58,040 nucleotides of DNA. Origin: a bacterium (GTDB taxonomy: Bacteria; Auribacterota; UBA6266). This document shows positions 1 through 58,040 of this stretch, in pieces; within the stretch, counting starts at the first letter, position 1; every line of letters begins with the position of its first letter. The DNA is taken from contig JAQUNG010000001.1 of assembly GCA_028717725.1 (NCBI GenBank), positions 1-58,040 on the forward strand, in the 5' to 3' direction. Both the position numbers and the translations under genes were made by a program. The notes under the pieces are model-generated. The model was given only the letters and a program-made list of their open reading frames with translations, was not told where the DNA came from and did no database searches.

Positions 1-153
1 ATCCGGAGCACGCTGAAAGATCCCGGGAAACCCGCTGAAATGGGCCGGGAAGCAAGATTAACCGTGGAAAAAGACTATGGTCCTGATGTGCATTATAATA
101 AACTTATGGATATATACGAAGCCGCGGTGAACAAACATGGAAAAAAGAGTTAA
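1..153 (+). CDS. C-terminal end of a glycosyltransferase-like gene (partial; 5' end outside window)
   Basis: Frame 1 is open from nt 1 to TAA 151-153 (IRSTLKDPGKPAEMGREARLTVEKDYGPDVHYNKLMDIYEAAVNKHGKKS*). The tail resembles the C-terminal helix of GT-B/GT4 enzymes. It overlaps the next ATG (137) by 17 nt. It is absent from the ORF track because it has no start in the window. Confidence 0.4.
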   Translation: MRSTLKDPGKPAEMGREARLTVEKDYGPDVHYNKLMDIYEAAVNKHGKKS

Positions 154-1153
154 GTATCCCAGGGAAGCCTGCTTTATAGCGACTTACAGGTGTAATGCCG
201 GATGCCGTATGTGCGGCATATGGAAGAAAAAAGCCGATATTCCGAAAGAGATAAAACCCGAAGTGCTTGACAAGCTTCCCGAGGGATTTGACAGGATAAA
301 TATCAGCGGCGGCGAACCTTCTTTAAGAGATGACCTACCGGAGATCGTCGAAGTATTAAGGTCTAAATCTCGAAAAATCGATATCAGCACAAACGGCTAT
401 ATTACGGAAAAACTGGTTGAAGCCGGGCGAAAATTCCCCGATACGGCGTTCAGGATAAGCCTTGAAGGTATGCAGGAGCTCAATGACGATATGAGAGGAC
501 TCAAAGGCGGATTTAAAAAAGCCATGGAAAGCGTTAAGGCGCTGCGCTCGGCTGGTGTTAAAGACATAGGGTTAAGTATAGTCATCTCGGACAAAAATAA
601 AAACGACCTGTTAAAGCTGTATAGGATGGCGGTAGAAATGGATCTGGATTTAAGCAGTTCGGTCATACACAATTCTTTTTATTTCAATAAATTTGACAAT
701 AAAATCGAAAATGGCGAAAGCACTGTCATCGAGGTAAGGAAATTTATTGAAGAGCTTCTTAATTCTAAAAGGAAGAATATCCGCCTCAGGGTTAAAGACT
801 GGGGCCGGGCTTTTATCAACTATGGTATTGTTAGACATATCAAAGGGGAAAACCGTCCCATAATATGCGGGGCCGCGCGGGATTTCTTCTTTCTGGATCC
901 ATACGGAGATATTCTGGCGTGCAACGGAAGCGATGAGCCGTGGGTTCTAGGCAATATTGAAGATGAGACATTCGAACGTATCTGGTCCGGAGAAAAAGCC
1001 GCGGAAGCGCGGGAAAAAGTTTCACGATGTCTTAAAAAGTGCTGGATGGTGGGAAGCGCCCGGCCTGCAATGAAGGCTATGCCATGGATTCCCGTCTTCT
1101 GGATAATAAAAAACAAAATACGTCTTTTGACAGGCCGCGGTATTGTGCAGTGA
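137..1153 (+). CDS. Radical SAM enzyme with SPASM/twitch-like C-terminal Cys-rich domain
   Basis: N-terminal CxxxCxxC cluster motif (YRCNAGCRMCGIW) and a GGEPSL SAM-binding motif. C-terminal Cys pattern ICGAARDFFFLDPYGDILACNG...RCLKKCW. Confidence 0.85.
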   Translation: MEKRVKYPREACFIATYRCNAGCRMCGIWKKKADIPKEIKPEVLDKLPEGFDRINISGGEPSLRDDLPEIVEVLRSKSRKIDISTNGYITEKLVEAGRKFPDTAFRISLEGMQELNDDMRGLKGGFKKAMESVKALRSAGVKDIGLSIVISDKNKNDLLKLYRMAVEMDLDLSSSVIHNSFYFNKFDNKIENGESTVIEVRKFIEELLNSKRKNIRLRVKDWGRAFINYGIVRHIKGENRPIICGAARDFFFLDPYGDILACNGSDEPWVLGNIEDETFERIWSGEKAAEAREKVSRCLKKCWMVGSARPAMKAMPWIPVFWIIKNKIRLLTGRGIVQ

Positions 1154-2289
1154 AAAACGCTAAGACAGAAAAACATATCGCCGTTATAGGCATAAAAGGT
1201 TATCCCCCCAGAGCAGGTGTGGACTTTGTTGCCGATGAGATCATACAAAGCGCTCTGAAAAACGGCTTCAAAGTCACTGTTTACGGGAAGAGAAGCTGTC
1301 AGAACCGGGATTACAAAGAGGAAAACCTGAAAATAGTTTCAATCCGGGATATAAAAGGCAAACACCTCAGCGCTTTTTCGTACGGAGTTTTTTCCGCTCT
1401 GCACGCGCTTTTATTCGGCCGCTATGACCTTATTCATCTGCATTGCGCGGATTACGGCTATATTGTCCCCTTGCTCAGGTTAAGGTTCAGGGTATTGAGC
1501 ACATCTCACGGCGCGGAATATAAGCGCGATAAGTGGAATTTCCTTGCCAAAGCATTTTTCAGGGTTGTAGAGAGGCCTTTTATTAAATATTCCGATATCT
1601 GCACATGTGTTTCGAGAAAGCTGAGCGAATACTACAGGGAAAAATACAGAAAGAAAGTCTTATTCATTCCCAACAGGATAGATTTTGAAAGCATAGACCG
1701 CATAAAACCTCTCTTAAACGGCGCGAGGTGCGCCGCATACGGCCTGGAACCCGGTAAATATATTCTTTTTTGCGCCGGAAGAATAATACCGAGTAAAGGC
1801 TGTGATATACTGCTGAAAGCAGGAGAAAGAGCTCATATAGCCGAACCGATTGCGGTTATAGGAAATATCAAAGACAGGTACTACAAGAAATACCTGTCGA
1901 AATTGAAAAAGGAAAATACGGTTTTTATCAATGCTATCGACGACAGAAAAACATTATTCGATATAATCAGAAACTGCCGTTTTTTTGTATTTCCATCGAC
2001 TTACGAGGCGATGTCTATGATGCTGCTTGAAGCGGCTGCGCTGGGCAAGGGTATAGTTTGCAGCGATATTCCGGAGAATGTCGAGGCCATAGGGGAAAAC
2101 GCTTTATTTTTCAAATCGGGTTTTATTGATGATCTTGCGGAGAAACTGAAATACGCGCTGGAGCATCCCGGCATAATAGATGAACTCGGCAAGAGAGGAT
2201 ATGACTGGGTCAGAGAAAACAGGAACTGGGAAAAATTCGCGCTTACATATATAGACTTATATTGCGAGTTGATGTCGCAGGGGAAATGA
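1150..2289 (+). CDS. Glycosyltransferase family 4 (GT-B fold)
   Basis: E-x7-E motif (STYEAMSMMLLEAAALG) and GT4 layout. The ORF-track start (1039) lies inside the upstream gene. GTG 1150 overlaps the upstream TGA (GTGA) and sits just before the first beta-strand KHIAVIGIKG. The stop is certain; the start is inferred. Confidence 0.75.
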   Translation: MKNAKTEKHIAVIGIKGYPPRAGVDFVADEIIQSALKNGFKVTVYGKRSCQNRDYKEENLKIVSIRDIKGKHLSAFSYGVFSALHALLFGRYDLIHLHCADYGYIVPLLRLRFRVLSTSHGAEYKRDKWNFLAKAFFRVVERPFIKYSDICTCVSRKLSEYYREKYRKKVLFIPNRIDFESIDRIKPLLNGARCAAYGLEPGKYILFCAGRIIPSKGCDILLKAGERAHIAEPIAVIGNIKDRYYKKYLSKLKKENTVFINAIDDRKTLFDIIRNCRFFVFPSTYEAMSMMLLEAAALGKGIVCSDIPENVEAIGENALFFKSGFIDDLAEKLKYALEHPGIIDELGKRGYDWVRENRNWEKFALTYIDLYCELMSQGK

Positions 2290-2428
2290 AAAAACCCTGC
2301 TATTCCAAAATGTTTTTCGACATGTATGTCATGCGCTTGTTTTTTTGCACTACTAAATTACTCTGGAATATATAACGCAAATCTGATAAAATTCACCTCT
2401 TCAATACAGTTAATTAAATAACATACTT

Positions 2429-3763
2429 ATGATTGCGGTTTATAATATCATTTTTCATATAGGTTTTCTGTTTATGCTTCCCGTCTTCCTATTCAGGATG
2501 TTATATCTGAATAAGTACAGGGCGGGCATGCTCCAGAGGTTTGGGTTTTACCCGAAGGAGATAAGGCAAAAACTGAAAGAAGGCAGGAATATATGGATTC
2601 ACGGGGTATCTGTCGGTGAAGTCATTGCCGCTCAGCCACTTATAGCTCTTTTAAAATCAAAGTATCCCGGAAATAAATTTGTAATCAGCACAACTACGAA
2701 TACGGGAAATCAGGTCGCTCGCAAGTATGCGGGTGCCGCTGATATTGTGATATATTACCCTGTTGATTTTCCGTATTCCGTCAAAAAGGCCGTAAGGGCT
2801 GTTGATCCCGAATTATTTATTATGCTTGAAACCGAACTGTGGCCGAATATGATAAAGGCCCTGGGAAACGGCGGAGTGCCTATTTTTCTTGTTAATGGGA
2901 GAGTTTCCGATAATTCATATAATTGGTACAAAAAGGCGGTTCCTGTCCTCAGGATTGTTTTTAAATACATATCGGCTTTTATAATGCAGGCGAAACTTGA
3001 CGCCGAGAGAATAATCCGGCTGGGTGCCGATTCCGCGAAGGTGTCTTACGCGGGCAGTTTGAAATATGAGAGCGCCATAGGTGATGAACCTGACACGGAT
3101 GAAATAATAGAGTTGGCTTCCGAACTGGGTATTCAGGGAAACGACATCGTTATTATAGGCGGCAGCACCCATGAACGCGAGGAAGAAATGCTGATAAAAG
3201 CTTTTTCAAAAGTGAAAAAAAAGTGTATTTCCGCTAAATTAATTCTCGCGCCGAGGCATCCCGAGAGGTTTAACAAGGTTATTGCCGTCGTAAAAGAAAG
3301 CGGATTTATTTATTCGACAAGAAAAAAAATAAAGGCATTTAATTCGGAAGAGAAGCAAAAGAAAGAAATCATAGTCCTCGATACCATAGGAGAACTGAAA
3401 AAAGTGTATAATCTGGGAAACATCGTTTTTATAGGAAAGAGCATGTTCGGAAAGGGCGGGCAGAATATACTTGAGCCCGCGGCTGCCGGGAAAACCATAA
3501 TTACCGGGCCTCATATGGAAAATTTTCGGGATATTATGACGCAGTTTATAAACGCCAACGCCTGCGTTGTAGTGAACAGCGAAGTAGAATTTGAGGAAAA
3601 CCTGATATCTTTATGCAGGGATAAATCAAGGGCAAAAGAGCTCGGCAGAAGGGCTAAAAACCTTGTTATAGCCAATTGCGGAGCCGCGTCAAGAATAGCG
3701 GAAAAGGTAGAGAAAGCCGCTTTTCATCGGACTCAGGATGCGGGAGTCGGGTCCCGCAATTAA
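2429..3763 (+). CDS. waaA: 3-deoxy-D-manno-octulosonic acid (Kdo) transferase, GT30
   Basis: N-terminal membrane anchor, then the HGVSVGEV and ETELWPN motifs. Collinear with E. coli WaaA/KdtA as recalled. Confidence 0.9.
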   Translation: MIAVYNIIFHIGFLFMLPVFLFRMLYLNKYRAGMLQRFGFYPKEIRQKLKEGRNIWIHGVSVGEVIAAQPLIALLKSKYPGNKFVISTTTNTGNQVARKYAGAADIVIYYPVDFPYSVKKAVRAVDPELFIMLETELWPNMIKALGNGGVPIFLVNGRVSDNSYNWYKKAVPVLRIVFKYISAFIMQAKLDAERIIRLGADSAKVSYAGSLKYESAIGDEPDTDEIIELASELGIQGNDIVIIGGSTHEREEEMLIKAFSKVKKKCISAKLILAPRHPERFNKVIAVVKESGFIYSTRKKIKAFNSEEKQKKEIIVLDTIGELKKVYNLGNIVFIGKSMFGKGGQNILEPAAAGKTIITGPHMENFRDIMTQFINANACVVVNSEVEFEENLISLCRDKSRAKELGRRAKNLVIANCGAASRIAEKVEKAAFHRTQDAGVGSRN

Positions 3764-3832
3764 CGCTCATGGCAGGAAACGGGAGTAATTAAAAAGTTTT
3801 TTGTTTTGAAGATTGGAATTTTGAATTTTTGT

Positions 3833-3852
3833 CTGCCAATAGGCAGGTTTTT
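3833..3852 (+). terminator. Weak hairpin plus T-tract after waaA (possible intrinsic terminator)
   Basis: CTGCC-AATA-GGCAG followed by GTTTTT. The stem is only 5 bp (up to 7 with wobbles). Confidence 0.2.
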
Positions 3853-3904
3853 AAGATTTTGTATTTAGGATTTCGGGTTTGGATTTAAAACAAAGGAGTT
3901 AAAT

Positions 3905-4810
3905 ATGTTGTTTTCAAGCCTTATCAATAAAAAGCTCGTGAATCTCGATTTAAAGTCGTGTGATAAACAATCGGCCGTAAAGGAGATGGTGTTGCCGCTT
4001 AAAGAGTTCGGATATGATGATGATGTCGAAAACATAGTAAATATGGTTATGGAAAGAGAAAAGATAGCCCCGACTTACTTAGGAGAGGGAATAGCCATTC
4101 CGCACGCAAGAATAGACGGACTGAAAGATTTCTACATTATTATAGGAAGGTCGGCGGAAGGGATAGACTATAAGTCGGAAAAAGGCTTTAAAGTCAACCT
4201 GATATTCCTGATTTTGTCAGGGAAGACGAAAAATAAGATTATGCTGCAGACACTTGCGGCGGTGGCAAAACTGGTGAAAAACAAAGAGAACAGAGAAAAA
4301 ATACTGAAAGCCGGAGACCCTGCGGAACTTATAGAATTTATTGAGAACAGCGGAATTAAAGTTAAAGAAGCACTGACTAATTCTGATATAATGGAGCCCC
4401 CTCTGGTATTTTTTAATCCCGAAATGACGATTAAGGAAGCCGCCATAGTGTTTCTTAAAAATAATATGATGTGTGCCCCGGTTGTTGATGGGGATAATAT
4501 GCTGATAGGAGAAGTGCGCGAATCCGATATAGTGGAAATCGGGCTTCCGAAGTATATGAATCATCTGAGCAACCTGTCCTTTTTAAAGGATTTTGAGCCG
4601 TTCGAAGAGTTTTTTAAAAAGGAAGATATAATAAGGGTAAAAGATATTATCAGAAAAGATCCTCAGACTGTCGCTCCCGATACATCCATTGTCGAAGCGG
4701 CTTTTCTTCTGGTTAAGAAAAAAACGGAAAGAATTTTTGTCGTGAATAACGGTAAGCTTATAGGTTCTATCACGGCGAGGGACATTATCACAAAAGTACT
4801 GCAAATCTGA
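3905..4810 (+). CDS. PTS EIIA type-2 (PtsN/EIIA-Ntr-like) domain fused to a CBS-domain pair
   Basis: Phospho-His motif GEGIAIPHARIDG in the N-terminal half. The C-terminal half has a tandem CBS pattern (APVVDGDNMLIGEVRESDIV ... FVVNNGKLIGSITARDII). AAGGAG SD upstream. Confidence 0.75.
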   Translation: MLFSSLINKKLVNLDLKSCDKQSAVKEMVLPLKEFGYDDDVENIVNMVMEREKIAPTYLGEGIAIPHARIDGLKDFYIIIGRSAEGIDYKSEKGFKVNLIFLILSGKTKNKIMLQTLAAVAKLVKNKENREKILKAGDPAELIEFIENSGIKVKEALTNSDIMEPPLVFFNPEMTIKEAAIVFLKNNMMCAPVVDGDNMLIGEVRESDIVEIGLPKYMNHLSNLSFLKDFEPFEEFFKKEDIIRVKDIIRKDPQTVAPDTSIVEAAFLLVKKKTERIFVVNNGKLIGSITARDIITKVLQI

Positions 4811-4822
4811 GGAATAAAAATC

Positions 4823-6079
4823 ATGTTTTTTGCTCTGATTATTTTTTTCGTAGTTCTGTTCGCTGTCGCCACAGATAGGGGAGACAAGACGATTTCAGTC
4901 CTTGTAGGAGCTTCCCTTATGCTGGTTTTAAAAATCGTTCCCCAGGATATCGCGTTCAAATGGATTGATATGAACGTGATACTGCTGTTGATCAGCATGA
5001 TGATAATTGTGGGAGTGTTCGCGAAGACGGGAATATTCGAATGGATGGCTATAAAAGTCGCGAAATCCGCCAAGGGAAGACCGCTGGTTATAATATTGCT
5101 GCTTTCGGTTGTAACCGCCGTTCTCTCCGCTTTCCTGGATAATGTTACGACAGTCCTTCTTATAGCTCCCATTACATTCCTTATAAGCCAGCAGTTGGAT
5201 ATCAATCCCGTGCCTTTGCTTATCATTGAGGTAATGGCTTCGAACATAGGAGGCACGGCGACTCTCATAGGGGATCCTCCTAACATACTTATCGGCAGCG
5301 CCGCAAACCTGAGCTTCAACGATTTCCTGGCAAACCTTACGCCTGTTATCCTGATTGTCATGGCCGTTTTTATAGTGACGGTTATTTTTTTGATGCGCGA
5401 CAAACTGAGAGTTTCCAATGAAATAAGAGCGAGAATAATGGCTCTTGACGACAGCAGGGCTATAAGGGACAAGAAATTGCTGTTGAAATGTTTATTTGTG
5501 ATGATTTTGACTTTGTTGGCGTTTCTTATCCATGAAAAACTGGATATAGGGCCGGCTTCAGTCGCGCTCGCGGGAGCGACTCTGCTTATGATTATTGCGG
5601 GAGAAACAACGGAAGATTTCTTTAAATCGGTTGAATGGCCCACAATATTTTTTCTGATAGGACTTTTTATTATCGTTTCAGGCGTTATTCAAGTCGGGGC
5701 GGTTGGCATAGCGGCAAAGAAATCTGTTGAATTTACGGGAAAAAACTATGGCCTTACGACATTGATGATATTGTGGGTATCCGCGTTGTTTTCTTCGGTG
5801 ATAGGGAGTGTTTCCAATGCCGTTGCGCTGATTCCCGTTGTCAAAGATATAGGCGCGCATTTTTCCGATGTTCAGCCGCTTTGGTGGGCCCTTGCTTTGG
5901 GGGCTTGTCTCGGCGGGAACGGCACGATAATAGGGGCGCCCGCCAATATAATAATCGCCGGGCTTGCCAAAAAAAACGGGACACCCATACTTTTCAGGGA
6001 ATTTTTTAGATACGGCGTGATTTTTGTAATAGAATCGCTGGTTATCTGTACTTTATATGTTTATTGGAGATACCTGTAG
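4823..6079 (+). CDS. ArsB/NhaD-type (ion transporter superfamily, YbiR/SLC13-like) permease
   Basis: 418-aa polytopic membrane protein with FLDNVTT and IGDPPN motifs typical of this permease family. Substrate unknown. Confidence 0.75.
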   Translation: MFFALIIFFVVLFAVATDRGDKTISVLVGASLMLVLKIVPQDIAFKWIDMNVILLLISMMIIVGVFAKTGIFEWMAIKVAKSAKGRPLVIILLLSVVTAVLSAFLDNVTTVLLIAPITFLISQQLDINPVPLLIIEVMASNIGGTATLIGDPPNILIGSAANLSFNDFLANLTPVILIVMAVFIVTVIFLMRDKLRVSNEIRARIMALDDSRAIRDKKLLLKCLFVMILTLLAFLIHEKLDIGPASVALAGATLLMIIAGETTEDFFKSVEWPTIFFLIGLFIIVSGVIQVGAVGIAAKKSVEFTGKNYGLTTLMILWVSALFSSVIGSVSNAVALIPVVKDIGAHFSDVQPLWWALALGACLGGNGTIIGAPANIIIAGLAKKNGTPILFREFFRYGVIFVIESLVICTLYVYWRYL

Positions 6080-6087
6080 GTTTGATT

Positions 6088-6546
6088 ATGAGAATTGACG
6101 AGATTATCGGGAAAAATACGGTAATTTTAGATATGAAAGCATCAGACAGAGATGATGCCATAAGACAGTTATCCCGTGTAGTCGCGCCTGTGACCGGCGC
6201 CATAAATTCTGAAGAACTTGCGGCAGGGCTGATATTAAGGGAGGAAAAAGGCCCGTCAACGGCGACAAAAGGCGGTTTTGCCATAACCCACTGCAGGACT
6301 GACTTTGTGGACGGTATTTTCGGGGGTGCGGCAAGGCTGTCCAAGCCCGTTGATTTTCATGAGCCGGGAGGCAATCTGACAAGCCTTATGTTTCTTTTTG
6401 TCGATTCAAGGGAAAGGAATGAAGATTACCTTCGGCTTCTTTCCAGGATAACAAGGATTTTATCCAAAATAAAAGTCAGGGAAAGATTACTTTCGGCCAA
6501 AACCAACGGTGAATTTTTAAGCATTCTTGCGGAACACGATATTTAG
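6088..6546 (+). CDS. Stand-alone PTS EIIA type-2 (PtsN-like) domain protein
   Basis: GGFAITHCR motif with the His retained; about 150 aa, the EIIA size. ATG 6088 is preferred over ORF-track TTG 6064, which overlaps the permease stop. Confidence 0.6.
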   Translation: MRIDEIIGKNTVILDMKASDRDDAIRQLSRVVAPVTGAINSEELAAGLILREEKGPSTATKGGFAITHCRTDFVDGIFGGAARLSKPVDFHEPGGNLTSLMFLFVDSRERNEDYLRLLSRITRILSKIKVRERLLSAKTNGEFLSILAEHDI

Positions 6547-6557
6547 GAGTTAAGGGT

Positions 6558-7730
6558 ATGGTAGCATTGCTGATAAAAATAAGGGAATCGATTGAAAAAT
6601 ACGCCATATCCGTAATAACGGGCGAACGTGATGATTTCAGCGCGAGATGTTTTCTCAAGGTGTTAAGTTTCTTATCGAGGATTTTCGGTTTTGTCGTACA
6701 GATAAGGCTTTTTCTTTACAGACACAGGATATTCAGGAGGAAAACACTTGGGTGTATGGCAATCAGCATAGGGAATCTGACTGTTGGAGGAACCGGTAAA
6801 ACTCCGATAGTCGAAATGTTTGCCAAGTCCCTGGAAGGCGAAGGCAGAAAAGTGGCAATTCTTTCGAGGGGGTACAGAAGCGCGAGCAAGTCTGTCATAG
6901 TGAGGTTTGCGGATTTTATTTTTAAGAATAAAATGAAATATGAGCCGAAAATCGTTTCGGACGGCAGAACTATCCTTCTGGACTCCATACACGCGGGCGA
7001 TGAGCCTTATATGCTGGCTAAAAATGTTAAAAACGCTATAGTCCTTGTGGACAAGAACAGAGTGAAAGCGGGGGCTTTCGCCATCGAAAGATACGGGGTG
7101 GACACTCTTCTGCTGGATGATGGGTTCCAATATCTTCCTCTGGACAGGCGATATGATGTTGTTTTAATCGATGCGACTTCGCCTTTCGGCAATGAAAAAA
7201 TGCTTCCGCGGGGCGAATTGAGGGAAACGGTGAATAACCTTAAAAGGGCGAATATCGTTTTTATCACTAAAGCGGGAGGGAAGGACATTTCGATTTTAAA
7301 AAGTAAGATAAAGACAATAAATCCCAAAGCGGAAATCATTATCTGTGTGCATAAACCTTTATATTTTGAGGAAGTTTACAGCGGCAACAAGAAAGACATA
7401 AGTTTTATTGACTTAAAAAAAATTTCCACGTTATCTGCGATTGCCAAACCCAGAGGTTTTGAGTTTGCCCTGGAAGAAATCGGCGCCCAGATTGTTTCTT
7501 CCCATAGGTTTATGGACCATCACAGGTTTACCCAGCAGGAAATAATAGATGTGATTAATGATGCTATTGGCAAGGACGCGGAAGCTATAGTCACCACCGA
7601 AAAAGATTCCGTAAGATTTCCCTATGTTTCGGGAATTGATATGCCCGTTTATTTTTTAAGGGTCAGAATTGAGATTATAGAAGGGGCAAAAGATTTTAAT
7701 GATTGCGTATCTCGCATATGTTTCAGCTAA
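6558..7730 (+). CDS. lpxK: Tetraacyldisaccharide 4'-kinase
   Basis: Diagnostic P-loop GNLTVGGTGKTP followed by ILSRGY. N-terminal hydrophobic anchor. GGAG SD. Confidence 0.9.
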   Translation: MVALLIKIRESIEKYAISVITGERDDFSARCFLKVLSFLSRIFGFVVQIRLFLYRHRIFRRKTLGCMAISIGNLTVGGTGKTPIVEMFAKSLEGEGRKVAILSRGYRSASKSVIVRFADFIFKNKMKYEPKIVSDGRTILLDSIHAGDEPYMLAKNVKNAIVLVDKNRVKAGAFAIERYGVDTLLLDDGFQYLPLDRRYDVVLIDATSPFGNEKMLPRGELRETVNNLKRANIVFITKAGGKDISILKSKIKTINPKAEIIICVHKPLYFEEVYSGNKKDISFIDLKKISTLSAIAKPRGFEFALEEIGAQIVSSHRFMDHHRFTQQEIIDVINDAIGKDAEAIVTTEKDSVRFPYVSGIDMPVYFLRVRIEIIEGAKDFNDCVSRICFS

Positions 7731-8433
7731 AGCAAGCCTTTTTATATTAGGGGTTCTTCCCGAATGGATATCTTACCGGATAGGAAGACTCTTAGGCATT
7801 GCGGCTTACATTCTGGATGCAAGGCACAGAAAGGTCGCAGTTGAGAATGTAAAGAAGTCTTTCCCCATGATGAAAAGCAGGGAAGTTAAAAGAATTGCGC
7901 GCTCTTCATTTATGCATTTTGGAATGGTAGTAATTGATTATGGGAAAGTATTTGTTAAAGGACCGTTGTGGTTTTTGAAAAGGTCTGAAATAAGAGGTTC
8001 CGAATCGGTTATCGATTATATGAGAAAAAAGGAAAGAGGCGCGATAATATTGCTTGCTCATTTCGGAGTGTGGGAAGTCCTGGGTTCCATGTGTATTGTT
8101 GAAAATGTTGATATAAGCGTTATAGCAAAACCTCTAAAAAACAAATTTCTTGACAGTCTGATAAAAAGAATAAGAGAAAAATTCCCTCAGAAAGTTATTG
8201 ATAAAATGGATGCTGTTTCTGGCATAAACAATATGTTAAAGAAAAATAAAATAGTTGGAATACTTGCCGATCAGAGAGCGGGAGGCAGGGGTGTTTTTGT
8301 CGATTTTTTTAACCGTGAAGCTTCTACAGTTGCCACCCCTGCGGTTTTTGCAGTAAAGACCAATACAGCTCTGTTCCCCATTTTTTGGTATAAGAACGGG
8401 GAACAGCAGATTTCGTTTATATGTGAAAAATAA
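7699..8433 (+). pseudogene. lpxL: Lipid A late (lauroyl/myristoyl-type) acyltransferase, LpxL/HtrB family: N-terminal 244-codon fragment
   Basis: AHFGVWE (H-x4-E) and LADQ motifs of the Lip_A_acyltrans family. The frame ends at TAA 8431-8433 inside an A-rich run, about 55 codons before the family's conserved C-terminus. Confidence 0.7.
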
Positions 8434-8611
8434 AATTGAAGCTTCGGAATTTAGCGGTACATTTGATGAAAAAATATTCGGCATTACGCAAAAATATTCG
8501 AATATAGTGGAAAAAGAGGTAAGAAAATATCCCGAGCAGTATTTCTGGATGCATAGGAGGTGGAAGTCAAAGCCGAGAAAAGGCGCACTTACAGATAAAG
8601 GGAGACTTTAA
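8423..8611 (+). pseudogene. lpxL: C-terminal fragment of the same LpxL-family acyltransferase, in the +1 frame
   Basis: Encodes KYPEQYFWMHRRWKSKP, the conserved LpxL C-terminal motif (PEQY.W.HRR.K). It is only reachable by a 1-nt shift in GAAAAATAAAA (8425-8435). Confidence 0.65.
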
Positions 8612-8820
8612 GAAAAATGGCTAAAGAGAAATTGTTCCGGCGAGGAGGATTCAAGTGGCTATATTTAGTTTTAAATCCAAAATACGAATATCAAAATCCG
8701 AAAATAAAAAACAATGATAAATATTTTTCTATTTTGGAAATCAGGCTTTCAAATTTGTTTGGTATCTCGTGTTTGTGCCGGCTGTTTTTACACTTTCGAT
8801 TATTAAGAGGTGAATAAGAT

Positions 8821-9849
8821 ATGGCAGATTCAAAAAGTAAGATTTTATTGAGGGCCGTAAACTGGATTGGGGATGCTGTTATGATGCTTCCATCGGTCAA
8901 AGCGATAAAGCAAATGTATGCCTCCGCCGAAATCGTTGTTTTGGGAAAAGGCAGCGTCAACGCGGTTCTTTCGCTTGGAAAGGTTGTTGACCGTTTTATC
9001 AAATATGATATACCGGCTGATGTTCTTGATCTAAAGGAAAGGGTCAAACTTTCAAAAGAAATAAGAGCTAACGGGTTTTCGAGGTGTTTTATTTTTCCCA
9101 ATTCGTTCGATTCCGCGCTGATACCTTATATGTCGGGGATTCCCGAAAGAATAGGCTTCGGCGTTTTCCCCAGGTCTATACTGCTGACAAAGTCCGTAAA
9201 GCTTCCGCCGGTCGGCATTCACCAGGCGCTGAAGTATTTTGAACTGGTTAAAGCGGACGGCTTCTCGGGAAATATGCCCGATTTCAGTATGGAAGTCGAC
9301 AATGCTTCTTTGGTGTGGGCGGATACGTTTCTCGGAATGAATTGCAGGGATCGCTCAGCCCCTTTGGTAGGAATAAGCCCCGGCGCGGAGTACGGTCCGG
9401 CAAAAAGATGGTTTCCCGATAGATTTGCGAGCCTTATTAACAGAATAAAAAATGTCTATAATGCGGAAGTTATACTTTTAGGAAGTAAAAATGACAAAGA
9501 TATTTGCGGGGCTGTAAAAAGGCAGGTTTCGGGGACGATAATCGATGCCTGCGGCAAAACTACTATTCCCCAGTTAGCCGCAGTTTTAAAAAAAGTTAAG
9601 CTGTTGATAACAAATGATACGGGGACCATGCATCTGGCTGCCGCGCTGAAGACGCCTGTTCTGGCGATATTCGGTTCGACTGATGAGAAAGCTACATCAC
9701 CCGTTAAAGGCGATATAATTGTGATAAAAAAAGAAACGGAATGCAGCCCGTGCCTGAACAGGATATGCCGCAGAAAAACTTACGAATGTTTTTCCAAAAT
9801 ATCCGTTGAGGAAGTCTTCGGCAGATTAAAAAAAATATTCGGCGCTTAA
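8821..9849 (+). CDS. waaF: ADP-heptose:LPS heptosyltransferase (GT9), type II-like
   Basis: N-terminal NWIGDAVMMLPS motif and C-terminal NDTGTMHLAAALKTPVLAIFGST motif. AAGAGGTGA SD 8 nt upstream. Confidence 0.7.
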   Translation: MADSKSKILLRAVNWIGDAVMMLPSVKAIKQMYASAEIVVLGKGSVNAVLSLGKVVDRFIKYDIPADVLDLKERVKLSKEIRANGFSRCFIFPNSFDSALIPYMSGIPERIGFGVFPRSILLTKSVKLPPVGIHQALKYFELVKADGFSGNMPDFSMEVDNASLVWADTFLGMNCRDRSAPLVGISPGAEYGPAKRWFPDRFASLINRIKNVYNAEVILLGSKNDKDICGAVKRQVSGTIIDACGKTTIPQLAAVLKKVKLLITNDTGTMHLAAALKTPVLAIFGSTDEKATSPVKGDIIVIKKETECSPCLNRICRRKTYECFSKISVEEVFGRLKKIFGA

Positions 9850-9865
9850 CCGGAAAATCAGGCCT

Positions 9866-11047
9866 ATGGATAAAATAAAAATATTGTTTGTCATAGAAAA
9901 TTTTACGCCCGATACCGGCGGCGGGGAGAATTTTGCCAGGATGCTTGCTGATACCCTTACTTCGATGGGTTGCGCCGTGGTTGTGATTTCAAAAAACTTT
10001 GATTCCACGAATCCTGCGATAAAGCATATAAAAGTGCCGAAATCGTGTTTTATGCGGCTGTTTGACAGGATGATATTTGCGTTTTATGTGCCTTGGATGA
10101 CCCGCAGGGAAAATTTCAATGTGATTTTTTCCTTTGGTAAAAGTTTTGGGATGGATATTTATCGTCCGGGCGGTGGTGTCCATTCCGCTTACAGAAAATA
10201 TAATATCCGCTCATATAATAATGTCGTGTTCAAATTTTTCCAGAGAGTTAAAGATTTGTTGTCTCCCGAACAGTGGTTTCTGACATGGCTTGAGAAAAAA
10301 CAATACAATTCAAAAAAGCTGAAAAAAGTCATTGCGGTGTCCAATATGGTTAAAAGGCATGTCAAGAGATGGTATAGGATTGAAGATTCCATGATAGAAG
10401 TGATTTATAACGGAGTTGATATCGGGAAATACCATCCTTCTAAGAAAGAGAATGCGGGCGCCGTTTTCCGCCGGGAACTGCATCTTTTAGATGAAGTCAT
10501 ATTGCTTTTTGTCGCCAACAATTTTAGGCTTAAGGGATTGAGGACCTTATTTGTGGCATTGTCAATGCTGGACGCTTCTTTACTTGAGCCGGTCAGACTT
10601 TTGGTCTCAGGCAAAGGCAAAGTGAAAAGATGGAAACAGATGGCTGACATGCTTGGAATCGGGGAAAATGTTATTTTTCTAGGTCAACAGGGTGATATGG
10701 GCCCTGTCTATGCCGCTTCCGATATTTTTATTTTACCTTCGTTTTATGACCCTTGCGCCAATGTATGCCTTGAAGCGATGGCATCATCGGTTCCGGTGAT
10801 AACAAGTTCGTCGAATGGATCCAGTGAAATTATGGAAAACGGGAAAGAAGGTTTTATAGTGAAAGATGCCGATGATTTTGTCTGCTTGTCGGAGAAAATA
10901 GAATTTTTGCTTAAAAATAAAAAATCCAGACTGGAAATGGCTGAAAACGCCAGAAAACTTGCCGAAAAATATTCGATAAATCTGCAGTCGGAAAAAATTA
11001 TCAGGGTTATCAGGGATATTGCGGCAAAAAACAGGGAACATTTATAA
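9866..11047 (+). CDS. Glycosyltransferase family 4
   Basis: GT-B layout and a C-terminal nucleotide-sugar motif (ILPSFYDPCANVCLEAMASSVPVITS). Confidence 0.8.
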   Translation: MDKIKILFVIENFTPDTGGGENFARMLADTLTSMGCAVVVISKNFDSTNPAIKHIKVPKSCFMRLFDRMIFAFYVPWMTRRENFNVIFSFGKSFGMDIYRPGGGVHSAYRKYNIRSYNNVVFKFFQRVKDLLSPEQWFLTWLEKKQYNSKKLKKVIAVSNMVKRHVKRWYRIEDSMIEVIYNGVDIGKYHPSKKENAGAVFRRELHLLDEVILLFVANNFRLKGLRTLFVALSMLDASLLEPVRLLVSGKGKVKRWKQMADMLGIGENVIFLGQQGDMGPVYAASDIFILPSFYDPCANVCLEAMASSVPVITSSSNGSSEIMENGKEGFIVKDADDFVCLSEKIEFLLKNKKSRLEMAENARKLAEKYSINLQSEKIIRVIRDIAAKNREHL

Positions 11048-12189
11048 TGAGGATTATTTATCCTGTCAACAAAAGGCTGGTTACCGGTCGGGCACACGAT
11101 ATTTTAATCATTAAGACTTGTTATGCTCTTGCGGAAGCCGGAATCGACGTAGTTTTGATAATAGGGAAAACTATGCCGGAAGAAAAAATCCTGTCTTATT
11201 ACGGTCTTAGGCCTCATAAAAATCTTAAAATAATACAATTGCCGGTGCTCAGAAAAAGAGGCAGGTTCGGATTTTCATGGCATTTTATTTTTAACAGGTT
11301 CTGTCTGAAGAAAATATCGGACATTCTGTCTGACGGAAAAAAAAGTTTGCTTTATATCTCCGAGTTAAAGACGGCGCTGTTTTTGTTAAAATATAAAAAG
11401 CGGCTCAAGATACCTTTTTTCTATGAAATACACGGCCTTTACGCGGTATATCCCGATGACAAAAATTATCCCCGCGCGGATTTAAAAGAAGGCGCCGTAT
11501 TCTCTCTTTCCGACAGGCTTATTGTGACAACCGGAAAACTCAGCGAAATTATAAAAGAAACATACCATGACGCGAAAAATATAGCGGTTGTGCCGCTGGC
11601 GGCGGATAAGCCATGTGTCGTTGGACATACGATGCAGGAAAATTTCAAAGTCTACTATGTGGGTCAGTTATATTATGAGCAGGGAATAGATTTGCTGATG
11701 GAAGCCGCCGGCAAGATCGAAGGCGCACAATTCCATGTTATAGGGGGAAAAGAGAATGAAGTCGCGTATTATAAAAATGCGGCTGCACAGAGGAATATTG
11801 CCGACAGGTTTTTCTTTCACGGGTTCATCAAGCCCTCAGAACTGGATAAGAAACTTAAGGAAGCCGATTGTTTTGTCATTCCCTCAAGAGAAAAAGGGAA
11901 AATGAATTATGTCGCGCACACAAAATCTTATGAATATCTCAGATACGGGAAGCCGATAATATCCTTCAGGCTGGATTCCGTCCTTGAGGTTTTGAGAGAC
12001 GGTTATAACTCGCTCCTTGCCGACAAGAATGATGCCGGCGCGCTTGCAGGCTGTATCAGGCGGCTTAAAAATGACGGCGAATTGCGCCGCAGGCTTTCGG
12101 ACGGCGCTTTAAAAACGCTGGAGGGATTTTCATGGGCCAAGAGAGCTGAAAAGTTAAAGCAAGTTTTCGCCGCCGGTATAAAATCATAG
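11047..12189 (+). CDS. Glycosyltransferase family 4
   Basis: GT-B layout with a 1-nt TAATG overlap with the upstream gene. The C-terminal half has a GT4-like pattern (FVIPSREKGKMNYVAHTKSYEYLRYGKPII). Confidence 0.7.
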   Translation: MRIIYPVNKRLVTGRAHDILIIKTCYALAEAGIDVVLIIGKTMPEEKILSYYGLRPHKNLKIIQLPVLRKRGRFGFSWHFIFNRFCLKKISDILSDGKKSLLYISELKTALFLLKYKKRLKIPFFYEIHGLYAVYPDDKNYPRADLKEGAVFSLSDRLIVTTGKLSEIIKETYHDAKNIAVVPLAADKPCVVGHTMQENFKVYYVGQLYYEQGIDLLMEAAGKIEGAQFHVIGGKENEVAYYKNAAAQRNIADRFFFHGFIKPSELDKKLKEADCFVIPSREKGKMNYVAHTKSYEYLRYGKPIISFRLDSVLEVLRDGYNSLLADKNDAGALAGCIRRLKNDGELRRRLSDGALKTLEGFSWAKRAEKLKQVFAAGIKS

Positions 12190-12209
12190 GATAGGAAAGG
12201 ATTCGCTGA

Positions 12210-13733
12210 ATGGATTTTAAATCAGGGCAGAAGTTTATAGGCTGGGATCTTGCAAGACTGGTCACCCTGTCTTTCCTTACGAGGCTGATTTTACGGTTAA
12301 CCTTTTTTGTGCCGGCAAAGGACGGGTTGACTTTTATCGAATTGGCGCAATGTTTTATCAAGGGAGATTTAAAAACCGCTTTGTCACATGAATACCATCC
12401 TCTTTACCCCTGGCTGATAAGCGTCTTTTCAAAATTTACAGCGGATTTTATCGATGCAGGACTGTTTATATCGCTGTTATTCGGGTTTTTGCTGGTTATC
12501 CCTGTTTATCTTTCCGCTTTAAGGCTTTTTGACAGGAAAGCCGCCGTTATCTCCTCAATTTTTTGTATTTTTCACCCGTACCTTCTCAGGTTTTCGTCGA
12601 ATGTGCTTTCTGAATCGGCATATCTTTTTTTTACGAGTTTTGCGTTCTGGTGCGGTATAGAGGGGGTAACAAAGAAAAAAACCGTCTATTTTGCCGCAGT
12701 GGCTTTATTTTCTGTGTTTGCATATCTGGCCAGGCCGGAAGGCATCGGTATTCTGCTGGCAGTTGTGTCCTCTCTTCTGATAGTACCTTTGCATGGATGG
12801 AGTTTTTTGAAGAGATTATGGCTTTCATTTTTTGTTGTCGCCGTTTTCCTTGTTGTGGTTTTCCCGTATATTTATGTCATAAGCGAGTTTCAGGGCGAAT
12901 GGCGTCTGACACAGAAAACCAGAGTTACATCGCTTTTTGGGCTGGATAGAACGGAAAAAAATACGGAAGTTGAACAATCGATTCCTGAAGTCGCAAAAGA
13001 ATATCCGCTGAAAGCCGCTCCGGAGAGGCCGAAAGGTGTAAAACTTGCGGTAAAAGGTTTTGAACAGTTGATAAGGAAAATTTTACAGGGCGTTTTCATC
13101 CCTGTTGTCGTGTTTGCGCTGATAGGCGTCACAATCAGGAAAAAATACCCGAGGTCTCAGCCGGAATTCATTCCTTTGCTGGTTTTTTTAATATATGTAT
13201 CGGTGCTTCTTATGGTTGCGATGCGCACGGATATTTCTTACCGCCATACTGCCTTTATGATGCTGCTCGGATGTGTTTACGCGGGCGCGGGAGTGACTGA
13301 ATTTACGTCTTTATTTCCGAAAAGAAACGCCAGTTTGCTTCTTTGGGCTATTTTATTTGTGTGCATAGTTTCTATGTCTGTTAAAGGTTTTCAGCCTGTG
13401 GGGATTGATAAGGCATCCAGAAGAACAGTTGGGATATGGATAAGCAGAAATTATCCCGGAGAGACGGTTATGACTTCACGGATGGCCAGAATTCCTTTTT
13501 ACGCCGGCGCGGAACATTTCGATTATACCGATTACAAAAAAGAATTTATACTGGAAGAAGCCCGCAGCAAAGGCGTTAGACTTGCGGTAATAAACCTGCT
13601 TGATATGTCCGAAGCCGATAAGGACCTCTTAAGCCTGCTTAACGATAAAAATTCCGAAAGAATATATTCAAATAAATTCACAGAAAAAGAAGAAATTGTT
13701 ATATACGAGCTTTTTTTAAATGGTGAAGATTGA
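12210..13733 (+). CDS. GT-C fold integral-membrane glycosyltransferase (ArnT/PMT_2, GT39/83-like)
   Basis: 507 aa with many TM segments followed by a soluble C-terminal domain. First-loop acidic motif (PAKDGLTFIELA) and ARPEG loop. Acceptor unknown. Confidence 0.65.
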   Translation: MDFKSGQKFIGWDLARLVTLSFLTRLILRLTFFVPAKDGLTFIELAQCFIKGDLKTALSHEYHPLYPWLISVFSKFTADFIDAGLFISLLFGFLLVIPVYLSALRLFDRKAAVISSIFCIFHPYLLRFSSNVLSESAYLFFTSFAFWCGIEGVTKKKTVYFAAVALFSVFAYLARPEGIGILLAVVSSLLIVPLHGWSFLKRLWLSFFVVAVFLVVVFPYIYVISEFQGEWRLTQKTRVTSLFGLDRTEKNTEVEQSIPEVAKEYPLKAAPERPKGVKLAVKGFEQLIRKILQGVFIPVVVFALIGVTIRKKYPRSQPEFIPLLVFLIYVSVLLMVAMRTDISYRHTAFMMLLGCVYAGAGVTEFTSLFPKRNASLLLWAILFVCIVSMSVKGFQPVGIDKASRRTVGIWISRNYPGETVMTSRMARIPFYAGAEHFDYTDYKKEFILEEARSKGVRLAVINLLDMSEADKDLLSLLNDKNSERIYSNKFTEKEEIVIYELFLNGED

Positions 13734-14616
13734 GATAAATCTGACTAAAAGGGACATCTGCCCGTACTGCGATTCGGGAAAATGGGAATCCCTGTTTATT
13801 CTGGATCGATGCGGTATATGTAAATGCGCGTTCTGCGGGGGAGTATTCAGCAATCCCTATCTGAGCGAGAAAGAAGCGAAGATAGTCTTTTCGGACCCGG
13901 ATGCCGTGGGCGTTATCAATCCGGAAGTGAAATGTTACTATGACAGGGATTTTGTCTTAGCCAATTCCCGGCATACTTTTAAGGTTTTTGACTGGCTGCT
14001 TGATTTCCTTGAGAAGAATACACAGGGGAGAAAACTTTTTGATGTGGGATTCGGGATGGGATTTTTACTGGAGAAAAGCCGTCGGAGAAAATGGGAGTGT
14101 AAAGGTATAGATTTTTCCGATGAGTATTATAACTACGCGAAAGAAACGCTGGGTCTTGATGTAGTAAAAGCGGAGCTTTCGGAATTCAGAGGGCGGGACG
14201 AAGAGTTTGATGTTATAGTTCTCTGGGATGTAATAGAGCATCTTGATAATCCCGGCGATTCGCTTGGCAGGCTTCGCGGTATGCTGAAAAACGGAGGGAT
14301 GCTGGCGATAGCGACCCCAAATGAGAAAAGCCTGATTGCTTTTATTGCGAAATTTATATACAGGGCGACATTCGGTCTGGTGAAAGGCCCGTTGAGTTCG
14401 ATATATGTGTTGGAACATCCCCTGTTCTTTGACAATAACTCGCTTCGAAAATTGCTTGAACGAAATGGTTTTAATATTGTATTGTCAAAGCAGGATGAAA
14501 CTGATCTTGAAAGACTGAATCTGGGGACCCTAAAAAAAATGATAGTAAAAACTATATTCTTCTTCGCGAGATTGTTTAAAATGAGCAACAGGATAATCAC
14601 AATCGCAAAAAAATGA
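13720..14616 (+). CDS. Class I SAM-dependent methyltransferase with N-terminal Cys4 zinc-ribbon
   Basis: CPYCDS...CKCAFCGG ribbon. SAM motif I LFDVGFGMGFLL. Post-I/II motifs (VIVLWDVIEHL). Confidence 0.8.
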   Translation: MVKIEINLTKRDICPYCDSGKWESLFILDRCGICKCAFCGGVFSNPYLSEKEAKIVFSDPDAVGVINPEVKCYYDRDFVLANSRHTFKVFDWLLDFLEKNTQGRKLFDVGFGMGFLLEKSRRRKWECKGIDFSDEYYNYAKETLGLDVVKAELSEFRGRDEEFDVIVLWDVIEHLDNPGDSLGRLRGMLKNGGMLAIATPNEKSLIAFIAKFIYRATFGLVKGPLSSIYVLEHPLFFDNNSLRKLLERNGFNIVLSKQDETDLERLNLGTLKKMIVKTIFFFARLFKMSNRIITIAKK

Positions 14617-16073
14617 AAAAGAGCCGTTATTATAATATTATACTGCTTATTATCTTGTTAGCGGGGATGTTCGCGAGAATAGGTCCTGTTAAGAAACCTT
14701 TACTGGGGAATTTTTCATCTTATCAGACTGCTACGGCAATGATGGCGCGTTTTATTGCGCGCGAAGGCTTTGCCGCGGTTGTTCAGCCGAAAACAAACAT
14801 CCTGATAAACGGGAAGCCCGCTATCCATATGCTTTATGTTCCGGGTGCCGCCGCCGCAGCGGGCTGCCTATGGGAAATTTTCGGGTTTTCACTTGATTTT
14901 TGGGGAAGATTCCAGGCATCTTTCTTTACGATGCTTTCTTCATTGCTTATCTATTTGATTGTTCGCAGGCATTTTGATGAGGCAACAGGTTTAATGAGCT
15001 GTTTTTTCTTCAATGTTTTCCCTCTTAGCTTTGTTTACGGCCAGAGTTTTATGAACGAAGCGTTTGCCTGTTGTCTTGCAATTTTTTCTTTTTGGTTATT
15101 ATCTAATTTCAAAATTAACACATATAATGTTATTGTTTCGGGCTTGGCGGCCTCGCTTGCGTTTTTGATGAGAGTCCATTTTTTATGCCTGTTTCCGGCT
15201 TTGCTTTTTCTAATATGGCAGAACACACCGAGGAATAAAATTTTGCATTCGGTTATTTTAATCATTTGTGTGGCTATCCCTCTGTCCGGCTGGTACTTGC
15301 ATACTTATAATGTCGCTTCCGCGGCGGATAATAATATTACAAGTATTTTCGCGCAGGAAAAGAAGCATTATGCTTCTTTTCCTCACCCGCTTCTTGTTCA
15401 GATGGCGTTTTATAAAGATGCTATTGATAAACTCGCCGGAATATGCCTGAATCCAATAGGTTTTACGCTGACGTTTGCGGGAGTTCTGCTGTCCATGACA
15501 GGAAAGAAAAAATGTGGGGCTCTTGTGTTATGGCTTCTAGGTTCATTGAGTGTTATAGTCTTGCTTCCCCAAAAAGTATATGACCATAATTTTTATCTTT
15601 ATCCCGTGCTTTTCCCTTCTTCGGTTTTTGCTTCGCTTATTTTTCTTGAGATTATGAAGCCGGTCGGACGGGCATATATGGTTTTATTTTTGTGTGTGTT
15701 TGTTCTGGTTTCCGCGAGATATTTTGCAAATCCGGTTTTTAAATATCCCTCTGAGCTTTCAGCCGTGCCTGAAGCCGGTGATTTTGTCCGGGGAAACACC
15801 CCGTCTGATAGCAAGGTTATCGTATCGCCCTGCACTTATGACCAGCTGTATTATTGCGATAGAAACGGATGGGTCTTTGATCCGGCCGGCGCGGATATAG
15901 CTAAATTTAAAAGTTATATAAGCGGCGGAGCGGCTTACTATGTTACGGCGGATATGGAGAATTTACGCAAAGCCGGCGAGTTCTACAGATATCTTAGCGG
16001 AAACTATAAGAATATTTCCCCAAGCGGGGATTATGTGGTTTTTGCGCTTGACGAAAAGAGGGGAAAACGGTGA
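14613..16073 (+). CDS. Polytopic membrane protein, GT-C-like glycosyltransferase
   Basis: 486 aa with at least 9 hydrophobic segments and a soluble C-terminal tail. ATGA overlap with the methyltransferase. The family call is by architecture only. Confidence 0.5.
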   Translation: MKKSRYYNIILLIILLAGMFARIGPVKKPLLGNFSSYQTATAMMARFIAREGFAAVVQPKTNILINGKPAIHMLYVPGAAAAAGCLWEIFGFSLDFWGRFQASFFTMLSSLLIYLIVRRHFDEATGLMSCFFFNVFPLSFVYGQSFMNEAFACCLAIFSFWLLSNFKINTYNVIVSGLAASLAFLMRVHFLCLFPALLFLIWQNTPRNKILHSVILIICVAIPLSGWYLHTYNVASAADNNITSIFAQEKKHYASFPHPLLVQMAFYKDAIDKLAGICLNPIGFTLTFAGVLLSMTGKKKCGALVLWLLGSLSVIVLLPQKVYDHNFYLYPVLFPSSVFASLIFLEIMKPVGRAYMVLFLCVFVLVSARYFANPVFKYPSELSAVPEAGDFVRGNTPSDSKVIVSPCTYDQLYYCDRNGWVFDPAGADIAKFKSYISGGAAYYVTADMENLRKAGEFYRYLSGNYKNISPSGDYVVFALDEKRGKR

Positions 16074-16777
16074 ATAAGCGCCTTGTTATTATACCCACCT
16101 ATAACGAAAGAAAAAATATAGTCAGGTTGTGCGAAAAAATCATATCGATGGAAGAAGGTTTCGATATCCTGGTCGTTGACGACAATTCACCGGATGGCAC
16201 CGGAGAGCTGGCTGAGAAAATGTCTTCAATGCATCCTGAAATCCATGTGATTAGAAGGTCGGGAAAGATGGGCATAGGGAGTGCTTATATAGAAGGCTTT
16301 AAGTGGGGGTTGGGAAAAGAATATGAGCTGTTTTTTGAAATGGACGCGGATTTCTCTCACAACCCCGAAGATTTGCTCCGGATAACGGGAACGATAAGGG
16401 ATTGTGACTTATGTGTGGGTTCAAGATATATAGAAGGGGGCGGGGTAATAAACTGGCCGCTCTGGAGGATGTTGCTTAGCAAATTTGCAGCCAGGTATTA
16501 TACCAGGATAATAACCGGTATGCCCTTGCACGACGCCACTTCAGGATTCAAATGCTTCAGAAGGACAGTGCTTGAGAATATTGATTTTAACCAGATTCAC
16601 TCTGAAGGATATTCTTTTCAGATCGAAATGCATTACCGCATTTGGAAAAAAGGTTTTCAGATAAAGGAAATCCCCATTATTTTTACAGATAGGCAGCACG
16701 GCCTGTCGAAAATGTCTAAAAAAATTATTTTTGAAGCAATAATTATTGTCTGGAAAATAAAGTTTAGCGTTAAATGA
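16070..16777 (+). CDS. GT2 polyprenol-phosphate sugar synthase (Dpm1/Ppm1-type)
   Basis: VIIPTYNERKNI, VVDDNSPDGT and MDADFSH motifs. GTGA overlap upstream. Sugar specificity not determinable. Confidence 0.8.
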   Translation: MNKRLVIIPTYNERKNIVRLCEKIISMEEGFDILVVDDNSPDGTGELAEKMSSMHPEIHVIRRSGKMGIGSAYIEGFKWGLGKEYELFFEMDADFSHNPEDLLRITGTIRDCDLCVGSRYIEGGGVINWPLWRMLLSKFAARYYTRIITGMPLHDATSGFKCFRRTVLENIDFNQIHSEGYSFQIEMHYRIWKKGFQIKEIPIIFTDRQHGLSKMSKKIIFEAIIIVWKIKFSVK

Positions 16778-18282
16778 AAATCAAAAAAGTATTTCTTCTT
16801 TTTCCTCCATGCCCGATTCCTAAGATGTTTCCCAAAAGGGTCCAGATGCCCCTGGGGATAGCATATCTGGCGTCTTCCATAAAGACTACGGGCGTAGATG
16901 TAAAAGTTCTCGACAGCCTTATTGATGGATGGAATCAGGTTGAAGAAATAGATAAAAAGAATATCCGTTTCGGATTGTCATGCCGGCAGATAGTTGACAA
17001 TATCCTGGAATATGGTCCCGATTTGATAGGCATGTCATGTATGTTCAGTGTCCAGTCTAAAATTGTTTCCGAGATCGCCGCGGAAATAAAAAAGCAGCTT
17101 CCAAAAGTAAAAATTGTTTTGGGTGGAGCCCATCCGTCAGCAATGCCTGAAGATTCAATTGCGGATAAGAATATTGATTATGCTCTTGTAGGGGAGTCTG
17201 AAGCCACATTCATAGAATTAATCCATCTGTTAAATCAGGATAAGTCCGTTGCGGATATGGATGGCATCTGTTATCGTGACGAAAGGGGGTTTTCTCGCAT
17301 TAATCCCAAGAAAAAATATATAGAAAATCTAGATGCTTTGCCTTTACCTGCCTGGGACCTTCTTCCGGTGGAAAAATATTTTAAGTTGAATAGACCCCAT
17401 GGGACGGTGACAAGGGGCAACCGAATTATTCCTGTTATTACTTCCCGCGGCTGCCCCGCAAAATGCGTTTTCTGTTCGATACATCCGATTTGGGGAAGAA
17501 TTTATAGGGCTCGCACTCCGGCAAATGTCGTGGGAGAAATAGAGATGCTCATTAATAAATATGGCGTTCAGGAGATACAGATTGAAGATGATAATATGAC
17601 CCTTGACAGGAAGAGGGCTGAGGATATATGCGACCTTATTATTGAAAAAGATATAAAAGTTTCTTTTACAGCGCCTAACGGACTTGCCGTCTGGGCTCTT
17701 GACAAGAATCTTCTTATCAAGCTGAAAAAAGCCGGGTTTTACCGTTTAACGCTTGCCGTTGAGTCGGGCAGTCAGAATACATTGACGCATATTATTCATA
17801 AACCGCTGAAAATAGATAAAGTGCTTGAAGTTATAAAAGACGCAAATGAGATCGGGTTTGATATAGATGTATTTTTTGTTGTGGGTTTTCCCGGGGAAAC
17901 TCTTTCAGAAATGCAGAAAACGTTCGATCTCGGCAAAAGTCTGGACGTTTCCAGTGTTAAATATTTCATTGCGACGCCTTATCCCGGAACAGAACTTCTG
18001 GAAATTGCCAGGGAGAAAAATATGCTTCCTGCGGATTTTGACCCGAAAGACCTCGGCATAAATGCCGTAAAAGGCAATATAACGACAGAATATTTTACGC
18101 CGGAAACGCTCGAAAAGAAGGTGTCCGCCGAGACTTTCAAAACTCAGATTACCCTGTTTAAAAGACATCCTGTCAGATATGTTACGGGTATTTTCAGGAA
18201 TTACCTGCTAAAGGACAGCGGAGCAACAATTGCGTTTCTCTGGCAGTCCTTGAAGAATTGCCTCTCTAAACGTAAGATTTAG
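16774..18282 (+). CDS. B12-binding-domain radical SAM enzyme (class B)
   Basis: N-terminal cobalamin-binding-like Rossmann segment. Radical SAM cluster motif SRGCPAKCVFCS. ATGA overlap upstream. Confidence 0.8.
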   Translation: MKIKKVFLLFPPCPIPKMFPKRVQMPLGIAYLASSIKTTGVDVKVLDSLIDGWNQVEEIDKKNIRFGLSCRQIVDNILEYGPDLIGMSCMFSVQSKIVSEIAAEIKKQLPKVKIVLGGAHPSAMPEDSIADKNIDYALVGESEATFIELIHLLNQDKSVADMDGICYRDERGFSRINPKKKYIENLDALPLPAWDLLPVEKYFKLNRPHGTVTRGNRIIPVITSRGCPAKCVFCSIHPIWGRIYRARTPANVVGEIEMLINKYGVQEIQIEDDNMTLDRKRAEDICDLIIEKDIKVSFTAPNGLAVWALDKNLLIKLKKAGFYRLTLAVESGSQNTLTHIIHKPLKIDKVLEVIKDANEIGFDIDVFFVVGFPGETLSEMQKTFDLGKSLDVSSVKYFIATPYPGTELLEIAREKNMLPADFDPKDLGINAVKGNITTEYFTPETLEKKVSAETFKTQITLFKRHPVRYVTGIFRNYLLKDSGATIAFLWQSLKNCLSKRKI

Positions 18283-18313
18283 CTTGACTGTTTGACATCT
18301 AAAGACTACAATA

Positions 18314-18425
18314 GATAACTAATGATAACTAATGATAACTAATGATAACTAATGATAACTAATGATAACTAATGATAACTAATGATAACTAATGATAACT
18401 AATGATAACTAATGATAACTAATGA
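18314..18425. repeat. Perfect tandem repeat, 11 copies of the 10-bp unit GATAACTAAT plus GA
   Basis: Read directly from the sequence: units start at 18314, 18324 ... 18414 with no mismatches. Stops in all six frames. Confidence 0.98.
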
Positions 18426-18451
18426 ATATTAAAAGTCAGGCGTTTTAAATT

Positions 18452-18733
18452 ATGGAAATTAAAGAGAATGAAGTTTATACAACTGAAGAAGCCCAGAAAC
18501 TGCTGAAAATAAGCTCCAGCACAATGATGCGAATGATTAAGAAGGGACTTATCAGGACCGGGCGTGCGGGGAAACAGTACAGGATATTGGGCAAAGAGAT
18601 TTTAAGGACTGTTTCGCCGAAGCTTGAAGACCGGGTGGGCAAGCTTTATAACAAGGGGAGACAATGGGTTCATGAAGGTATAGGTGAAAACAACGATAAA
18701 TTAAAAAAAGGGGATGATAATGTTAAATCATGA
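18452..18733 (+). CDS. Helix-turn-helix DNA-binding protein, excisionase-family/MerR-like HTH
   Basis: YTTEEAQKLLKISSSTMMRMIKKGLIRTGRAGKQYRI fits the excisionase-family HTH pattern. 93 aa. The 3' end overlaps the pseB start by 20 nt. Confidence 0.65.
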   Translation: MEIKENEVYTTEEAQKLLKISSSTMMRMIKKGLIRTGRAGKQYRILGKEILRTVSPKLEDRVGKLYNKGRQWVHEGIGENNDKLKKGDDNVKS

Positions 18734-19700
18734 TTTGTTTAGCGGCAAAACTGTTCTGATAACAGGTGGAACAGGCTCTTTCGGAAGGAAATTTACGGAA
18801 ATAGTGATTAAAAAACATAACCCTAAAAAACTTATCATATTCAGCCGCGACGAGATGAAGCAATATGAGATGCACCAGGAATTTAATCAGAAGAACATAA
18901 GGTATTTCATCGGTGATGTGCGCGACCCAGACAGGCTTCATAGGGCTTTCCATGGGGTTGATGTCGTAGTTCACGCCGCCGCGCTTAAAATTGTGCCGTC
19001 GGCCGAGTATAATCCGTTTGAAGCCGTTAAGACAAATGTTATAGGCGCGGAGAACGTGATAAACACAGCGATAGATAATGGCGTGAAAAAAGTAATAGCA
19101 TTAAGCACGGATAAAGCGGCAAACCCGGTGAACCTTTACGGCGCGACTAAACTTTGTTCGGAAAAAATGTTTATTGCGGCCAATAATTATTCGCCGGAAG
19201 GGACAAAATTCAGTGTAGTAAGGTACGGGAACGTTTTCGGTTCGCGAGGGAGCATAGTGCCGTTTTTTAAAGAATGCAGGAAAACGGGCGTAATTCCCAT
19301 AACAGATAAAAGGATGACTCGTTTCTGGATAACCCTGAGCCAGGGAGTGGAATTTGTAATAAGCTGTGTCAGTTCTATGAGGGGCGGGGAAGTGTTTATA
19401 CCTAAAATGCCCAGCATGAAAATAACCGATCTGGCAAAAGTTATAGCTCCTGAATGCAAATTAAAAATAGTAGGCATTAGGCCTGGCGAGAAACTTCATG
19501 AAACACTTGTTCCCGCGGATGATGCTTTTTCCACGGTGGAAAAAGAGGACAGGTTTATTACATGTCCCACTATTGTCTTTAATAAAAAGAGCAAACATGT
19601 TGGAGTCTGCCTCAAAGATGATTTTTCCGGGTATCGAAGTGACAATAATACGAGATGGCTTACGGTGAGTGAACTTAAAAAAATGGCGGATACGGAGTAA
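18714..19700 (+). CDS. pseB: UDP-N-acetylglucosamine 4,6-dehydratase (inverting)
   Basis: TVLITGGTGSFG, FSRDEMKQ, FIGDVRD, YGATK, RMTRFWIT and GIRPGEKLHE motifs. Near-collinear with Helicobacter FlaA1/PseB as recalled. Confidence 0.92.
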   Translation: MIMLNHDLFSGKTVLITGGTGSFGRKFTEIVIKKHNPKKLIIFSRDEMKQYEMHQEFNQKNIRYFIGDVRDPDRLHRAFHGVDVVVHAAALKIVPSAEYNPFEAVKTNVIGAENVINTAIDNGVKKVIALSTDKAANPVNLYGATKLCSEKMFIAANNYSPEGTKFSVVRYGNVFGSRGSIVPFFKECRKTGVIPITDKRMTRFWITLSQGVEFVISCVSSMRGGEVFIPKMPSMKITDLAKVIAPECKLKIVGIRPGEKLHETLVPADDAFSTVEKEDRFITCPTIVFNKKSKHVGVCLKDDFSGYRSDNNTRWLTVSELKKMADTE

Positions 19701-19711
19701 TTAAACACAGT

Positions 19712-20869
19712 ATGCGAAATATTCCCTACGGAAGACAACATATAGACTCTGATGATATAAGAGCGGTTATCAAAGTGCTGAAATCCGATTTTATCACTCA
19801 GGGCCCGGCAGTCAGCGCGTTTGAAAAGAAACTTGCATCCTATTGCAATGCTAAGTATGCAGTGGCTGTTTCAAGCGGGACAGCGGCGCTTCATCTGGCT
19901 TGTCTTGCTATTGGATTGAGCAAGGGCGATGAAGTTGTTACTTCGCCCATAACGTTTTTAGCGACCGCAAATTCTATACTGTATTCCGCGGCAAAACCTG
20001 TTTTTGCGGATATTGATTATGAGACAGTTAATACCGACCCTGCTGAAATAAAGAAGGCGATAACATCCAAAACCCGGGCCGTTTTACCCGTTCATTTTGC
20101 CGGTTTGCCCTGTGATATGCCTGAGACACACAAAATCGCAAAAAAGAATAACTTAAAAGTCATAGAAGACGCCTGTCATGCTTTGGGAGCGGAATATAAA
20201 CACAACGGCAAATGGATAAAAGTAGGCAGTTGCAAACATTCGGATATGACGGTATTCAGTTTTCATCCCGTAAAACATATTACTACCGGTGAAGGCGGGG
20301 CTATAACAACAAATAACAGAAAATATTATGAGAAACTGCTGAGCTTGAGAAACCATGGGATAGTTAAACCTTATGAAAAATGCAAAAAAACAGGCCCGTG
20401 GTATTACGAGATGAGGGCGCTTGGGTTTAATTACAGGATGACGGATATCCAGGCCGCCCTGGGGCTATCGCAGTTAGATAAACTTGATGATTTCGTAAAA
20501 AAACGCCGGGAAATCGCAGATCGGTACAAAAAAGCTTTTTATGGCATGCAAGATATGTCTTTCCAGAGAGAATTATCATGGGCGAAATCATCATACCATC
20601 TCTTTGTGCTTAACATTGATTTTGAGGTTATGGGAATCAGCAGGAAATCTCTGATGAAGATGCTGCTTAAAAAAGGCATAGGCACCCAGGTGCATTATAT
20701 TCCATTGTACAAACAGCCTTACTATAAAAATGTGTTGCCCCGGAATAGAATTCTGCATAATACAGAGCGTTACTACCGAAGGGCTTTAAGCATACCGATT
20801 TTTCCAGCCATGAAACACAGTGAAGTTTCAAAAGTGGCAGAAGAAATAAAAAAGATTACGGGAAGATAG
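19712..20869 (+). CDS. pseC: UDP-4-amino-4,6-dideoxy-N-acetyl-beta-L-altrosamine transaminase (DegT family)
   Basis: IPYGRQHIDSDDIRAV start typical of PseC. PLP-Lys context SFHPVKHITTGEGG. Adjacent to pseB. Confidence 0.85.
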   Translation: MRNIPYGRQHIDSDDIRAVIKVLKSDFITQGPAVSAFEKKLASYCNAKYAVAVSSGTAALHLACLAIGLSKGDEVVTSPITFLATANSILYSAAKPVFADIDYETVNTDPAEIKKAITSKTRAVLPVHFAGLPCDMPETHKIAKKNNLKVIEDACHALGAEYKHNGKWIKVGSCKHSDMTVFSFHPVKHITTGEGGAITTNNRKYYEKLLSLRNHGIVKPYEKCKKTGPWYYEMRALGFNYRMTDIQAALGLSQLDKLDDFVKKRREIADRYKKAFYGMQDMSFQRELSWAKSSYHLFVLNIDFEVMGISRKSLMKMLLKKGIGTQVHYIPLYKQPYYKNVLPRNRILHNTERYYRRALSIPIFPAMKHSEVSKVAEEIKKITGR

Positions 20870-20875
20870 TTTGTT

Positions 20876-22732
20876 ATGTGTGAAAGAAAAAAATATATAG
20901 TTGTGGAAGAATATAACCCCGATTTTGATTATTCGGCGGGCAATGTCCTGTCCTTGTCTCCATGCGCGTCGTATCAGTTAGATAATACGGGCATAAAATA
21001 TTCCGTACTTTCAGATTATTTGGGAGAAGAAGAAATAAGGAAAGATGAAAAAGAGATCTTTGATAAAGAAATGGCCTGGTGCAGGAGTTTCGATGAATAT
21101 CTTCAATCCCGGCTGACTGTTTTCCGGGAAAAAAATATTCTGCCGGTGTATTTTCATTTTTCCCGGTTCAAATACCTGATTGACTCTCTCGTTATGCAGA
21201 CCAGGAGGGTAAAGAGTTTTTTGAGAATATGCGCGCCCACGGAGGTGTTGTATATAGGCGATACACCTGTTTCCGCCGGAAGCTACTCTATATTTAACAT
21301 CAGAAAAGCTTCGCGGGAAATGTTTATAAAGCTTTTTGAGACTGTTTGCAGGGAATGCGATGTAAAGTTTTCTTTTGTTCCATCTAATAAAGCCGCAGAA
21401 ACGAATGAGACCCTGCCCGGCGTGAGGGCACAAAAGAGCAAAAGTATTTTAAAATATTTTTTCGGCAGAGAAGCGAGAAATATTTTTAAATATATCCTGC
21501 CGGTTATGTTTGTTGCCGGCGGCAAGCCGCTGAGAGGAAAGAAGATACTGTCTCTCGACGCGGGCACTTTGTCTATCGACGGCGCTATCAGGAAACTTAT
21601 TAAAGGCGGCGCCGACGTGTATGTCAAGAACAGGTCGGAAATATATAAAATAGGTCTCTTCCCCGAAAAAAAATGTTTTGCCGCTCGGGAAAGCTTAAAA
21701 TATCCGGAGTTGGAAACAATGCTGAAAGAAGCGGCGTCTTTTTCGGGAGAAGGGCGCAAGCTCATCGGGTTTATAAGCGGTCTATGCGGAGTCAATGCCG
21801 ATGAATTGACAAGTCCTTTCCTCTCGTGGTTTGTGGAAAAGGACTGCAGGGCGTTTTTCTATGAATATTCTGCCCTGGAGGAATTCTATGCCGAGAACGG
21901 CATCGATGCGGTTATCTCGCGAAGCAGTTCGGGTATTAATTACCCTGCGGCGTTGAACGCATCTATGAACAGTAAAAAAGTCAAGAGAGTATGTTTCCAG
22001 CACAGCTGCGGGCCCCTTGACTGGAGGGACCTGTATCAAGGCGACATAGGCTATTTTGATTATTTTTTCTCCACAGATTCTGTTTCGGAAGAGATTTACA
22101 AATATGCCTCGAAAAAATACGGCTATGAGAGTTGCAGGATTTTACAGGCTCCTCATTACCTTCGGGGATTAAGCAAAAAGCACAACTGGAAAAAGAGAGC
22201 GGAGGAGAAACCCCTTGTTATATTTGTTCCCAAAAAACAGGATTTAAGATTTCAGAAATATAATGCGGGCAGCGTCCTGCTTACGTGGTATTACGATTTT
22301 TTGAAAAAAATCGTGGATTATATGTCAAAACGCGATGATTTCTGTTTTGTGTTCAAGTATCCCGTATCGTCGGGTTGGTATTATGATTCCATAATAAAAT
22401 ATATAAGCAATATGAAACCTGCAAACATAAAACTGTCTTCCGGGAAATTGTATCAATATTTCGGCAGAGCCGAAAGATTGATACAGGACAACGCTTCAAC
22501 CCCCATGTTTGAAGCGTGTGCCGCCGGATTGTCTGTCCTGGCGATGTACAGAAAGCCTTTGTCGCCATCCGCGATCGCCGAAAAAGAATTTTCCGGGATA
22601 TTAAAGCCCTATACTGACGCAAGAGACGCAATTTCCAATATCGAGGAATTTCTTAACACGCCACGGGAAAGATATATGAGGAAGCTTAACTTCCAAGAAG
22701 ACGAGCTCTCGCTTATATTTCAGGGAGTGTAA
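20876..22732 (+). CDS. Hypothetical 618-aa protein; C-terminal half looks like a GT-B/TagF- or capsule-type transferase
   Basis: Long uninterrupted ORF with no TM or signal peptide. The C-terminal pattern (LVIFVPKK...AERLIQDNASTPMFEACAAGLSVL) is reminiscent of GT-B donor-binding halves. I recognised no family signature. Confidence 0.6.
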   Translation: MCERKKYIVVEEYNPDFDYSAGNVLSLSPCASYQLDNTGIKYSVLSDYLGEEEIRKDEKEIFDKEMAWCRSFDEYLQSRLTVFREKNILPVYFHFSRFKYLIDSLVMQTRRVKSFLRICAPTEVLYIGDTPVSAGSYSIFNIRKASREMFIKLFETVCRECDVKFSFVPSNKAAETNETLPGVRAQKSKSILKYFFGREARNIFKYILPVMFVAGGKPLRGKKILSLDAGTLSIDGAIRKLIKGGADVYVKNRSEIYKIGLFPEKKCFAARESLKYPELETMLKEAASFSGEGRKLIGFISGLCGVNADELTSPFLSWFVEKDCRAFFYEYSALEEFYAENGIDAVISRSSSGINYPAALNASMNSKKVKRVCFQHSCGPLDWRDLYQGDIGYFDYFFSTDSVSEEIYKYASKKYGYESCRILQAPHYLRGLSKKHNWKKRAEEKPLVIFVPKKQDLRFQKYNAGSVLLTWYYDFLKKIVDYMSKRDDFCFVFKYPVSSGWYYDSIIKYISNMKPANIKLSSGKLYQYFGRAERLIQDNASTPMFEACAAGLSVLAMYRKPLSPSAIAEKEFSGILKPYTDARDAISNIEEFLNTPRERYMRKLNFQEDELSLIFQGV

Positions 22733-22753
22733 GAGTGAAAAAAGGATTTTGAA

Positions 22754-23518
22754 ATGGTTATAATAGGGGTAATACAGTCGAGAGTCGGTTCAAAAAGATT
22801 GCCCGAGAAGTGTTTTTCCTTAGTACACGGTGAACCCCTCATAGGTGTGGTTATAAGGCGGCTTCTGGACTCAAAGTATATAACCAAAGTCATTATAGCC
22901 GCAACGGATAAGGAAGAGGACAAAGCTCTTAATGCTGTCGCGGCGGGATATGGCTGTGAGTGCTATCACGGCAGCGAGAATGATATAGTCGACAGATTGT
23001 ATAGGGCAGGACTCAAAAGCGGAGCGGATATAATCGTCCGCGTCTGGGGAGACTGTCCTCTGGCGGATTCCCGTCTCATCGACAGGTATATCGATGCCTC
23101 TTTGCGGGATGATGCTGATTTTACGTCCAATATCAGCCCCAGAAGTATTCCTGCCGGTCTTAATGTGGAAATCTATAAGATGTCGGCGCTGAAAAGAATA
23201 CTCGATGAGACGAAGGATGAATTTTACAGAAAGTACCCGAGGAATTACATACTGGATAAAAATGATTTCAAAGTTTGCAATATAAACATAAATTCCTCTT
23301 TAGCCGGCGTTAACCTGTGTGTCGATTATCCCGAGGACTTGGCGTTTGTAAATAAGATATTCCTGAAATTCAAAAAGAGCGGTTATAAATTTTACATAGA
23401 GGATCTTGAAAACCTGTTTAAAAAAGATAAAAAACTCGCGGATGCAAGGCAAAATCTGAAGAGAAATGCTGAATATATTAACGAGTTGGAAGAAAAAGAA
23501 AAAAGGGGTAAATTATGA
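22754..23518 (+). CDS. pseF: CMP-nonulosonic acid (pseudaminic acid) cytidylyltransferase, SpsF/PseF type
   Basis: N-terminal IGVIQSRVGSKRLPEKC nucleotide-binding motif of the CTP_transf_3 family, in Pse gene context. Confidence 0.6.
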   Translation: MVIIGVIQSRVGSKRLPEKCFSLVHGEPLIGVVIRRLLDSKYITKVIIAATDKEEDKALNAVAAGYGCECYHGSENDIVDRLYRAGLKSGADIIVRVWGDCPLADSRLIDRYIDASLRDDADFTSNISPRSIPAGLNVEIYKMSALKRILDETKDEFYRKYPRNYILDKNDFKVCNININSSLAGVNLCVDYPEDLAFVNKIFLKFKKSGYKFYIEDLENLFKKDKKLADARQNLKRNAEYINELEEKEKRGKL

Positions 23519-24072
23519 AAACATATTATTTAACCGGCAAAAAAATATATTTCCGGTCTTATGAGCCGGAGGATGTGAAAGATAACGTGTTTAACTGGGT
23601 AAATGACCCGGAAGTCACGTATTTTATGTTAACCGGGCAGAAACCTATGACGGTTGAAGCCCTGTTAAAAGAGTATGAAACGCTTATAAGCGACCCCAGA
23701 AACGTGATATTTGCGGTGGCGGACAAAAAAACGGGCAAAATGATAGGCACCATAGGGCTTTATAATGTAAGGCCTGTAACTTGCGCGGCTGAATTAAGAA
23801 TAATTATCGGCGAAAAAAAGGTATGGGGCAAAGGTTACGGAACGGAAGCCTGTCTGATGCTCCTGGATTATGCTTTTAACAGACTTAACCTCCATAAAGT
23901 TTTTCTCGGTGTGAACAGCGACAATAAGAGCGCCGTGAAATGTTATAAGAAAGCGGGGTTTATCGAGGAAGGTATTTTAAGGGATGAAATTTATAGGAAC
24001 GGCAAATTTTATGACGCCCTGAGGATGAGTATATTAAGGGCTGAATACGAGAAATTGAACGGGGGAAAGTAA
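23515..24072 (+). CDS. pseH: GNAT N-acetyltransferase (RimL-like); PseH candidate
   Basis: 185-aa GNAT pattern (IGLYNV...LRIIIGEKKVWGKGYGTEA...AFNRLNLHKV). ATGA overlap with the cytidylyltransferase. The role is assigned by context. Confidence 0.55.
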   Translation: MKTYYLTGKKIYFRSYEPEDVKDNVFNWVNDPEVTYFMLTGQKPMTVEALLKEYETLISDPRNVIFAVADKKTGKMIGTIGLYNVRPVTCAAELRIIIGEKKVWGKGYGTEACLMLLDYAFNRLNLHKVFLGVNSDNKSAVKCYKKAGFIEEGILRDEIYRNGKFYDALRMSILRAEYEKLNGGK

Positions 24073-24090
24073 TTTTTTCAGGTGTGTGCC

Positions 24091-25119
24091 ATGGGAAAAA
24101 AGAAAATTAAGGCGGCGATAATAGGGTGCGGACGGATTGCATACGGTTTTTCAAAAGATCCTAAACAAGTAAAGCCCGCGAGTCATTTCGAAGCGTATGA
24201 GAGCAATTCTTCAGTGGACTTAGTCGCCGTATGCGATAGGGATAACAGTAAATCGGGAAACTTCGAGCCGAACTACAGGTTCTATGAAGATTACAGGAAT
24301 CTTATAGATGAACATTGCCCCGATATCATAAGCATATGCACCCCGCCGGGTTCGCACTTTGAAGTCGCGCGTTACGCAGTGAACGCTGGTGTCAAAGCCA
24401 TATTTTGCGAGAAGCCTATGGTGTCATCGCTCAGGGAAGCTGATGAGCTGGCTGAACTGGTTAAGAAAAATAAGACGGTGCTTGCCGTTAACTTTATGAG
24501 AAGATGGGACCCCTTCTTGAACAAAATCGCTGATTTTATAATGAGCGGGGCTTTGGGAAAGATAATATTGGTTGACTGTTATTATACGGCGGGGGTTATA
24601 AACACGGGTTCTCATATGATAGACCTGCTGAAGATGCTGACCGGATGCGATGTAGAATTTGTCAGGGCCGAAGGACAAAGCGAAAGGGAGGTTTCTGATC
24701 CCACGGTTGACGTAATATTGCGGTGTAACAAGCAATTCAACTGTTATTTTCACGGTATGGAAAAAGATGATTATATGATTTTTGAAATGAACATTTACGG
24801 CTCCAAAGGAAAAATTATTTTATATGACAATGTCAGAAAAGCTTCTTACTGGGTCGCGAAAGACAGTCCGAATAGAACCGGATATAAAGAATTGGCTGAA
24901 GAAAAACATAACTGGGGAGAAAGAAAGGGTTCTTTAATAGATAAAGGGCTTGAAAAGTTAATAAGCGCCTTTAATGGTGAACAGGTGAGATATTGTAATG
25001 TTAATGATGGAGCAAAGACGATCGAAGTGCTGGCGGGTATTATGATGTCTGTAAAAAAACATGGCGAAAAAGTTTCTTTCCCGCTGAAAAACAGGGATGT
25101 TTCTATCGGAGGAGTATAA
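24091..25119 (+). CDS. Gfo/Idh/MocA-family NAD(P)-dependent sugar oxidoreductase
   Basis: IKAAIIGCGRIA Rossmann motif and FCEKPM motif. ATG 24091 with an AGGTG SD is preferred over GTG 24082. Confidence 0.85.
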   Translation: MGKKKIKAAIIGCGRIAYGFSKDPKQVKPASHFEAYESNSSVDLVAVCDRDNSKSGNFEPNYRFYEDYRNLIDEHCPDIISICTPPGSHFEVARYAVNAGVKAIFCEKPMVSSLREADELAELVKKNKTVLAVNFMRRWDPFLNKIADFIMSGALGKIILVDCYYTAGVINTGSHMIDLLKMLTGCDVEFVRAEGQSEREVSDPTVDVILRCNKQFNCYFHGMEKDDYMIFEMNIYGSKGKIILYDNVRKASYWVAKDSPNRTGYKELAEEKHNWGERKGSLIDKGLEKLISAFNGEQVRYCNVNDGAKTIEVLAGIMMSVKKHGEKVSFPLKNRDVSIGGV

Positions 25120-26412
25120 ATGAGTTCAAAACTGGCGATTTCAGGCGGCAGAAAAGTGAGAGAAAAACCCTTTGTTACCGTTCCGCGTATCGGCGAAGAA
25201 GAGAAAAAACATGTTATTGACGTTCTGGACAAAGGTATATTGTCGGGTTTTGTCGCCGGCCCGGGAGAAGCTTTTTACGGTGGAAACAAAGTAAAAGAGC
25301 TTGAAGGGAAGTTCAGGGATTACTTTAATGTGAAACAGGCTATAGCTGTCAACTCCGCCACGGCAGGGTTGCATGCGGCTATTGCGGCAGTCGGGATTGG
25401 TCCCGGAGACGAGGTTATAGTTACGCCATATACTATGTCGGCATCCGCGACGGCTATACTTATGCAGAACGGAATACCTGTTTTTGCCGATATAGATGAG
25501 AAAACTTTTTGTGTGGATCCCTGCGAAGTAGAGAAGAAAATAACTTCCAGAACGAAAGCGATAATAGCGGTGCACCTGTTCGGGCAATCCGCGGATATGG
25601 ATAAAATAATGGGTATCGCAAGAAAACACAAGCTTTTCGTCATTGAAGATTGCGCCCAGGCTCCCGCCGCGAAATACAAAGAGAAATATATCGGGACTAT
25701 TGGCGACATAGGTATTTTCAGTCTCAACCAGCATAAGATTATCACGTGCGGAGAAGGAGGGGTTGCCGTTACAAATAACGATGAACTGGCTCTTAATATA
25801 CGGCTTGTCCGGAATCACGGGGAAGTTATCATTGACAAAATGGAATTTAAGAACCAGCCGGTTATCCTGGGGTGGAACTACAGGATGACCGAACTTGAAG
25901 CTGCTGTTTCAATCGGACAGTTCTCAAGACTGGATGCTCTTACCGAGGAAAGAAGGCATCTGGCGGAATATCTGACATCGAAAATAAAAGGTATTGAAGG
26001 TATCGTTCCTCCTTTTGCGCCTGACTGTAACGAACATGTGTATTTTGTCTATCCTGTTAAATTAGATGCAAATAAATTAAAGATAAAAAGAGATGTTTTT
26101 GCCGCGGCTTTAAAAGCCGAAGGCATACCCTGCGCAACAGGTTATGTCCGCCCGATATATCTTGAGCCGACATATAGAAATCTTAAAGGGTACGGCAATG
26201 CCGGTTGTCCGTATAAATGCCCTTTTTACGACGGGGAAATATCTTATAATTCCGGCGATTGTCCTGTTTGCGAAAGAATGCATTTTAACGAATTGATTGT
26301 ATTGCCCGTGTGCAGGTCTCCGCAAACGGAAAGAGACATGGATGATGTCGCGGAAGCCGTCATAAAAATTGCAAATAATATTGATGAGATAAAGGAGAAA
26401 ACGGAAATATGA
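25120..26412 (+). CDS. DegT/DnrJ/EryC1/StrS-family PLP-dependent sugar aminotransferase (second copy)
   Basis: 430 aa. PLP-Lys context FSLNQHKIITCGEGG. GGAGGAG SD. Confidence 0.85.
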   Translation: MSSKLAISGGRKVREKPFVTVPRIGEEEKKHVIDVLDKGILSGFVAGPGEAFYGGNKVKELEGKFRDYFNVKQAIAVNSATAGLHAAIAAVGIGPGDEVIVTPYTMSASATAILMQNGIPVFADIDEKTFCVDPCEVEKKITSRTKAIIAVHLFGQSADMDKIMGIARKHKLFVIEDCAQAPAAKYKEKYIGTIGDIGIFSLNQHKIITCGEGGVAVTNNDELALNIRLVRNHGEVIIDKMEFKNQPVILGWNYRMTELEAAVSIGQFSRLDALTEERRHLAEYLTSKIKGIEGIVPPFAPDCNEHVYFVYPVKLDANKLKIKRDVFAAALKAEGIPCATGYVRPIYLEPTYRNLKGYGNAGCPYKCPFYDGEISYNSGDCPVCERMHFNELIVLPVCRSPQTERDMDDVAEAVIKIANNIDEIKEKTEI

Positions 26413-27050
26413 AGCGCGAGAAAAAATGGGTTCCGCCGGGCAAAAACTGCGGCTTGTGCGGAGTAAAGACCTGCGGAGAATTCTTAACCCTTATAAGAAA
26501 AGGCAAAAAAATACCTGAAGATTGTGTATTTTTTGTGAAAGATAGGGGGCCTGTTTGCGTGGTGGCGAAGAATAAAAAAGCAAACATTAAAAAAACGGAT
26601 ATTCTGGGAAATAAATTTGATTTTATTTTAGATCCTCTTCCGGGGGAAGTCTCCGCCAGAAAGATTGTATTGCCTTTCAGGCCTGATATTGTCGAGAGAT
26701 GGAAGATAAAGAAGGGCGATATTGTAGTTGGCCGCCCTGAGGGGGCGGGATGTCCCGTCCAACATGTTTTGCAGGTTATTAAAGCCAACAGAACCACGGG
26801 AGTTCTTGATACATGGTGTGTAGGCCCGCGGTATTCAAGAGATGCCAAGGTGTTTGATGTAGAAGCTTATCATATGATAGCTTTCGAGGGGATTGCCGAA
26901 GTCGTGAGAAAAGAACCTCAATTCGGGAGAAGGCAGTATTTTCTGCCGGGTTTCTGTATGATGAATATGGCTCATACCGGTGTCGTTAATATGGTTATAA
27001 AAAAGCCCGCCGGTCTGCAAATCAGGGTAGAAGACATAAGATTTTTATAG
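26409..27050 (+). CDS. Protein with N-terminal putative Fe-S cluster-binding domain; remainder unassigned
   Basis: PGKNCGLCGVKTCGEF resembles the Cys motif at the N-terminus of RnfB-type proteins. ATGA overlap upstream. Confidence 0.45.
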   Translation: MKREKKWVPPGKNCGLCGVKTCGEFLTLIRKGKKIPEDCVFFVKDRGPVCVVAKNKKANIKKTDILGNKFDFILDPLPGEVSARKIVLPFRPDIVERWKIKKGDIVVGRPEGAGCPVQHVLQVIKANRTTGVLDTWCVGPRYSRDAKVFDVEAYHMIAFEGIAEVVRKEPQFGRRQYFLPGFCMMNMAHTGVVNMVIKKPAGLQIRVEDIRFL

Positions 27051-27067
27051 ACCAAAGGAGATAAAAA

Positions 27068-28063
27068 TTGAAGGTGTTAGTTACAGGAGCAGCGGGATAT
27101 TTGGGAAGCAACGTGTTTGCCGGCCTGGCGGCCAATTCAAAAATTGAAAAAGTGATCGGCATTGATAATTTTTGTTCAGCCGAGAAAAAAATATTTTTAA
27201 AATACCTGAAATCCATGCAAAAAAACAAAAAACTGGTTTTCAGGGAAATGGATTTCTATGATCTTGAGAATTTAATACCGTTGCTTGAACAGTCGGATAT
27301 TATTGTCCATTTGGCGGAAGAAAAGGAAAAGGAGATCTATTCTGAAAAAATAACCATCAATAATACCAAGATTATCCAATGGCAGAAAAATGTGGAAGGG
27401 TACAGGCGCATGCTTGAAGCGTCTATTATATGCGGGATAAAAAAAGTGATACTGGCCTCATGGGCTGGGGTGTATGTCCGGTCTGAAAAGGAAAAAATGA
27501 GGGAGAATGAGCCTTTGGTTCCCATAAACCAGTATTATCACCAGAAGCTTTCACAGGAATTTTATAATAAGATTTTTTCGAAGGAATATTTTTTAGATAC
27601 AGTAACGCTCAGGATGTCCAATATTTACGGTATCGGTTTTAATCCTTACAGGTTATCTATTTACAAGGAACCCGGTGTTATATCCGTTATGATTGCGGAT
27701 GCCCTGAAGAATGGGAAAATAACGGTCCATAACGGGGGTGTCCAGAAGCGGAATTTTCTGCATATCGGCGATGCCGTAGACGCCGTAACTAAATCGGTAT
27801 GTTTTGCGGGAAAATTCGGAGGGAATACACTTAATATCTGTTCCGATGAGGAAACGAGTATCATTGATATCGCAAGATGTATTTCGGTCCTTACAAAAGC
27901 CGAAATTATCCATAGAGATATGAACTGGCAGAAAAATATCATTCAGCATGACATATCAAACCTCAGAGCTAAGAAAAAAATCAAATTTCATCCGTCATCC
28001 GGCATGAGGGAGAGGATAAAAGATATGATAAAAGCAATCAGGAAGAAGGAGAGCAAAAGTTGA
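27068..28063 (+). CDS. NAD-dependent epimerase/dehydratase (extended SDR)
   Basis: VLVTGAAGYLGS Rossmann motif and Y-x3-K (YYHQK). TTG start with an AAGGAG SD. Confidence 0.8.
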   Translation: MKVLVTGAAGYLGSNVFAGLAANSKIEKVIGIDNFCSAEKKIFLKYLKSMQKNKKLVFREMDFYDLENLIPLLEQSDIIVHLAEEKEKEIYSEKITINNTKIIQWQKNVEGYRRMLEASIICGIKKVILASWAGVYVRSEKEKMRENEPLVPINQYYHQKLSQEFYNKIFSKEYFLDTVTLRMSNIYGIGFNPYRLSIYKEPGVISVMIADALKNGKITVHNGGVQKRNFLHIGDAVDAVTKSVCFAGKFGGNTLNICSDEETSIIDIARCISVLTKAEIIHRDMNWQKNIIQHDISNLRAKKKIKFHPSSGMRERIKDMIKAIRKKESKS

Positions 28064-36852: not shown

Positions 36853-38349
36853 ATGAGCCAGAAAAAGAAAACTATTGTATCTAATATCTTTCAATACGCG
36901 TCCGCGCAGTATTTTTCCCAATTCATCGGATTTTTTACGGCGGTTTTTCTCAGACGGTTCCTGGGCCCCGTTTACATGGGCGTATGGAGTGTTCTTAAGG
37001 TAATAATAGGATATGCTTCGTATGTAAATCTGGGAACTACTTCGACGGTGCCTTATAAGCTGCCTATTTTAAAAGGGCAGGGTAAAACCGAAGAAATAAA
37101 AGCTCTTACAAATGTTGTTTTTAATTTTATTACTGTCACGACATTCCTGTGTTCGACAGGCGTCGTAATATATGCCTTAATTTTCGGAAGAAATTTATCA
37201 CAGGAGCTTTTTGTCGGGCTGATAGCTTTATCGGTTATTCTGCTATCACAGAGGGTCTATACGTATTATATGATACTTTTGAGGGCTCACAGGGATTTCG
37301 GTGTCTTGAGCAAATCCGTTATTTTTGACGCGATTGTCAACCTCAGCCTGATATTGCTGGTGGTCAGCAGGTTCCAACTGTACGGTTTTTATGCGGTAGC
37401 CATAATTATGCCCATTCTGAACGTAATGTTTATAAGAAGATATGTAACCTATGACCTAAAGTTTTCTTTCGATTTAAGGGGGCTTGCGGGTTATATTAAA
37501 TACGGGTTTCCTCTTTTTATCAACGGTATTTTGTATCAGATTCTGCACAGCATAGACAGGATAATGATTGCCGCTATGCTTGGGCTGGAACAGTTGGGGT
37601 TTTATTCAATTGCGTTGATGACTGAAAGTTACGGAACAGGCATAGCCAAGAATTTTATCATAGTCATTCAGCCGCATTTTTTGGAGGATTTCGGTTCGAA
37701 CGGGATGGAGAAATCTTCCAGGCATGTTGTTTTTTATTCCCAGGTCACGGCCTATTTTATGGCTATACTGCTTTCGCTATTCTTTATTTGCGCTCCCGTA
37801 TTCATACGATATGTTCTCCCGGCCTTTATCCCGGGTGTCGGGGCGTTAAGGATTTTTCTTTTGTCCATATTCTTTTTGACTATTTCCCCTTATTCAAGCA
37901 ATTTTCTGGTGGCTTTGGAGAAACAATCTAAGCTTATACCCATAACCGTGTTGTCTATATTACTGAACATTGCGCTTAATTATATGCTGATTAAAAATGG
38001 ATACGGTATAAACGGAGCTGCTTCTGCCACGGCAATATCGGCCTTTATAGCTTTTTGCGTGGTTTCGGTGTATGCCCTTAAACATTGCGAAAAGAATTCG
38101 GCCATTATGGGATTTTTTGTCAAAGTGCTGTTTCCTTTGTTTTATTGTCTTTTGTGCCTGGGCGCGCTGGAATATCTGGTAAATATGGACAATCTCCTCA
38201 TAGAAACAGTCGTCAAAACGGCTGTGTTCATTCTGCTTGCTGTGCCTCCGGTGCTTTACATAAACAGAAAAACGGGGGTAATCAGGATTTTATGGGAAGT
38301 TCTGTTGGAAAAAGCAGGGCGGGTAAAAAAGAAACAGGATGCGCAATAA
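36853..38349 (+). CDS. wzx: Wzx-type oligosaccharide flippase (MOP superfamily polysaccharide biosynthesis protein)
   Basis: About 12-14 TM segments with an N-terminal NIFQYASAQYFSQFIGFF pattern. ATG 36853 is preferred over TTG 36844. Confidence 0.7.
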   Translation: MSQKKKTIVSNIFQYASAQYFSQFIGFFTAVFLRRFLGPVYMGVWSVLKVIIGYASYVNLGTTSTVPYKLPILKGQGKTEEIKALTNVVFNFITVTTFLCSTGVVIYALIFGRNLSQELFVGLIALSVILLSQRVYTYYMILLRAHRDFGVLSKSVIFDAIVNLSLILLVVSRFQLYGFYAVAIIMPILNVMFIRRYVTYDLKFSFDLRGLAGYIKYGFPLFINGILYQILHSIDRIMIAAMLGLEQLGFYSIALMTESYGTGIAKNFIIVIQPHFLEDFGSNGMEKSSRHVVFYSQVTAYFMAILLSLFFICAPVFIRYVLPAFIPGVGALRIFLLSIFFLTISPYSSNFLVALEKQSKLIPITVLSILLNIALNYMLIKNGYGINGAASATAISAFIAFCVVSVYALKHCEKNSAIMGFFVKVLFPLFYCLLCLGALEYLVNMDNLLIETVVKTAVFILLAVPPVLYINRKTGVIRILWEVLLEKAGRVKKKQDAQ

Positions 38350-38454
38350 AAAATATGTGATATATGTGTCCTTTTTTGTTAAAATCACTAAAGATTTCGA
38401 TGTGTTAATAACCTTAGAAACAGGGTGTATTCAGGGAGAGAGAGGTAATAACAA

Positions 38455-39183
38455 TTGAAAATCTCGGTAATTATACCGGCTTATAATGAAGAAAATTCGA
38501 TCGGCTCCGCCATTAATATTATAAATGAGTTTCTTAGTGCGGGCGGCGAAGATTACGAGATTATAGTTGTTGATGACGGCAGTAAAGACAGGTCTGCCCA
38601 GGCAGTGAACAAACTAGCGAATGAAAATAAAAGAGTTATACTGCTGAAAAACGGCGCAAACAGGGGTAAGGGATTTTCGGTGAAACGAGGGATGCTGCAG
38701 GCGACGGGGGATATAAGGCTTTTTGTCGACGCGGATATGTCGACCCCTATAGAAACATTGACCGGTATGATTGAATTTATAAATAAGGGATATGATGTTG
38801 TCGCGGGTTCAAGAAGAGCAGGAGGGGCTGTCATTGAGATAAGACAGAACTTCCTGCGTGAGAATATGGGGAGGGTATTTAATCTTCTTGTCCGGCTTAT
38901 AGTTTTGCGCGGTTTTAAAGATACTCAATGCGGGTTTAAGCTTTTTACGAAAAAAGCCGCCGAAAATATATTTAAGCTTCAAAAATTCGACAATTTTGTT
39001 TTCGACGTGGAAATATTATATATAGCGAAAAAACTGGGTTTTAAAATCATGGAAGCTCCCGTAAGATGGTATAATTCCGCCAATTCAAAAGTAAGGCCTT
39101 TCAGAGATGCATTGTCAATGTTCATTGACCTTTTTAAAATAAGGTTTTTTCACAGAAAAATCAGGAAAATGGCTGATGTCTAA
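38455..39183 (+). CDS. GT2 polyprenyl-phosphate glycosyltransferase (Alg5/DPG-synthase-like, soluble)
   Basis: VIIPAYNEENSI, VVDDGSKDRS, NRGKG and FVDADMSTP motifs. TTG start. Confidence 0.75.
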   Translation: MKISVIIPAYNEENSIGSAINIINEFLSAGGEDYEIIVVDDGSKDRSAQAVNKLANENKRVILLKNGANRGKGFSVKRGMLQATGDIRLFVDADMSTPIETLTGMIEFINKGYDVVAGSRRAGGAVIEIRQNFLRENMGRVFNLLVRLIVLRGFKDTQCGFKLFTKKAAENIFKLQKFDNFVFDVEILYIAKKLGFKIMEAPVRWYNSANSKVRPFRDALSMFIDLFKIRFFHRKIRKMADV

Positions 39184-40933
39184 AAGGACGGTCATATTCC
39201 TCCTTGTCATAGCTCTTGCAGTTGCGTTGAGAGTTTGGGGTCTTGGTTTCGGCCTTCCGGATATTTTGCATGCCGACGAACCGATAGTCGTCAATAAGGC
39301 AATGTCTTTCGGGACGGGTGATTTTAACCCTCACTGGTTCCTGATACCGCCTTTAACCTCATATATGCTTTTTATTTTATACGGCATATTTTTTCTGGCA
39401 GGGCATATATCGGGATTTTTCCATTCCACGGAAGATTTTATCTCTCTGTATCTATCGGACCCGACATATTTTTATTTGATAGGCAGGTTTTTTCTCGGTG
39501 TAGTCCCTTCTATAATATCAGTTTTGATGGTGCGCAAAATTGCAAAAGAAGTGTCCGGGAATGAAGATATATCGATAGCCGCGGCTTTTTTCCTGTCGGT
39601 AACTTTCCTTTTTGTAAGGGATGCTCACTACATATATGCGGATATGCCGAGGATTGCATCAATGTTGTGCGCTATTTTCTATTATGTGAAGATATCGAAA
39701 GGGAATAAAACGGCGGATTATGTTTCTGCATCTTTTTTTACGGGGCTCGCTGTGGCGTTTAAATACAATTCGGCCCTGCTGGTTTTCCCTTTTTTTGCCG
39801 CTTTTTTTATGGGCAGGAATGCGGAGCAAACTCACTCGCGGAAGATTAAAAAACTTTTCTTATCCGTTTTTATAATGTTTGCAGTTTATATTTTGCTTAA
39901 CCCCTTTTCCCTGCTGGATTTTAAAACTTTTATAAATGATTTCAAAAATCAGTCGTCGCAAATGTCCGCAGCCGGAATTTGCCATCACGTTTCTTATTCG
40001 CTTCTTCACGGAATGTCGCTTAGCCTTCTCGCATGTTCCGCGCTGGGAATAGCAAGAGAATTGTACATGAAGAATAAAACAGCGCTGATTTTGATAATAT
40101 TTATAGCTGCTGAATATGCCGCCCTGGTTTTTTTCAGCCAGCCCCATGCCAGGTATGTCCTTCCCCTGATACCCGTGCTGTGTTATTTTGCGGCGTCGTT
40201 TATCTATAATCTTTCCCGCATCTTGTCGGGGGATAGCAGAAGAACGGTATGGTTTGTTGTAATTTGTCTGGTGATGTCTGCCCCGACATTTATAAAAACC
40301 TGTTATTCCGACTATTTGTTTTCGGCCGGTGATACCCGGAAAGAAGCAAAACGATGGATAGAGGAAAATATACGGAAAGGGGAAAAGATCGCCCTTGACC
40401 ATACATTTTTTGGTCCTGCGCTTTTGCCGGACAAAAGCCAGATACAGCATAAAATCACTTTGGCCGGGCGGAAAAAAATATCCGGAGCAAAAACCCTTAA
40501 ATTGAAAAAAATGCTGGAAATGGCGGATAAAAACGAGGGTTATAAACTGTACTATTTAAAAGACGAACCTTCCGATGATGAAACTTTTTTGTTCTCTATG
40601 CCCCAGATACCTTTCAGTTACGATTATTTAATTGATAATAATATCAGGTTTGTTGTCATTACCAGCGTGAATCCGGATTGCGGACATCCTGATTTTATCA
40701 AAAAAATATATGAAAGCGCCGACCTCGCGGCCGAATTTAGCCCATACAGAGATGCCGGAAGAAAATATTCGTCAAACAGGTATGTCCTTACTGGAGGCCC
40801 TTTTCTTGACAATGAAGTTTATTTAAGAAACAAAACCGGATATACTATTCGGATATATGAAATTGGTTCTGACGGAAAATCGGGTAATATTTTGAGAAGG
40901 ATAAAACGCAAAAACATAAAGAGGTGGGAATGA
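39176..40933 (+). CDS. GT-C fold membrane glycosyltransferase (ArnT/PMT_2, GT39-like)
   Basis: RVWGLGFGLPDILHADEP first-loop motif, at least 11 TM segments and a ~180-aa soluble C-terminal domain. Confidence 0.7.
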   Translation: MSKRTVIFLLVIALAVALRVWGLGFGLPDILHADEPIVVNKAMSFGTGDFNPHWFLIPPLTSYMLFILYGIFFLAGHISGFFHSTEDFISLYLSDPTYFYLIGRFFLGVVPSIISVLMVRKIAKEVSGNEDISIAAAFFLSVTFLFVRDAHYIYADMPRIASMLCAIFYYVKISKGNKTADYVSASFFTGLAVAFKYNSALLVFPFFAAFFMGRNAEQTHSRKIKKLFLSVFIMFAVYILLNPFSLLDFKTFINDFKNQSSQMSAAGICHHVSYSLLHGMSLSLLACSALGIARELYMKNKTALILIIFIAAEYAALVFFSQPHARYVLPLIPVLCYFAASFIYNLSRILSGDSRRTVWFVVICLVMSAPTFIKTCYSDYLFSAGDTRKEAKRWIEENIRKGEKIALDHTFFGPALLPDKSQIQHKITLAGRKKISGAKTLKLKKMLEMADKNEGYKLYYLKDEPSDDETFLFSMPQIPFSYDYLIDNNIRFVVITSVNPDCGHPDFIKKIYESADLAAEFSPYRDAGRKYSSNRYVLTGGPFLDNEVYLRNKTGYTIRIYEIGSDGKSGNILRRIKRKNIKRWE

Positions 40934-41790
40934 AGGACAGAATAACGATACTGGTGCCGGTTTATAATGAGAAAGAAGCTTTGCCCAAAGTTCTGGATGA
41001 TTTAAGGGATATGATGAAAAAATCGGGTTATGAAGGAGATATTCTGGTTGTTGACGACGGTTCGGACGATAGCTCGGCGGCAATAGCCGAATCTAAAGGA
41101 GCCAAAGTCATAAAGCACAGTCGCAATCTCGGTAACGGCGCGGCGAGAACAACCGGGGTTAAAGCCTCTGAAAACGAATTGATAGTTATGATAGACGGCG
41201 ATTGCACATATCCCGCGGATGCAATCCCCGGTATGATTGAAATGATGAAACAGAACGATATGGTTATAGGAGCGAGAAAAGCCGAAAAAGGAACTTTGAA
41301 GATATTGAGGACGCCCGCGAAGATGTTCATAAAAAAACTTGCGGAATATCTGGTGAGCGATAAAATACCGGATCTTAATTCCGGCTTGAGGGTGTTGAAA
41401 AAATCCCATGCGGTGAAATATCTGAAATACCTGCCCACCACTCATTCGTGGGTAAGCACCATAACTCTGGTGCTACTTTCGAAAGGATACAGGGTCGGAT
41501 ATCTCCCCATAGATTATTATCCGAGAGTAGGGAGATCGACATTTCATCCTTTGAGAGATACTTACAACTATCTTTCCCTTGTGATCAGGACGATTATGTA
41601 CTTTAACCCGCTTCGTTTTTTCCTGCCTGTTTCGATTTTTATTTTTCTTGCGGCTCTGATTAAATCGGCGGTCGACTTTATTTATACGCGCAGCATCCAG
41701 GAATCGGACATAATTATTTTTTCTACGTCTGTCATAGTGTTTGCCATAGGGCTTTTGGCTGACCTTATAGTGATGATGCATAAGGAGTAA
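40924..41790 (+). CDS. GT2 polyprenyl-phosphate glycosyltransferase with two C-terminal TM helices (ArnC/GtrB architecture)
   Basis: ILVPVYNEKEAL, VVDDGSDDSS and IDGDCTYP motifs, plus two terminal hydrophobic helices. Confidence 0.75.
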   Translation: MGMKDRITILVPVYNEKEALPKVLDDLRDMMKKSGYEGDILVVDDGSDDSSAAIAESKGAKVIKHSRNLGNGAARTTGVKASENELIVMIDGDCTYPADAIPGMIEMMKQNDMVIGARKAEKGTLKILRTPAKMFIKKLAEYLVSDKIPDLNSGLRVLKKSHAVKYLKYLPTTHSWVSTITLVLLSKGYRVGYLPIDYYPRVGRSTFHPLRDTYNYLSLVIRTIMYFNPLRFFLPVSIFIFLAALIKSAVDFIYTRSIQESDIIIFSTSVIVFAIGLLADLIVMMHKE

Positions 41791-41920
41791 ATTAAAAAAT
41801 ACGAAACTCGAATATCAGCGTTCAAAACAAGAAACATGAATATTGAAACAAGAAATAAAGATAAAAAGGTTCGAACTATAGATAGCTCAGATAGGAAAGG
41901 TTAAGATTGGGGATAAGGAG

Positions 41921-42023
41921 TTAAGCAAGTATTTTGAACGGATTCGGGAGCTGTTTTTATCTTAGCGACAGCCTCGGAATCCCGCCTTTGGCGGGGTGAG
42001 AATGAGTGAAAATGCTTGCTTAA
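41921..42023 (+). other. ~103-nt element closed by a 15-bp inverted repeat, with two internal hairpins (candidate structured RNA or MITE-like element)
   Basis: TTAAGCAAGTATTTT (41921-35) pairs with AAAATGCTTGCTTAA (42009-23), 15 bp with one G-T. Inner stems are GGATTC/GAATCC plus GCTGT/ACAGC, and CCGCC-TTT-GGCGG. Confidence 0.3.
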
Positions 42024-42072
42024 ATCAGTTCCTGTCAGCAGGTGTGGTTAAAAAAATAAGTGGTGTATAAGC

Positions 42073-43659
42073 ATGAAAGACCTTTATTTAAAAATTGCAA
42101 TGAGACAGATTCCCAGGATACTTACCCTGGCGGACAGGGATCCGGCGAGCCCGACTTACGGATGTTTTGACAGGGAATACTGGCATTACGGGACCGCGGA
42201 TTTTCCCTGCGGTATGAGCCAGGAATTTGTCCTGCCTCTTGCTCTTGTGTATAGTTATGAATTTAGGGAAAATCCCTACTACAGGCAGGAAGCTGTAAAA
42301 GACCTTGTTATCGCCGGTATAAAGTTTGCGGAAAGAAGCTCCCATCGCGACGGCTCCTGCGATGATTATTTCCCTTTCGAGAGGGCTTACGGGGCGACTG
42401 CGTTTTCTCTTTACGCTTTTGCGGAATCATGCCGGCTGATCGGGATTAAAGACTCTGAAATCACAGGATTCCTCGAAAAAAGAGGTAAATGGATTTCATC
42501 CCGTTTGGAGTCGGGAAAGCTCACGAACCATCATGCGATAGCCGGTTTAGCTCTTCTCCTTCTGTGGCAGTTAACGGGGAGAGAAACATACAGGGAAGAA
42601 GCGCTGAATAAAATAAAGGTATGCCTTTTGTGGCAGTCGGATGAAGGCTGGTTTCCGGAGTATGAAGGATGTGACCCCGGTTATCTTACGATGACGATAG
42701 ATTTTCTCGCGAGGGCGTATTCAATTACAAATAACGCCGCGCTCCTCGCATCGCTCCGGAAAGCAGTGGAATTTCTTGATTTTTTTGTTTATCCCGATGG
42801 CACTTGCGGCGGCGAATTGGGAAGCAGAGACACATATATTTTTATGCCGCACGGTCTTGAACTGATGTCGAAAGAATGCTCAAAGGCGGTTGAAATCAAA
42901 ACAAGGTACCTGAAATCGCTTGAAAACGGACTGGAAACCAATTACGAAGACAACAGAATATTCGGGCATATGACTTACAGCCATCTTTTTTCCTGGATTG
43001 ATTATTGTGATTTAAGGCGGGAGCCGGAGAGAGGTCCTTTCCGTAAATATTTTCCGGAAGCGGGAATGTATGCTGAGAAAAAGGGGAGTTATTTTTTTGC
43101 CGTTTGTGTCCATAAAGGGGGGATTTTTAAGATTTTCAGGGGCGAAGATTTAATAGCCTCCGATTCCGGATTCCTCTGTGAATTTTCGGATGGCAAAATC
43201 GGAGTTTCAAACCGGATTGAGGGAAAAAAATCTTACAGGGAAAAACCGTGCTGTGTGAGAGGCGAGCTTTATTATTATAAGCGCAAACTTATGTCGCCTT
43301 CGAAACAGGTTGTTTTCCGGCTGATCCTGATGATTCTCGGCCCTTTTCCCCGCATAAGCGGGATGTTACGCAGGATTCTGCAAAAAATTCTTATTACCGG
43401 CAAAAAGAAAGCTCCCGTTTCTTTTAAAAGGGAGTTTTCTCTGGAAGAAAAGGGGCTGACCGTTGAGGATTCGGTTTTTCTCGGCGGGAAAAAGAATGTC
43501 AAGCGGCTTTATTTCGCTGCTAATAAGGTTTCGATTTATATAGCGATGGCGGAATGCTTCAATAAGAATATGCTGTTAAAATGGCGGCAGTTCAGCGCGG
43601 ATGACATTAAAACTTTGAATGCGGAGCGTAAAACAAAGATAATAAGGCGTTTCGAATGA
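42073..43659 (+). CDS. Hypothetical 528-aa cytoplasmic protein (helix-rich N-terminal half, beta-rich C-terminal half)
   Basis: Long ORF, translationally coupled (ATGA) to the downstream gene. The layout is reminiscent of (alpha/alpha)-toroid plus beta-sandwich polysaccharide lyase/epimerase-like proteins. No motif recognised. Confidence 0.55.
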   Translation: MKDLYLKIAMRQIPRILTLADRDPASPTYGCFDREYWHYGTADFPCGMSQEFVLPLALVYSYEFRENPYYRQEAVKDLVIAGIKFAERSSHRDGSCDDYFPFERAYGATAFSLYAFAESCRLIGIKDSEITGFLEKRGKWISSRLESGKLTNHHAIAGLALLLLWQLTGRETYREEALNKIKVCLLWQSDEGWFPEYEGCDPGYLTMTIDFLARAYSITNNAALLASLRKAVEFLDFFVYPDGTCGGELGSRDTYIFMPHGLELMSKECSKAVEIKTRYLKSLENGLETNYEDNRIFGHMTYSHLFSWIDYCDLRREPERGPFRKYFPEAGMYAEKKGSYFFAVCVHKGGIFKIFRGEDLIASDSGFLCEFSDGKIGVSNRIEGKKSYREKPCCVRGELYYYKRKLMSPSKQVVFRLILMILGPFPRISGMLRRILQKILITGKKKAPVSFKREFSLEEKGLTVEDSVFLGGKKNVKRLYFAANKVSIYIAMAECFNKNMLLKWRQFSADDIKTLNAERKTKIIRRFE

Positions 43660-44606
43660 ACTGGAAAAAAGTAAAAACGGCTGCAACATTTCTGATTGCG
43701 CTATATATCCTTTTTGTAATTTATTCTAAAATAGACCTGCGCGCGTTCTGGAATTTATTCAGGGACATCGATTATTTCTGGTTTGCGGCGGGGATGTTTA
43801 TTTTTATAGTCTCCGCGTTGATTTCGTCTTTCAGGTATGTTGTTATCCTGTCCGGCCGGGCAAAAATACCGCTCTTGTCTTCATTAAAGCTGTATCTGGC
43901 GGGGAACTCTCTTAATATGGCGCTTCCTTCAAAAATAGGGGATTTGAGCAAAGCGGTTTTTTTAAAAAAAGAGGGTATTCTGGGTTATGCCGAAGGGTTC
44001 AGCAGTGTTATTGTCGAGAAGATATTCGATGTTTCAGCTTTAAGTTCTGTTATGGTCGCGGGACTTGTTTTTCTGCCTTTAAATACGTTTTTTACGCGGG
44101 ATATAAAAAAGGTATTCTTAGCGGCGGGGATGTTTTTCTTGTCCCTGCCTCTTGCCGTTTATATTCTGGGTGCTTTCAAGGTTAACGTGTTAAACAAGAC
44201 CCTTTCAAAAGCAGATGAATATTTCGCGCGGTTCCATGATTTTTTGATGGCGCTGAAGAAGAGTCCCGGAAAACTCGTCTTAATAGCTTTACTGTCTTTT
44301 TTTCTCTGGTTTTCTCATGTTTTTCAGGTGTTCTGTTTTTTGAAATCTTTTGATAATTCCGCGTCCGCCGCGATATCTTTCGCCCTGATTCCGATAGCTA
44401 TATTCATAGGGCTGATACCCATTGCTTTCGCCGGCATAGGAACAAGAGATAAAGCATTGATAGTGCTTTTCGGCTGGTATGGGTATCCAGATTACCTTAT
44501 GGCGGCAGTGGGAATAATGTGCACCGTGAGATATGTCATTCCCGCGCTTTTCGGGTTGCCGTTTATGATAAAATATATGGCGAAAGACAAAAAAACAGTT
44601 AGATAG
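43656..44606 (+). CDS. UPF0104 / lysyl-PG-synthase-TM-region-like 'flippase-like' membrane protein
   Basis: About 8 TM segments. LAGNSLNMALPSKIGDLSKAVFLKK matches the family's LP..GD loop pattern as recalled. Confidence 0.55.
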   Translation: MNWKKVKTAATFLIALYILFVIYSKIDLRAFWNLFRDIDYFWFAAGMFIFIVSALISSFRYVVILSGRAKIPLLSSLKLYLAGNSLNMALPSKIGDLSKAVFLKKEGILGYAEGFSSVIVEKIFDVSALSSVMVAGLVFLPLNTFFTRDIKKVFLAAGMFFLSLPLAVYILGAFKVNVLNKTLSKADEYFARFHDFLMALKKSPGKLVLIALLSFFLWFSHVFQVFCFLKSFDNSASAAISFALIPIAIFIGLIPIAFAGIGTRDKALIVLFGWYGYPDYLMAAVGIMCTVRYVIPALFGLPFMIKYMAKDKKTVR

Positions 44607-44710
44607 TTTAATGGTTAAGCAGTTCAGTGGTTAGAAGAAATAGAATCGGTAATCGAAACTATTGGACTTCTGAACTATTCAACCGCTGAACCGAATGAAT
44701 GGAGAAATAA

Positions 44711-45433
44711 ATGGAAAAAGGCATCTCAATAATACTACCGGCTCTTAATGAAGAAGAAAACATAGGGCATGCAGTACATGATATAATTGAATATTTTAAG
44801 GAAAAAAAGGAATTATACGAAATCCTTATCGTAAACGACGGATCTGATGATATGACGCCGGCTCTGGCCGACAGACTTTCTCAAAAATATAAACAGGTTA
44901 GAGTCCTTCATCATAAGGCTAATGAGGGATATGGAAAATCGCTGAGAGACGGTTTTCATGCCGCTTCATATGAATACCTTTTTTTTACCGATTGCGACCG
45001 GCAATTCGATATTTCGGGCTTGGATATAATGTTTCCCCTGATTAAAACCGGTGTTGTCGATCTTATCATAGGGTACAGGCTCAAGAGGAAGGACTCTTTT
45101 GTCAGGAAATTCCTTTCTTGGGGCTATAATACGCTTGTAGGTTTTATTTTTGATTTGAATGTGAAAGATATTGATTGCGCGTTCAAGATATTCGATAAGA
45201 GGATTTTCGAAAAAATAGAGATCACTTCGAAGAAATTTTTTGTAAATACGGAAATTCTGTGCAAGGCGCATTATTACGGATATAATATGATTGAAGTCGG
45301 GGTGCCTCATTTTCCGCGGTTTGCGGGTAAATCAACGGTATCCCTGAAGTATATACCTCTTACGGTGAAAGAGCTTTTCAGGATATGGTTTGATATGAAA
45401 AAGCTCCGGAAATCAAAAAAACACGCCATTTGA
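44711..45433 (+). CDS. GT2 polyprenyl-phosphate glycosyltransferase-like (soluble)
   Basis: IILPALNEEENI, IVNDGSDD, NEGYGKS and FFTDCDRQF motifs. Confidence 0.75.
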   Translation: MEKGISIILPALNEEENIGHAVHDIIEYFKEKKELYEILIVNDGSDDMTPALADRLSQKYKQVRVLHHKANEGYGKSLRDGFHAASYEYLFFTDCDRQFDISGLDIMFPLIKTGVVDLIIGYRLKRKDSFVRKFLSWGYNTLVGFIFDLNVKDIDCAFKIFDKRIFEKIEITSKKFFVNTEILCKAHYYGYNMIEVGVPHFPRFAGKSTVSLKYIPLTVKELFRIWFDMKKLRKSKKHAI

Positions 45434-45614
45434 ATATACCAGTTTAAGCCTGGTATGTTACCAGCGAAAATTCGGCAAAAGTCAGATAAAATAAAAAACC
45501 GTCAATTAATTTAATGTTTTTGTCGACTGTATATGCCGCTATTTTTCATATAAACTTTTATTTTTTTATGCTGTTAATTTGACGACATGCCCGGAAATAA
45601 GGCATTTTTGAGAT

Positions 45615-46205
45615 ATGGACACGAGGGCCGACAATCTGCGGGTTTTGCTCCTTGTTTTTGCCCTTTATTCTTTTAGTGTCCCCTTATACGCCGATAATCC
45701 TTCCCGGGGTATGCTTGATTATAAAAATGATAATTTTGAGATAAGCACGCCTTATCCCGCAGGGTGGTTTGTAAAAGAGCATTCAGACGGCGATTCAAAA
45801 CAGGTTTTCATATCGGAGAAAGAAATCAAGAAATCCGAAGATATGTTTAAAACCGGCATTGTAATAACAAAAATATGTAATTACAGCAAGTATTTCGGTT
45901 ATGAATTCGCCAGTTCGGAAGAAGCCGCAAAACAGATAGTGGAATCGCATCTCTCTGATTTTATGGAAAACGCGAGAGATTACTACCTTGGTTCTTTCGG
46001 TCCGGCGAGTTCCGGCGGCCGAAGCCGCCCGTATGTCGCGGATCTGAGGTTTGTGTGTAATGACGCCTCAAGGGTAAGAGAATATATTTTTGTGGCCTAT
46101 GAAGAGAATACGCTTGTGTTTGTTACAATGGAAGCTCCTGATTCCGAGTTCCTGAAATACAAAGATCTATACGATACGATTATAGCTTCGATACGGGTTT
46201 TTTAA
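45615..46205 (+). CDS. Secreted protein of unknown function
   Basis: N-terminal signal-peptide-like segment (LRVLLLVFALYSFSVPLYA/DN). 196 aa. No recognised domain. Confidence 0.6.
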   Translation: MDTRADNLRVLLLVFALYSFSVPLYADNPSRGMLDYKNDNFEISTPYPAGWFVKEHSDGDSKQVFISEKEIKKSEDMFKTGIVITKICNYSKYFGYEFASSEEAAKQIVESHLSDFMENARDYYLGSFGPASSGGRSRPYVADLRFVCNDASRVREYIFVAYEENTLVFVTMEAPDSEFLKYKDLYDTIIASIRVF

Positions 46206-46221
46206 TCAAGGAGGTCGAATT

Positions 46222-46323
46222 ATGAATTGGTTAAAAGCCAGGAAAGACCGCCGTGGCAAATGGACAGTGATTCCCTCAAAAAAAAGATATTTTAAGAGTT
46301 TTAAATCCCCCGGCCGGAAATAA
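46222..46323 (+). CDS. Candidate small ORF: 33-aa highly basic peptide
   Basis: AAGGAGG (46208-14) lies 7 nt before ATG 46222. Product MNWLKARKDRRGKWTVIPSKKRYFKSFKSPGRK* (13 K/R, 1 D). Below the ORF-track cutoff. Confidence 0.3.
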   Translation: MNWLKARKDRRGKWTVIPSKKRYFKSFKSPGRK

Positions 46324-46561
46324 TCGGTCTTTTGCGTTTTGCCGGCGGGGACATTACGATAAACTGATTTCTAAAGTTGCGATACGACGCATCGGTGTTT
46401 CTCGGAATCCGGCAATGGGTCGGGAGTTAAGCTGTATCTGTAGATATATCAATAAGATGCGGAAATGCGCCGCTGAGGGGTGAGGTATGTCCCTTTTTAC
46501 TTTCCTCCCGAAGCCCTGCGTCCGGTCTATCCTTATATACTTCCTTTTAAACTTATCGCTG

Positions 46562-46570
46562 TGATATAAT
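46562..46570 (+). promoter_or_regulatory. Extended -10 promoter element TGaTATAAT
   Basis: Exact TGnTATAAT match about 62 nt upstream of the GTG start of the B12-radical SAM gene. There is no good -35, which extended -10 promoters do not require. Confidence 0.3.
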
Positions 46571-46631
46571 ACCGGAGATCGGTCCTGGATTTATATACTG
46601 TTAACGGAATTAAAAACATTACGATATAAAA

Positions 46632-48026
46632 GTGAAAATACTCTTTTTAAGGCCTGTTACGCCCGGGGCAATTGTCCTGAATCTGATTCCTCCGATAGGA
46701 ATCGGATATCTAGCGGCGGTTTCGAGAAATGCCGGGTATGAGGTCGCCCTTCTGGATTGCATCCTTAAAAATCTTGATTACGCCGGCTTTGAAAAGGAAC
46801 TGAAGAATATAATGCCCGATGTTGTAGCTATGACAGCTTTTTCTCATGATATTCCTTCTGCCCGGAAAACAACGGCTATAATAAAAAAGGTTAATCCGGA
46901 AATTAAAGTGATAATCGGAGGACCGCATTCTTCCGGGATGCCCGGGGACACACTTAATATTCTGGATAATGTCGATTTTGCGTTTAAGGGAGAGGCGGAA
47001 AGAAGCATTGTAAAACTTTTGAAATTCATTGAAAAAAAAGAGGGCAGTCTCGAAAATATAAAAGGTCTGATATGGAGGAACGGGGATAAAATAAACATTA
47101 ATGAACAGGATTTTCCCGAAAACCTTGATGAAATACCATATCCGGCATGGGATCTTATGGAACCCGGGGATTATCCCGATGCTCCGCAGGGCGTTATTTT
47201 CAGGAAAACACCAGTTGCTCCCCTTGTCATTACGAGAGGATGTCCTTTCAGATGTACTTTTTGCGCGGGTTGGACCGTTACAGGAAAAAAGATAAGGACA
47301 AGAAGTCTTGGCAATGTTCAGGGAGAAATAGAACTGCTCTATAAGAAATACGGGGTCAGGGAAATACATGTTCTTGACGATAATTTCTCGATGAACATTG
47401 AGTTTGTGAGGGGTTTCTGCGATTGGCTTATCGGGACGGGGTGGAACATATCATGGTGCTGTCCGAACGGCTTAAGATGCGACACGCTGGACGAAGATAC
47501 CGTAAAACTTATGAAAAAGTCCGGCTGCTATTATATATCCATAGGGATTGAATCAGGTTCGGACAGAATACTGAAAAATATGAAAAAAGGACTTTTGGTA
47601 GAGAAGATCAAGGAACAGGTAAAAATGATTACAGGTGCCGGGATGGATGTTAACGGATTCTTTATACTCGGATATCCGGGAGAAACCGAAGAAGATATAC
47701 GTAAAACGATTGATTTTTCCAAAGAACTAAAACTGACAAGAGCCGCGTTTTACAGCTATATGCCCCTGCCGGGAACGGAATCTTACGAAACGCTGCTTAA
47801 ATTAAAAGAGATACAGGCCATAGATTTCGGTAAGATGACCGAGATGACGGTGGCATATACGCCACGCGGAATGAGCAGGGAGAGGCTTAAAGAACTGCAG
47901 AGAAAAGCGCACCTTGAATTTTATTTGAGGCCTGAGATAATGTTTAAACTGCTGAAAGAGATTAAATCGGTGAATCAGTTGAAATATATTGCCAAAAGAG
48001 CGAAAGCGTATTTATTTGACGGATGA
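46632..48026 (+). CDS. B12-binding-domain radical SAM enzyme (class B), paralogue of 16774-18282
   Basis: Cobalamin-binding-like N-terminus (IGIGYLAAV...LLD) and cluster motif TRGCPFRCTFCA. Shares the (I/L)P(Y/L)PAWDL(M/L) motif with the other copy. GTG start. Confidence 0.8.
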   Translation: MKILFLRPVTPGAIVLNLIPPIGIGYLAAVSRNAGYEVALLDCILKNLDYAGFEKELKNIMPDVVAMTAFSHDIPSARKTTAIIKKVNPEIKVIIGGPHSSGMPGDTLNILDNVDFAFKGEAERSIVKLLKFIEKKEGSLENIKGLIWRNGDKININEQDFPENLDEIPYPAWDLMEPGDYPDAPQGVIFRKTPVAPLVITRGCPFRCTFCAGWTVTGKKIRTRSLGNVQGEIELLYKKYGVREIHVLDDNFSMNIEFVRGFCDWLIGTGWNISWCCPNGLRCDTLDEDTVKLMKKSGCYYISIGIESGSDRILKNMKKGLLVEKIKEQVKMITGAGMDVNGFFILGYPGETEEDIRKTIDFSKELKLTRAAFYSYMPLPGTESYETLLKLKEIQAIDFGKMTEMTVAYTPRGMSRERLKELQRKAHLEFYLRPEIMFKLLKEIKSVNQLKYIAKRAKAYLFDG

Positions 48027-50500
48027 AAAAAATAATTTCAGGCAGAAAATATTTTATAATAATCCTGTTCCTGTCGGTTTTGCTTTATCTCGGTGATCAG
48101 GTTTTTTTAAAATCCAGTTTTCTCAGCGGTGATTATAGGTCCCAGCATGTGCCGTGGGCGATAGCGCTGGATCGGGCCGTAAAAGACCTGTCACTGCCGC
48201 TTTGGGATATATATACCCACTCCGGGTTCCCCTTGCTGGCTGAAGGTCAGGTCGCGGCGCTGTATCCGGCGAACCTGTTTTTCTACATGCTTTTTCCCGT
48301 TGATATTGCGTATGCATGGTCCAATGTATTCCATTACCTGCTCGCGTTTCTGTTTATGTACTTATTCCTTTCGAATGCTGGGCTTGACGATTTTGCTGCT
48401 TCGGCGGGCGCGCTGTTTTTCTCTTTCGGGAGCGCCAGCGGCGGCGGGTATTATAACACGATATCACTGAAAGTCCTTTGTTGGTTTCCTCTCACGCTTT
48501 ATCTCACAGACAAATATTTTTCAGCAAAAAAAATGTATTTTTTGCTGATAATAGGCGTTGTCTTTGCGCAGCAGGTGCTGGCAGGGTATTTTCAATATGC
48601 TTTTTATTCGATAGTTGTTACAGTGCTCTACTACTATTATGTGTCTTTTGTCGAGGGCAGGAGTAGGTTGGTAAAAAGCATATGCAAAGATACGGCCCGG
48701 CTTTTTCTCTCGGCCGCAACCGCGCTTATAATAGCAGCTCCTCAAATTTACGAGTCTTTGAAATTAATCAATCTGTGTTCCAGGGGGGACAGGGACATTT
48801 ATTTTGCCTTATGGGGTTCCTTCAACCCATGCGGCGCAGCGACATTGTTTTTCCCCCATTTGGGCTGGATAACTTTCGGCGCGGTTTTTATCGGTGTCGT
48901 GCCGCTGTCGATGACATTTTTTATAAAAAGGAATGTGGTCAACAGGCAGTTGAAATTTATGTTGTTTCTTTTCTGTTGTTCGCTGGTTTTTGCCCTGGGC
49001 AGATACAGCCCTGCCTATAGGTTTATATTAAATACGGTAAAATTTTACGGGTTCAGGGTTCCCGCGAAATTCCTGTTCTTCAGCGGTGTTTCTCTGAGCG
49101 TTATAGCCGCATACGGGATTCATTCCCTGCTTAAAAACAGGGATGACAGGGATTTTTTGAAAAAAAGATTTTTCATATGGGTCGTTGCGGCGATTCTTGT
49201 TGTTTGCCTGCTTGGCACTGCGAATATTGCCCTTGAACATAAAGAATTCTGGCTGGAAAAGGGACGTGAATATGTGATAAACAATGTTTACGGCAAGATG
49301 CATCACAAACATTCGCTGGACGAATATATGGCGAGATTGGAGCCCATATATGATTCGATAAAATCCGCTGTCTATTTGCGCAACCCGTTTATTTTAACGG
49401 GAGTGTTTTCAGTCATAATTTCTCTTGCGCTTTTATATCTCTATTCGAGATTTTCCGTTAAGAACGGTATTTTTATCGCCGCTTTTCTGTTTGTTTCAAT
49501 GTGCGAGCTCCTGGTTTTTAACAACAGGTGTAAAATAAAGACAAATATGGAATCGCTCGGCACATTCAAAGCCGAATCACAGATAGCGGATTTTATAGGC
49601 CGGGATAAAGGACTATTCCGCATTTATGAATTTGTTGAATCAGGTATCGGTAACACGGAAGAAATATTCGAGGTTCTGCCCAACAGGTCTATAATCTACC
49701 GTTTATATGATATCGGGTGTTATACGCCTCTGGTTATGAAAGATTATTACGATTTTATAGGACGTCTCGGCTCTGTGGATGATTCAACGGGAGCGGCTAT
49801 TCCCGATAAAAAAGCACTTCGCGATGATCTGAATCTGCTGAGAATGCTTAACGTTAAGTATGTGTTGTCTGTGGATGAGATCCCGTTTCTCGACCATGTC
49901 GCGGATTTTGACGGATGCGGGATATATAAGTTAAAAGGTTCTCACGGCAGATTTTCCGTAACGGATAAAATAGTGTTTTCCGAAGGGGATAGGATCCGGG
50001 AAAATATCATCCGATTGGCCGGCACAGCCGAAAAACCCTTCGTTTATGTTGAGAATGGAAACGAATGTGACATTGATTTAAAAAATCTGAAGTCATATAA
50101 AAGCAAAATCGAAGTCAAGAAATACGCCGCCGGCAGTGTTGTTTTGAACGTGTTCAACGAGCCGGGTTCCGCAGTGCTCGCGACTTCAGAGCTCTATTAT
50201 CCGGGCTGGAAGCTTTTTGTTAACGGTAAAAGAGGCGAATTTCTGAAAATCAATTCGGTTTTCAGAGGGGTTTTACTGCCTAAAGGACAGACAAAAATAG
50301 AAATGTTTTATCGTCCTTACATTTTTTATATTTTGGGGATAATCAGTTTTCTGGGATATTTATTCTGTATTGGTTTTTGCGTTTCTTGCGAGAGGGGAAT
50401 AAAGCAGTCATTAATATGGGTTTCCTGTGTGTTCGCGGTTTGCGTCTTTATTGTATTTTTCTGTGTATTCATATATTCCCAGGCGGCGGGCAAACTATGA
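48023..50500 (+). CDS. YfhO-like large GT-C membrane glycosyltransferase
   Basis: 825 aa with many TM segments. C-terminal YYPGWKLFVNGK motif typical of YfhO-family proteins, plus a terminal TM. ATGA overlap upstream. Confidence 0.6.
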   Translation: MKKIISGRKYFIIILFLSVLLYLGDQVFLKSSFLSGDYRSQHVPWAIALDRAVKDLSLPLWDIYTHSGFPLLAEGQVAALYPANLFFYMLFPVDIAYAWSNVFHYLLAFLFMYLFLSNAGLDDFAASAGALFFSFGSASGGGYYNTISLKVLCWFPLTLYLTDKYFSAKKMYFLLIIGVVFAQQVLAGYFQYAFYSIVVTVLYYYYVSFVEGRSRLVKSICKDTARLFLSAATALIIAAPQIYESLKLINLCSRGDRDIYFALWGSFNPCGAATLFFPHLGWITFGAVFIGVVPLSMTFFIKRNVVNRQLKFMLFLFCCSLVFALGRYSPAYRFILNTVKFYGFRVPAKFLFFSGVSLSVIAAYGIHSLLKNRDDRDFLKKRFFIWVVAAILVVCLLGTANIALEHKEFWLEKGREYVINNVYGKMHHKHSLDEYMARLEPIYDSIKSAVYLRNPFILTGVFSVIISLALLYLYSRFSVKNGIFIAAFLFVSMCELLVFNNRCKIKTNMESLGTFKAESQIADFIGRDKGLFRIYEFVESGIGNTEEIFEVLPNRSIIYRLYDIGCYTPLVMKDYYDFIGRLGSVDDSTGAAIPDKKALRDDLNLLRMLNVKYVLSVDEIPFLDHVADFDGCGIYKLKGSHGRFSVTDKIVFSEGDRIRENIIRLAGTAEKPFVYVENGNECDIDLKNLKSYKSKIEVKKYAAGSVVLNVFNEPGSAVLATSELYYPGWKLFVNGKRGEFLKINSVFRGVLLPKGQTKIEMFYRPYIFYILGIISFLGYLFCIGFCVSCERGIKQSLIWVSCVFAVCVFIVFFCVFIYSQAAGKL

Positions 50501-52347
50501 CGGCATTTTTCAATATCTTTTTTATGTTATTTGTTCTGTGGATTTGCGCCTGCGCCGGAAAGACAGTTCTGGACGCCGTGAAACAGGCATCCCTCAACCG
50601 TTTGAGGGATTTTGTCCTTTCGTCCGGGATAGGTTTCAGTGTGTTGATAATCTTTATCTCGGTCTTTGCGGCCGCGGGTTTTTTGCGACGCTGGACGGGT
50701 TTTGCTGTTTTAACCGTTATTGTCTTTATGGGTTTTAAGAATCTTATTTTATCGCTGAGGGGATTCCCGAAATCCGTGAAAACACTGTTTTCATTAAGAT
50801 TGAGCATTGTGCAATGGGTTTTGGTTCTGGTTCTGGCGGCTGGAGTTTTGTCGGTATCGGTCTGCGCTTCGGCGCCTCCGACGGGAATGGATTCTCTTGT
50901 ATATCACTTGAATCTTCCGAAGGAATTTATTGAATATCAGGGAATATATGCCGTTCCTTACGATGTTAACGCGTTATGGCCGCTGAACATTGAAATGCTT
51001 TTTTTATTAGGACTTCTTTTTAAAAATGCCGTTATAGCAAAAATGGTCAATTTCTTAACGGGTGTTTTATGTATATTTTCTGTTTATCTGATTTCGAGGA
51101 ATTTTGCTTCAAAGACAGCATCTTTAACCGCCGCGGCGCTTTTTTATCTGATGCCGGCGGTAGTTTCCCAGTCGGGATACGCGTATGTCGATGTTGCGAT
51201 AACATTTTTCTGTTCTCTTATGGTGATTTTGTTGCTTGATTATGCGAAAAACGGCGAAAGAACGGTTGTAATACTATCAGGATTGTTCGCGGGAATACTC
51301 ATAGGATCGAAGTTTACGAATGCGCTGATAGTGGGCGTTATTTTTATTGCTTTTACGGTCTGCGATCTGACAGAGAGAGGGGGGACAAAGCGTCTTTTGT
51401 TCAACGCGGTTTTATTTTGTTCCGTTGCTGTTCTTGTGTCGTGTCATTGGTATATAAGAGCGTATCTCATTAGGGGGAATCCCGTTTTCCCGTTTTTACA
51501 GGGGTTTTTCGGAAATGATGTTGTGCGCGAATTTAAAACATCGGCGGCCAATACAGGACTACTTGATTTTGTGTTTACCCCGTTTAAAGCTGTGTTTAAA
51601 CCGGAGCTTTATGGGGGAATAGCCAACCAGATAGGACCTATTCCTCTTGGATTTTTGCCGATAGCGGTTATTTCGGCGCGGCGCAGTAAATACGCAAGGC
51701 TGCTGCTGTCTTGTTTTCTGGCGTATTTCTGTTTGTGGTTTGTAGTTAAGCAGAACCTGCGATTTCTGCTTCCCTGCATGGTTATGTTTTATCCTGTTGT
51801 CGGTTTGAGTTTTGATGATTTATACGGTTCAGGCAGGTCGGTTTTTATTATATTTTCGTTTATTGCGGCGCTTGTTATTTTACTCTTTTTGGGCGCGGCT
51901 TTTTATTACGCGGTTCCCGCCGCACCTTTGTTTTTCGGAAATGAGTATCCCGAGAATTATCTTCTTGAAAAAGAACCGACCTATGGATTGGGCCTGAGCG
52001 TGGAAAAAACAGTGCCGAGAGACGGGACAGTGCTGATGGTGGGTGAAATAAAAAGATTTTATATAAAAAGGAAAACGGTCAGGGCGGATGGTTTTTACCA
52101 TATGTCCGATTATTTTGACAGAGTGAAGTCAAAGGAAGATGCGTTTGCGTTCCTGAAAGATGCCGGCATAGAATATGTCGTTTCTTCGAACATCAAAATT
52201 CCGGAAAGGAAAAGCGCTTTTTCCTTTAACCTTTCCAGCCTTATGCAGGATAATGATTTTACATCCGTTTATTTTACCCGTGTGGGCGGATATGAATTCA
52301 GGCGAGGGGACAACGTGATAATATATAATATTTATAAAATGCGCTGA
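50497..52347 (+). CDS. GT-C fold membrane glycosyltransferase (ArnT/PMT_2-like)
   Basis: DSLVYHLNLP first-loop motif, at least 11 TM segments and a soluble C-terminal domain. ATG 50497 overlaps the upstream TGA; the ORF-track start 50377 lies inside the upstream gene. Confidence 0.65.
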   Translation: MTAFFNIFFMLFVLWICACAGKTVLDAVKQASLNRLRDFVLSSGIGFSVLIIFISVFAAAGFLRRWTGFAVLTVIVFMGFKNLILSLRGFPKSVKTLFSLRLSIVQWVLVLVLAAGVLSVSVCASAPPTGMDSLVYHLNLPKEFIEYQGIYAVPYDVNALWPLNIEMLFLLGLLFKNAVIAKMVNFLTGVLCIFSVYLISRNFASKTASLTAAALFYLMPAVVSQSGYAYVDVAITFFCSLMVILLLDYAKNGERTVVILSGLFAGILIGSKFTNALIVGVIFIAFTVCDLTERGGTKRLLFNAVLFCSVAVLVSCHWYIRAYLIRGNPVFPFLQGFFGNDVVREFKTSAANTGLLDFVFTPFKAVFKPELYGGIANQIGPIPLGFLPIAVISARRSKYARLLLSCFLAYFCLWFVVKQNLRFLLPCMVMFYPVVGLSFDDLYGSGRSVFIIFSFIAALVILLFLGAAFYYAVPAAPLFFGNEYPENYLLEKEPTYGLGLSVEKTVPRDGTVLMVGEIKRFYIKRKTVRADGFYHMSDYFDRVKSKEDAFAFLKDAGIEYVVSSNIKIPERKSAFSFNLSSLMQDNDFTSVYFTRVGGYEFRRGDNVIIYNIYKMR

Positions 52348-52359
52348 CAGGAGGATGGT

Positions 52360-53157
52360 ATGTTGGAGCCGATTGATAAATTAAGGGGTATGTGCCAGAA
52401 AAAAGATTATAAGAAAACCGGAAATATGATGGCAAGATTAATAACCCGCGATATGGCTTTATATATCACCAGGCTGCTGATACCTACGGGAATTACGGCA
52501 AATCAGGTTGTATTTTTGACGATTATGATGGGAATTATATCCGCGGCGTGTTTTGCTTTCGGCGGAGGTTTTATGATGCTTGCCGGAGCCTTGTTTTTTC
52601 AGCTTTGGTATCTTTCCGACCATGTGGACGGGCAGATAGCAAGATACAGAAATGCATCGAGCCTTACTGGCGCATTTTATGATTTCTATGCGCATTATAT
52701 AGTCCATTCCCTTGTGCTCGGGGGACTGGCCCTTGGTCTTTATATGAGGTATGAAAATCTGGGAATTCTGATTTTGGGACTTGCCGCGTGTTTTTCCGTG
52801 AATATGGTTTCATTGATTAATGATTGTGTTTATAAGGCGTTTTATAACGGCTTGTCGCGGGAGGAAAAAGATTTGACTTTTAGAGCAGGTTCTCAAACAG
52901 CGGAAAAGAATAAAATAAGGGAAGGTTTACCTAAAAAAATATTTATGTTTATGCATAAACTTACGGAAATACACGTTATTATGAATGTAGTTACGATTGC
53001 CGTAATCGTCGATTTTTTCTTCGGCACGGATCTGATTCTCTTTGAAACGGCCGTTCTGGCGTTGGTAGCTACGGCGGTTTGGGTATTTAAATTGGCGCGC
53101 ATCGTAACGGCAAAAGAAGTAGACAGGAAATATTCGGAATTTTTCAGGGGGCGGTAG
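52360..53157 (+). CDS. CDP-alcohol phosphatidyltransferase-family membrane protein
   Basis: DHVDGQIARYRNASSLTGAFYDFYAH fits D-G-x2-A-R-x8-G-x3-D-x3-D, except the last Asp is His. Multiple TM segments. Confidence 0.7.
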   Translation: MLEPIDKLRGMCQKKDYKKTGNMMARLITRDMALYITRLLIPTGITANQVVFLTIMMGIISAACFAFGGGFMMLAGALFFQLWYLSDHVDGQIARYRNASSLTGAFYDFYAHYIVHSLVLGGLALGLYMRYENLGILILGLAACFSVNMVSLINDCVYKAFYNGLSREEKDLTFRAGSQTAEKNKIREGLPKKIFMFMHKLTEIHVIMNVVTIAVIVDFFFGTDLILFETAVLALVATAVWVFKLARIVTAKEVDRKYSEFFRGR

Positions 53158-53163
53158 AGAAAT

Positions 53164-54270
53164 ATGAAAAAAGTCGCGGTGCTTTTGGGAACAAGGCCTG
53201 AGGTTATTAAGCTTGCTCCCGTGATAAAAGAGTTAAAAACAAGGAAAAAATATTTCAAAGTGTATGTTGTGGCGACAGGGCAGCACAGGGAAATGGCCGA
53301 CAGTTTTCTCAGATGTTTTAATATAAAAGTCGACCTCAACCTGAATATTATGAGGGAGAATCAGACATTGACCGAAGTGACGTCGGGGATATTGGCAAAA
53401 TTCGAAAAAGAAGTCTGTGACAGATATCACCCGAATTTGATAATGGTTCAGGGTGATACGACAACGGCGTTTACCGCTGCCTTGGCGGCGTTTTACAGGA
53501 AAATAAGCGTAGCCCATATTGAAGCTGGGCTTAGGACATTCGACAAATACAGCCCCTTTCCCGAGGAAATGAACAGGAGGATGATTTCGTGTATTGCTGA
53601 TTTTAATTTTGCACCTACGAAAATCGCGGCGGGCAACCTGCTTCAGGAAGGGCATCCTAAAAAAAATGTATTTCTAACCGGGAATACAATTGTCGACGCT
53701 TTGAAAGCATACGGCAGTATATTGGTTGGAAAGGGAAAACCCGGCAAGCCGTCAAGATGCGCCAGGATGATACTTATCACAATGCATAGGAGAGAGAATT
53801 TCGGTGCGCCTTTGGAAAATGTCTGTAAGTCCGTTCTGGAAATATTGGATAAGTATAGAGATGTTTTTTTCAGGATGCCGGTTCATCCGAATCCGAATAT
53901 CAAGAAAGTTGTAGATAAATATTTTTTGGGAAACGACAGGATAGTTGTTTCGGGTCCCGTGCCGTATGATGAAATACTCCGGCTGATTAACGACGCTTAT
54001 ATTATTATGACGGATTCGGGCGGGATACAGGAAGAAGCCCCGGCTTTCGGCAAGCCGGTGCTGGTGTTGAGGGAAAAAACCGAAAGACCCGAAGGTATTA
54101 TCGCCGGCGTGGCAAAATTAACGGGAACTAACGAAGCGAAAATCGTAAAAAATGTTTCCCTGCTGATGGATTCCGCGGCCGAATACGGGAAAATGGCTAA
54201 ATCTCGGAATCCTTACGGCGACGGGAAGGCCTCTTTGAGAATCGCGGATATACTGGAGAAAGTTCTTTGA
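53164..54270 (+). CDS. wecB: UDP-N-acetylglucosamine 2-epimerase (non-hydrolysing)
   Basis: LLGTRPEVIKLAPV start, QGDTTT, HIEAGLRT, TDSGGIQEEAP and NPYGDGKAS motifs. Confidence 0.9.
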   Translation: MKKVAVLLGTRPEVIKLAPVIKELKTRKKYFKVYVVATGQHREMADSFLRCFNIKVDLNLNIMRENQTLTEVTSGILAKFEKEVCDRYHPNLIMVQGDTTTAFTAALAAFYRKISVAHIEAGLRTFDKYSPFPEEMNRRMISCIADFNFAPTKIAAGNLLQEGHPKKNVFLTGNTIVDALKAYGSILVGKGKPGKPSRCARMILITMHRRENFGAPLENVCKSVLEILDKYRDVFFRMPVHPNPNIKKVVDKYFLGNDRIVVSGPVPYDEILRLINDAYIIMTDSGGIQEEAPAFGKPVLVLREKTERPEGIIAGVAKLTGTNEAKIVKNVSLLMDSAAEYGKMAKSRNPYGDGKASLRIADILEKVL

Positions 54271-55199
54271 AAAATACCAGAATTATTATATTGAATTATA
54301 ACGGCCTGAACATAATGAAGGAGTGTATGCCTTCGGTCGTAGAAGCCGCGCGGAACGCAAAGCCGGAATGCAAAGTGTCTATCATAGACAACAGCAGCAC
54401 GGATGACAGCGTCAGATGGCTTAAAAATGCTTTTCCCTCCGTGGATGTGTTCGAATCCGAAAATAAAGTTCTCTGTTCATATAATGATTTTGTCAGGACC
54501 GTCAGGGAAGACATAGTAATACTGTTGAATAACGATGTGAAACTTGACCGGAACTGCGTGGATCCTCTTATCGGCGTGTTTGAAAAAAATCCCGATGCAT
54601 TTTTCGCTGCATCCAGGGTTTTTGATTTTTCGGGAAAAAAATATGAGGGAAATCTGACCCGGTTTTTTTTCAGAGGGGGGTTATTCGGTTCAGAGGCTGT
54701 TTTTAAAGGGTTTGAAAGTTTATACGATAAACCCGGACTGAGCATGCAGCAGGGGTTCGGAGCTTTCGACAGGGAAAAATTCCTCGCTTTAGGGGGATAT
54801 GATGAAATATATCTTCCCGGAAGGCTTGAGGACGCGGATATCTGCTTCAGGGCATGGAAAAGGGGATGGAAAGGGTATTATGAACCATCCAGTGTTATGT
54901 ACCATAAAGGCGGGGAGACTTTTAACAGCAGATTCGGCGCTAATAAATCATTGGCGCTGAATTTCAGGAATACATATGTTTTTACGGTGAAAAATCTGGA
55001 ATTGAAGTATGTTTTTCTTTCTCTTGTCCTGGCTCTTCCTCGGTCGTTATATTTTTTATGCAGGCTCAGGCCGGAGAATCTTGCCGGATTTGTCCATTTT
55101 ATCCCGATGGCCGCGAAGGCTCTGAAAAAAAGGAAGCACCGTTTTAAATCGGGGTATAAAGACAGTGATTTGTTCAACATGATTCCGTGTGGCGGATAG
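54267..55199 (+). CDS. Glycosyltransferase family 2
   Basis: IIILNYNG, IDNSSTDDS and LLNNDV (DxD-type) motifs. TTGA overlap upstream. Confidence 0.75.
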   Translation: MKNTRIIILNYNGLNIMKECMPSVVEAARNAKPECKVSIIDNSSTDDSVRWLKNAFPSVDVFESENKVLCSYNDFVRTVREDIVILLNNDVKLDRNCVDPLIGVFEKNPDAFFAASRVFDFSGKKYEGNLTRFFFRGGLFGSEAVFKGFESLYDKPGLSMQQGFGAFDREKFLALGGYDEIYLPGRLEDADICFRAWKRGWKGYYEPSSVMYHKGGETFNSRFGANKSLALNFRNTYVFTVKNLELKYVFLSLVLALPRSLYFLCRLRPENLAGFVHFIPMAAKALKKRKHRFKSGYKDSDLFNMIPCGG

Positions 55200-55212
55200 G
55201 ATGGGGTGAAAT

Positions 55213-55974
55213 ATGTCCGTAAGCGTTTGCATAATAACGAAAAATGAAGCAGAAAGAATTGAAAAAGCCGTCCGCAGTGCTTCTTTCGCGGACGAAGTGG
55301 TTGTAGTCGATTCTTTCAGTTCCGACAACACGGCCGGAATATGCGAAAAACTGGGTTGTAAGGTTTTTAAGAGGGTATTTGACGATTATTCGGGCGTTAA
55401 AAATTTTGCCTTGGAAAAAGCCGGCTCCGATTGGGTTTTTTTCCTTGATGCGGATGAACTTATAACAAAAAATTTATCTAAGGAGATTGTGAAAATTACC
55501 GGACACAATACGGACAGGAGCGCTTTCAGGGTAAAAAGAAAAGTCTATATTTTCGGGAAGAGAATCCGCTGGGGCAGCGCCAAAGATGATGCTCCTGTCC
55601 GACTTTTGAGAAAGGGCAAATGCCGGTTTTTTCAGCCTGTGCATGAGGAAGTTGAGGTTAAAGGCTCAACAGGATTGATGTCTGCTTATATGGAACATCA
55701 TACAACTTCTTCGGTCTATGACTATCTCGAAAAATTCAACAAATACACCGATCTCGAAGCGGAGTATATGTACGGGAGAGGCGTGAAACCGCATTTCGGA
55801 TATCTTGCGGTAAAACCTATGCTTGGTTTTTTAAGAGGGTATGTGATAAAGCTGGGTTTTCTCGATGGGATAAGGGGTTGTATTTTTGAAGTTCTTTCTT
55901 TTTTTTATGTGTTTAATAAATACGCGAAGTTGCGCGAACTTATAAGAGTCAGGGGGGAGTATAGAAAAAAATGA
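55213..55974 (+). CDS. Glycosyltransferase family 2 (LPS-core WaaE/KdtX-like small GT2)
   Basis: VCIITKNEAERIEKAVRS...VVVVDSFSSDNT and FFLDADE motifs. Confidence 0.75.
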   Translation: MSVSVCIITKNEAERIEKAVRSASFADEVVVVDSFSSDNTAGICEKLGCKVFKRVFDDYSGVKNFALEKAGSDWVFFLDADELITKNLSKEIVKITGHNTDRSAFRVKRKVYIFGKRIRWGSAKDDAPVRLLRKGKCRFFQPVHEEVEVKGSTGLMSAYMEHHTTSSVYDYLEKFNKYTDLEAEYMYGRGVKPHFGYLAVKPMLGFLRGYVIKLGFLDGIRGCIFEVLSFFYVFNKYAKLRELIRVRGEYRKK

Positions 55975-57014
55975 AAGTGCTTTATAACCTGTATCCTTCG
56001 GCCTTTCAGAATCCGGGCGGCGGAGAGATTCAGATGATGCAGACCAAAAAGTTCATCGAGAAGCGCGGTCTGAACGTTCATCTTTTCGATCAGTGGAAAA
56101 CCGATCTTGGGAATTATGAGATATTACATACTTTCGGATCCGTGAAATACGCGCTCGATGTAATGGAGGCTGCAAAATCAAAAGGATTGAAAAATGCGCT
56201 TTCCACAATCTGCTGGTATGACCTCAGAAGCGCCTGGCATTCTCCCGATTTTACCGCGTCCTCATATAAGAACACCGCAAGATACCTTGCAAAGCTGGCG
56301 TTTCCCCGTTTTCCATCGATGAGGAGAAGAATGTTTGAGATATCGGATTTACTGCTTCCCAATTCCGTGATGGAAGCCGAGCAGATAAGCAGACTCTTTG
56401 CCATCGGGCCGGACAAATTTGTCGTTGTGCCTAACGGAGTGGATATTTCCTTCAGAGATGGAGATGCGGAATTATTCCGCCGGAAATATAAGATCAAGGA
56501 TTTTGTGCTGTATGTGGGAAGAATCGAACCGAGAAAAAACGTTGCCAATATGATAAAAGCTTTTAAAAATTCCGATATACCTCTTGTTATTATAGGAGAC
56601 CATGTGTCGATGTATTCAGCTTATTACAGGCAGTGCAGGGAGCTTGCCGGCGGCAACGTTCATTTTATCGGGCGGATAGAACATGACGATCCTATGCTTA
56701 AATCCGCATATAAGGCCTGCGATGTTTTCTTACTCCCTTCCTGGTTTGAAACGCCGGGTTTGTCCGCGCTTGAAGCAGCGGTTTCCGGCGCGAAAATCGT
56801 TATAACTTCGGGTGGCTGCACAAAAGAATATTTCGGTGATTTTGTCCTCTATGTGAATCCGTCTAAGCCCGGTGATATTTACGGGGCGGTTGCCGAAGCC
56901 CTGAATTCCCGCAAGTCCGAGGGGCTCAAGAACCATGTTGTTAAAAATTTCGGATGGGAAAATGTTGCAGAAATTACAATCGGAGCGTATCGCCGGATAG
57001 CTGCGGAATGCTGA
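55971..57014 (+). CDS. Glycosyltransferase family 4
   Basis: GRIEPRKN and the E-x7-E motif (FETPGLSALEAAVSG). ATGA overlap upstream. Confidence 0.85.
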   Translation: MKVLYNLYPSAFQNPGGGEIQMMQTKKFIEKRGLNVHLFDQWKTDLGNYEILHTFGSVKYALDVMEAAKSKGLKNALSTICWYDLRSAWHSPDFTASSYKNTARYLAKLAFPRFPSMRRRMFEISDLLLPNSVMEAEQISRLFAIGPDKFVVVPNGVDISFRDGDAELFRRKYKIKDFVLYVGRIEPRKNVANMIKAFKNSDIPLVIIGDHVSMYSAYYRQCRELAGGNVHFIGRIEHDDPMLKSAYKACDVFLLPSWFETPGLSALEAAVSGAKIVITSGGCTKEYFGDFVLYVNPSKPGDIYGAVAEALNSRKSEGLKNHVVKNFGWENVAEITIGAYRRIAAEC

Positions 57015-57027
57015 AGCCGTCTATAAT

Positions 57028-58040
57028 ATGAAATATATCTTTAAGAAAAAACGTTTAAACTTTTTTATGGGCCTGTTTGATTTTTTCGGCCGCATCCTTT
57101 TTTTTCCCGGATGGATCAAGAGGCCGTTAAGCGAAAATCCTGAGCGCATTGCCATCCTAAGGTTTGACCATATAGGAGATATAATAAATACCACGCCACT
57201 TCTGAGGTCTTTGAGGAAAAAATATAAGAATGCGGAAATAGATATCTATGTAAGCCCGTGGGGAGAAGAGGCGATTGCCGGCAATCCCCGCGTTGATAAT
57301 GTTTTTGTTATAAAGACGAATATATATGAGCGCGATATAAAAACGAGAATAGGATTCGGTTCGGTATTTGGCGCGGCTTCAGTTCTAAGGCGCAGAAAAT
57401 ATTCGCTCGGGATAAGTGTAAGAGGCGACGCGAGAGAAATATTTTTGCTGAGAATCGCGGGTGTGCGCCATATAGTGTCTTACGGAATCACCGGATGCTC
57501 TTTTATGGCTGACACAGTTCCGGAATATAACTTCGGGACTCATGAGATAGATATTAACCTTAATATAGCCGGGGCATTGGATTGCCCGGAACTTTCCCGT
57601 GAAACGGAATTTTTTGTCAGAGAAGAAGATAACGATATCCGGCGCTTATTCGGGCTGGAGTCCGGTAAGTATTTTGTGTTTCATGTAGGTTCGGGGGCTT
57701 CCTCAAAGAGATGGCACCCCTATAAGTTCGCGCGCCTGATATCGATGTTAAAAGACGATACTTTTAAAATAGTCCTTGCGGGAAGTTCTGCCGAAACAGG
57801 GAATGTAGCGGGATCCCTATCCGAAAAAAAGAGTATTGTCGATTTAGGCGGGAAAACAACTCTTTCTCAACTTGGGGCTGTATTAAGGCATTCGGTTCTT
57901 TTTTTAGGTACCGATTCAGGTCCGGCGCATATTGCCGCGGCTTTAAAAGTGCCGAGCATTGTTCTTTTTAGCGGATCCAATCTCCCGTCACGTTGGGCGC
58001 CGCGCGGGGGGAATGTTAAGGTAATTTATAAAAATACGCC
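57028..58040 (+). CDS. ADP-heptose:LPS heptosyltransferase-family (GT9) gene, partial (3' end outside window)
   Basis: I translated this by hand from ATG 57028; the frame is open to the window end. ILRFDHIGDIINTTPLL and GTDSGPAHIAAALKVPSIVLF motifs. It is absent from the ORF track because it has no stop in the window. Confidence 0.8.
   Translation, partial: MKYIFKKKRLNFFMGLFDFFGRILFFPGWIKRPLSENPERIAILRFDHIGDIINTTPLLRSLRKKYKNAEIDIYVSPWGEEAIAGNPRVDNVFVIKTNIYERDIKTRIGFGSVFGAASVLRRRKYSLGISVRGDAREIFLLRIAGVRHIVSYGITGCSFMADTVPEYNFGTHEIDINLNIAGALDCPELSRETEFFVREEDNDIRRLFGLESGKYFVFHVGSGASSKRWHPYKFARLISMLKDDTFKIVLAGSSAETGNVAGSLSEKKSIVDLGGKTTLSQLGAVLRHSVLFLGTDSGPAHIAAALKVPSIVLFSGSNLPSRWAPRGGNVKVIYKNT

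Follow-up and report, generated by a model that had tools for sequence, protein, structure and literature searches.

The five genes at positions 12210-18282 on the forward strand of the 58,040-nucleotide stretch of bacterial DNA analysed here (the window) appear to form a lipid-carrier-dependent periplasmic glycosylation unit of the three-component type that is combined with two cytoplasmic tailoring enzymes, a reading in which we place moderate confidence. Judged by homology of sequence and structure, the enzyme classes of the gene products are established, as are the coupling of the genes and the conserved association of the radical SAM (rSAM) family with small GT2 and GT-C genes. The GT2 plus GT-C logic of three-component systems that had originally been predicted for this module is supported: its membrane proteins are GT-C enzymes, and the linkage of the rSAM gene is conserved.

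Gene organization and enzyme classes

The module comprises five overlapping reading frames, each at the position anticipated by the original prediction. GT-C1 (12210-13733; 507 amino acids) is a PMT_2-family (ArnT/PMT-like) polytopic glycosyltransferase with a C-terminal soluble alpha/beta domain. It is followed by a class I SAM-dependent methyltransferase (13720-14616; 298 amino acids) with an N-terminal Cys-rich (zinc-ribbon-like) extension, a second PMT_2-family GT-C glycosyltransferase (GT-C2; 14613-16073; 486 amino acids), a small soluble GT2 protein (16070-16777; 235 amino acids) that is a candidate polyprenyl-phosphate-hexose synthase of the Dpm1/Ppm1-type, and a class B radical SAM enzyme with a B12-binding domain (16774-18282; 502 amino acids) from an uncharacterised subfamily. 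Consecutive genes overlap by 14, 4, 4 and 4 nucleotides, and the start codon of the rSAM gene overlaps the GT2 stop codon (ATGA). These overlaps, the coordinates and the Pfam matches bear out the claim of five overlapping or coupled genes. We regard all five as real genes because their order is kept in two genomes of the same genus (73-89% amino acid identity) as well as in a sister genus (53-71%). Within the module, transmembrane (TM) segments are confined to GT-C1 and GT-C2, and none of the genes is a sugar-nucleotide gene that would point to the sugar.

A terminator-like site was not found on the forward strand within positions 8300-18800. A promoter-like element occurs only directly 3' of the rSAM stop codon, on the forward strand (TTGACT-17-TACAAT; 18284-18312), and matches the consensus at 10 of 12 positions, a match that by itself is no proof of function. 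It is kept in three congeners, including one devoid of the rSAM gene, and delimits the module on its 3' side; a 10-bp tandem array and an HTH/pseudaminic-acid (Pse) operon follow.

Both predicted GT-C enzymes were confirmed. GT-C1 and GT-C2 score 44.7 and 49.3 bits, respectively, against Pfam PMT_2 (cut-off 26.1), and at least seven TM segments are predicted for GT-C1. When their AlphaFold models (GT-C1: pLDDT 81, pTM 0.80; GT-C2: pLDDT 86, pTM 0.85) were compared with the PDB by Foldseek, the only matches were to GT-C structures: STT3, AglB, ArnT (5ezm/5f15), ALG12/9, PglB, DPY19 and Pmt4 for GT-C1, and STT3, ArnT, AglB, PglB, ALG9 and AftA/AftD for GT-C2. ArnT is the best size-matched structure for each (TM-scores of 0.57-0.65; for GT-C2, 0.64-0.65 normalised to the query and 0.58-0.59 to the target), while the alignments with Pmt1/2/4 extend over only about 260 residues. 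Neither GT-C protein contains a MIR or TPR acceptor-binding domain. The PMT_2 scores and the exclusive GT-C matches speak against an identity of these proteins as Wzy/WaaL-type enzymes or as transporters.

In many GT-C enzymes, the catalytic Asp resides in the stretch right after TM1. GT-C1 possesses an aspartate after TM1 (D38) that is invariant in 12 homologues, along with the R175-P-E-G motif. The corresponding stretch of GT-C2 lacks an acidic residue, so that D95, part of the D95-x-W-G-R motif that is invariant in 15 homologues together with E149, is the sole candidate. The two GT-C proteins share 26% identity over 72 amino acids (BLASTP) and no significant similarity beyond this segment.

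GT2 matches Pfam Glycos_transf_2 (94 bits), and its closest solved relative is the dolichyl-P-mannose synthase (DPMS) of P. furiosus (5mlz; 138 bits, E 3.6e-39). The alignment covers only the catalytic domain (25-245) and preserves the DAD motif; with no TM segment predicted for GT2, its assignment to the Dpm1/Ppm1 type holds. The top NCBIfam matches (AglJ, PpgS, Dol-P-hexose transferase and ArnC) all fall far below their cut-offs, and no equivalog was found. Of 79 genomes from the phylum, 49 carry an orthologue (50-57% identity).

The methyltransferase, likewise without predicted TM segments, matches Methyltransf_23 (64 bits) and also Methyltransf_11/25/12/31 of Pfam; no NCBIfam equivalog was detected, with UbiG scoring best (52 bits; cut-off 103). 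Cysteines C14, C17, C34, C36 and C39 and the SAM motif LDVGFGMG are invariant in five orthologues, which makes the proposed zinc ribbon plausible.

The class B assignment of the rSAM enzyme rests on matches to PF02310 (B12-binding; 76 bits) and PF04055 (Radical_SAM; 85 bits), and 25 homologues all retain its C227-x3-C231-x2-C234 motif. The best NCBIfam match, near full length, is NF038361, the Sden_1168-family P-methyltransferase (276 bits; cut-off 575), followed by HpnJ (169 bits); BchE (157 bits), the PhpK family (89 bits), HpnP/R and ladderane models are also among the matches. Among solved structures, none comes closer than AprD4 (63 bits) and MgmA/QCMT (9ccb; 58 bits).

Linkage of the radical SAM family to GT2 and GT-C genes

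The predicted linkage was examined through co-occurrence and proved to be conserved among the nearest relatives, within the same genome, and at distant loci, both bacterial and archaeal-looking. Among independent rSAM relatives, the three nearest (49-52% identity) each have a DPMS-like GT2 gene directly upstream, which in one locus (L021) encodes a protein 64% identical to the GT2 of the module, and large polytopic or PMT_2 proteins are encoded beside each of them. Linkage to GT2/GT-C genes is seen at five further places of the genome under study. Five of its six family rSAM genes have a GT-C gene no more than 3 kb away, against 3.6% of genes overall (binomial p ~3e-7), and five of six are found within 1.2 kb of a small GT2 gene, four of them directly abutting it. 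Across 162 loci of rSAM relatives with 30-52% identity, the density of GT-C genes peaks at position -1 (8%, versus 1-2% at positions ±3 to 5); across positions ±5 to 8 the enrichment amounts to no more than roughly two- to threefold because the local background within glycan clusters is high. Sampled membrane proteins adjoining rSAM relatives were PMT_2, TMEM260-like, STT3/AglB and AftD-like GT-C proteins. Independent lineages also show GT2 and rSAM genes side by side with overlapping start and stop codons; a set of rSAM, GT2, methyltransferase and PMT_2 genes recurs on an archaeal-looking contig, and STT3/AglB is linked to rSAM relatives at archaeal-looking loci. An rSAM enzyme of this kind turns up beside lipid-linked-sugar machinery in many uncultured bacteria and archaea.

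Fusion proteins of the Rosetta-stone type were also recovered: a GT2-GtrA-methyltransferase protein encoded next to an rSAM gene, an rSAM-methyltransferase protein, and an NTP_transferase-rSAM protein whose cluster also contains a 242-amino-acid GT2, a Methyltransf_23 and a PMT_2 protein. The last of these fusions favours a nucleotide sugar over a lipid-linked one as rSAM substrate. Next-tier rSAM relatives have GT4, GT4-methyltransferase fusion and Wzy-like genes as neighbours, and those at 42-46% identity reside in Wzy_C/GT4 O-antigen-like clusters; the family therefore belongs to glycan clusters generally and is not strictly tied to GT2/GT-C genes. In one same-genus genome (G002), the rSAM gene is cleanly deleted while the other four genes of the module, including those for both GT-Cs and the methyltransferase, are retained, and we conclude from this loss that the rSAM enzyme is an optional tailoring step.

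Proposed pathway, acceptor and competing readings

In the scheme that we infer, with regard to its sugar, order of steps, rSAM reaction, flippase and acceptor, GT2 would load polyprenyl phosphate with a hexose taken from a nucleotide sugar, on the membrane's inner face. The rSAM enzyme, translationally coupled to GT2, and the methyltransferase would modify the donor sugar in the cytoplasm, either as nucleotide sugar or, as we favour, as polyprenyl-P-sugar. Precedents for such tailoring are ArnD/NaxD and the HpnI (GT2)/HpnJ (B12-rSAM) pair, the latter of which operates on a lipid-bound sugar. Another comes from three-component systems in which polyprenyl-P-sugars are acted on by auxiliary enzymes; in the PPPRS/MATE/GT136 system reported in 2024 an auxiliary epimerase diversifies the lipid-linked sugar (PMC11127046). 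The likeliest chemistry would be C-methylation by the rSAM enzyme and O- or N-methylation by the methyltransferase; the prior for C-methylation stems from the presence of C-methyltransferases in every characterised group of B12-rSAM enzymes (PMC12931638). HpnJ is classed there under 'other/unknown transformation'.

As had been predicted, no GtrA-like flippase is encoded in the module, whose overlapping genes leave no room for a small reading frame, and GtrA is absent from the entire 96%-complete genome. The lipid-linked sugar would be flipped by a non-GtrA protein. A candidate is the MprF-type flippase-like TM protein encoded outside the module on the forward strand (43656-44606; PF03706, 137 bits; TIGR00374, 60.7 bits, cut-off 43.2); the genome has just one other gene of this kind, and the family also adjoins an rSAM fusion at another locus (L181). 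The two dissimilar ArnT-like GT-Cs may then attach the sugar to two different sites at the periplasmic face, most probably in the lipid A or inner core of LPS.

Gene neighbourhood makes lipid A/core the likeliest acceptor. With the module ends a run of genes that takes in waaA (2429-3763), lpxK (6558-7730), lpxL (7699-8433), a waaF-like heptosyltransferase II gene (8821-9849, forward strand; TIGR02195, 211 bits, cut-off 134.6) and two forward-strand genes with GT4 Pfam matches (9866-11047 and 11047-12189), the last of which is separated from GT-C1 by only 20 nucleotides. In other families of the phylum, GT2 orthologues are usually encoded directly upstream of LptF/LptG. These two observations weigh against protein as the acceptor, a reading we consider unlikely. 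On that view, polyprenyl-P-mannose or a comparable donor made by GT2 would serve the two PMT_2 enzymes in O-glycosylating proteins of the periplasm, outer membrane or cell surface, in the manner of actinobacterial Ppm1/Pmt or the S. mutans PgfS/PgfM1/PgfM2 system. PMT_2 and TMEM260-like relatives elsewhere do glycosylate proteins, and proteins beside rSAM homologues match TMEM260-like protein O-mannosyltransferase models; a Dol-P-Man synthase is closest to GT2, PgfS is among its NCBIfam matches, the Pgf system also pairs one GT2 with two GT-Cs, and the archaeal-looking loci tie the rSAM to STT3/AglB. Yet ArnT rather than Pmt is the best size-matched structure, and MIR or TPR domains are missing. 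Somewhat less likely still is a Gtr-style side-chain glycosylation after polymerisation of an O-antigen or capsule, perhaps the glycan with pseudaminic acid that is encoded next to the module on its downstream side. That region does contain a large Pse and polysaccharide cluster, which includes a Wzx-like flippase, the 42-46% rSAM relatives sit in O-antigen-like clusters, and O-antigens are targets of Gtr and GT136 systems (PMC11127046), but the conserved promoter-like element and tandem array intervene before the Pse operon, the module is contiguous with the core genes, and the GT2-lptF/G adjacency elsewhere is independent of O-antigen clusters.

We also doubt, a little more strongly, that the rSAM and/or methyltransferase merely share the operon and tailor nascent lipid A-core at the cytoplasmic face, another lipid or a small molecule instead of the GT2/GT-C donor. 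B12-rSAM enzymes often act on lipids (HpnP/R, BchE and ladderane models are among the matches), the rSAM gene was lost from G002 while its four partners stayed, and GT4 genes also neighbour the family. Against this stand the recurrence of the overlapping GT2-rSAM pair in independent lineages, the same association at archaeal-looking loci, where LPS is not expected, and the fusions of rSAM to methyltransferase and sugar nucleotidyltransferase. That the rSAM enzyme is a Sden_1168-type P-methyltransferase whose substrate is a phosphonate or phosphinate group decorating the glycan is very improbable: although NF038361 is its best NCBIfam match, the score is less than half of the cut-off, that for the PhpK family is low, and PEP mutase is absent from the 96%-complete genome.

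Relation to known systems

The LPS-directed donor pathway that we favour recalls Arn (ArnC GT2, ArnD, ArnE/F and the GT83 enzyme ArnT), Francisella FlmF/NaxD/FlmK and Bordetella LgmA/B/C. As proposed for the module, a GT2 in these systems charges undecaprenyl phosphate with a sugar, which an auxiliary enzyme alters on the cytoplasmic side while it is lipid-linked; a GT-C of the PMT_2/ArnT fold then delivers this sugar to lipid A on the periplasmic side, and the genes are found among LPS genes. However, GT2 of the module reaches just 39 bits with the ArnC model, against a cut-off of 529, and is devoid of the TM helices of ArnC; ArnA/B/D and ArnE/F are missing, two GT-Cs are present, and the auxiliaries are a B12-rSAM enzyme and a SAM methyltransferase instead of a deformylase/deacetylase. 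In Rhizobium, the GT2 RgtE is a dodecaprenyl-P-GalA synthase that serves the GT-Cs RgtA/B/C/D, and here too one polyprenyl-P-sugar synthase feeds several GT-Cs that address different LPS core/lipid A positions; there is no sequence-level equivalence, and Rgt has neither rSAM nor methyltransferase.

In the hopanoid HpnI/HpnK/HpnJ pathway, a membrane lipid receives a sugar from a GT2, after which the lipid-bound sugar is remodelled by a radical SAM enzyme of class B. The HpnJ score of the module rSAM is, however, far under the cut-off (578), no hopanoid genes are present, and in the module the lipid would be a polyprenyl-phosphate carrier from which GT-Cs pass the sugar on. GT2 spans the catalytic domain of P. 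furiosus DPMS and, like human DPM1 and the catalytic (D2) domain of M. tuberculosis Ppm1, has no membrane anchor of its own, but it scores below every NCBIfam equivalog cut-off, that of PpgS included. The same three-component logic underlies Gtr (GtrA/GtrB/GtrC), CsbB/GtcA/YfhO and PPPRS/MATE/GT136 with its epimerase (PMC11127046); the module differs in having no GtrA, GtcA or MATE flippase, a TM-less GT2 that is not of the GtrB type, and another kind of tailoring enzymes. Finally, the S. mutans Pgf locus combines the GT2 PgfS, the GT-Cs PgfM1 and PgfM2 and the tailoring epimerase PgfE, but it glycosylates adhesins in a Gram-positive bacterium, whereas the module is found in an LPS context and its GT2 scores only 35 bits on the PgfS model.

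The five genes and their predicted products

The five consecutive plus-strand genes of the original prediction were recovered at 12210-13733 (GT-C1), 13720-14616 (methyltransferase), 14613-16073 (GT-C2), 16070-16777 (GT2), and 16774-18282 (rSAM), with overlaps between neighbors of 14, 4, 4, and 4 nt, respectively. TM segments are predicted only in GT-C1 and GT-C2. The same set, with gene order and flanks unchanged, is present in two genomes of the same genus (73-89% amino acid identity) and likewise in a sister genus (53-71% amino acid identity); the five genes are real and conserved. The lineage is indicated by the names that homologues carry ('Candidatus Aureabacteria', now Ca. Auribacterota, PVC group). 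The source genome is a 1.75-Mb, 96%-complete MAG, and functions throughout were assigned from homology and gene neighborhood.

The proposed Dpm1/Ppm1-type nature of the GT2 agrees with its closest solved relative, the dolichyl-phosphate-mannose synthase of P. furiosus (5mlz; 138 bits, E 3.6e-39). The match extends over the catalytic domain of the archaeal enzyme (residues 25-245 of 374) and retains its metal-binding DAD motif but does not include its TM domain; ArnC is a distant second (35 bits). The 235-aa protein belongs to Pfam Glycos_transf_2 and exceeds no NCBIfam equivalog cut-off, its best matches being AglJ (60 bits against a cut-off of 325), PpgS (54 against 370), a Dol-P-hexose transferase, and ArnC (39 against 529). 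We therefore regard it as a predicted polyprenyl-phosphate sugar synthase of the Dpm1/Ppm1 type that is devoid of its own membrane anchor. GT2 orthologues (50-57% identity) occur in 49 of the 79 genomes of the phylum.

HMM searches, which had been suggested as the means of assigning the two GT-C genes, placed both products above the Pfam PMT_2 cut-off of 26.1 (44.7 and 49.3 bits). Neither has an NCBIfam match or a sequence match in the PDB, and the two are barely alike in sequence. Since the PDB sequence search was empty, we resorted to AlphaFold2 models, built with 12 and 15 homologues (GT-C1, pLDDT 81 and pTM 0.80; GT-C2, pLDDT 86 and pTM 0.85), and to Foldseek searches of the PDB. Both models retrieved STT3, AglB, ArnT, PglB, ALG9/12, DPY19, Pmt4, and AftA/AftD; all matches with E <0.05 were GT-C enzymes or the related GPI-transamidase subunit, and transporters appeared only at a probability of 0.30 or below. 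ArnT (5ezm/5f15) was the best size-matched structural match for GT-C1 (TMq 0.57-0.60, TMt 0.55-0.57) as well as for GT-C2 (TMq 0.64-0.65, TMt 0.58-0.59). Because STT3 scores equally well, this placement holds at the level of the fold and not of the family: the models assign GT-C1 and GT-C2 to the ArnT-like GT-C(A) fold, which is characterized by 13 TM helices and a small domain in the periplasm. The alternative reading of the two membrane proteins as Wzy/WaaL-type polymerases or ligases, or as transporters, is ruled out by the Pfam and fold searches, in which no Wzy_C match was found and GT-C folds were recovered. ArnT/GT83 enzymes are expected to carry an acidic catalytic residue in the first periplasmic loop. 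GT-C1 possesses an invariant D38 just past TM1, where the catalytic base of a GT-C would be expected; GT-C2 has no acidic residue at this position, and its invariant D95-x-WGR motif and invariant E149 are candidates.

The methyltransferase (298 aa) matches class I methyltransferase Pfam families and has an ordinary SAM motif; its N-terminal extension contains five Cys residues (Cys14, 17, 34, 36, and 39) that are invariant in five orthologues.

The fifth gene product was confirmed as a class B radical SAM protein (PF02310, 76 bits; PF04055, 85 bits), comprising an N-terminal B12-binding Rossmann domain and a radical SAM core whose C227-x3-C231-x2-C234 motif is invariant in 25 homologues. It falls into no curated NCBIfam subfamily (bits against cut-off: Sden_1168, 276/575; HpnJ, 169/578; BchE, 157/481; PhpK, 89/600). 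By sequence, the nearest solved structures are AprD4 (63 bits) and the MCR glutamine methyltransferase (about 60 bits); AprD4 exemplifies those proteins of this sequence space that lack cobalamin binding (PMC12931638). Cobalamin binding and methyl transfer by the rSAM are predictions from sequence. Each functionally characterized group of B12-radical SAM enzymes includes C-methyltransferases (PMC12931638), and for this reason C-methylation is the reaction to be expected of the rSAM by default; a rearrangement as in HpnJ, or a reaction of the AprD4 type that needs no cobalamin, is conceivable instead.

Two other roles can be weighed against this expectation. Action as a P-methyltransferase would fit the best NCBIfam match, Sden_1168, but this score lies below threshold and such a role is unlikely given that PEP mutase is absent from the 96%-complete genome. 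A RiPP-type role is also judged unlikely: there is no precursor-like ORF, the neighbors are all glycan enzymes, and the gene overlaps that of the GT2. A radical SAM protein of the SPASM/twitch type is encoded at 137-1153, where the LPS region begins, and partly overlaps the next GT4 ORF; it is a third radical SAM protein in a glycan context, and its best matches (PTO1314, NirJ, and mycofactocin maturase) are all sub-threshold.

Operon context and predicted acceptor

The window forms a single long glycan region with co-directional genes. The module is preceded in it by waaA (2429-3763), lpxK, an lpxL-type acyltransferase gene, the gene for a heptosyltransferase II (TIGR02195, with 211 bits above its cut-off), and a pair of GT4 genes, the second of which is followed by GT-C1 after 20 nt. 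No plus-strand terminator-like site is present within the run (8300-18800). Directly 3' of the rSAM stop codon lies a promoter-like element (TTGACT-17-TACAAT) that is kept in congeners; beyond it come a 10-bp tandem array and an HTH/pseudaminic-acid operon. Because the run is contiguous and the promoter-like element occurs only after the rSAM, we group the module, on its sequence context, with the lipid A/core genes and not with the Pse genes. In several families of the phylum, a GT2 orthologue (50-57% identity; loci L191-L207) is located directly upstream of the LptF/LptG LPS-export permease. The core-operon context and this adjacency to LptF/LptG make LPS lipid A or the inner core the most likely acceptor by guilt by association, as in the Arn and Rgt systems.

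The same adjacency to LptF/LptG was noted at L216 (6011-9401) and L217 (920-2814); at L216, a B12-rSAM gene precedes the GT2 and a weak PMT_2 protein follows. The tandem array at 18314-18425 consists of 11 perfect copies of GATAACTAAT in this genome only: the corresponding site in congeners (L013, 13880-14260; L014, 8010-8380; L214, 8080-8124) has just about 2-3 degenerate copies, and the sister genus (L015) has no array. The lpxL-type ORF at 7699-8433 encodes 244 aa, compared with 309-313 aa at the orthologous positions of G003 and G004 (L013, 3403-4344; L015, 154-1083), a difference that a frameshift or assembly error at the 3' end of the ORF could account for.

One congener, G002, has no rSAM gene. 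Its locus (L214, on contig G002:C54) retains the two GT4 genes, GT-C1, the methyltransferase, GT-C2, and GT2 at 70-89% identity, the latter four intact, while homology to the window ends at 16803, 30 nt into the rSAM, and restarts at 18277, five nt before its stop. Between these remnants of the first 30 and last 5 nt of the gene, about 98 nt of unrelated filler (within L214 8080-8272) replace about 1.47 kb of the window (16804-18276). The rSAM was evidently once present in G002 and was later lost. The comparison suggests that it serves an optional tailoring step, with the GT-Cs and the methyltransferase independent of it, and this natural deletion in a congener offers a ready comparison.

Association of the radical SAM gene with GT2 and GT-C genes

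Linkage of the rSAM to GT2 and GT-C genes, on which the original prediction depended, is conserved among its nearest relatives, within the same genome, and among distant relatives. The nearest independent relatives (49-52% identity) reside on three unrelated contigs, a small sample that an additional locus (L022) was too short to extend. At L017, GT2 genes lie upstream of the rSAM and a PMT_2 gene downstream, followed by HTH and PseB genes; at L018/L019, a DUF2079 polytopic protein and a GT2-GtrA-methyltransferase fusion precede the rSAM; and L021 carries genes for a sugar nucleotidyltransferase, an epimerase, an 8-TM protein of 503 aa, a GT2 that is 64% identical to that of the window, the rSAM, and a methyltransferase. 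No BLASTP similarity was detected between GT-C2 and the 503-aa membrane protein at the equivalent position of L021; the GT-C partners are not orthologous between lineages, even where the GT2 (64%) and the rSAM (50%) are. A metagenome scan for closer rSAM relatives yielded nothing above 45% identity. The L018 fusion (7373-9178), positioned between the DUF2079 gene and a 49%-identical rSAM gene, is a single 601-aa protein that combines a GT2 catalytic domain, a GtrA/DPMS TM domain, and a class I methyltransferase.

A second B12-rSAM gene of the window (46632-48026) overlaps with its 3' end the start of a YfhO-type GT-C gene; a small GT2 gene and an MprF-type flippase-like gene come before it, and a PMT_2 GT-C gene follows the YfhO-type gene. 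Elsewhere in the genome, the gene orders are rSAM-GT-C-GT-C on contig C43, rSAM-GT2-rSAM-GT-C on C91, and GT2-rSAM-GT2 on C36. Using a home-made HMM seeded on PMT_2-like proteins for GT-C detection in these neighborhood counts, we found five of the six rSAM genes within 3 kb of one of 13 GT-C genes, a position that is shared by 3.6% of all genes (binomial p about 3e-7). The surrounding 43656-52347 module as a whole encodes the flippase-like protein, the GT2, a secreted 196-aa protein, the B12-rSAM, YfhO, PMT_2, and a CDP-alcohol phosphatidyltransferase, and a further lipid-linked-sugar module at 38455-41790 consists of GT2, PMT_2, and GT2 genes. Across contigs C1, C8, C25, C39, C43, C65, C88, and C91, the 1.75-Mb genome has 12 PMT_2-like GT-C genes and one YfhO gene; about nine small GT2s were counted in it.

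Our survey of distant relatives covered 162 non-redundant loci with rSAM proteins of 30-52% identity from many bacterial and archaeal lineages. Within two genes of the rSAM, we found a PMT_2-like GT-C at 26 loci, a GT2 at 30, a related methyltransferase at 22, a GT4 at 26, and another B12-rSAM at 45; GT-C density peaked at 8% at the -1 position and was 1-2% at a distance of three to five genes. Ten directly adjacent membrane proteins were sampled: three are PMT_2 and/or TMEM260-like above cut-off, one is just above the PMT_2 cut-off and TMEM260-like, and the others are a polytopic TPR protein, a weak PTPS_related match, a Wzx-type flippase, an MFS transporter, and two proteins without Pfam match, one of which has 206 aa and no TM segments. 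STT3/AglB and AftD-like GT-Cs are also found near rSAM relatives. On an archaeal-looking contig (L181, 4782-15766; L182, 622-10934; with STT3, PTH2, and TruD), an NTP_transferase-B12-rSAM fusion has STT3 and a flippase-like gene as neighbors; after the fusion come genes for a GHMP kinase, an SDR, a Gfo/Idh/MocA protein, an SIS isomerase, a HAD phosphatase, and a transaldolase, resembling an NDP-heptose pathway, and then by those for a 242-aa GT2, an epimerase, a Methyltransf_23 protein, and PMT_2. One further contig carries an rSAM-methyltransferase fusion, and among rSAM ORFs of 620-930 aa, Pfam detected no GT domain; these have an extra rSAM core, a FemAB/GNAT domain, or unassigned N-termini. 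Next-tier relatives (42-46% identity) follow GT4 or GT4-methyltransferase genes in Wzy-type clusters. The rSAM family is broadly glycan-associated, with an enrichment above the local cluster background that is modest.

Relation to known systems and a proposed route

Three-component glycosylation, in which a lipid-phosphate-sugar synthase, a flippase, and a GT-C cooperate, decorates LPS, teichoic acids, and proteins and drives antigenic variation and polymyxin resistance. The logic of such systems (Gtr, Arn, CsbB/YfhO), invoked in the original prediction, is reflected by homology in the GT2 and its co-encoded GT-Cs; the module shares with them the polyprenyl-phosphate-sugar synthase and the GT-C but differs in the lack of a dedicated flippase in the locus. 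As predicted, no GtrA-like flippase is part of the module, since there is neither a further TM protein nor room for one within 12210-18282, and GtrA (PF04138) is absent from the entire 96%-complete MAG. The locus encodes no dedicated small flippase (GtrA/GtcA, ArnE/F, or MATE); the only candidates lie elsewhere in the genome, and these are its two MprF-type flippase-like genes (C1:43656-44606 and C115:1309-2109). Rgt and Pgf have the same layout as the module, one GT2 with several GT-Cs. The GT-Cs share the ArnT/GT83 fold, but sequence membership and the Arn partner set (an ArnC equivalog, ArnA/B/D) are lacking, and sequence cut-offs together with the missing flippase rule out assignment to any specific family. 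An auxiliary enzyme has a precedent in the PPPRS/MATE/GT136 three-component system, which carries an epimerase (PMC11127046).

Homology and gene anatomy give an LPS-core operon in which a class B rSAM is translationally coupled to a DPMS-type GT2 that has no TM segment, and which also encodes two GT-Cs of the ArnT fold and a soluble SAM methyltransferase. From this arrangement we infer the loading, tailoring, flipping, and transfer of a sugar. The GT2 would synthesize a polyprenyl-P-hexose, which the rSAM and the methyltransferase would modify before flipping and in the cytoplasm, where both would have to act, being soluble and SAM- and reductant-dependent. A non-GtrA flippase, for which an MprF-type flippase-like protein is the candidate, would then move the donor across the membrane, and GT-C1 and GT-C2 would place the sugar at two lipid A/core sites; transfer from a lipid carrier to an extracytoplasmic acceptor is in any case predicted from the enzyme set. 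As to the substrate of the rSAM, its coupling to the GT2 and the GT2-GtrA-methyltransferase fusion point to a lipid-linked sugar, and the NTP_transferase-rSAM fusion points to a nucleotide-sugar.

What is new, as far as we found, are the two SAM-dependent tailoring enzymes, especially the class B radical SAM, and how widely its association extends: it recurs six times in the source genome, in distant bacteria, and on archaeal-looking contigs, sometimes as fusions. In the full-text literature, we encountered no relevant description of a B12-rSAM combined with polyprenyl phosphate, O-antigen, or GT-C genes, nor any relevant account for Sden_1168 or for Omnitrophota with an rSAM. A 2026 review on B12-radical SAM enzymes, according to which their largest sequence groups are still unexplored, contains no mention of polysaccharide, LPS, glycan, sugar, or polyprenyl substrates (PMC12931638). 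We tentatively propose, while considering it less likely than not, that the polyprenyl-phosphate-sugar/GT-C systems of many uncultured bacteria and archaea include this large and uncharacterized B12-rSAM clade as a fourth component. Its members might C-methylate a monosaccharide that is linked to lipid or nucleotide, or rearrange it by HpnJ-like radical chemistry, and so yield donor sugars beyond ordinary sugar-nucleotide chemistry that GT-Cs place on LPS, S-layer, and other envelope acceptors. Modification of the carried sugar by the rSAM would provide a function for a big unexplored group of these enzymes and would predict unusual, e.g., C-methylated, envelope sugars in PVC-group and DPANN-type organisms.

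A separate observation concerns the L216 locus (860-6017), where a RACo-type reductive activator of corrinoid proteins (Fer2 and RACo domains) is encoded two genes upstream of the B12-rSAM that precedes the GT2 and LptF/LptG genes; this protein may be a dedicated cobalamin reactivation partner.

Follow-up and report, generated by a model that had tools for sequence, protein, structure and literature searches.

The locus comes from an uncultured bacterium of the PVC group, resembling Candidatus Auribacterota, which carries several membrane-bound glycosyltransferases beside its genes for lipopolysaccharide (LPS). The window, that is the whole stretch of 58,040 nucleotides analysed, includes a region at 38455-52347, here termed module B, which an earlier note had read as part of a single operon of parallel Gtr/Arn/YfhO-like systems. 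All ten open reading frames (ORFs) claimed for it were found on the + strand with unchanged coordinates; the other genes of the window for which coordinates are given below lie on the same strand.

Gene content and organisation of module B

The family classes first proposed were upheld: module B includes three DPMS/ArnC/GtrB-like GT2s, i.e. lipid-phosphate-sugar synthase-like enzymes, three GT-C transferases (PMT_2, YfhO and PMT/PMT_2), a UPF0104 protein, and two uncharacterised probable tailoring enzymes, one of them a B12-binding radical SAM enzyme. Module A (12210..18282) follows the same logic with a GT-C, a SAM methyltransferase, a GT-C, a DPMS-like GT2 and a B12-radical SAM enzyme, the PMT_2 proteins lying at 12210 and 14613, the GT2 at 16070 (PDB 5mlz match, E 3.6e-39) and the second radical SAM enzyme of the window at 16774. 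Since module A adds two PMT_2 proteins and one DPMS-like GT2, the total of five GT-C enzymes and four synthase-like GT2s given for the window is correct. The proximity of LPS core genes was likewise borne out, with WaaA, LpxK, a lipid A acyltransferase and a GT9 heptosyltransferase encoded upstream. The same cluster encodes GT4 and GT2 enzymes, a pathway for nonulosonic acids and a flippase of the Wzx type; neither Wzy nor WaaL was recognised in the window using Pfam, and no deacetylase or hopanoid genes were present in it.

Genome comparison showed the gene order to be conserved. The whole of module B is arranged identically in three relatives (L006, L007 and L008; 73-80% identity), and the first six genes (38455-45433) are kept in two more (L009 and L010; proteins 53-58% identical), which argues against a chance juxtaposition. 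The block at 45615-52347 was found in the closest relatives only. L010 has an ABC-2 transporter in its place, followed by heptose genes, and the locus there is also an LPS core/O-antigen locus. Module B is composite.

Overlapping stop and start codons join the genes at 38455/39176/40924, 42073/43656 and 46632/48023/50497. The claim of a single operon did not hold: the 426-bp gap at 46206-46631 carries a conserved small ORF (46222..46323) for a highly basic product of 33 aa, whose ribosome-binding site is GGAGG, a terminator-like hairpin (46312-46329) that overlaps the last 12 nt and stop codon of this ORF and is accompanied by a T-run 3' of it, and an extended -10 promoter-like element, TGTGATATAAT (46560..46570, + strand), conserved in an alignment of four relatives and situated approximately 60 nt 5' of the radical SAM start codon. 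Rather than one operon, module B comprises a minimum of two to four transcription units. Its end at 52347 proved arbitrary, as a gene for a membrane protein of the CDP-alcohol phosphatidyltransferase family (52360..53157; Pfam), conserved in L006 and L007, begins 12 nt 3' of the last GT-C gene, indicating that the transcription unit runs past 52347, and further glycan genes lie beyond.

GT2a (38455..39183; 242 aa; Glycos_transf_2, 109.5 bits) is a soluble, DPMS/ArnC-like enzyme for which no transmembrane (TM) helix was predicted, and the last 8 nt of its gene coincide with the first 8 of the adjoining GT-C gene. Its best PDB relatives were DPMS 5mlz (E 8.7e-21) and ArnC 9hwj (E 1.2e-18), and its top NCBIfam model was PgfS, at a score far below the equivalog cut-off. 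GT2b (40924..41790; 288 aa; Glycos_transf_2, 94.5 bits) is GtrB/ArnC/AglJ-like, possesses two C-terminal hydrophobic helices (residues 232-250 and 263-281) and scored 125 bits against the NCBIfam AglJ model, under its cut-off. GT2c (44711..45433; 240 aa; Glycos_transf_2, 98.6 bits) is soluble and DPMS-like. The best solved relatives of all four small GT2s, that of module A included, were DPMS, ArnC and GtrB. As none of the GT2s reached an NCBIfam equivalog cut-off, the donor sugar and lipid acceptor are not readable from homology.

Two flippase candidates were found. The UPF0104 protein (43656..44606; 316 aa; LPG_synthase_TM, the MprF-flippase-domain family) matched Pfam at 137 bits and TIGR00374 at 60.7 bits, has approximately seven TM helices and is encoded from a start codon that overlaps the preceding stop. 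The Wzx-type protein (Polysacc_synt/MatE; 36844..38349; Pfam) occupies the same position in L006-L008. No gene for a small flippase of the GtrA type was found anywhere in the window, leaving the UPF0104 protein as its only dedicated flippase candidate, with the Wzx-type gene just upstream. To our knowledge, flippase activity has been proven for UPF0104 proteins of the MprF type only. That of GpgF, also of the UPF0104 kind, is unverified (PMC12713373). Gtr/Arn/YfhO logic is the right frame, given the GT-C folds and families, the DPMS/ArnC/GtrB-like GT2s and the conserved gene order.

Putative tailoring enzymes for lipid-linked sugars

The extra uncharacterised parts to which the earlier note drew attention, a 528-residue protein and the B12-radical SAM enzyme, each hold a conserved position beside a synthase-type GT2 and are the most informative part of module B. 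The first, unk528 (42073..43659), matched no Pfam or NCBIfam model above threshold and is here the founding member of a large unnamed family, with more than 2,283 homologues, 1,148 clusters at 50% identity (E<=1e-30), and representatives in at least 584 species in a scan of 185,579. Its AF2 model (pLDDT 92.6) comprises an (α/α) toroid and a β-sandwich as in polysaccharide lyases; Foldseek matched it to PL33, GAG lyases, PL15 and xanthan lyase with E-values down to 3e-8, the match being moderate at a query-normalised TM-score of 0.46-0.57. The invariant residues are rich in Asp/Glu, which is atypical for uronate lyases. Prediction gave neither a signal peptide nor a TM helix, and two homologues carry a fused SAM methyltransferase domain, on which grounds unk528 looks cytoplasmic. 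It also looks membrane-associated: residues 405-450 form a basic amphipathic helical hairpin whose charge (10 basic residues, 0 acidic) and hydrophobic moment (>3 SD over the protein mean) are consistent with binding to a membrane surface.

GT2b, unk528 and the UPF0104 protein make up a trio encountered in many phyla, with identities of 52%, 44% and 41%, respectively, to the counterparts in bacterium HR37 and Tectomicrobia. Among 82 unk528 loci from the species scan, with neighbours detected by single-sequence phmmer, a UPF0104 gene was no more than 1.5 kb away in 48, a DPMS-like GT2 gene in 40; at approximately 40% of loci with flanking sequence, neither was matched adjacent to unk528 by this method. 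A large multi-TM protein whose TM1 is followed by an acidic loop directly adjoins the trio in HR37, Tectomicrobia, Desulfarculaceae and several cyanobacteria, preceding it in the first two, where the loop reads 'DDARQH'. In Auribacterota the membrane neighbour is a bona fide GT-C, GTC1, to which the multi-TM partner is not clearly homologous as judged by hhalign (a narrow profile gave 0.3% probability, a broader profile 63%, with E 7e-5 across 105 columns).

The radical SAM enzyme, rSAM_B (46632..48026; 464 aa; Pfam B12-binding and Radical_SAM), contains the CxxxCxxC motif (C204/C208/C211) and is 33% identical to its module A paralogue. Its nearest NCBIfam models, HpnJ and BchE, tied at 182 bits, far under their cut-offs (577.6 for HpnJ). 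Orthologues in L087 and L088 (50-53% identical) neighbour GT2c orthologues (L087:7297-8004 and L088:7300-8004; 54-55% identical) with overlapping gene ends, and GT2c is the orthologue of the GT2 immediately 5' of rSAM_B orthologues in other phyla. GT2c and rSAM_B are a conserved pair across phyla. More broadly, a DPMS-like GT2 occurred within 6 kb of the radical SAM gene in 19 of 43 well-flanked metagenome loci and directly adjoined it in just seven; GT2c is present without rSAM_B in L010. In two further metagenome loci (L123 and L138), an rSAM_B relative comes immediately after a gene resembling GT2b (E 1e-59 and 1e-73), with a UPF0104 gene no more than three genes on, the relative filling the slot that unk528 has in the window.

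The position of unk528 and rSAM_B beside synthase-type GT2s, and elsewhere between such a GT2 and a UPF0104 gene, points to tailoring of lipid-linked sugars, for which both are proposed as putative enzymes. Their role would resemble that of ArnD, NaxD and LgmC in the Arn (ArnC/ArnD/ArnEF/ArnT), Francisella FlmF2/NaxD/FlmK and Bordetella LgmABC pathways, where a cytoplasmic enzyme alters the lipid-linked sugar before it is flipped. Further precedents come from GpgSDF and HexSDF, in which a deacetylase accompanies a synthase and a UPF0104 protein (PMC12713373), from the hopanoid genes HpnI, HpnK and HpnJ, which bring together a GT2, a deacetylase and a radical SAM enzyme, respectively (PMC13459092), and from archaea, where UPF0104 shares a conserved neighbourhood with an AglD-like GT2 and a protein resembling PMT/STT3 (PMC5898192). 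Module B is accordingly read, with a probability of about 0.55, as two or three polyprenyl-phosphate-sugar-dependent units of the Gtr/Arn/CsbB-YfhO kind inside an LPS/O-antigen supercluster, with the sugar tailored before flipping. At the cytoplasmic face, the GT2s at 38455, 40924 and 44711 would each place one nucleotide-sugar-derived sugar on polyprenyl phosphate, the presumed carrier. In at least two units this sugar would be altered prior to export, unk528 working on the product of GT2b and rSAM_B on that of GT2c, the latter possibly by C-methylation or rearrangement. The UPF0104 protein, perhaps together with the Wzx-type protein, would bring the lipid-linked sugar across to the periplasmic face, where the GT-Cs at 39176, 48023 and 50497 would pass it to an acceptor that has already been exported, LPS core or O-antigen being the most plausible; the order of these steps and the pairing of each GT-C with a synthase are provisional.

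Alternatively, the trio might synthesise a tailored glycolipid that is exported as the final product, with a glycosyl-phospholipid, -polyprenol or -hopanoid head group, as do GpgSDF, HexSDF and HpnI/K/J/L, in which HpnL is a UPF0104 protein; the adjacent GT-Cs would then serve other pathways. The synthase/modifying enzyme/UPF0104 gene order of GpgSDF is that of the trio (PMC12713373). The tied HpnJ match of rSAM_B, and the many unk528 loci that have the trio and no detectable GT-C nearby, would agree with such a product. However, GpgS is a GT4 synthase, whereas GT2b is akin to the polyprenyl-phosphate glycosyltransferases GtrB, ArnC, AglJ and DPMS; the HpnJ score is far too low, the window has neither deacetylase nor hopanoid genes, and the trio is adjoined by the acidic-loop membrane protein or, in Auribacterota, a GT-C. 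A free glycolipid is therefore considered unlikely.

GT-C transferases and their possible acceptors

All three membrane glycosyltransferases of module B matched the Pfam GT-C clan above threshold. GTC1 (39176..40933; 585 aa), which has a C-terminal soluble domain, scored 41.7 bits against PMT_2 (cut-off 26.1) and 24.6 against PMT (cut-off 22.7) and is named glycosyltransferase family 39 (GT39) by NCBI. Structural comparison of its AF2 model (pLDDT 92.2) by Foldseek gave GT-C matches only (STT3, ALG12/ALG9, ArnT, AglB, PglB, Pmt4, DPY19 and AftD). Its invariant residues are D34, E35, R104, D156, Y197 and R326, the D34-E35 pair lying in the loop after TM1. The YfhO-family protein (48023..50500; 825 aa; Pfam YfhO, 84.6 bits) has approximately nine or more TM helices. 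GTC3 (50497..52347; 616 aa; PMT 29.8 bits, PMT_2 30.0 bits) lies in an ORF open from 50377; its ATG at 50497 shares nucleotides with the YfhO stop, and the gene caller applied to this contig likewise gave 616 aa.

The number and diversity of the GT-C genes in the window (three PMT_2, one PMT/PMT_2 and one YfhO) might indicate that the five GT-Cs and four synthases assemble an entire glycan chain outside the membrane, rather than add single decorating residues, in the manner of mycobacterial arabinan and mannan (Ppm1/DPA donors; Emb, Aft and Mpt). AftD, AftB and Emb enzymes were among the GTC1 fold matches and neither Wzy nor WaaL was recognised, but these matches were no better than those to OST, ArnT and ALG enzymes, there was no sign of processivity, and the Wzx-type flippase, GT4/GT2 enzymes and nonulosonic-acid pathway indicate cytoplasmic assembly of repeat units. 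Periplasmic polymer assembly is on this evidence quite improbable.

Modification of envelope or S-layer proteins instead of LPS, by PMT/GT39-like and YfhO-like enzymes comparable to PMTs, mycobacterial Pmt and streptococcal Pgf, is a very doubtful reading. The PMT/PMT_2 matches and GT39 name, the Pmt4 and OST enzymes among the GTC1 fold matches, a weak PgfM2 match and the PgfS model of GT2a would fit it; yet the PgfM2/PgfS-type scores fall far under equivalog cut-offs and PMT_2 is also the Pfam family of ArnT-like lipid A transferases. Moreover, the genes lie within an LPS core/O-antigen locus both here and in L010, and the only nearby candidate for an acceptor-protein gene is p196 (45615..46205; 196 aa), which encodes a small protein shared only with the closest relatives and has a signal-like hydrophobic N-terminal segment (residues 8-26) and no Pfam family match. 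That unrelated glycan genes merely gathered in a polysaccharide island, as the mosaic nature of such loci and the exchange of the 45615-52347 half in L010 might suggest, is scarcely credible and largely refuted by synteny, considering the stop/start overlaps and the conservation across phyla of the trio (41-52% identity) and of the GT2c-rSAM_B pair.

GTC3 carries a conserved 'D-SLVYHL' motif behind a TM helix, and a homologue (E 2e-41) occurs in an Elusimicrobia locus (L090) amid B12-radical SAM, GT2 and methyltransferase genes.

Gene order and glycosyltransferases of module B

The nearest relatives of the window (locus tags PHO00_) are MAGs of Candidatus Auribacterota/Aureabacteria and UBP3, of the PVC group. 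The window is a long envelope-glycan supercluster with nearly all genes on the + strand. A first block encoding WaaA, LpxK, a lipid A acyltransferase, a GT9 heptosyltransferase and GT4s is followed by module A (12210-18282), which comprises a GT-C, a SAM methyltransferase, a second GT-C, a DPMS-like GT2 and a B12-radical SAM enzyme. Between modules A and B (the latter at 38455-52347) lie a nonulosonic-acid pathway and the gene of a Wzx-type flippase (36844); downstream of module B, genes for a UDP-GlcNAc 2-epimerase and additional glycosyltransferases accompany that of a CDP-alcohol phosphatidyltransferase. All genes that an earlier note had listed for module B were recovered at their positions and in the families it had named, above Pfam curated thresholds.

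The earlier note had also proposed a check for conserved gene order in other genomes; the order was found to be complete in some relatives and partial in others. The order from the Wzx-type gene to the 2-epimerase was kept whole in two relatives (L006, on a 1.99-Mb contig, and L007) and as far as the contig end in a third (L008), with proteins 73-84% identical to those of the window. At 53-58% identity (L009 and L010), only the first six genes were kept: GT2a, GTC1, GT2b, the gene for the 528-aa protein, UPF0104 and GT2c (38455, 39176, 40924, 42073, 43656 and 44711). Downstream of this block, L010 has an ABC-2/Wzt-like transporter and heptose genes in place of the p196 (45615), B12-radical SAM (46632), YfhO-type (48023) and GTC3 (50497) genes. 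Given the restriction to six genes in these two loci and the different genes downstream in L010, module B is real but composite.

Three conserved features were identified in the 426-bp gap upstream of the B12-radical SAM gene. A small basic ORF of 33 aa, MNWLKARKDRRGKWTVIPSKKRYFKSFKSPGRK (46222-46323), has a GGAGG ribosome-binding site and a reading frame kept in three relatives; a hairpin with a T-run (46312-46329) comes after it, and an extended -10 promoter-like element, TGTGATATAAT, stands ahead of the radical SAM gene, so that the ORF has the p196 gene on one side and this element on the other. A consensus scan for promoters and terminators returned promoter-like sites no more commonly than shuffled sequences did (31 vs 32.8), and the single site kept was the element conserved in a four-way alignment. 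Conservation of the ORF, hairpin and -10 element argues that the radical SAM, YfhO-type and GTC3 genes form a separate, predicted transcription unit. The presence of structured RNA in the gap, such as a cobalamin riboswitch, was considered and rejected, as the whole window gave no Rfam match at the gathering threshold.

Among solved proteins, the small GT2s of module B and that of module A are closest to Pyrococcus DPMS, ArnC and Synechocystis GtrB. The top PDB matches of the three module B enzymes were 5mlz, 9hwj/9bhc/8vxh and 5ekp, with alignments over residues 1-204, 7-246 and 5-225 for 38455, 40924 and 44711, respectively, and a GT-A domain of the DPMS/GtrB/ArnC type with its interface-helix region was found in all three. 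GT2b (40924) carries C-terminal hydrophobic helices at residues 232-250 and 263-281, and its similarity to GtrB (5ekp), its top solved relative, includes a stretch running into the TM helices. GT2a and GT2c have no such helices; human DPM1 and mycobacterial PpgS are also devoid of TM helices. The best NCBIfam scores were 94.9 bits to PgfS for GT2a (cut-off 500), 125.4 to AglJ for GT2b (325) and 66.2 to PgaC for GT2c (422), and no equivalog cut-off, including those of ArnC, PgfS, AglJ, PpgS and DPhHxTase, was reached. The sugar and lipid specificity of these predicted polyprenyl-phosphate-sugar synthases is therefore not to be read from homology.

Pfam matches above threshold were obtained for all three predicted GT-C enzymes. 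GTC1 (39176) matched PMT_2 at 41.7 bits (cut-off 26.1) and PMT at 24.6 (22.7), the YfhO-type protein (48023) matched YfhO at 84.6 bits (28.5), and GTC3 (50497, alternative start 50377) matched PMT at 29.8 bits (22.7) and PMT_2 at 30.0 (26.1), with a further weak match to the NCBIfam Agl23 model. Because sequence searches of the three proteins against the PDB returned no match, even at E<=1, the fold of GTC1 was tested by modelling. The AlphaFold (AF2) model (pLDDT 92.2) matched at E<1e-3 exclusively GT-C enzymes in Foldseek: STT3, ALG12/9, ArnT, AglB, PglB, Pmt4, DPY19, AftD and AftB. For 48023 and 50497 the GT-C architecture was assessed by hydropathy alone, with approximately 9 and 11 TM helices, respectively. 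In the loop after TM1, D34-E35 of GTC1 is invariant in a 48-sequence alignment; the Asp of 'D-SLVYHL' in GTC3 is shared with an Elusimicrobia homologue, and 'SGDYRSQH' after TM1 of the YfhO-type protein, seen in close relatives only, is weak evidence for an acidic loop residue. On the Pfam matches and the GTC1 fold, the concern that these membrane proteins might classify outside GT-C falls away; all three belong to the GT-C superfamily as judged from their sequences, and their use of lipid-phosphate sugars as donors is predicted.

The 528-aa family, its partners and the B12-radical SAM enzyme

The 528-aa protein (42073) belongs to no Pfam or NCBIfam family, Pec_lyase scoring 16.8 in Pfam against a threshold of 22. 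Its homologues number more than 2,283 and reach into other phyla with 41-45% identity; when 1.84 billion representatives were searched with a profile, 1,148 clusters of 50% identity were recovered at E<=1e-30, and a scan of one genome per species placed the family in at least 584 species. Hosts include many filamentous cyanobacteria (Lyngbya, Trichodesmium, Leptolyngbya and Limnothrix), Desulfarculaceae, Chthoniobacterales, Blastocatellia, Myxococcota, Dadabacteria and Tectomicrobia. Some homologues bear a precomputed 'PF25840' label, absent from the local Pfam, which was discarded after a rescan gave only marginal matches to the six-hairpin clan.

A model built from 52 sequences (pLDDT 92.6, pTM 0.93) places an (α/α) toroid at the N-terminus (about residues 1-310) and a β-sandwich at the C-terminus. 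In Foldseek it was matched best by PL33, PL8, GAG lyases, PL15 alginate lyase and xanthan lyase, with E values of 3e-8 to 1e-5 (2.8e-8 for PL33 8r6z) and query-normalised TM-scores of 0.46-0.57; the toroid was also matched by GH127 and AGE-type 2-epimerases. Family members gave marginal Pfam matches to Pec_lyase, Alginate_lyase, GH127 and GH88, and the family profile matched no solved structure among PDB sequences. The two-domain architecture is thus shared with toroid and β-sandwich lyases and epimerases (PL33, PL8, PL15, heparinase-like, GH127 and AGE-type). Most such lyases are secreted or periplasmic, whereas neither a signal peptide nor a TM helix was found in the 528-aa protein, which further differs in an acid-rich invariant set, plus two near-invariant cysteines, and in an inserted basic amphipathic hairpin. 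Invariant residues include N152-H153, Y197, Y204, R252 and H260. The inserted helical hairpin (residues 405-450) has ten Lys/Arg, zero acidic residues and a hydrophobic moment >3 SD above the protein mean, properties that would suit binding at a membrane surface. In two natural fusions, P0432 (802 aa) and P0436 (787 aa), the family is joined at its C-terminal end to a class I SAM methyltransferase domain (Methyltransf_23/11), which argues for a cytoplasmic role in small-molecule tailoring. From sequence and model, the reaction may be an elimination, an epimerisation or a hydrolysis.

The neighbours of this family recur across phyla. In bacterium HR37 and a Tectomicrobia MAG a four-gene string lies among unrelated housekeeping genes. 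It encodes UPF0104 and the 528-aa protein, preceded by a TM-anchored GT2 and, ahead of that, a multi-TM protein, and a GT4 gene comes next; the GT2, 528-aa and UPF0104 proteins, hereafter the trio, are 52%, 44% and 41% identical to those of the window. In a survey of 82 loci, in which ORFs were called and searched with the window proteins, UPF0104 was found within 1.5 kb of the 528-aa gene in at least 48 and a DPMS-like GT2 in at least 40, both being lower bounds as single sequences were used for searching. The window member at 43656 matched PF03706 at 137 bits (cut-off 33.4) and TIGR00374 at 60.7 (43.2), has approximately 7 TM helices, and belongs to the UPF0104/MprF-flippase-domain family as a putative flippase. 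The lipid translocation activity of a relative, GpgF, is itself unverified (PMC12713373). No unassigned small hydrophobic ORF that could encode a four-TM flippase of the GtrA family was found in the module or the intergenic regions of the window; UPF0104 and the Wzx-type protein are present where Gtr systems have GtrA.

In other phyla the trio has as its multi-TM partner an unannotated protein of 520-600 aa with a conserved 'VQDDARQH(I/V)FWM' loop after TM1, a C-terminal soluble domain and no Pfam match. This 'DDARQH' family was found in cyanobacteria (L014, L016, L020, L027, L070 and L076) and in four further loci (L002, L004, L015 and L026); in cyanobacteria it often occurs as two paralogues near the 528-aa gene. 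BLASTP between GTC1 and the family was empty, as was a profile search of the PDB, and the probability from hhalign was 0.3% when the GTC1 profile was narrow and 63% (E 7e-5, 105 columns) when it was broader. The proteins may be a GT-C family, though this is not claimed, and may or may not be homologous to GTC1.

The radical SAM protein at 46632 matched PF02310 (B12-binding) at 68.3 bits and PF04055 (radical SAM) at 94.4 bits, and C204, C208 and C211 of its CxxxCxxC motif are invariant in 30 orthologues. The module A paralogue (16774) shares 33% identity with it, and both are predicted cobalamin-dependent radical SAM enzymes. Orthologues at 43-57% identity occur in Omnitrophota, Nitrospirota, Elusimicrobia and DPANN archaea. 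In L087 and in L088 (Nitrospirota) an orthologue 50-53% identical lies directly downstream of a GT2c-like gene (54-55%) with overlapping ends, and a SAM methyltransferase stands alongside the pair. An Elusimicrobia locus (L090) has the radical SAM gene followed by a small GT2, with a GTC3 homologue (E 2e-41) and more radical SAM paralogues in the cluster. Across 43 metagenome loci with adequate flanks, a DPMS-like GT2 was found within 6 kb in 19 and directly adjacent in 7, and 20 held further B12-radical SAM paralogues. Tandem arrays of three to five such paralogues, interleaved with small GT2s and SAM methyltransferases, were observed in L136, L162, L170, L087 and L090.

Two loci bring the radical SAM enzyme and the trio together: L123 has the order GT2b-like gene (1e-59), radical SAM, methyltransferase, UPF0104, and L138 the order GT2b-like gene (1e-73), radical SAM, GT2, UPF0104. 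In both, the radical SAM gene takes the position held by the 528-aa gene in the window. Identity with HpnJ or BchE was rejected, since both scored 182 bits, well short of either cut-off (182.4 against the HpnJ TIGR03471 cut-off of 577.6), and the context is wrong, with no hopanoid biosynthesis genes within the window; the mechanistic analogy is retained. Nothing relevant was found in the literature on a GT2, B12-radical SAM and polyprenyl combination.

Comparison with known systems and a possible tailoring role

In Arn-type schemes the sugar is first placed on undecaprenyl phosphate by a GT2 and then altered, in its lipid-linked form, by a cytoplasmic enzyme; after export by a flippase it is attached to LPS by a GT-C. 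Examples are ArnC/ArnD/ArnE-F/ArnT, Francisella FlmF2/NaxD/FlmK and Bordetella LgmA/LgmC/LgmB. Module B would share this four-step logic and has the LPS gene context, ArnC is one of the closest solved relatives of all four small GT2s, and the GTC1 model has ArnT among its structural matches. It differs in its tailoring candidates, a lyase-fold toroid and a B12-radical SAM enzyme, not deformylases or deacetylases, in a candidate flippase of the UPF0104 family where ArnE/F are of the SMR type, and in that no equivalog cut-off was reached. Gtr (GtrA/GtrB/GtrC) and CsbB/GtcA/YfhO are three-component systems for extracytoplasmic glycosylation (PMC8035078, PMC5836110, PMC7389260). A GtrB/CsbB-like GT2 and a GT-C, including a genuine YfhO-family member, are shared with both, whereas the window has no GtrA/GtcA gene and has extra cytoplasmic enzymes between synthase and flippase, and its YfhO is found in a presumably diderm, LPS-bearing bacterium.

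The trio also resembles the GpgSDF and HexSDF glycolipid operons, in which synthase, deacetylase and UPF0104 flippase genes follow in that order (PMC12713373); the succession of glycosyltransferase, cytoplasmic modifier and UPF0104 is the same. The trio may accordingly make a free glycolipid rather than a donor, although the window synthase, in contrast to those of the operons, is of the polyprenyl-phosphate type and has GT-C partners. No match to a deacetylase family was found in the module by Pfam, NCBIfam or fold search, and the lyase-fold 528-aa protein occupies the middle position. HpnL, too, is a UPF0104 protein. In the hopanoid route the GT2 HpnI, the deacetylase HpnK and the radical SAM HpnJ have been described, the last being proposed to contract the sugar ring, as is calditol synthase (PMC13459092). 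There GT2, radical SAM and UPF0104 proteins act on one lipid-linked sugar; the same families occur here, and hopanoid genes are absent from the window. In archaea, UPF0104 (arCOG00899), PMT/STT3-like (arCOG00563, MJ_1079) and AglD-like GT2 (MJ_1080) genes form a neighbourhood (Makarova et al. 2015, PMC5898192). The three families are adjacent in both, and models of the AglJ/AglD type were the best NCBIfam matches of GT2b; the window differs in being bacterial, in its LPS context and in the added 528-aa family, absent from PMC5898192.

Module B therefore belongs among the multi-component transmembrane glycosylation systems (PMC8035078). It stands apart from those described in having no GtrA-type flippase, with UPF0104 putatively in that role, in a YfhO within an LPS-bearing lineage, and in two families of accessory enzymes unprecedented for systems of this kind; no paper was found on the 528-aa family or on the pairing of GT2 with a B12-radical SAM enzyme.

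The simplest model fitting these data would be an Arn-type scheme, in which a GT2 would build a polyprenyl-phosphate sugar, a cytoplasmic enzyme would alter it, a flippase would carry the modified lipid-linked sugar out and a GT-C would pass it to an acceptor. The data establish the family assignments, the folds and the conserved adjacency; polyprenyl phosphate as carrier, the chemistry, the flipping and the pairing of particular synthases with particular GT-Cs are presumptive. LPS is favoured as acceptor by the LPS context here and in L010, and the acceptor may instead be a protein. Alternatively, the GT-C enzymes may together build an extracytoplasmic polymer in the manner of mycobacteria. 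Within the Arn-type scheme, the 528-aa family and this B12-radical SAM clade could be interchangeable cytoplasmic tailoring cassettes for polyprenyl-phosphate monosaccharides, operating after a GtrB-like synthase and before a UPF0104 flippase; we tentatively give this a chance of roughly three in ten.

If so, the cassettes would yield donor sugars of unusual kinds, such as epimerised, unsaturated, C-methylated or ring-contracted ones, which the GT-C enzymes would place on envelope glycans, and an undescribed, widespread lipid-linked sugar chemistry would exist in cyanobacteria, Desulfobacterota, Verrucomicrobiota, Acidobacteriota, Omnitrophota and others. To our knowledge, tailoring of lipid-linked sugars has been limited to deformylation, deacetylation and one epimerisation; the locus adds two candidate enzymes with conserved genomic partners. 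One represents a family whose breadth takes in bloom-forming cyanobacteria, and for the other a likely functional context is provided for an uncharacterised clade common in candidate phyla and DPANN archaea. Glycosylation through lipid-phosphate sugars (Gtr, Arn, YfhO, PMT) affects phage receptors, resistance to antimicrobial peptides and immune recognition. The tailoring hypothesis for synthase, 528-aa protein and UPF0104 is testable in E. coli.

Other features of the supercluster

Module A mirrors the logic of module B; its GT2 matches 5mlz at E 3.6e-39, and its GT2 and radical SAM genes overlap. A 431-bp gap separates module A from a PseB-like gene and contains a 93-aa ORF (18452-18733) that, by eye, resembles a DNA-binding protein of the helix-turn-helix/excisionase type. 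The nonulosonic-acid block encodes proteins of 618, 360 and 476 aa (20876-22732, 29508-30590 and 33026-34456) with no Pfam family, in addition to ATP-grasp, enolase-superfamily, FMN reductase and CobW-type GTPase proteins and a lone ABC ATPase, which together suggest that the nonulosonic acid is unusually elaborate. The genes waaA and lpxK are separated by an insertion (3905-6546) encoding two EIIA proteins, the first of them a PTS EIIA-CBS protein, with a CitMHS-family transporter between them. The LPS cluster has a radical SAM-SPASM protein (137-1153) at its edge, and a similar protein is found after the heptose genes of L010 (14707-15774).

Follow-up and report, generated by a model that had tools for sequence, protein, structure and literature searches.

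Two B12-binding radical SAM enzymes are encoded in the window, the whole 58,040-nucleotide stretch of DNA analysed here. Each belongs to a subfamily (rSAM-1 or rSAM-2) that has a GT2 glycosyltransferase subfamily of its own, and this linkage is conserved and partner-specific. We favour, with rather more confidence than doubt, the view that these two old sister class B subfamilies tailor sugars in a GT2/GT-C pathway. The pairing of GT2 and rSAM is repeated in many uncultured microbes and probably marks a hitherto unstudied way of altering surface sugars. The literature that we searched, 2026 reviews included, holds no description of a B12-binding radical SAM enzyme in polyprenyl-phosphate-sugar, LPS or GT-C modules.

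How might such a pathway run? The cognate DPM1-like GT2, which lacks a TM helix, would load a monosaccharide onto polyprenyl phosphate, and the rSAM would alter that monosaccharide at an unactivated carbon. C-methylation is the likeliest form of that alteration. A linked class I methyltransferase may add an O- or N-methyl group. A flippase-like protein would carry the lipid-linked sugar across the inner membrane, and on the outer face a GT-C of the PMT_2 or YfhO type would pass it to an envelope acceptor. Here the acceptor is probably LPS, because both modules sit between lipid A/core genes: WaaA, LpxK, a lipid A acyltransferase and GT9 heptosyltransferases flank them.

Results

The two radical SAM enzymes

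Both reading frames lie on the + strand where the preliminary description had placed them: rSAM-1 (502 aa) at 16774..18282 and rSAM-2 (464 aa) at 46632..48026. Pfam finds a B12-binding domain (PF02310; 68.3 and 76.3 bits in the two enzymes, cut-off 32.1) and a Radical_SAM domain (PF04055; 94.4 and 84.9 bits) in each. The CxxxCxxC motif is C227/C231/C234 in rSAM-1 and C204/C208/C211 in rSAM-2, invariant in alignments A2 and A1, respectively. The two had been called paralogous, and BLASTP bears this out: they share 33% identity over 401 aa (E 3e-74), and the alignment pairs each of the motifs quoted earlier (LGIAYLA/IGIGYLA, LPLPAWDLL/IPYPAWDLM and SRGCPAKCVFCS/TRGCPFRCTFCA). The AF2 model of rSAM-2 (pLDDT 92.3) superposes on the class B structures QCMT, TsrM, OxsB, CysS and TokK; the top Foldseek matches are QCMT (9CCB), AprD4, TsrM, OxsB, CysS and TokK. 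For both enzymes the two closest solved structures are QCMT 9CCB, the closest relative, and AprD4 6FD2, which ranks so in sequence and in fold. Both would be expected to use cobalamin.

Judged by their sequences, rSAM-1 and rSAM-2 are class B (cobalamin-type) radical SAM paralogues outside all curated, characterised families. Every NCBIfam score is at most half of the cut-off. BchE (TIGR02026, cut-off 481 bits) and HpnJ (TIGR03471, cut-off 577.6) tie as the best curated match of rSAM-2 at 182 bits, with rSAM-1 scoring 157 and 169. The best match of rSAM-1 is the Sden_1168 P-methyltransferase family (NF038361, cut-off 575), at 276 bits; rSAM-2 scores 169. HpnR gives 94 and 104 bits for the two enzymes (cut-off 650), and HpnP is absent from the best 25 NCBIfam matches listed for each. 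The model TIGR04072, 'lipid biosynthesis B12-binding/radical SAM protein', matches weakly (125-137 bits, cut-off 360), AprD4 gives 79-80 bits (cut-off 500), and ApyD and rSAM_ocin_1 give 100-154 bits, far below their cut-offs. With no curated cut-off reached, neither enzyme falls into a characterised family such as BchE or HpnP; membership of such a family is what the preliminary description had named as telling against its proposal. There are no hopanoid genes among the annotated genes of the window and no phosphonate genes in it.

These matches bear on the chemistry. It counts against C-methylation that methylation is no more than the commonest known class B activity, and that BchE, HpnJ and AprD4 are not methylases. 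The same place in the pathway could instead be held by non-methylating radical chemistry on the sugar: ring contraction to a carbocycle (as by HpnJ or calditol synthase), deoxygenation by way of 1,2-diol dehydration (as by AprD4), epimerisation or the making of a C-C bond. We take this alternative seriously but think it rather unlikely. In its favour are the tied BchE and HpnJ scores, the place of AprD4 among the two closest structures in sequence and fold, and the precedent of HpnJ, which acts after the GT2 HpnI on a lipid-linked hexosamine (PMC13459092). A class I methyltransferase, often found in the module, may also cover methylation already. Yet the family scores in question are far below their cut-offs, and an AprD3-like reductase is not a regular neighbour. 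AprD4 works without cobalamin and requires a partner reductase, whereas the B12-binding domain here exceeds its threshold about twofold (68-76 bits versus 32). A GT-C needs an anomeric leaving group on its donor sugar, and a carbocyclic product would have none to offer. C-methylation stays our preferred expectation.

Module A

Module A (+ strand) has a PMT_2 GT-C at 12210..13733 (E 2.2e-11; at least six TM-like segments), which overlaps by 14 bp a class I SAM methyltransferase at 13720..14616 (Pfam Methyltransf_23/11/25). A methyltransferase also stands beside GT2-rSAM pairs in the loci L002, L004, L165, L166 and L167. A second PMT_2 GT-C (14613..16073, E 8.2e-13) starts within an ATGA overlap at 14613, and is followed by the partner of rSAM-1, a DPM1-like polyprenyl-phosphate GT2 of 235 aa at 16070..16777 (Pfam Glycos_transf_2) without a TM-like segment. 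This GT2 matches the catalytic domain of Pyrococcus dolichol-phosphate-mannose synthase (PDB 5MLZ) with 138 bits (E 3.6e-39); because of that match, the earlier name 'polyprenyl-P-sugar synthase' is a fair reading, the acceptor lipid being predicted. Its stop does overlap the start of rSAM-1 as described, in the ATGA at 16774-16777. Closest to it among the GT2s are the ones paired with rSAM-1 orthologues in L167 and L168 (normalised bits 0.77-0.80). The rSAM-1 orthologues, at 66-88% identity, retain the GT2 overlap, which is 4 bp in L167 and L168.

Module B

In module B (+ strand) a gene at 43656..44606 encodes a flippase-like membrane protein (LPG_synthase_TM; PF03706, E 1.2e-39) with seven TM-like segments and a TIGR00374 score of 60.7 bits, above the cut-off of 43.2. 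Then comes a DPM1/GtrB-like GT2 of 240 aa at 44711..45433 (Pfam Glycos_transf_2). It too lacks a TM helix, and its best PDB matches are DPMS, GtrB and ArnC (E 5e-12 to 6e-8). Its closest relatives among the GT2s (0.54-0.65) stand directly before rSAM-2 orthologues, overlapping the rSAM gene by 4 bp (L165, L002 and L004) or abutting it without a gap (L166). By this comparison the GT2 at 44711-45433 is the cognate, ancestral partner of rSAM-2, and a lineage-specific insertion has split the pair.

Two genes lie between the GT2 and rSAM-2, and apart from the window only L001, the nearest relative, has them. One (45615..46205) encodes a protein of 196 aa, predicted to be secreted or anchored through a hydrophobic N-terminal segment (residues 8-26), with no Pfam or NCBIfam match. 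The other is a basic small ORF of 33 aa at 46222..46323, with AGGAGG 7 nt upstream; its counterpart in L001 is of equal length and 70% identical, with several synonymous changes. A terminator-like hairpin follows at 46312-46329. Further on, an extended -10 promoter-like element, TGTGATATAAT, can be read at 46560..46570 on the + strand. It is identical at 10 of 11 bases in L001 (TGTGTTATAAT), and the ACCGG next to it is conserved as well, in a spacer that otherwise diverges. This putative promoter and the insert separate rSAM-2 from its GT2, and the two are probably transcribed apart. No cobalamin riboswitch or other Rfam element reaches the gathering score in the 426-bp gap before rSAM-2 or anywhere in the window.

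The small ORF, which ends 308 bp upstream of rSAM-2, raises the question of whether these enzymes are peptide or protein C-methyltransferases (of the RiPP or QCMT type) with glycosylation genes as mere neighbours, the 33-aa product being the substrate of rSAM-2. The closest solved relative, 9CCB, is indeed the glutamine C-methyltransferase of methyl-coenzyme M reductase, the ORF is conserved, and the ApyD and rSAM_ocin_1 models do match. Those scores are far below threshold, however, and the window annotation has no peptidase, leader-binding protein or exporter near the rSAMs. We reject the ORF as a RiPP precursor for rSAM-2, since neither it nor the 196-aa gene is found outside the window and L001, and the other orthologues have a GT2 directly upstream. 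Together with the genome-wide adjacency to GT2 or GT-C genes given below, this makes a peptide substrate very improbable.

Downstream, rSAM-2 overlaps a YfhO-family GT-C of 825 aa (48023..50500; Pfam YfhO, E 7.3e-24), the stop of the one and the start of the other sharing the ATGA at 48023-48026, as had been claimed. The YfhO stop in turn overlaps, through an ATGA at 50497, the start of a PMT-type GT-C of 616 aa (50497..52347; Pfam PMT and PMT_2). This last gene probably starts at ATG 50497 and not at TTG 50377, because of the ATGA overlap and because the L001 homologue has 615 aa. The preliminary description took YfhO to be the coupled partner of rSAM-2. We reject it as the conserved one: YfhO lies directly downstream only in L001, and it is the short DPM1-like GT2 that co-varies with rSAM-2.

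Conservation of the linkage

In the 1.75-Mb genome, six of the seven rSAM paralogues lie right beside a GT2 or GT-C gene, compared with 47 of 1708 other ORFs (2.8%; immediate neighbours, Fisher p 4.5e-9). Pfam annotation gives rSAM/GT2/rSAM/PMT_2 at locus C91, STT3/GT2/rSAM/GT2 at C36 and Wzx-like/rSAM/PMT_2/GT4/PMT_2 at C43. Elsewhere, homologues at 50-71% identity recur with the same set: a PMT_2 GT-C, a class I methyltransferase, a short DPM1-like GT2 without TM helices and, last, the rSAM, whose gene usually overlaps that of the GT2 by 4 bp. A GT-C is encoded with the GT2 in the window (PMT_2 at 12210 and 14613, YfhO at 48023, PMT at 50497) and likewise in L165-L168. A GT2 lies within three genes of 13 of the 18 rSAM-2-like genes.

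There are 36 same-strand pairs of a GT2 followed by an rSAM. GT2 and rSAM similarities correlate (Mantel r 0.53, with none of 5000 permutations as high), a result in which co-evolution and whole-locus ancestry are not fully separable. The GT2 at 44711 groups with the partners of rSAM-2 orthologues and the GT2 at 16070 with those of rSAM-1 orthologues.

The family is large: 4610 database clusters match rSAM-2 at E <= 0.001, and its hosts include Omnitrophota, Nitrospirota, Elusimicrobiota, Planctomycetota, Bacteroidales, Chloroflexota and DPANN archaea. Among named homologues, those of Omnitrophota MAGs come closest. How far does adjacency hold? Its conservation was a check that the preliminary description had asked for, and it stands within the genome and in distant lineages, where GT2/GT-C sets recur, so that the homologues' neighbourhoods are not unrelated to glycosylation. 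The GT-C part does not hold universally in more distant homologues, whose unlabelled neighbours are mostly GT4 enzymes, TPR proteins, further radical SAM genes and sugar-nucleotide enzymes. The GT-C counts in the fetched loci are lower bounds, phmmer and home-made HMMs being insensitive; in L165-L168 and in the genome's own loci, Pfam annotation reveals GT-Cs of which the HMMs had missed a part.

Fusions

Fusions tie the rSAM family to sugar metabolism. The rSAM is fused to a class I methyltransferase three times, and to two GT4 domains. In one case, P0194, it is fused to an HddC-like (heptose-1-P nucleotidyltransferase-like) domain. The P0194 locus is NDP-heptose-like and encodes, besides the fusion, a GT2, a flippase-like protein and STT3. 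Like rSAM-1, P0194 has Sden_1168 as its best curated match, with 325 bits and below the 575-bit cut-off. As a Rosetta stone, this fusion favours the nucleotide sugar over the lipid-linked sugar as the stage at which the enzyme would act; the nucleotidyltransferase-rSAM fusion is confined to one archaeal lineage.

Could the lipid be modified instead of the sugar? The substrate might then be the polyprenyl carrier or the acyl chains of lipid A, much as with HpnP/HpnR or the archaeal lipid methylases; the carrier was an option in the preliminary description. Lipid-methylating class B enzymes are well known (PMC13459092), lipid A genes are present in the locus, and TIGR04072 does match, if weakly. 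We nonetheless consider a lipid substrate improbable. Against modification of the carrier stands the separate GT2 subfamily of each rSAM subfamily: a common carrier would not need six paralogues per genome with co-varying GT2s. The rSAM family also extends to DPANN archaea, organisms that lack lipid A. The HpnR scores are low, and no lipid enzyme is among the fusions found, which join nucleotidyltransferase, GT4 and methyltransferase domains. A sugar remains the predicted substrate.

Discussion

The modules resemble the three-component systems ArnC/ArnD/ArnE-F/ArnT, GtrA/GtrB/GtrC, CsbB/GtcA/YfhO and PpgS/Rv3779: they have a GT2 that matches DPMS, GtrB and ArnC, a flippase-like membrane protein, PMT_2- and YfhO-type GT-Cs, and an LPS locus. 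ArnD offers a precedent for an enzyme that alters a sugar on undecaprenyl phosphate. To our knowledge, none of these systems includes a radical SAM enzyme. There are other differences. GtrB and ArnC have C-terminal TM helices, which the GT2s of modules A and B lack. The flippase-like protein belongs to PF03706, unlike flippases of the GtrA or EmrE type. A search for a gene of the GtrA type gave none, only the PF03706/TIGR00374 protein at 43656-44606, and module A has no flippase candidate of its own. Several modules also occur per genome here.

Among class B enzymes, Fom3 (fosfomycin) methylates a substrate that has first been nucleotide-activated, working with the cytidylyltransferase domain of Fom1; the HddC-like nucleotidyltransferase-rSAM fusion P0194 is similar in this respect. 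AprD4/AprD3, which carries out the C3' deoxygenation of apramycin, resembles our enzymes in structure and in acting on a sugar ring, but differs in being cobalamin-free with a reductase partner. MoeK5 (moenomycin) and GenK/GenD1 (gentamicin), compared here by description, carry out cobalamin-dependent C-methylation of a sugar carbon, the sugar of MoeK5 being on a phosphoglycolipid; unlike the present modules, they belong to actinomycete secondary metabolism and have no known GT-C or polyprenyl-phosphate GT2 partner. In HpnI/HpnK/HpnJ, from the bacteriohopanetetrol cyclitol ether pathway, a lipid receives a hexosamine from a GT2, and the lipid-linked sugar is then reworked by a class B rSAM (PMC9204698, PMC13459092). 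The modules share this use of a GT2 and an rSAM, and HpnJ is a joint best match of rSAM-2. The HpnJ product is, however, a terminal lipid head group and not a GT-C donor, and the low scores and missing hopanoid genes set the window apart. In published sequence-similarity networks Fom3, MoeK5 and HpnJ share one cluster, and the physiological substrate of Sden_1168 is unknown (PMC9204698).

If the preferred reading is right, a large and widespread class B group with thousands of homologues gains a function, and the textbook GT2/flippase/GT-C scheme gains a radical tailoring step. Unknown C-branched or otherwise altered sugars would be predicted on the surfaces of uncultured microbes, surface structure would be tied to vitamin B12 exchange, and new biocatalysts that modify sugars at unactivated carbons would become available. 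The cognate GT2-rSAM pairs are defined two-gene constructs and so directly testable.

A broader reading, which we offer tentatively and which may well prove wrong, makes cobalamin rSAMs a fourth component of Gtr/Arn-type systems. Each would rewrite one monosaccharide on, or just before, polyprenyl phosphate, yielding C-methyl or otherwise branched sugars on the LPS and other envelope polymers of many uncultured anaerobes and DPANN archaea, and the six pairs here would diversify the surface. Since cobalamin cannot be made by the organism itself (CobS, CobA and CbiB are absent from the genome), its surface chemistry would then depend on corrinoids from the community. The genome does have a BtuF/FecCD/ABC/TonB locus, suggestive of Btu-like uptake, with a near-threshold cobalamin riboswitch.

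RESULTS AND DISCUSSION

Two related enzymes outside the characterised families

Transcription in the 58 kb window runs wholly on the + strand, through what is a single envelope-glycan region. Lipopolysaccharide genes flank it: WaaA, LpxK, a lipid A acyltransferase and a GT9 heptosyltransferase at 2429-9849, and a second GT9 gene from 57028 to the end of the window. Between them lie GT4 and GT2 enzymes, five PMT/YfhO-type GT-C proteins, a Wzx-like flippase, a nonulosonic-acid pathway (PseB/PseC-like, NeuB and a cytidylyltransferase) and two B12-binding radical SAM enzymes, rSAM-1 (16774-18282, 502 aa) and rSAM-2 (46632-48026, 464 aa).

The preliminary description took these two for relatives with common motifs, and the alignment agrees. 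They are 33% identical over 401 residues (E 3e-74), with the quoted motifs opposite each other; both have B12-binding and Radical_SAM domains, and CxxxCxxC is invariant in their family alignments. The gene overlaps it described are also real: an ATGA is common to the end of the GT2 gene at 16070-16777 and the start of rSAM-1, and another to the end of rSAM-2 and the start of the YfhO-family gene. For the GT-C gene after YfhO, ATG 50497 is a more probable start than TTG 50377; it too gives an ATGA overlap.

Do the enzymes belong to a characterised family such as BchE or HpnP? Neither reaches the cut-off of any curated NCBIfam family, so no characterised family fits. The best scores of rSAM-2 are 182 bits, to BchE and HpnJ (cut-offs 481 and 578); that of rSAM-1 is 276 bits, to Sden_1168 (cut-off 575); HpnR gives about 100 bits for either (cut-off 650). 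Among solved structures, 9CCB (the methyl-coenzyme M reductase glutamine C-methyltransferase) and 6FD2 (the diol dehydratase AprD4) come nearest, and the predicted model of rSAM-2 (pLDDT 92.3) superposes on both, as well as on TsrM, OxsB, CysS and TokK. These matches and the confident model make the fold class certain, but not the reaction.

Coupling to glycosyltransferase genes

The organism's own genome (1.75 Mb, 96% complete) encodes seven B12-binding radical SAM paralogues, and six of them directly adjoin a GT2 or GT-C gene; among the other ORFs, 47 of 1708 do (Fisher p 4.5e-9). By Pfam, contig C91 carries rSAM-SPASM, rSAM, GT2, rSAM and PMT_2; C36 carries STT3, GT2, rSAM and GT2; and C43 carries Wzx-like, rSAM, PMT_2, GT4 and PMT_2. 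Around homologues of 50-71% identity a set recurs: a PMT_2 GT-C, a class I methyltransferase, a short GT2 (234-249 aa) and then the rSAM. In five homologue loci (L002, L004, L165, L167 and L168) the last 4 bp of the GT2 gene are also the first of the rSAM gene, and in L166 the two genes abut; 36 same-strand GT2-then-rSAM pairs occur in 172 loci and contigs. The proposed coupling to glycosylation genes is thus conserved, with GT2 and not YfhO as the partner: outside the window, YfhO overlaps an rSAM-2 orthologue only in L001, the closest relative, which rules it out as a conserved partner.

More distant homologues (28-47% identity) often stand in tandem, with up to seven B12-rSAM genes one after another, beside GT4, GT2, methyltransferase and sugar-nucleotide genes. 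Such rows, with five to seven paralogues, were seen in an unclassified bacterial MAG (L025:1-10319) and in two Bacteroidales MAGs (L046 and L053, around 9900-17060).

On C36 (L175:4946-7516, - strand), an 856-aa STT3/PglB-type oligosaccharyltransferase is directly upstream of the GT2-rSAM-GT2 set, a hint that this bacterium may N-glycosylate proteins with a radically tailored sugar. Radical SAM-SPASM proteins, a second type, are also linked to these loci: one stands at the edge of a glycan module in the window (137-1153, 338 aa) and one on C91 (L174:4276-5274, - strand, 332 aa).

Each enzyme with its own GT2

Pairwise similarity of the GT2 partners tracks that of the rSAMs (Mantel r 0.53; none of 5000 permutations as high). 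GT2 16070-16777 is closest to the partners of rSAM-1 orthologues; GT2 44711-45433 is closest to precisely those GT2s that lie directly upstream of rSAM-2 orthologues, which identifies it as the cognate GT2 of rSAM-2.

In the window and L001, and nowhere else, this second pair is split by an insert. It holds terminator-like hairpins, a gene for a 196-aa secreted or anchored protein and a very basic 33-aa ORF, MNWLKARKDRRGKWTVIPSKKRYFKSFKSPGRK (46222-46323), with an AGGAGG site and a terminator-like hairpin after it. In L001 this ORF keeps its length, with 70% identity and several synonymous changes; it was not found in the remaining genome sequence or in any other locus. Also in the insert, a predicted extended -10 element, TGTGATATAAT (46560-46570), is largely conserved (10 of 11 bases identical in L001), and rSAM-2 probably heads its own transcript together with YfhO and the PMT-type GT-C.

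GT2 16070-16777 aligns with Pyrococcus dolichol-phosphate-mannose synthase (catalytic domain, E 3.6e-39), and GT2 44711-45433 has that enzyme as its best match, followed by GtrB and ArnC. Both are without TM helices, as in eukaryotic DPM1, whereas GT2 40924-41790 has two C-terminal helices, as in GtrB. A PF03706/TIGR00374 flippase-like protein precedes GT2 44711-45433. Judged by gene content, these parts would form a three-component extracytoplasmic glycosylation system with an added radical SAM enzyme.

In six other proteins (P0248, P0264, P0280, P0305, P0320 and P0334) a PF03706 (LPG_synthase_TM, 'flippase-like') membrane domain is fused to an HddC-like sugar-1-phosphate nucleotidyltransferase. 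These fusions suggest a close tie between such membrane proteins and nucleotide sugars, with roles that may go beyond flipping lipids.

Which substrate, and at what stage?

Modification of either the lipid-linked sugar or its carrier had been proposed. With six paralogues per genome and a separate GT2 subfamily for each, specificity is better explained by the sugar than by the carrier lipid, which would be common to all. DPANN archaea have the family but no lipid A, which speaks against lipid A as substrate.

Among domain fusions, the rSAM is joined three times to a class I methyltransferase and once to two GT4 domains. In P0194 an rSAM-1-family enzyme is fused to a nucleotidyltransferase resembling the heptose-1-phosphate guanylyltransferase HddC; its locus has HddA-, GmhA- and GmhB-like genes, fructose-6-phosphate aldolase (FSA), a short GT2, a flippase-like protein and STT3, and in close relatives of the nucleotidyltransferase domain the fusion partner is a GmhA- or GmhB-like domain. 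The P0194 fusion suggests that the rSAM acts on a nucleotide sugar, at least in this case, which is reminiscent of the requirement of Fom3 for a CMP-activated substrate. Since it is limited to one lineage, it does not fix the stage for the family.

The nearest functional analogues are HpnI/HpnJ, in which a GT2 and then a class B rSAM both act on a lipid-linked hexosamine; MoeK5 and GenK, for sugar C-methylation; and Fom3, for a nucleotide-activated substrate. ArnD is a precedent for sugar editing on undecaprenyl phosphate. Neither the class B reviews of 2022 and 2026 nor wider literature searches tied any class B enzyme to polyprenyl-phosphate sugars, GT-C enzymes or LPS. On balance we favour, with some reserve, a putative role in sugar tailoring, with C-methylation the likeliest reaction, for an uncharacterised class B radical SAM clade within GT2/flippase/GT-C modules.

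Corrinoid supply and other genes

CobS, CobA/BtuR and CbiB were not found in the 96% complete genome, which suggests a corrinoid auxotroph. Contig C124 (L172:19-4011) carries BtuF-like, FecCD, ABC ATPase and TonB genes. They are followed by a near-threshold cobalamin riboswitch (L172:3386-3482) and, behind it, a signal-peptide protein truncated where the contig ends; the riboswitch scores below threshold with both RF00174 (29.9 bits against 31.5) and AdoCbl-II (32.7 against 36.5). Seven of the eight B12-binding-domain proteins in the genome are these radical SAM enzymes. Taken together, these observations are consistent with the use of imported corrinoid.

Between rSAM-1 and the PseB-like gene lies a 93-aa ORF (18452-18733). 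Since L167 has a 94-aa HTH_17 (excisionase/MerR-like) gene in the equivalent place, the ORF may encode a small protein that regulates the nonulosonic-acid operon. A 528-aa protein (42073-43659) is without a solid family match or TM segment, and the end of its gene shares 4 bp with the beginning of the flippase-like gene; L001 keeps it (530 aa), with a faint Pec_lyase match there. Directly 3' of the GT-C genes, a CDP-alcohol phosphatidyltransferase-family membrane protein (52360-53157), nearest to inositol-phosphate transferases, may add a phospho-alcohol substituent to the glycan of those genes.
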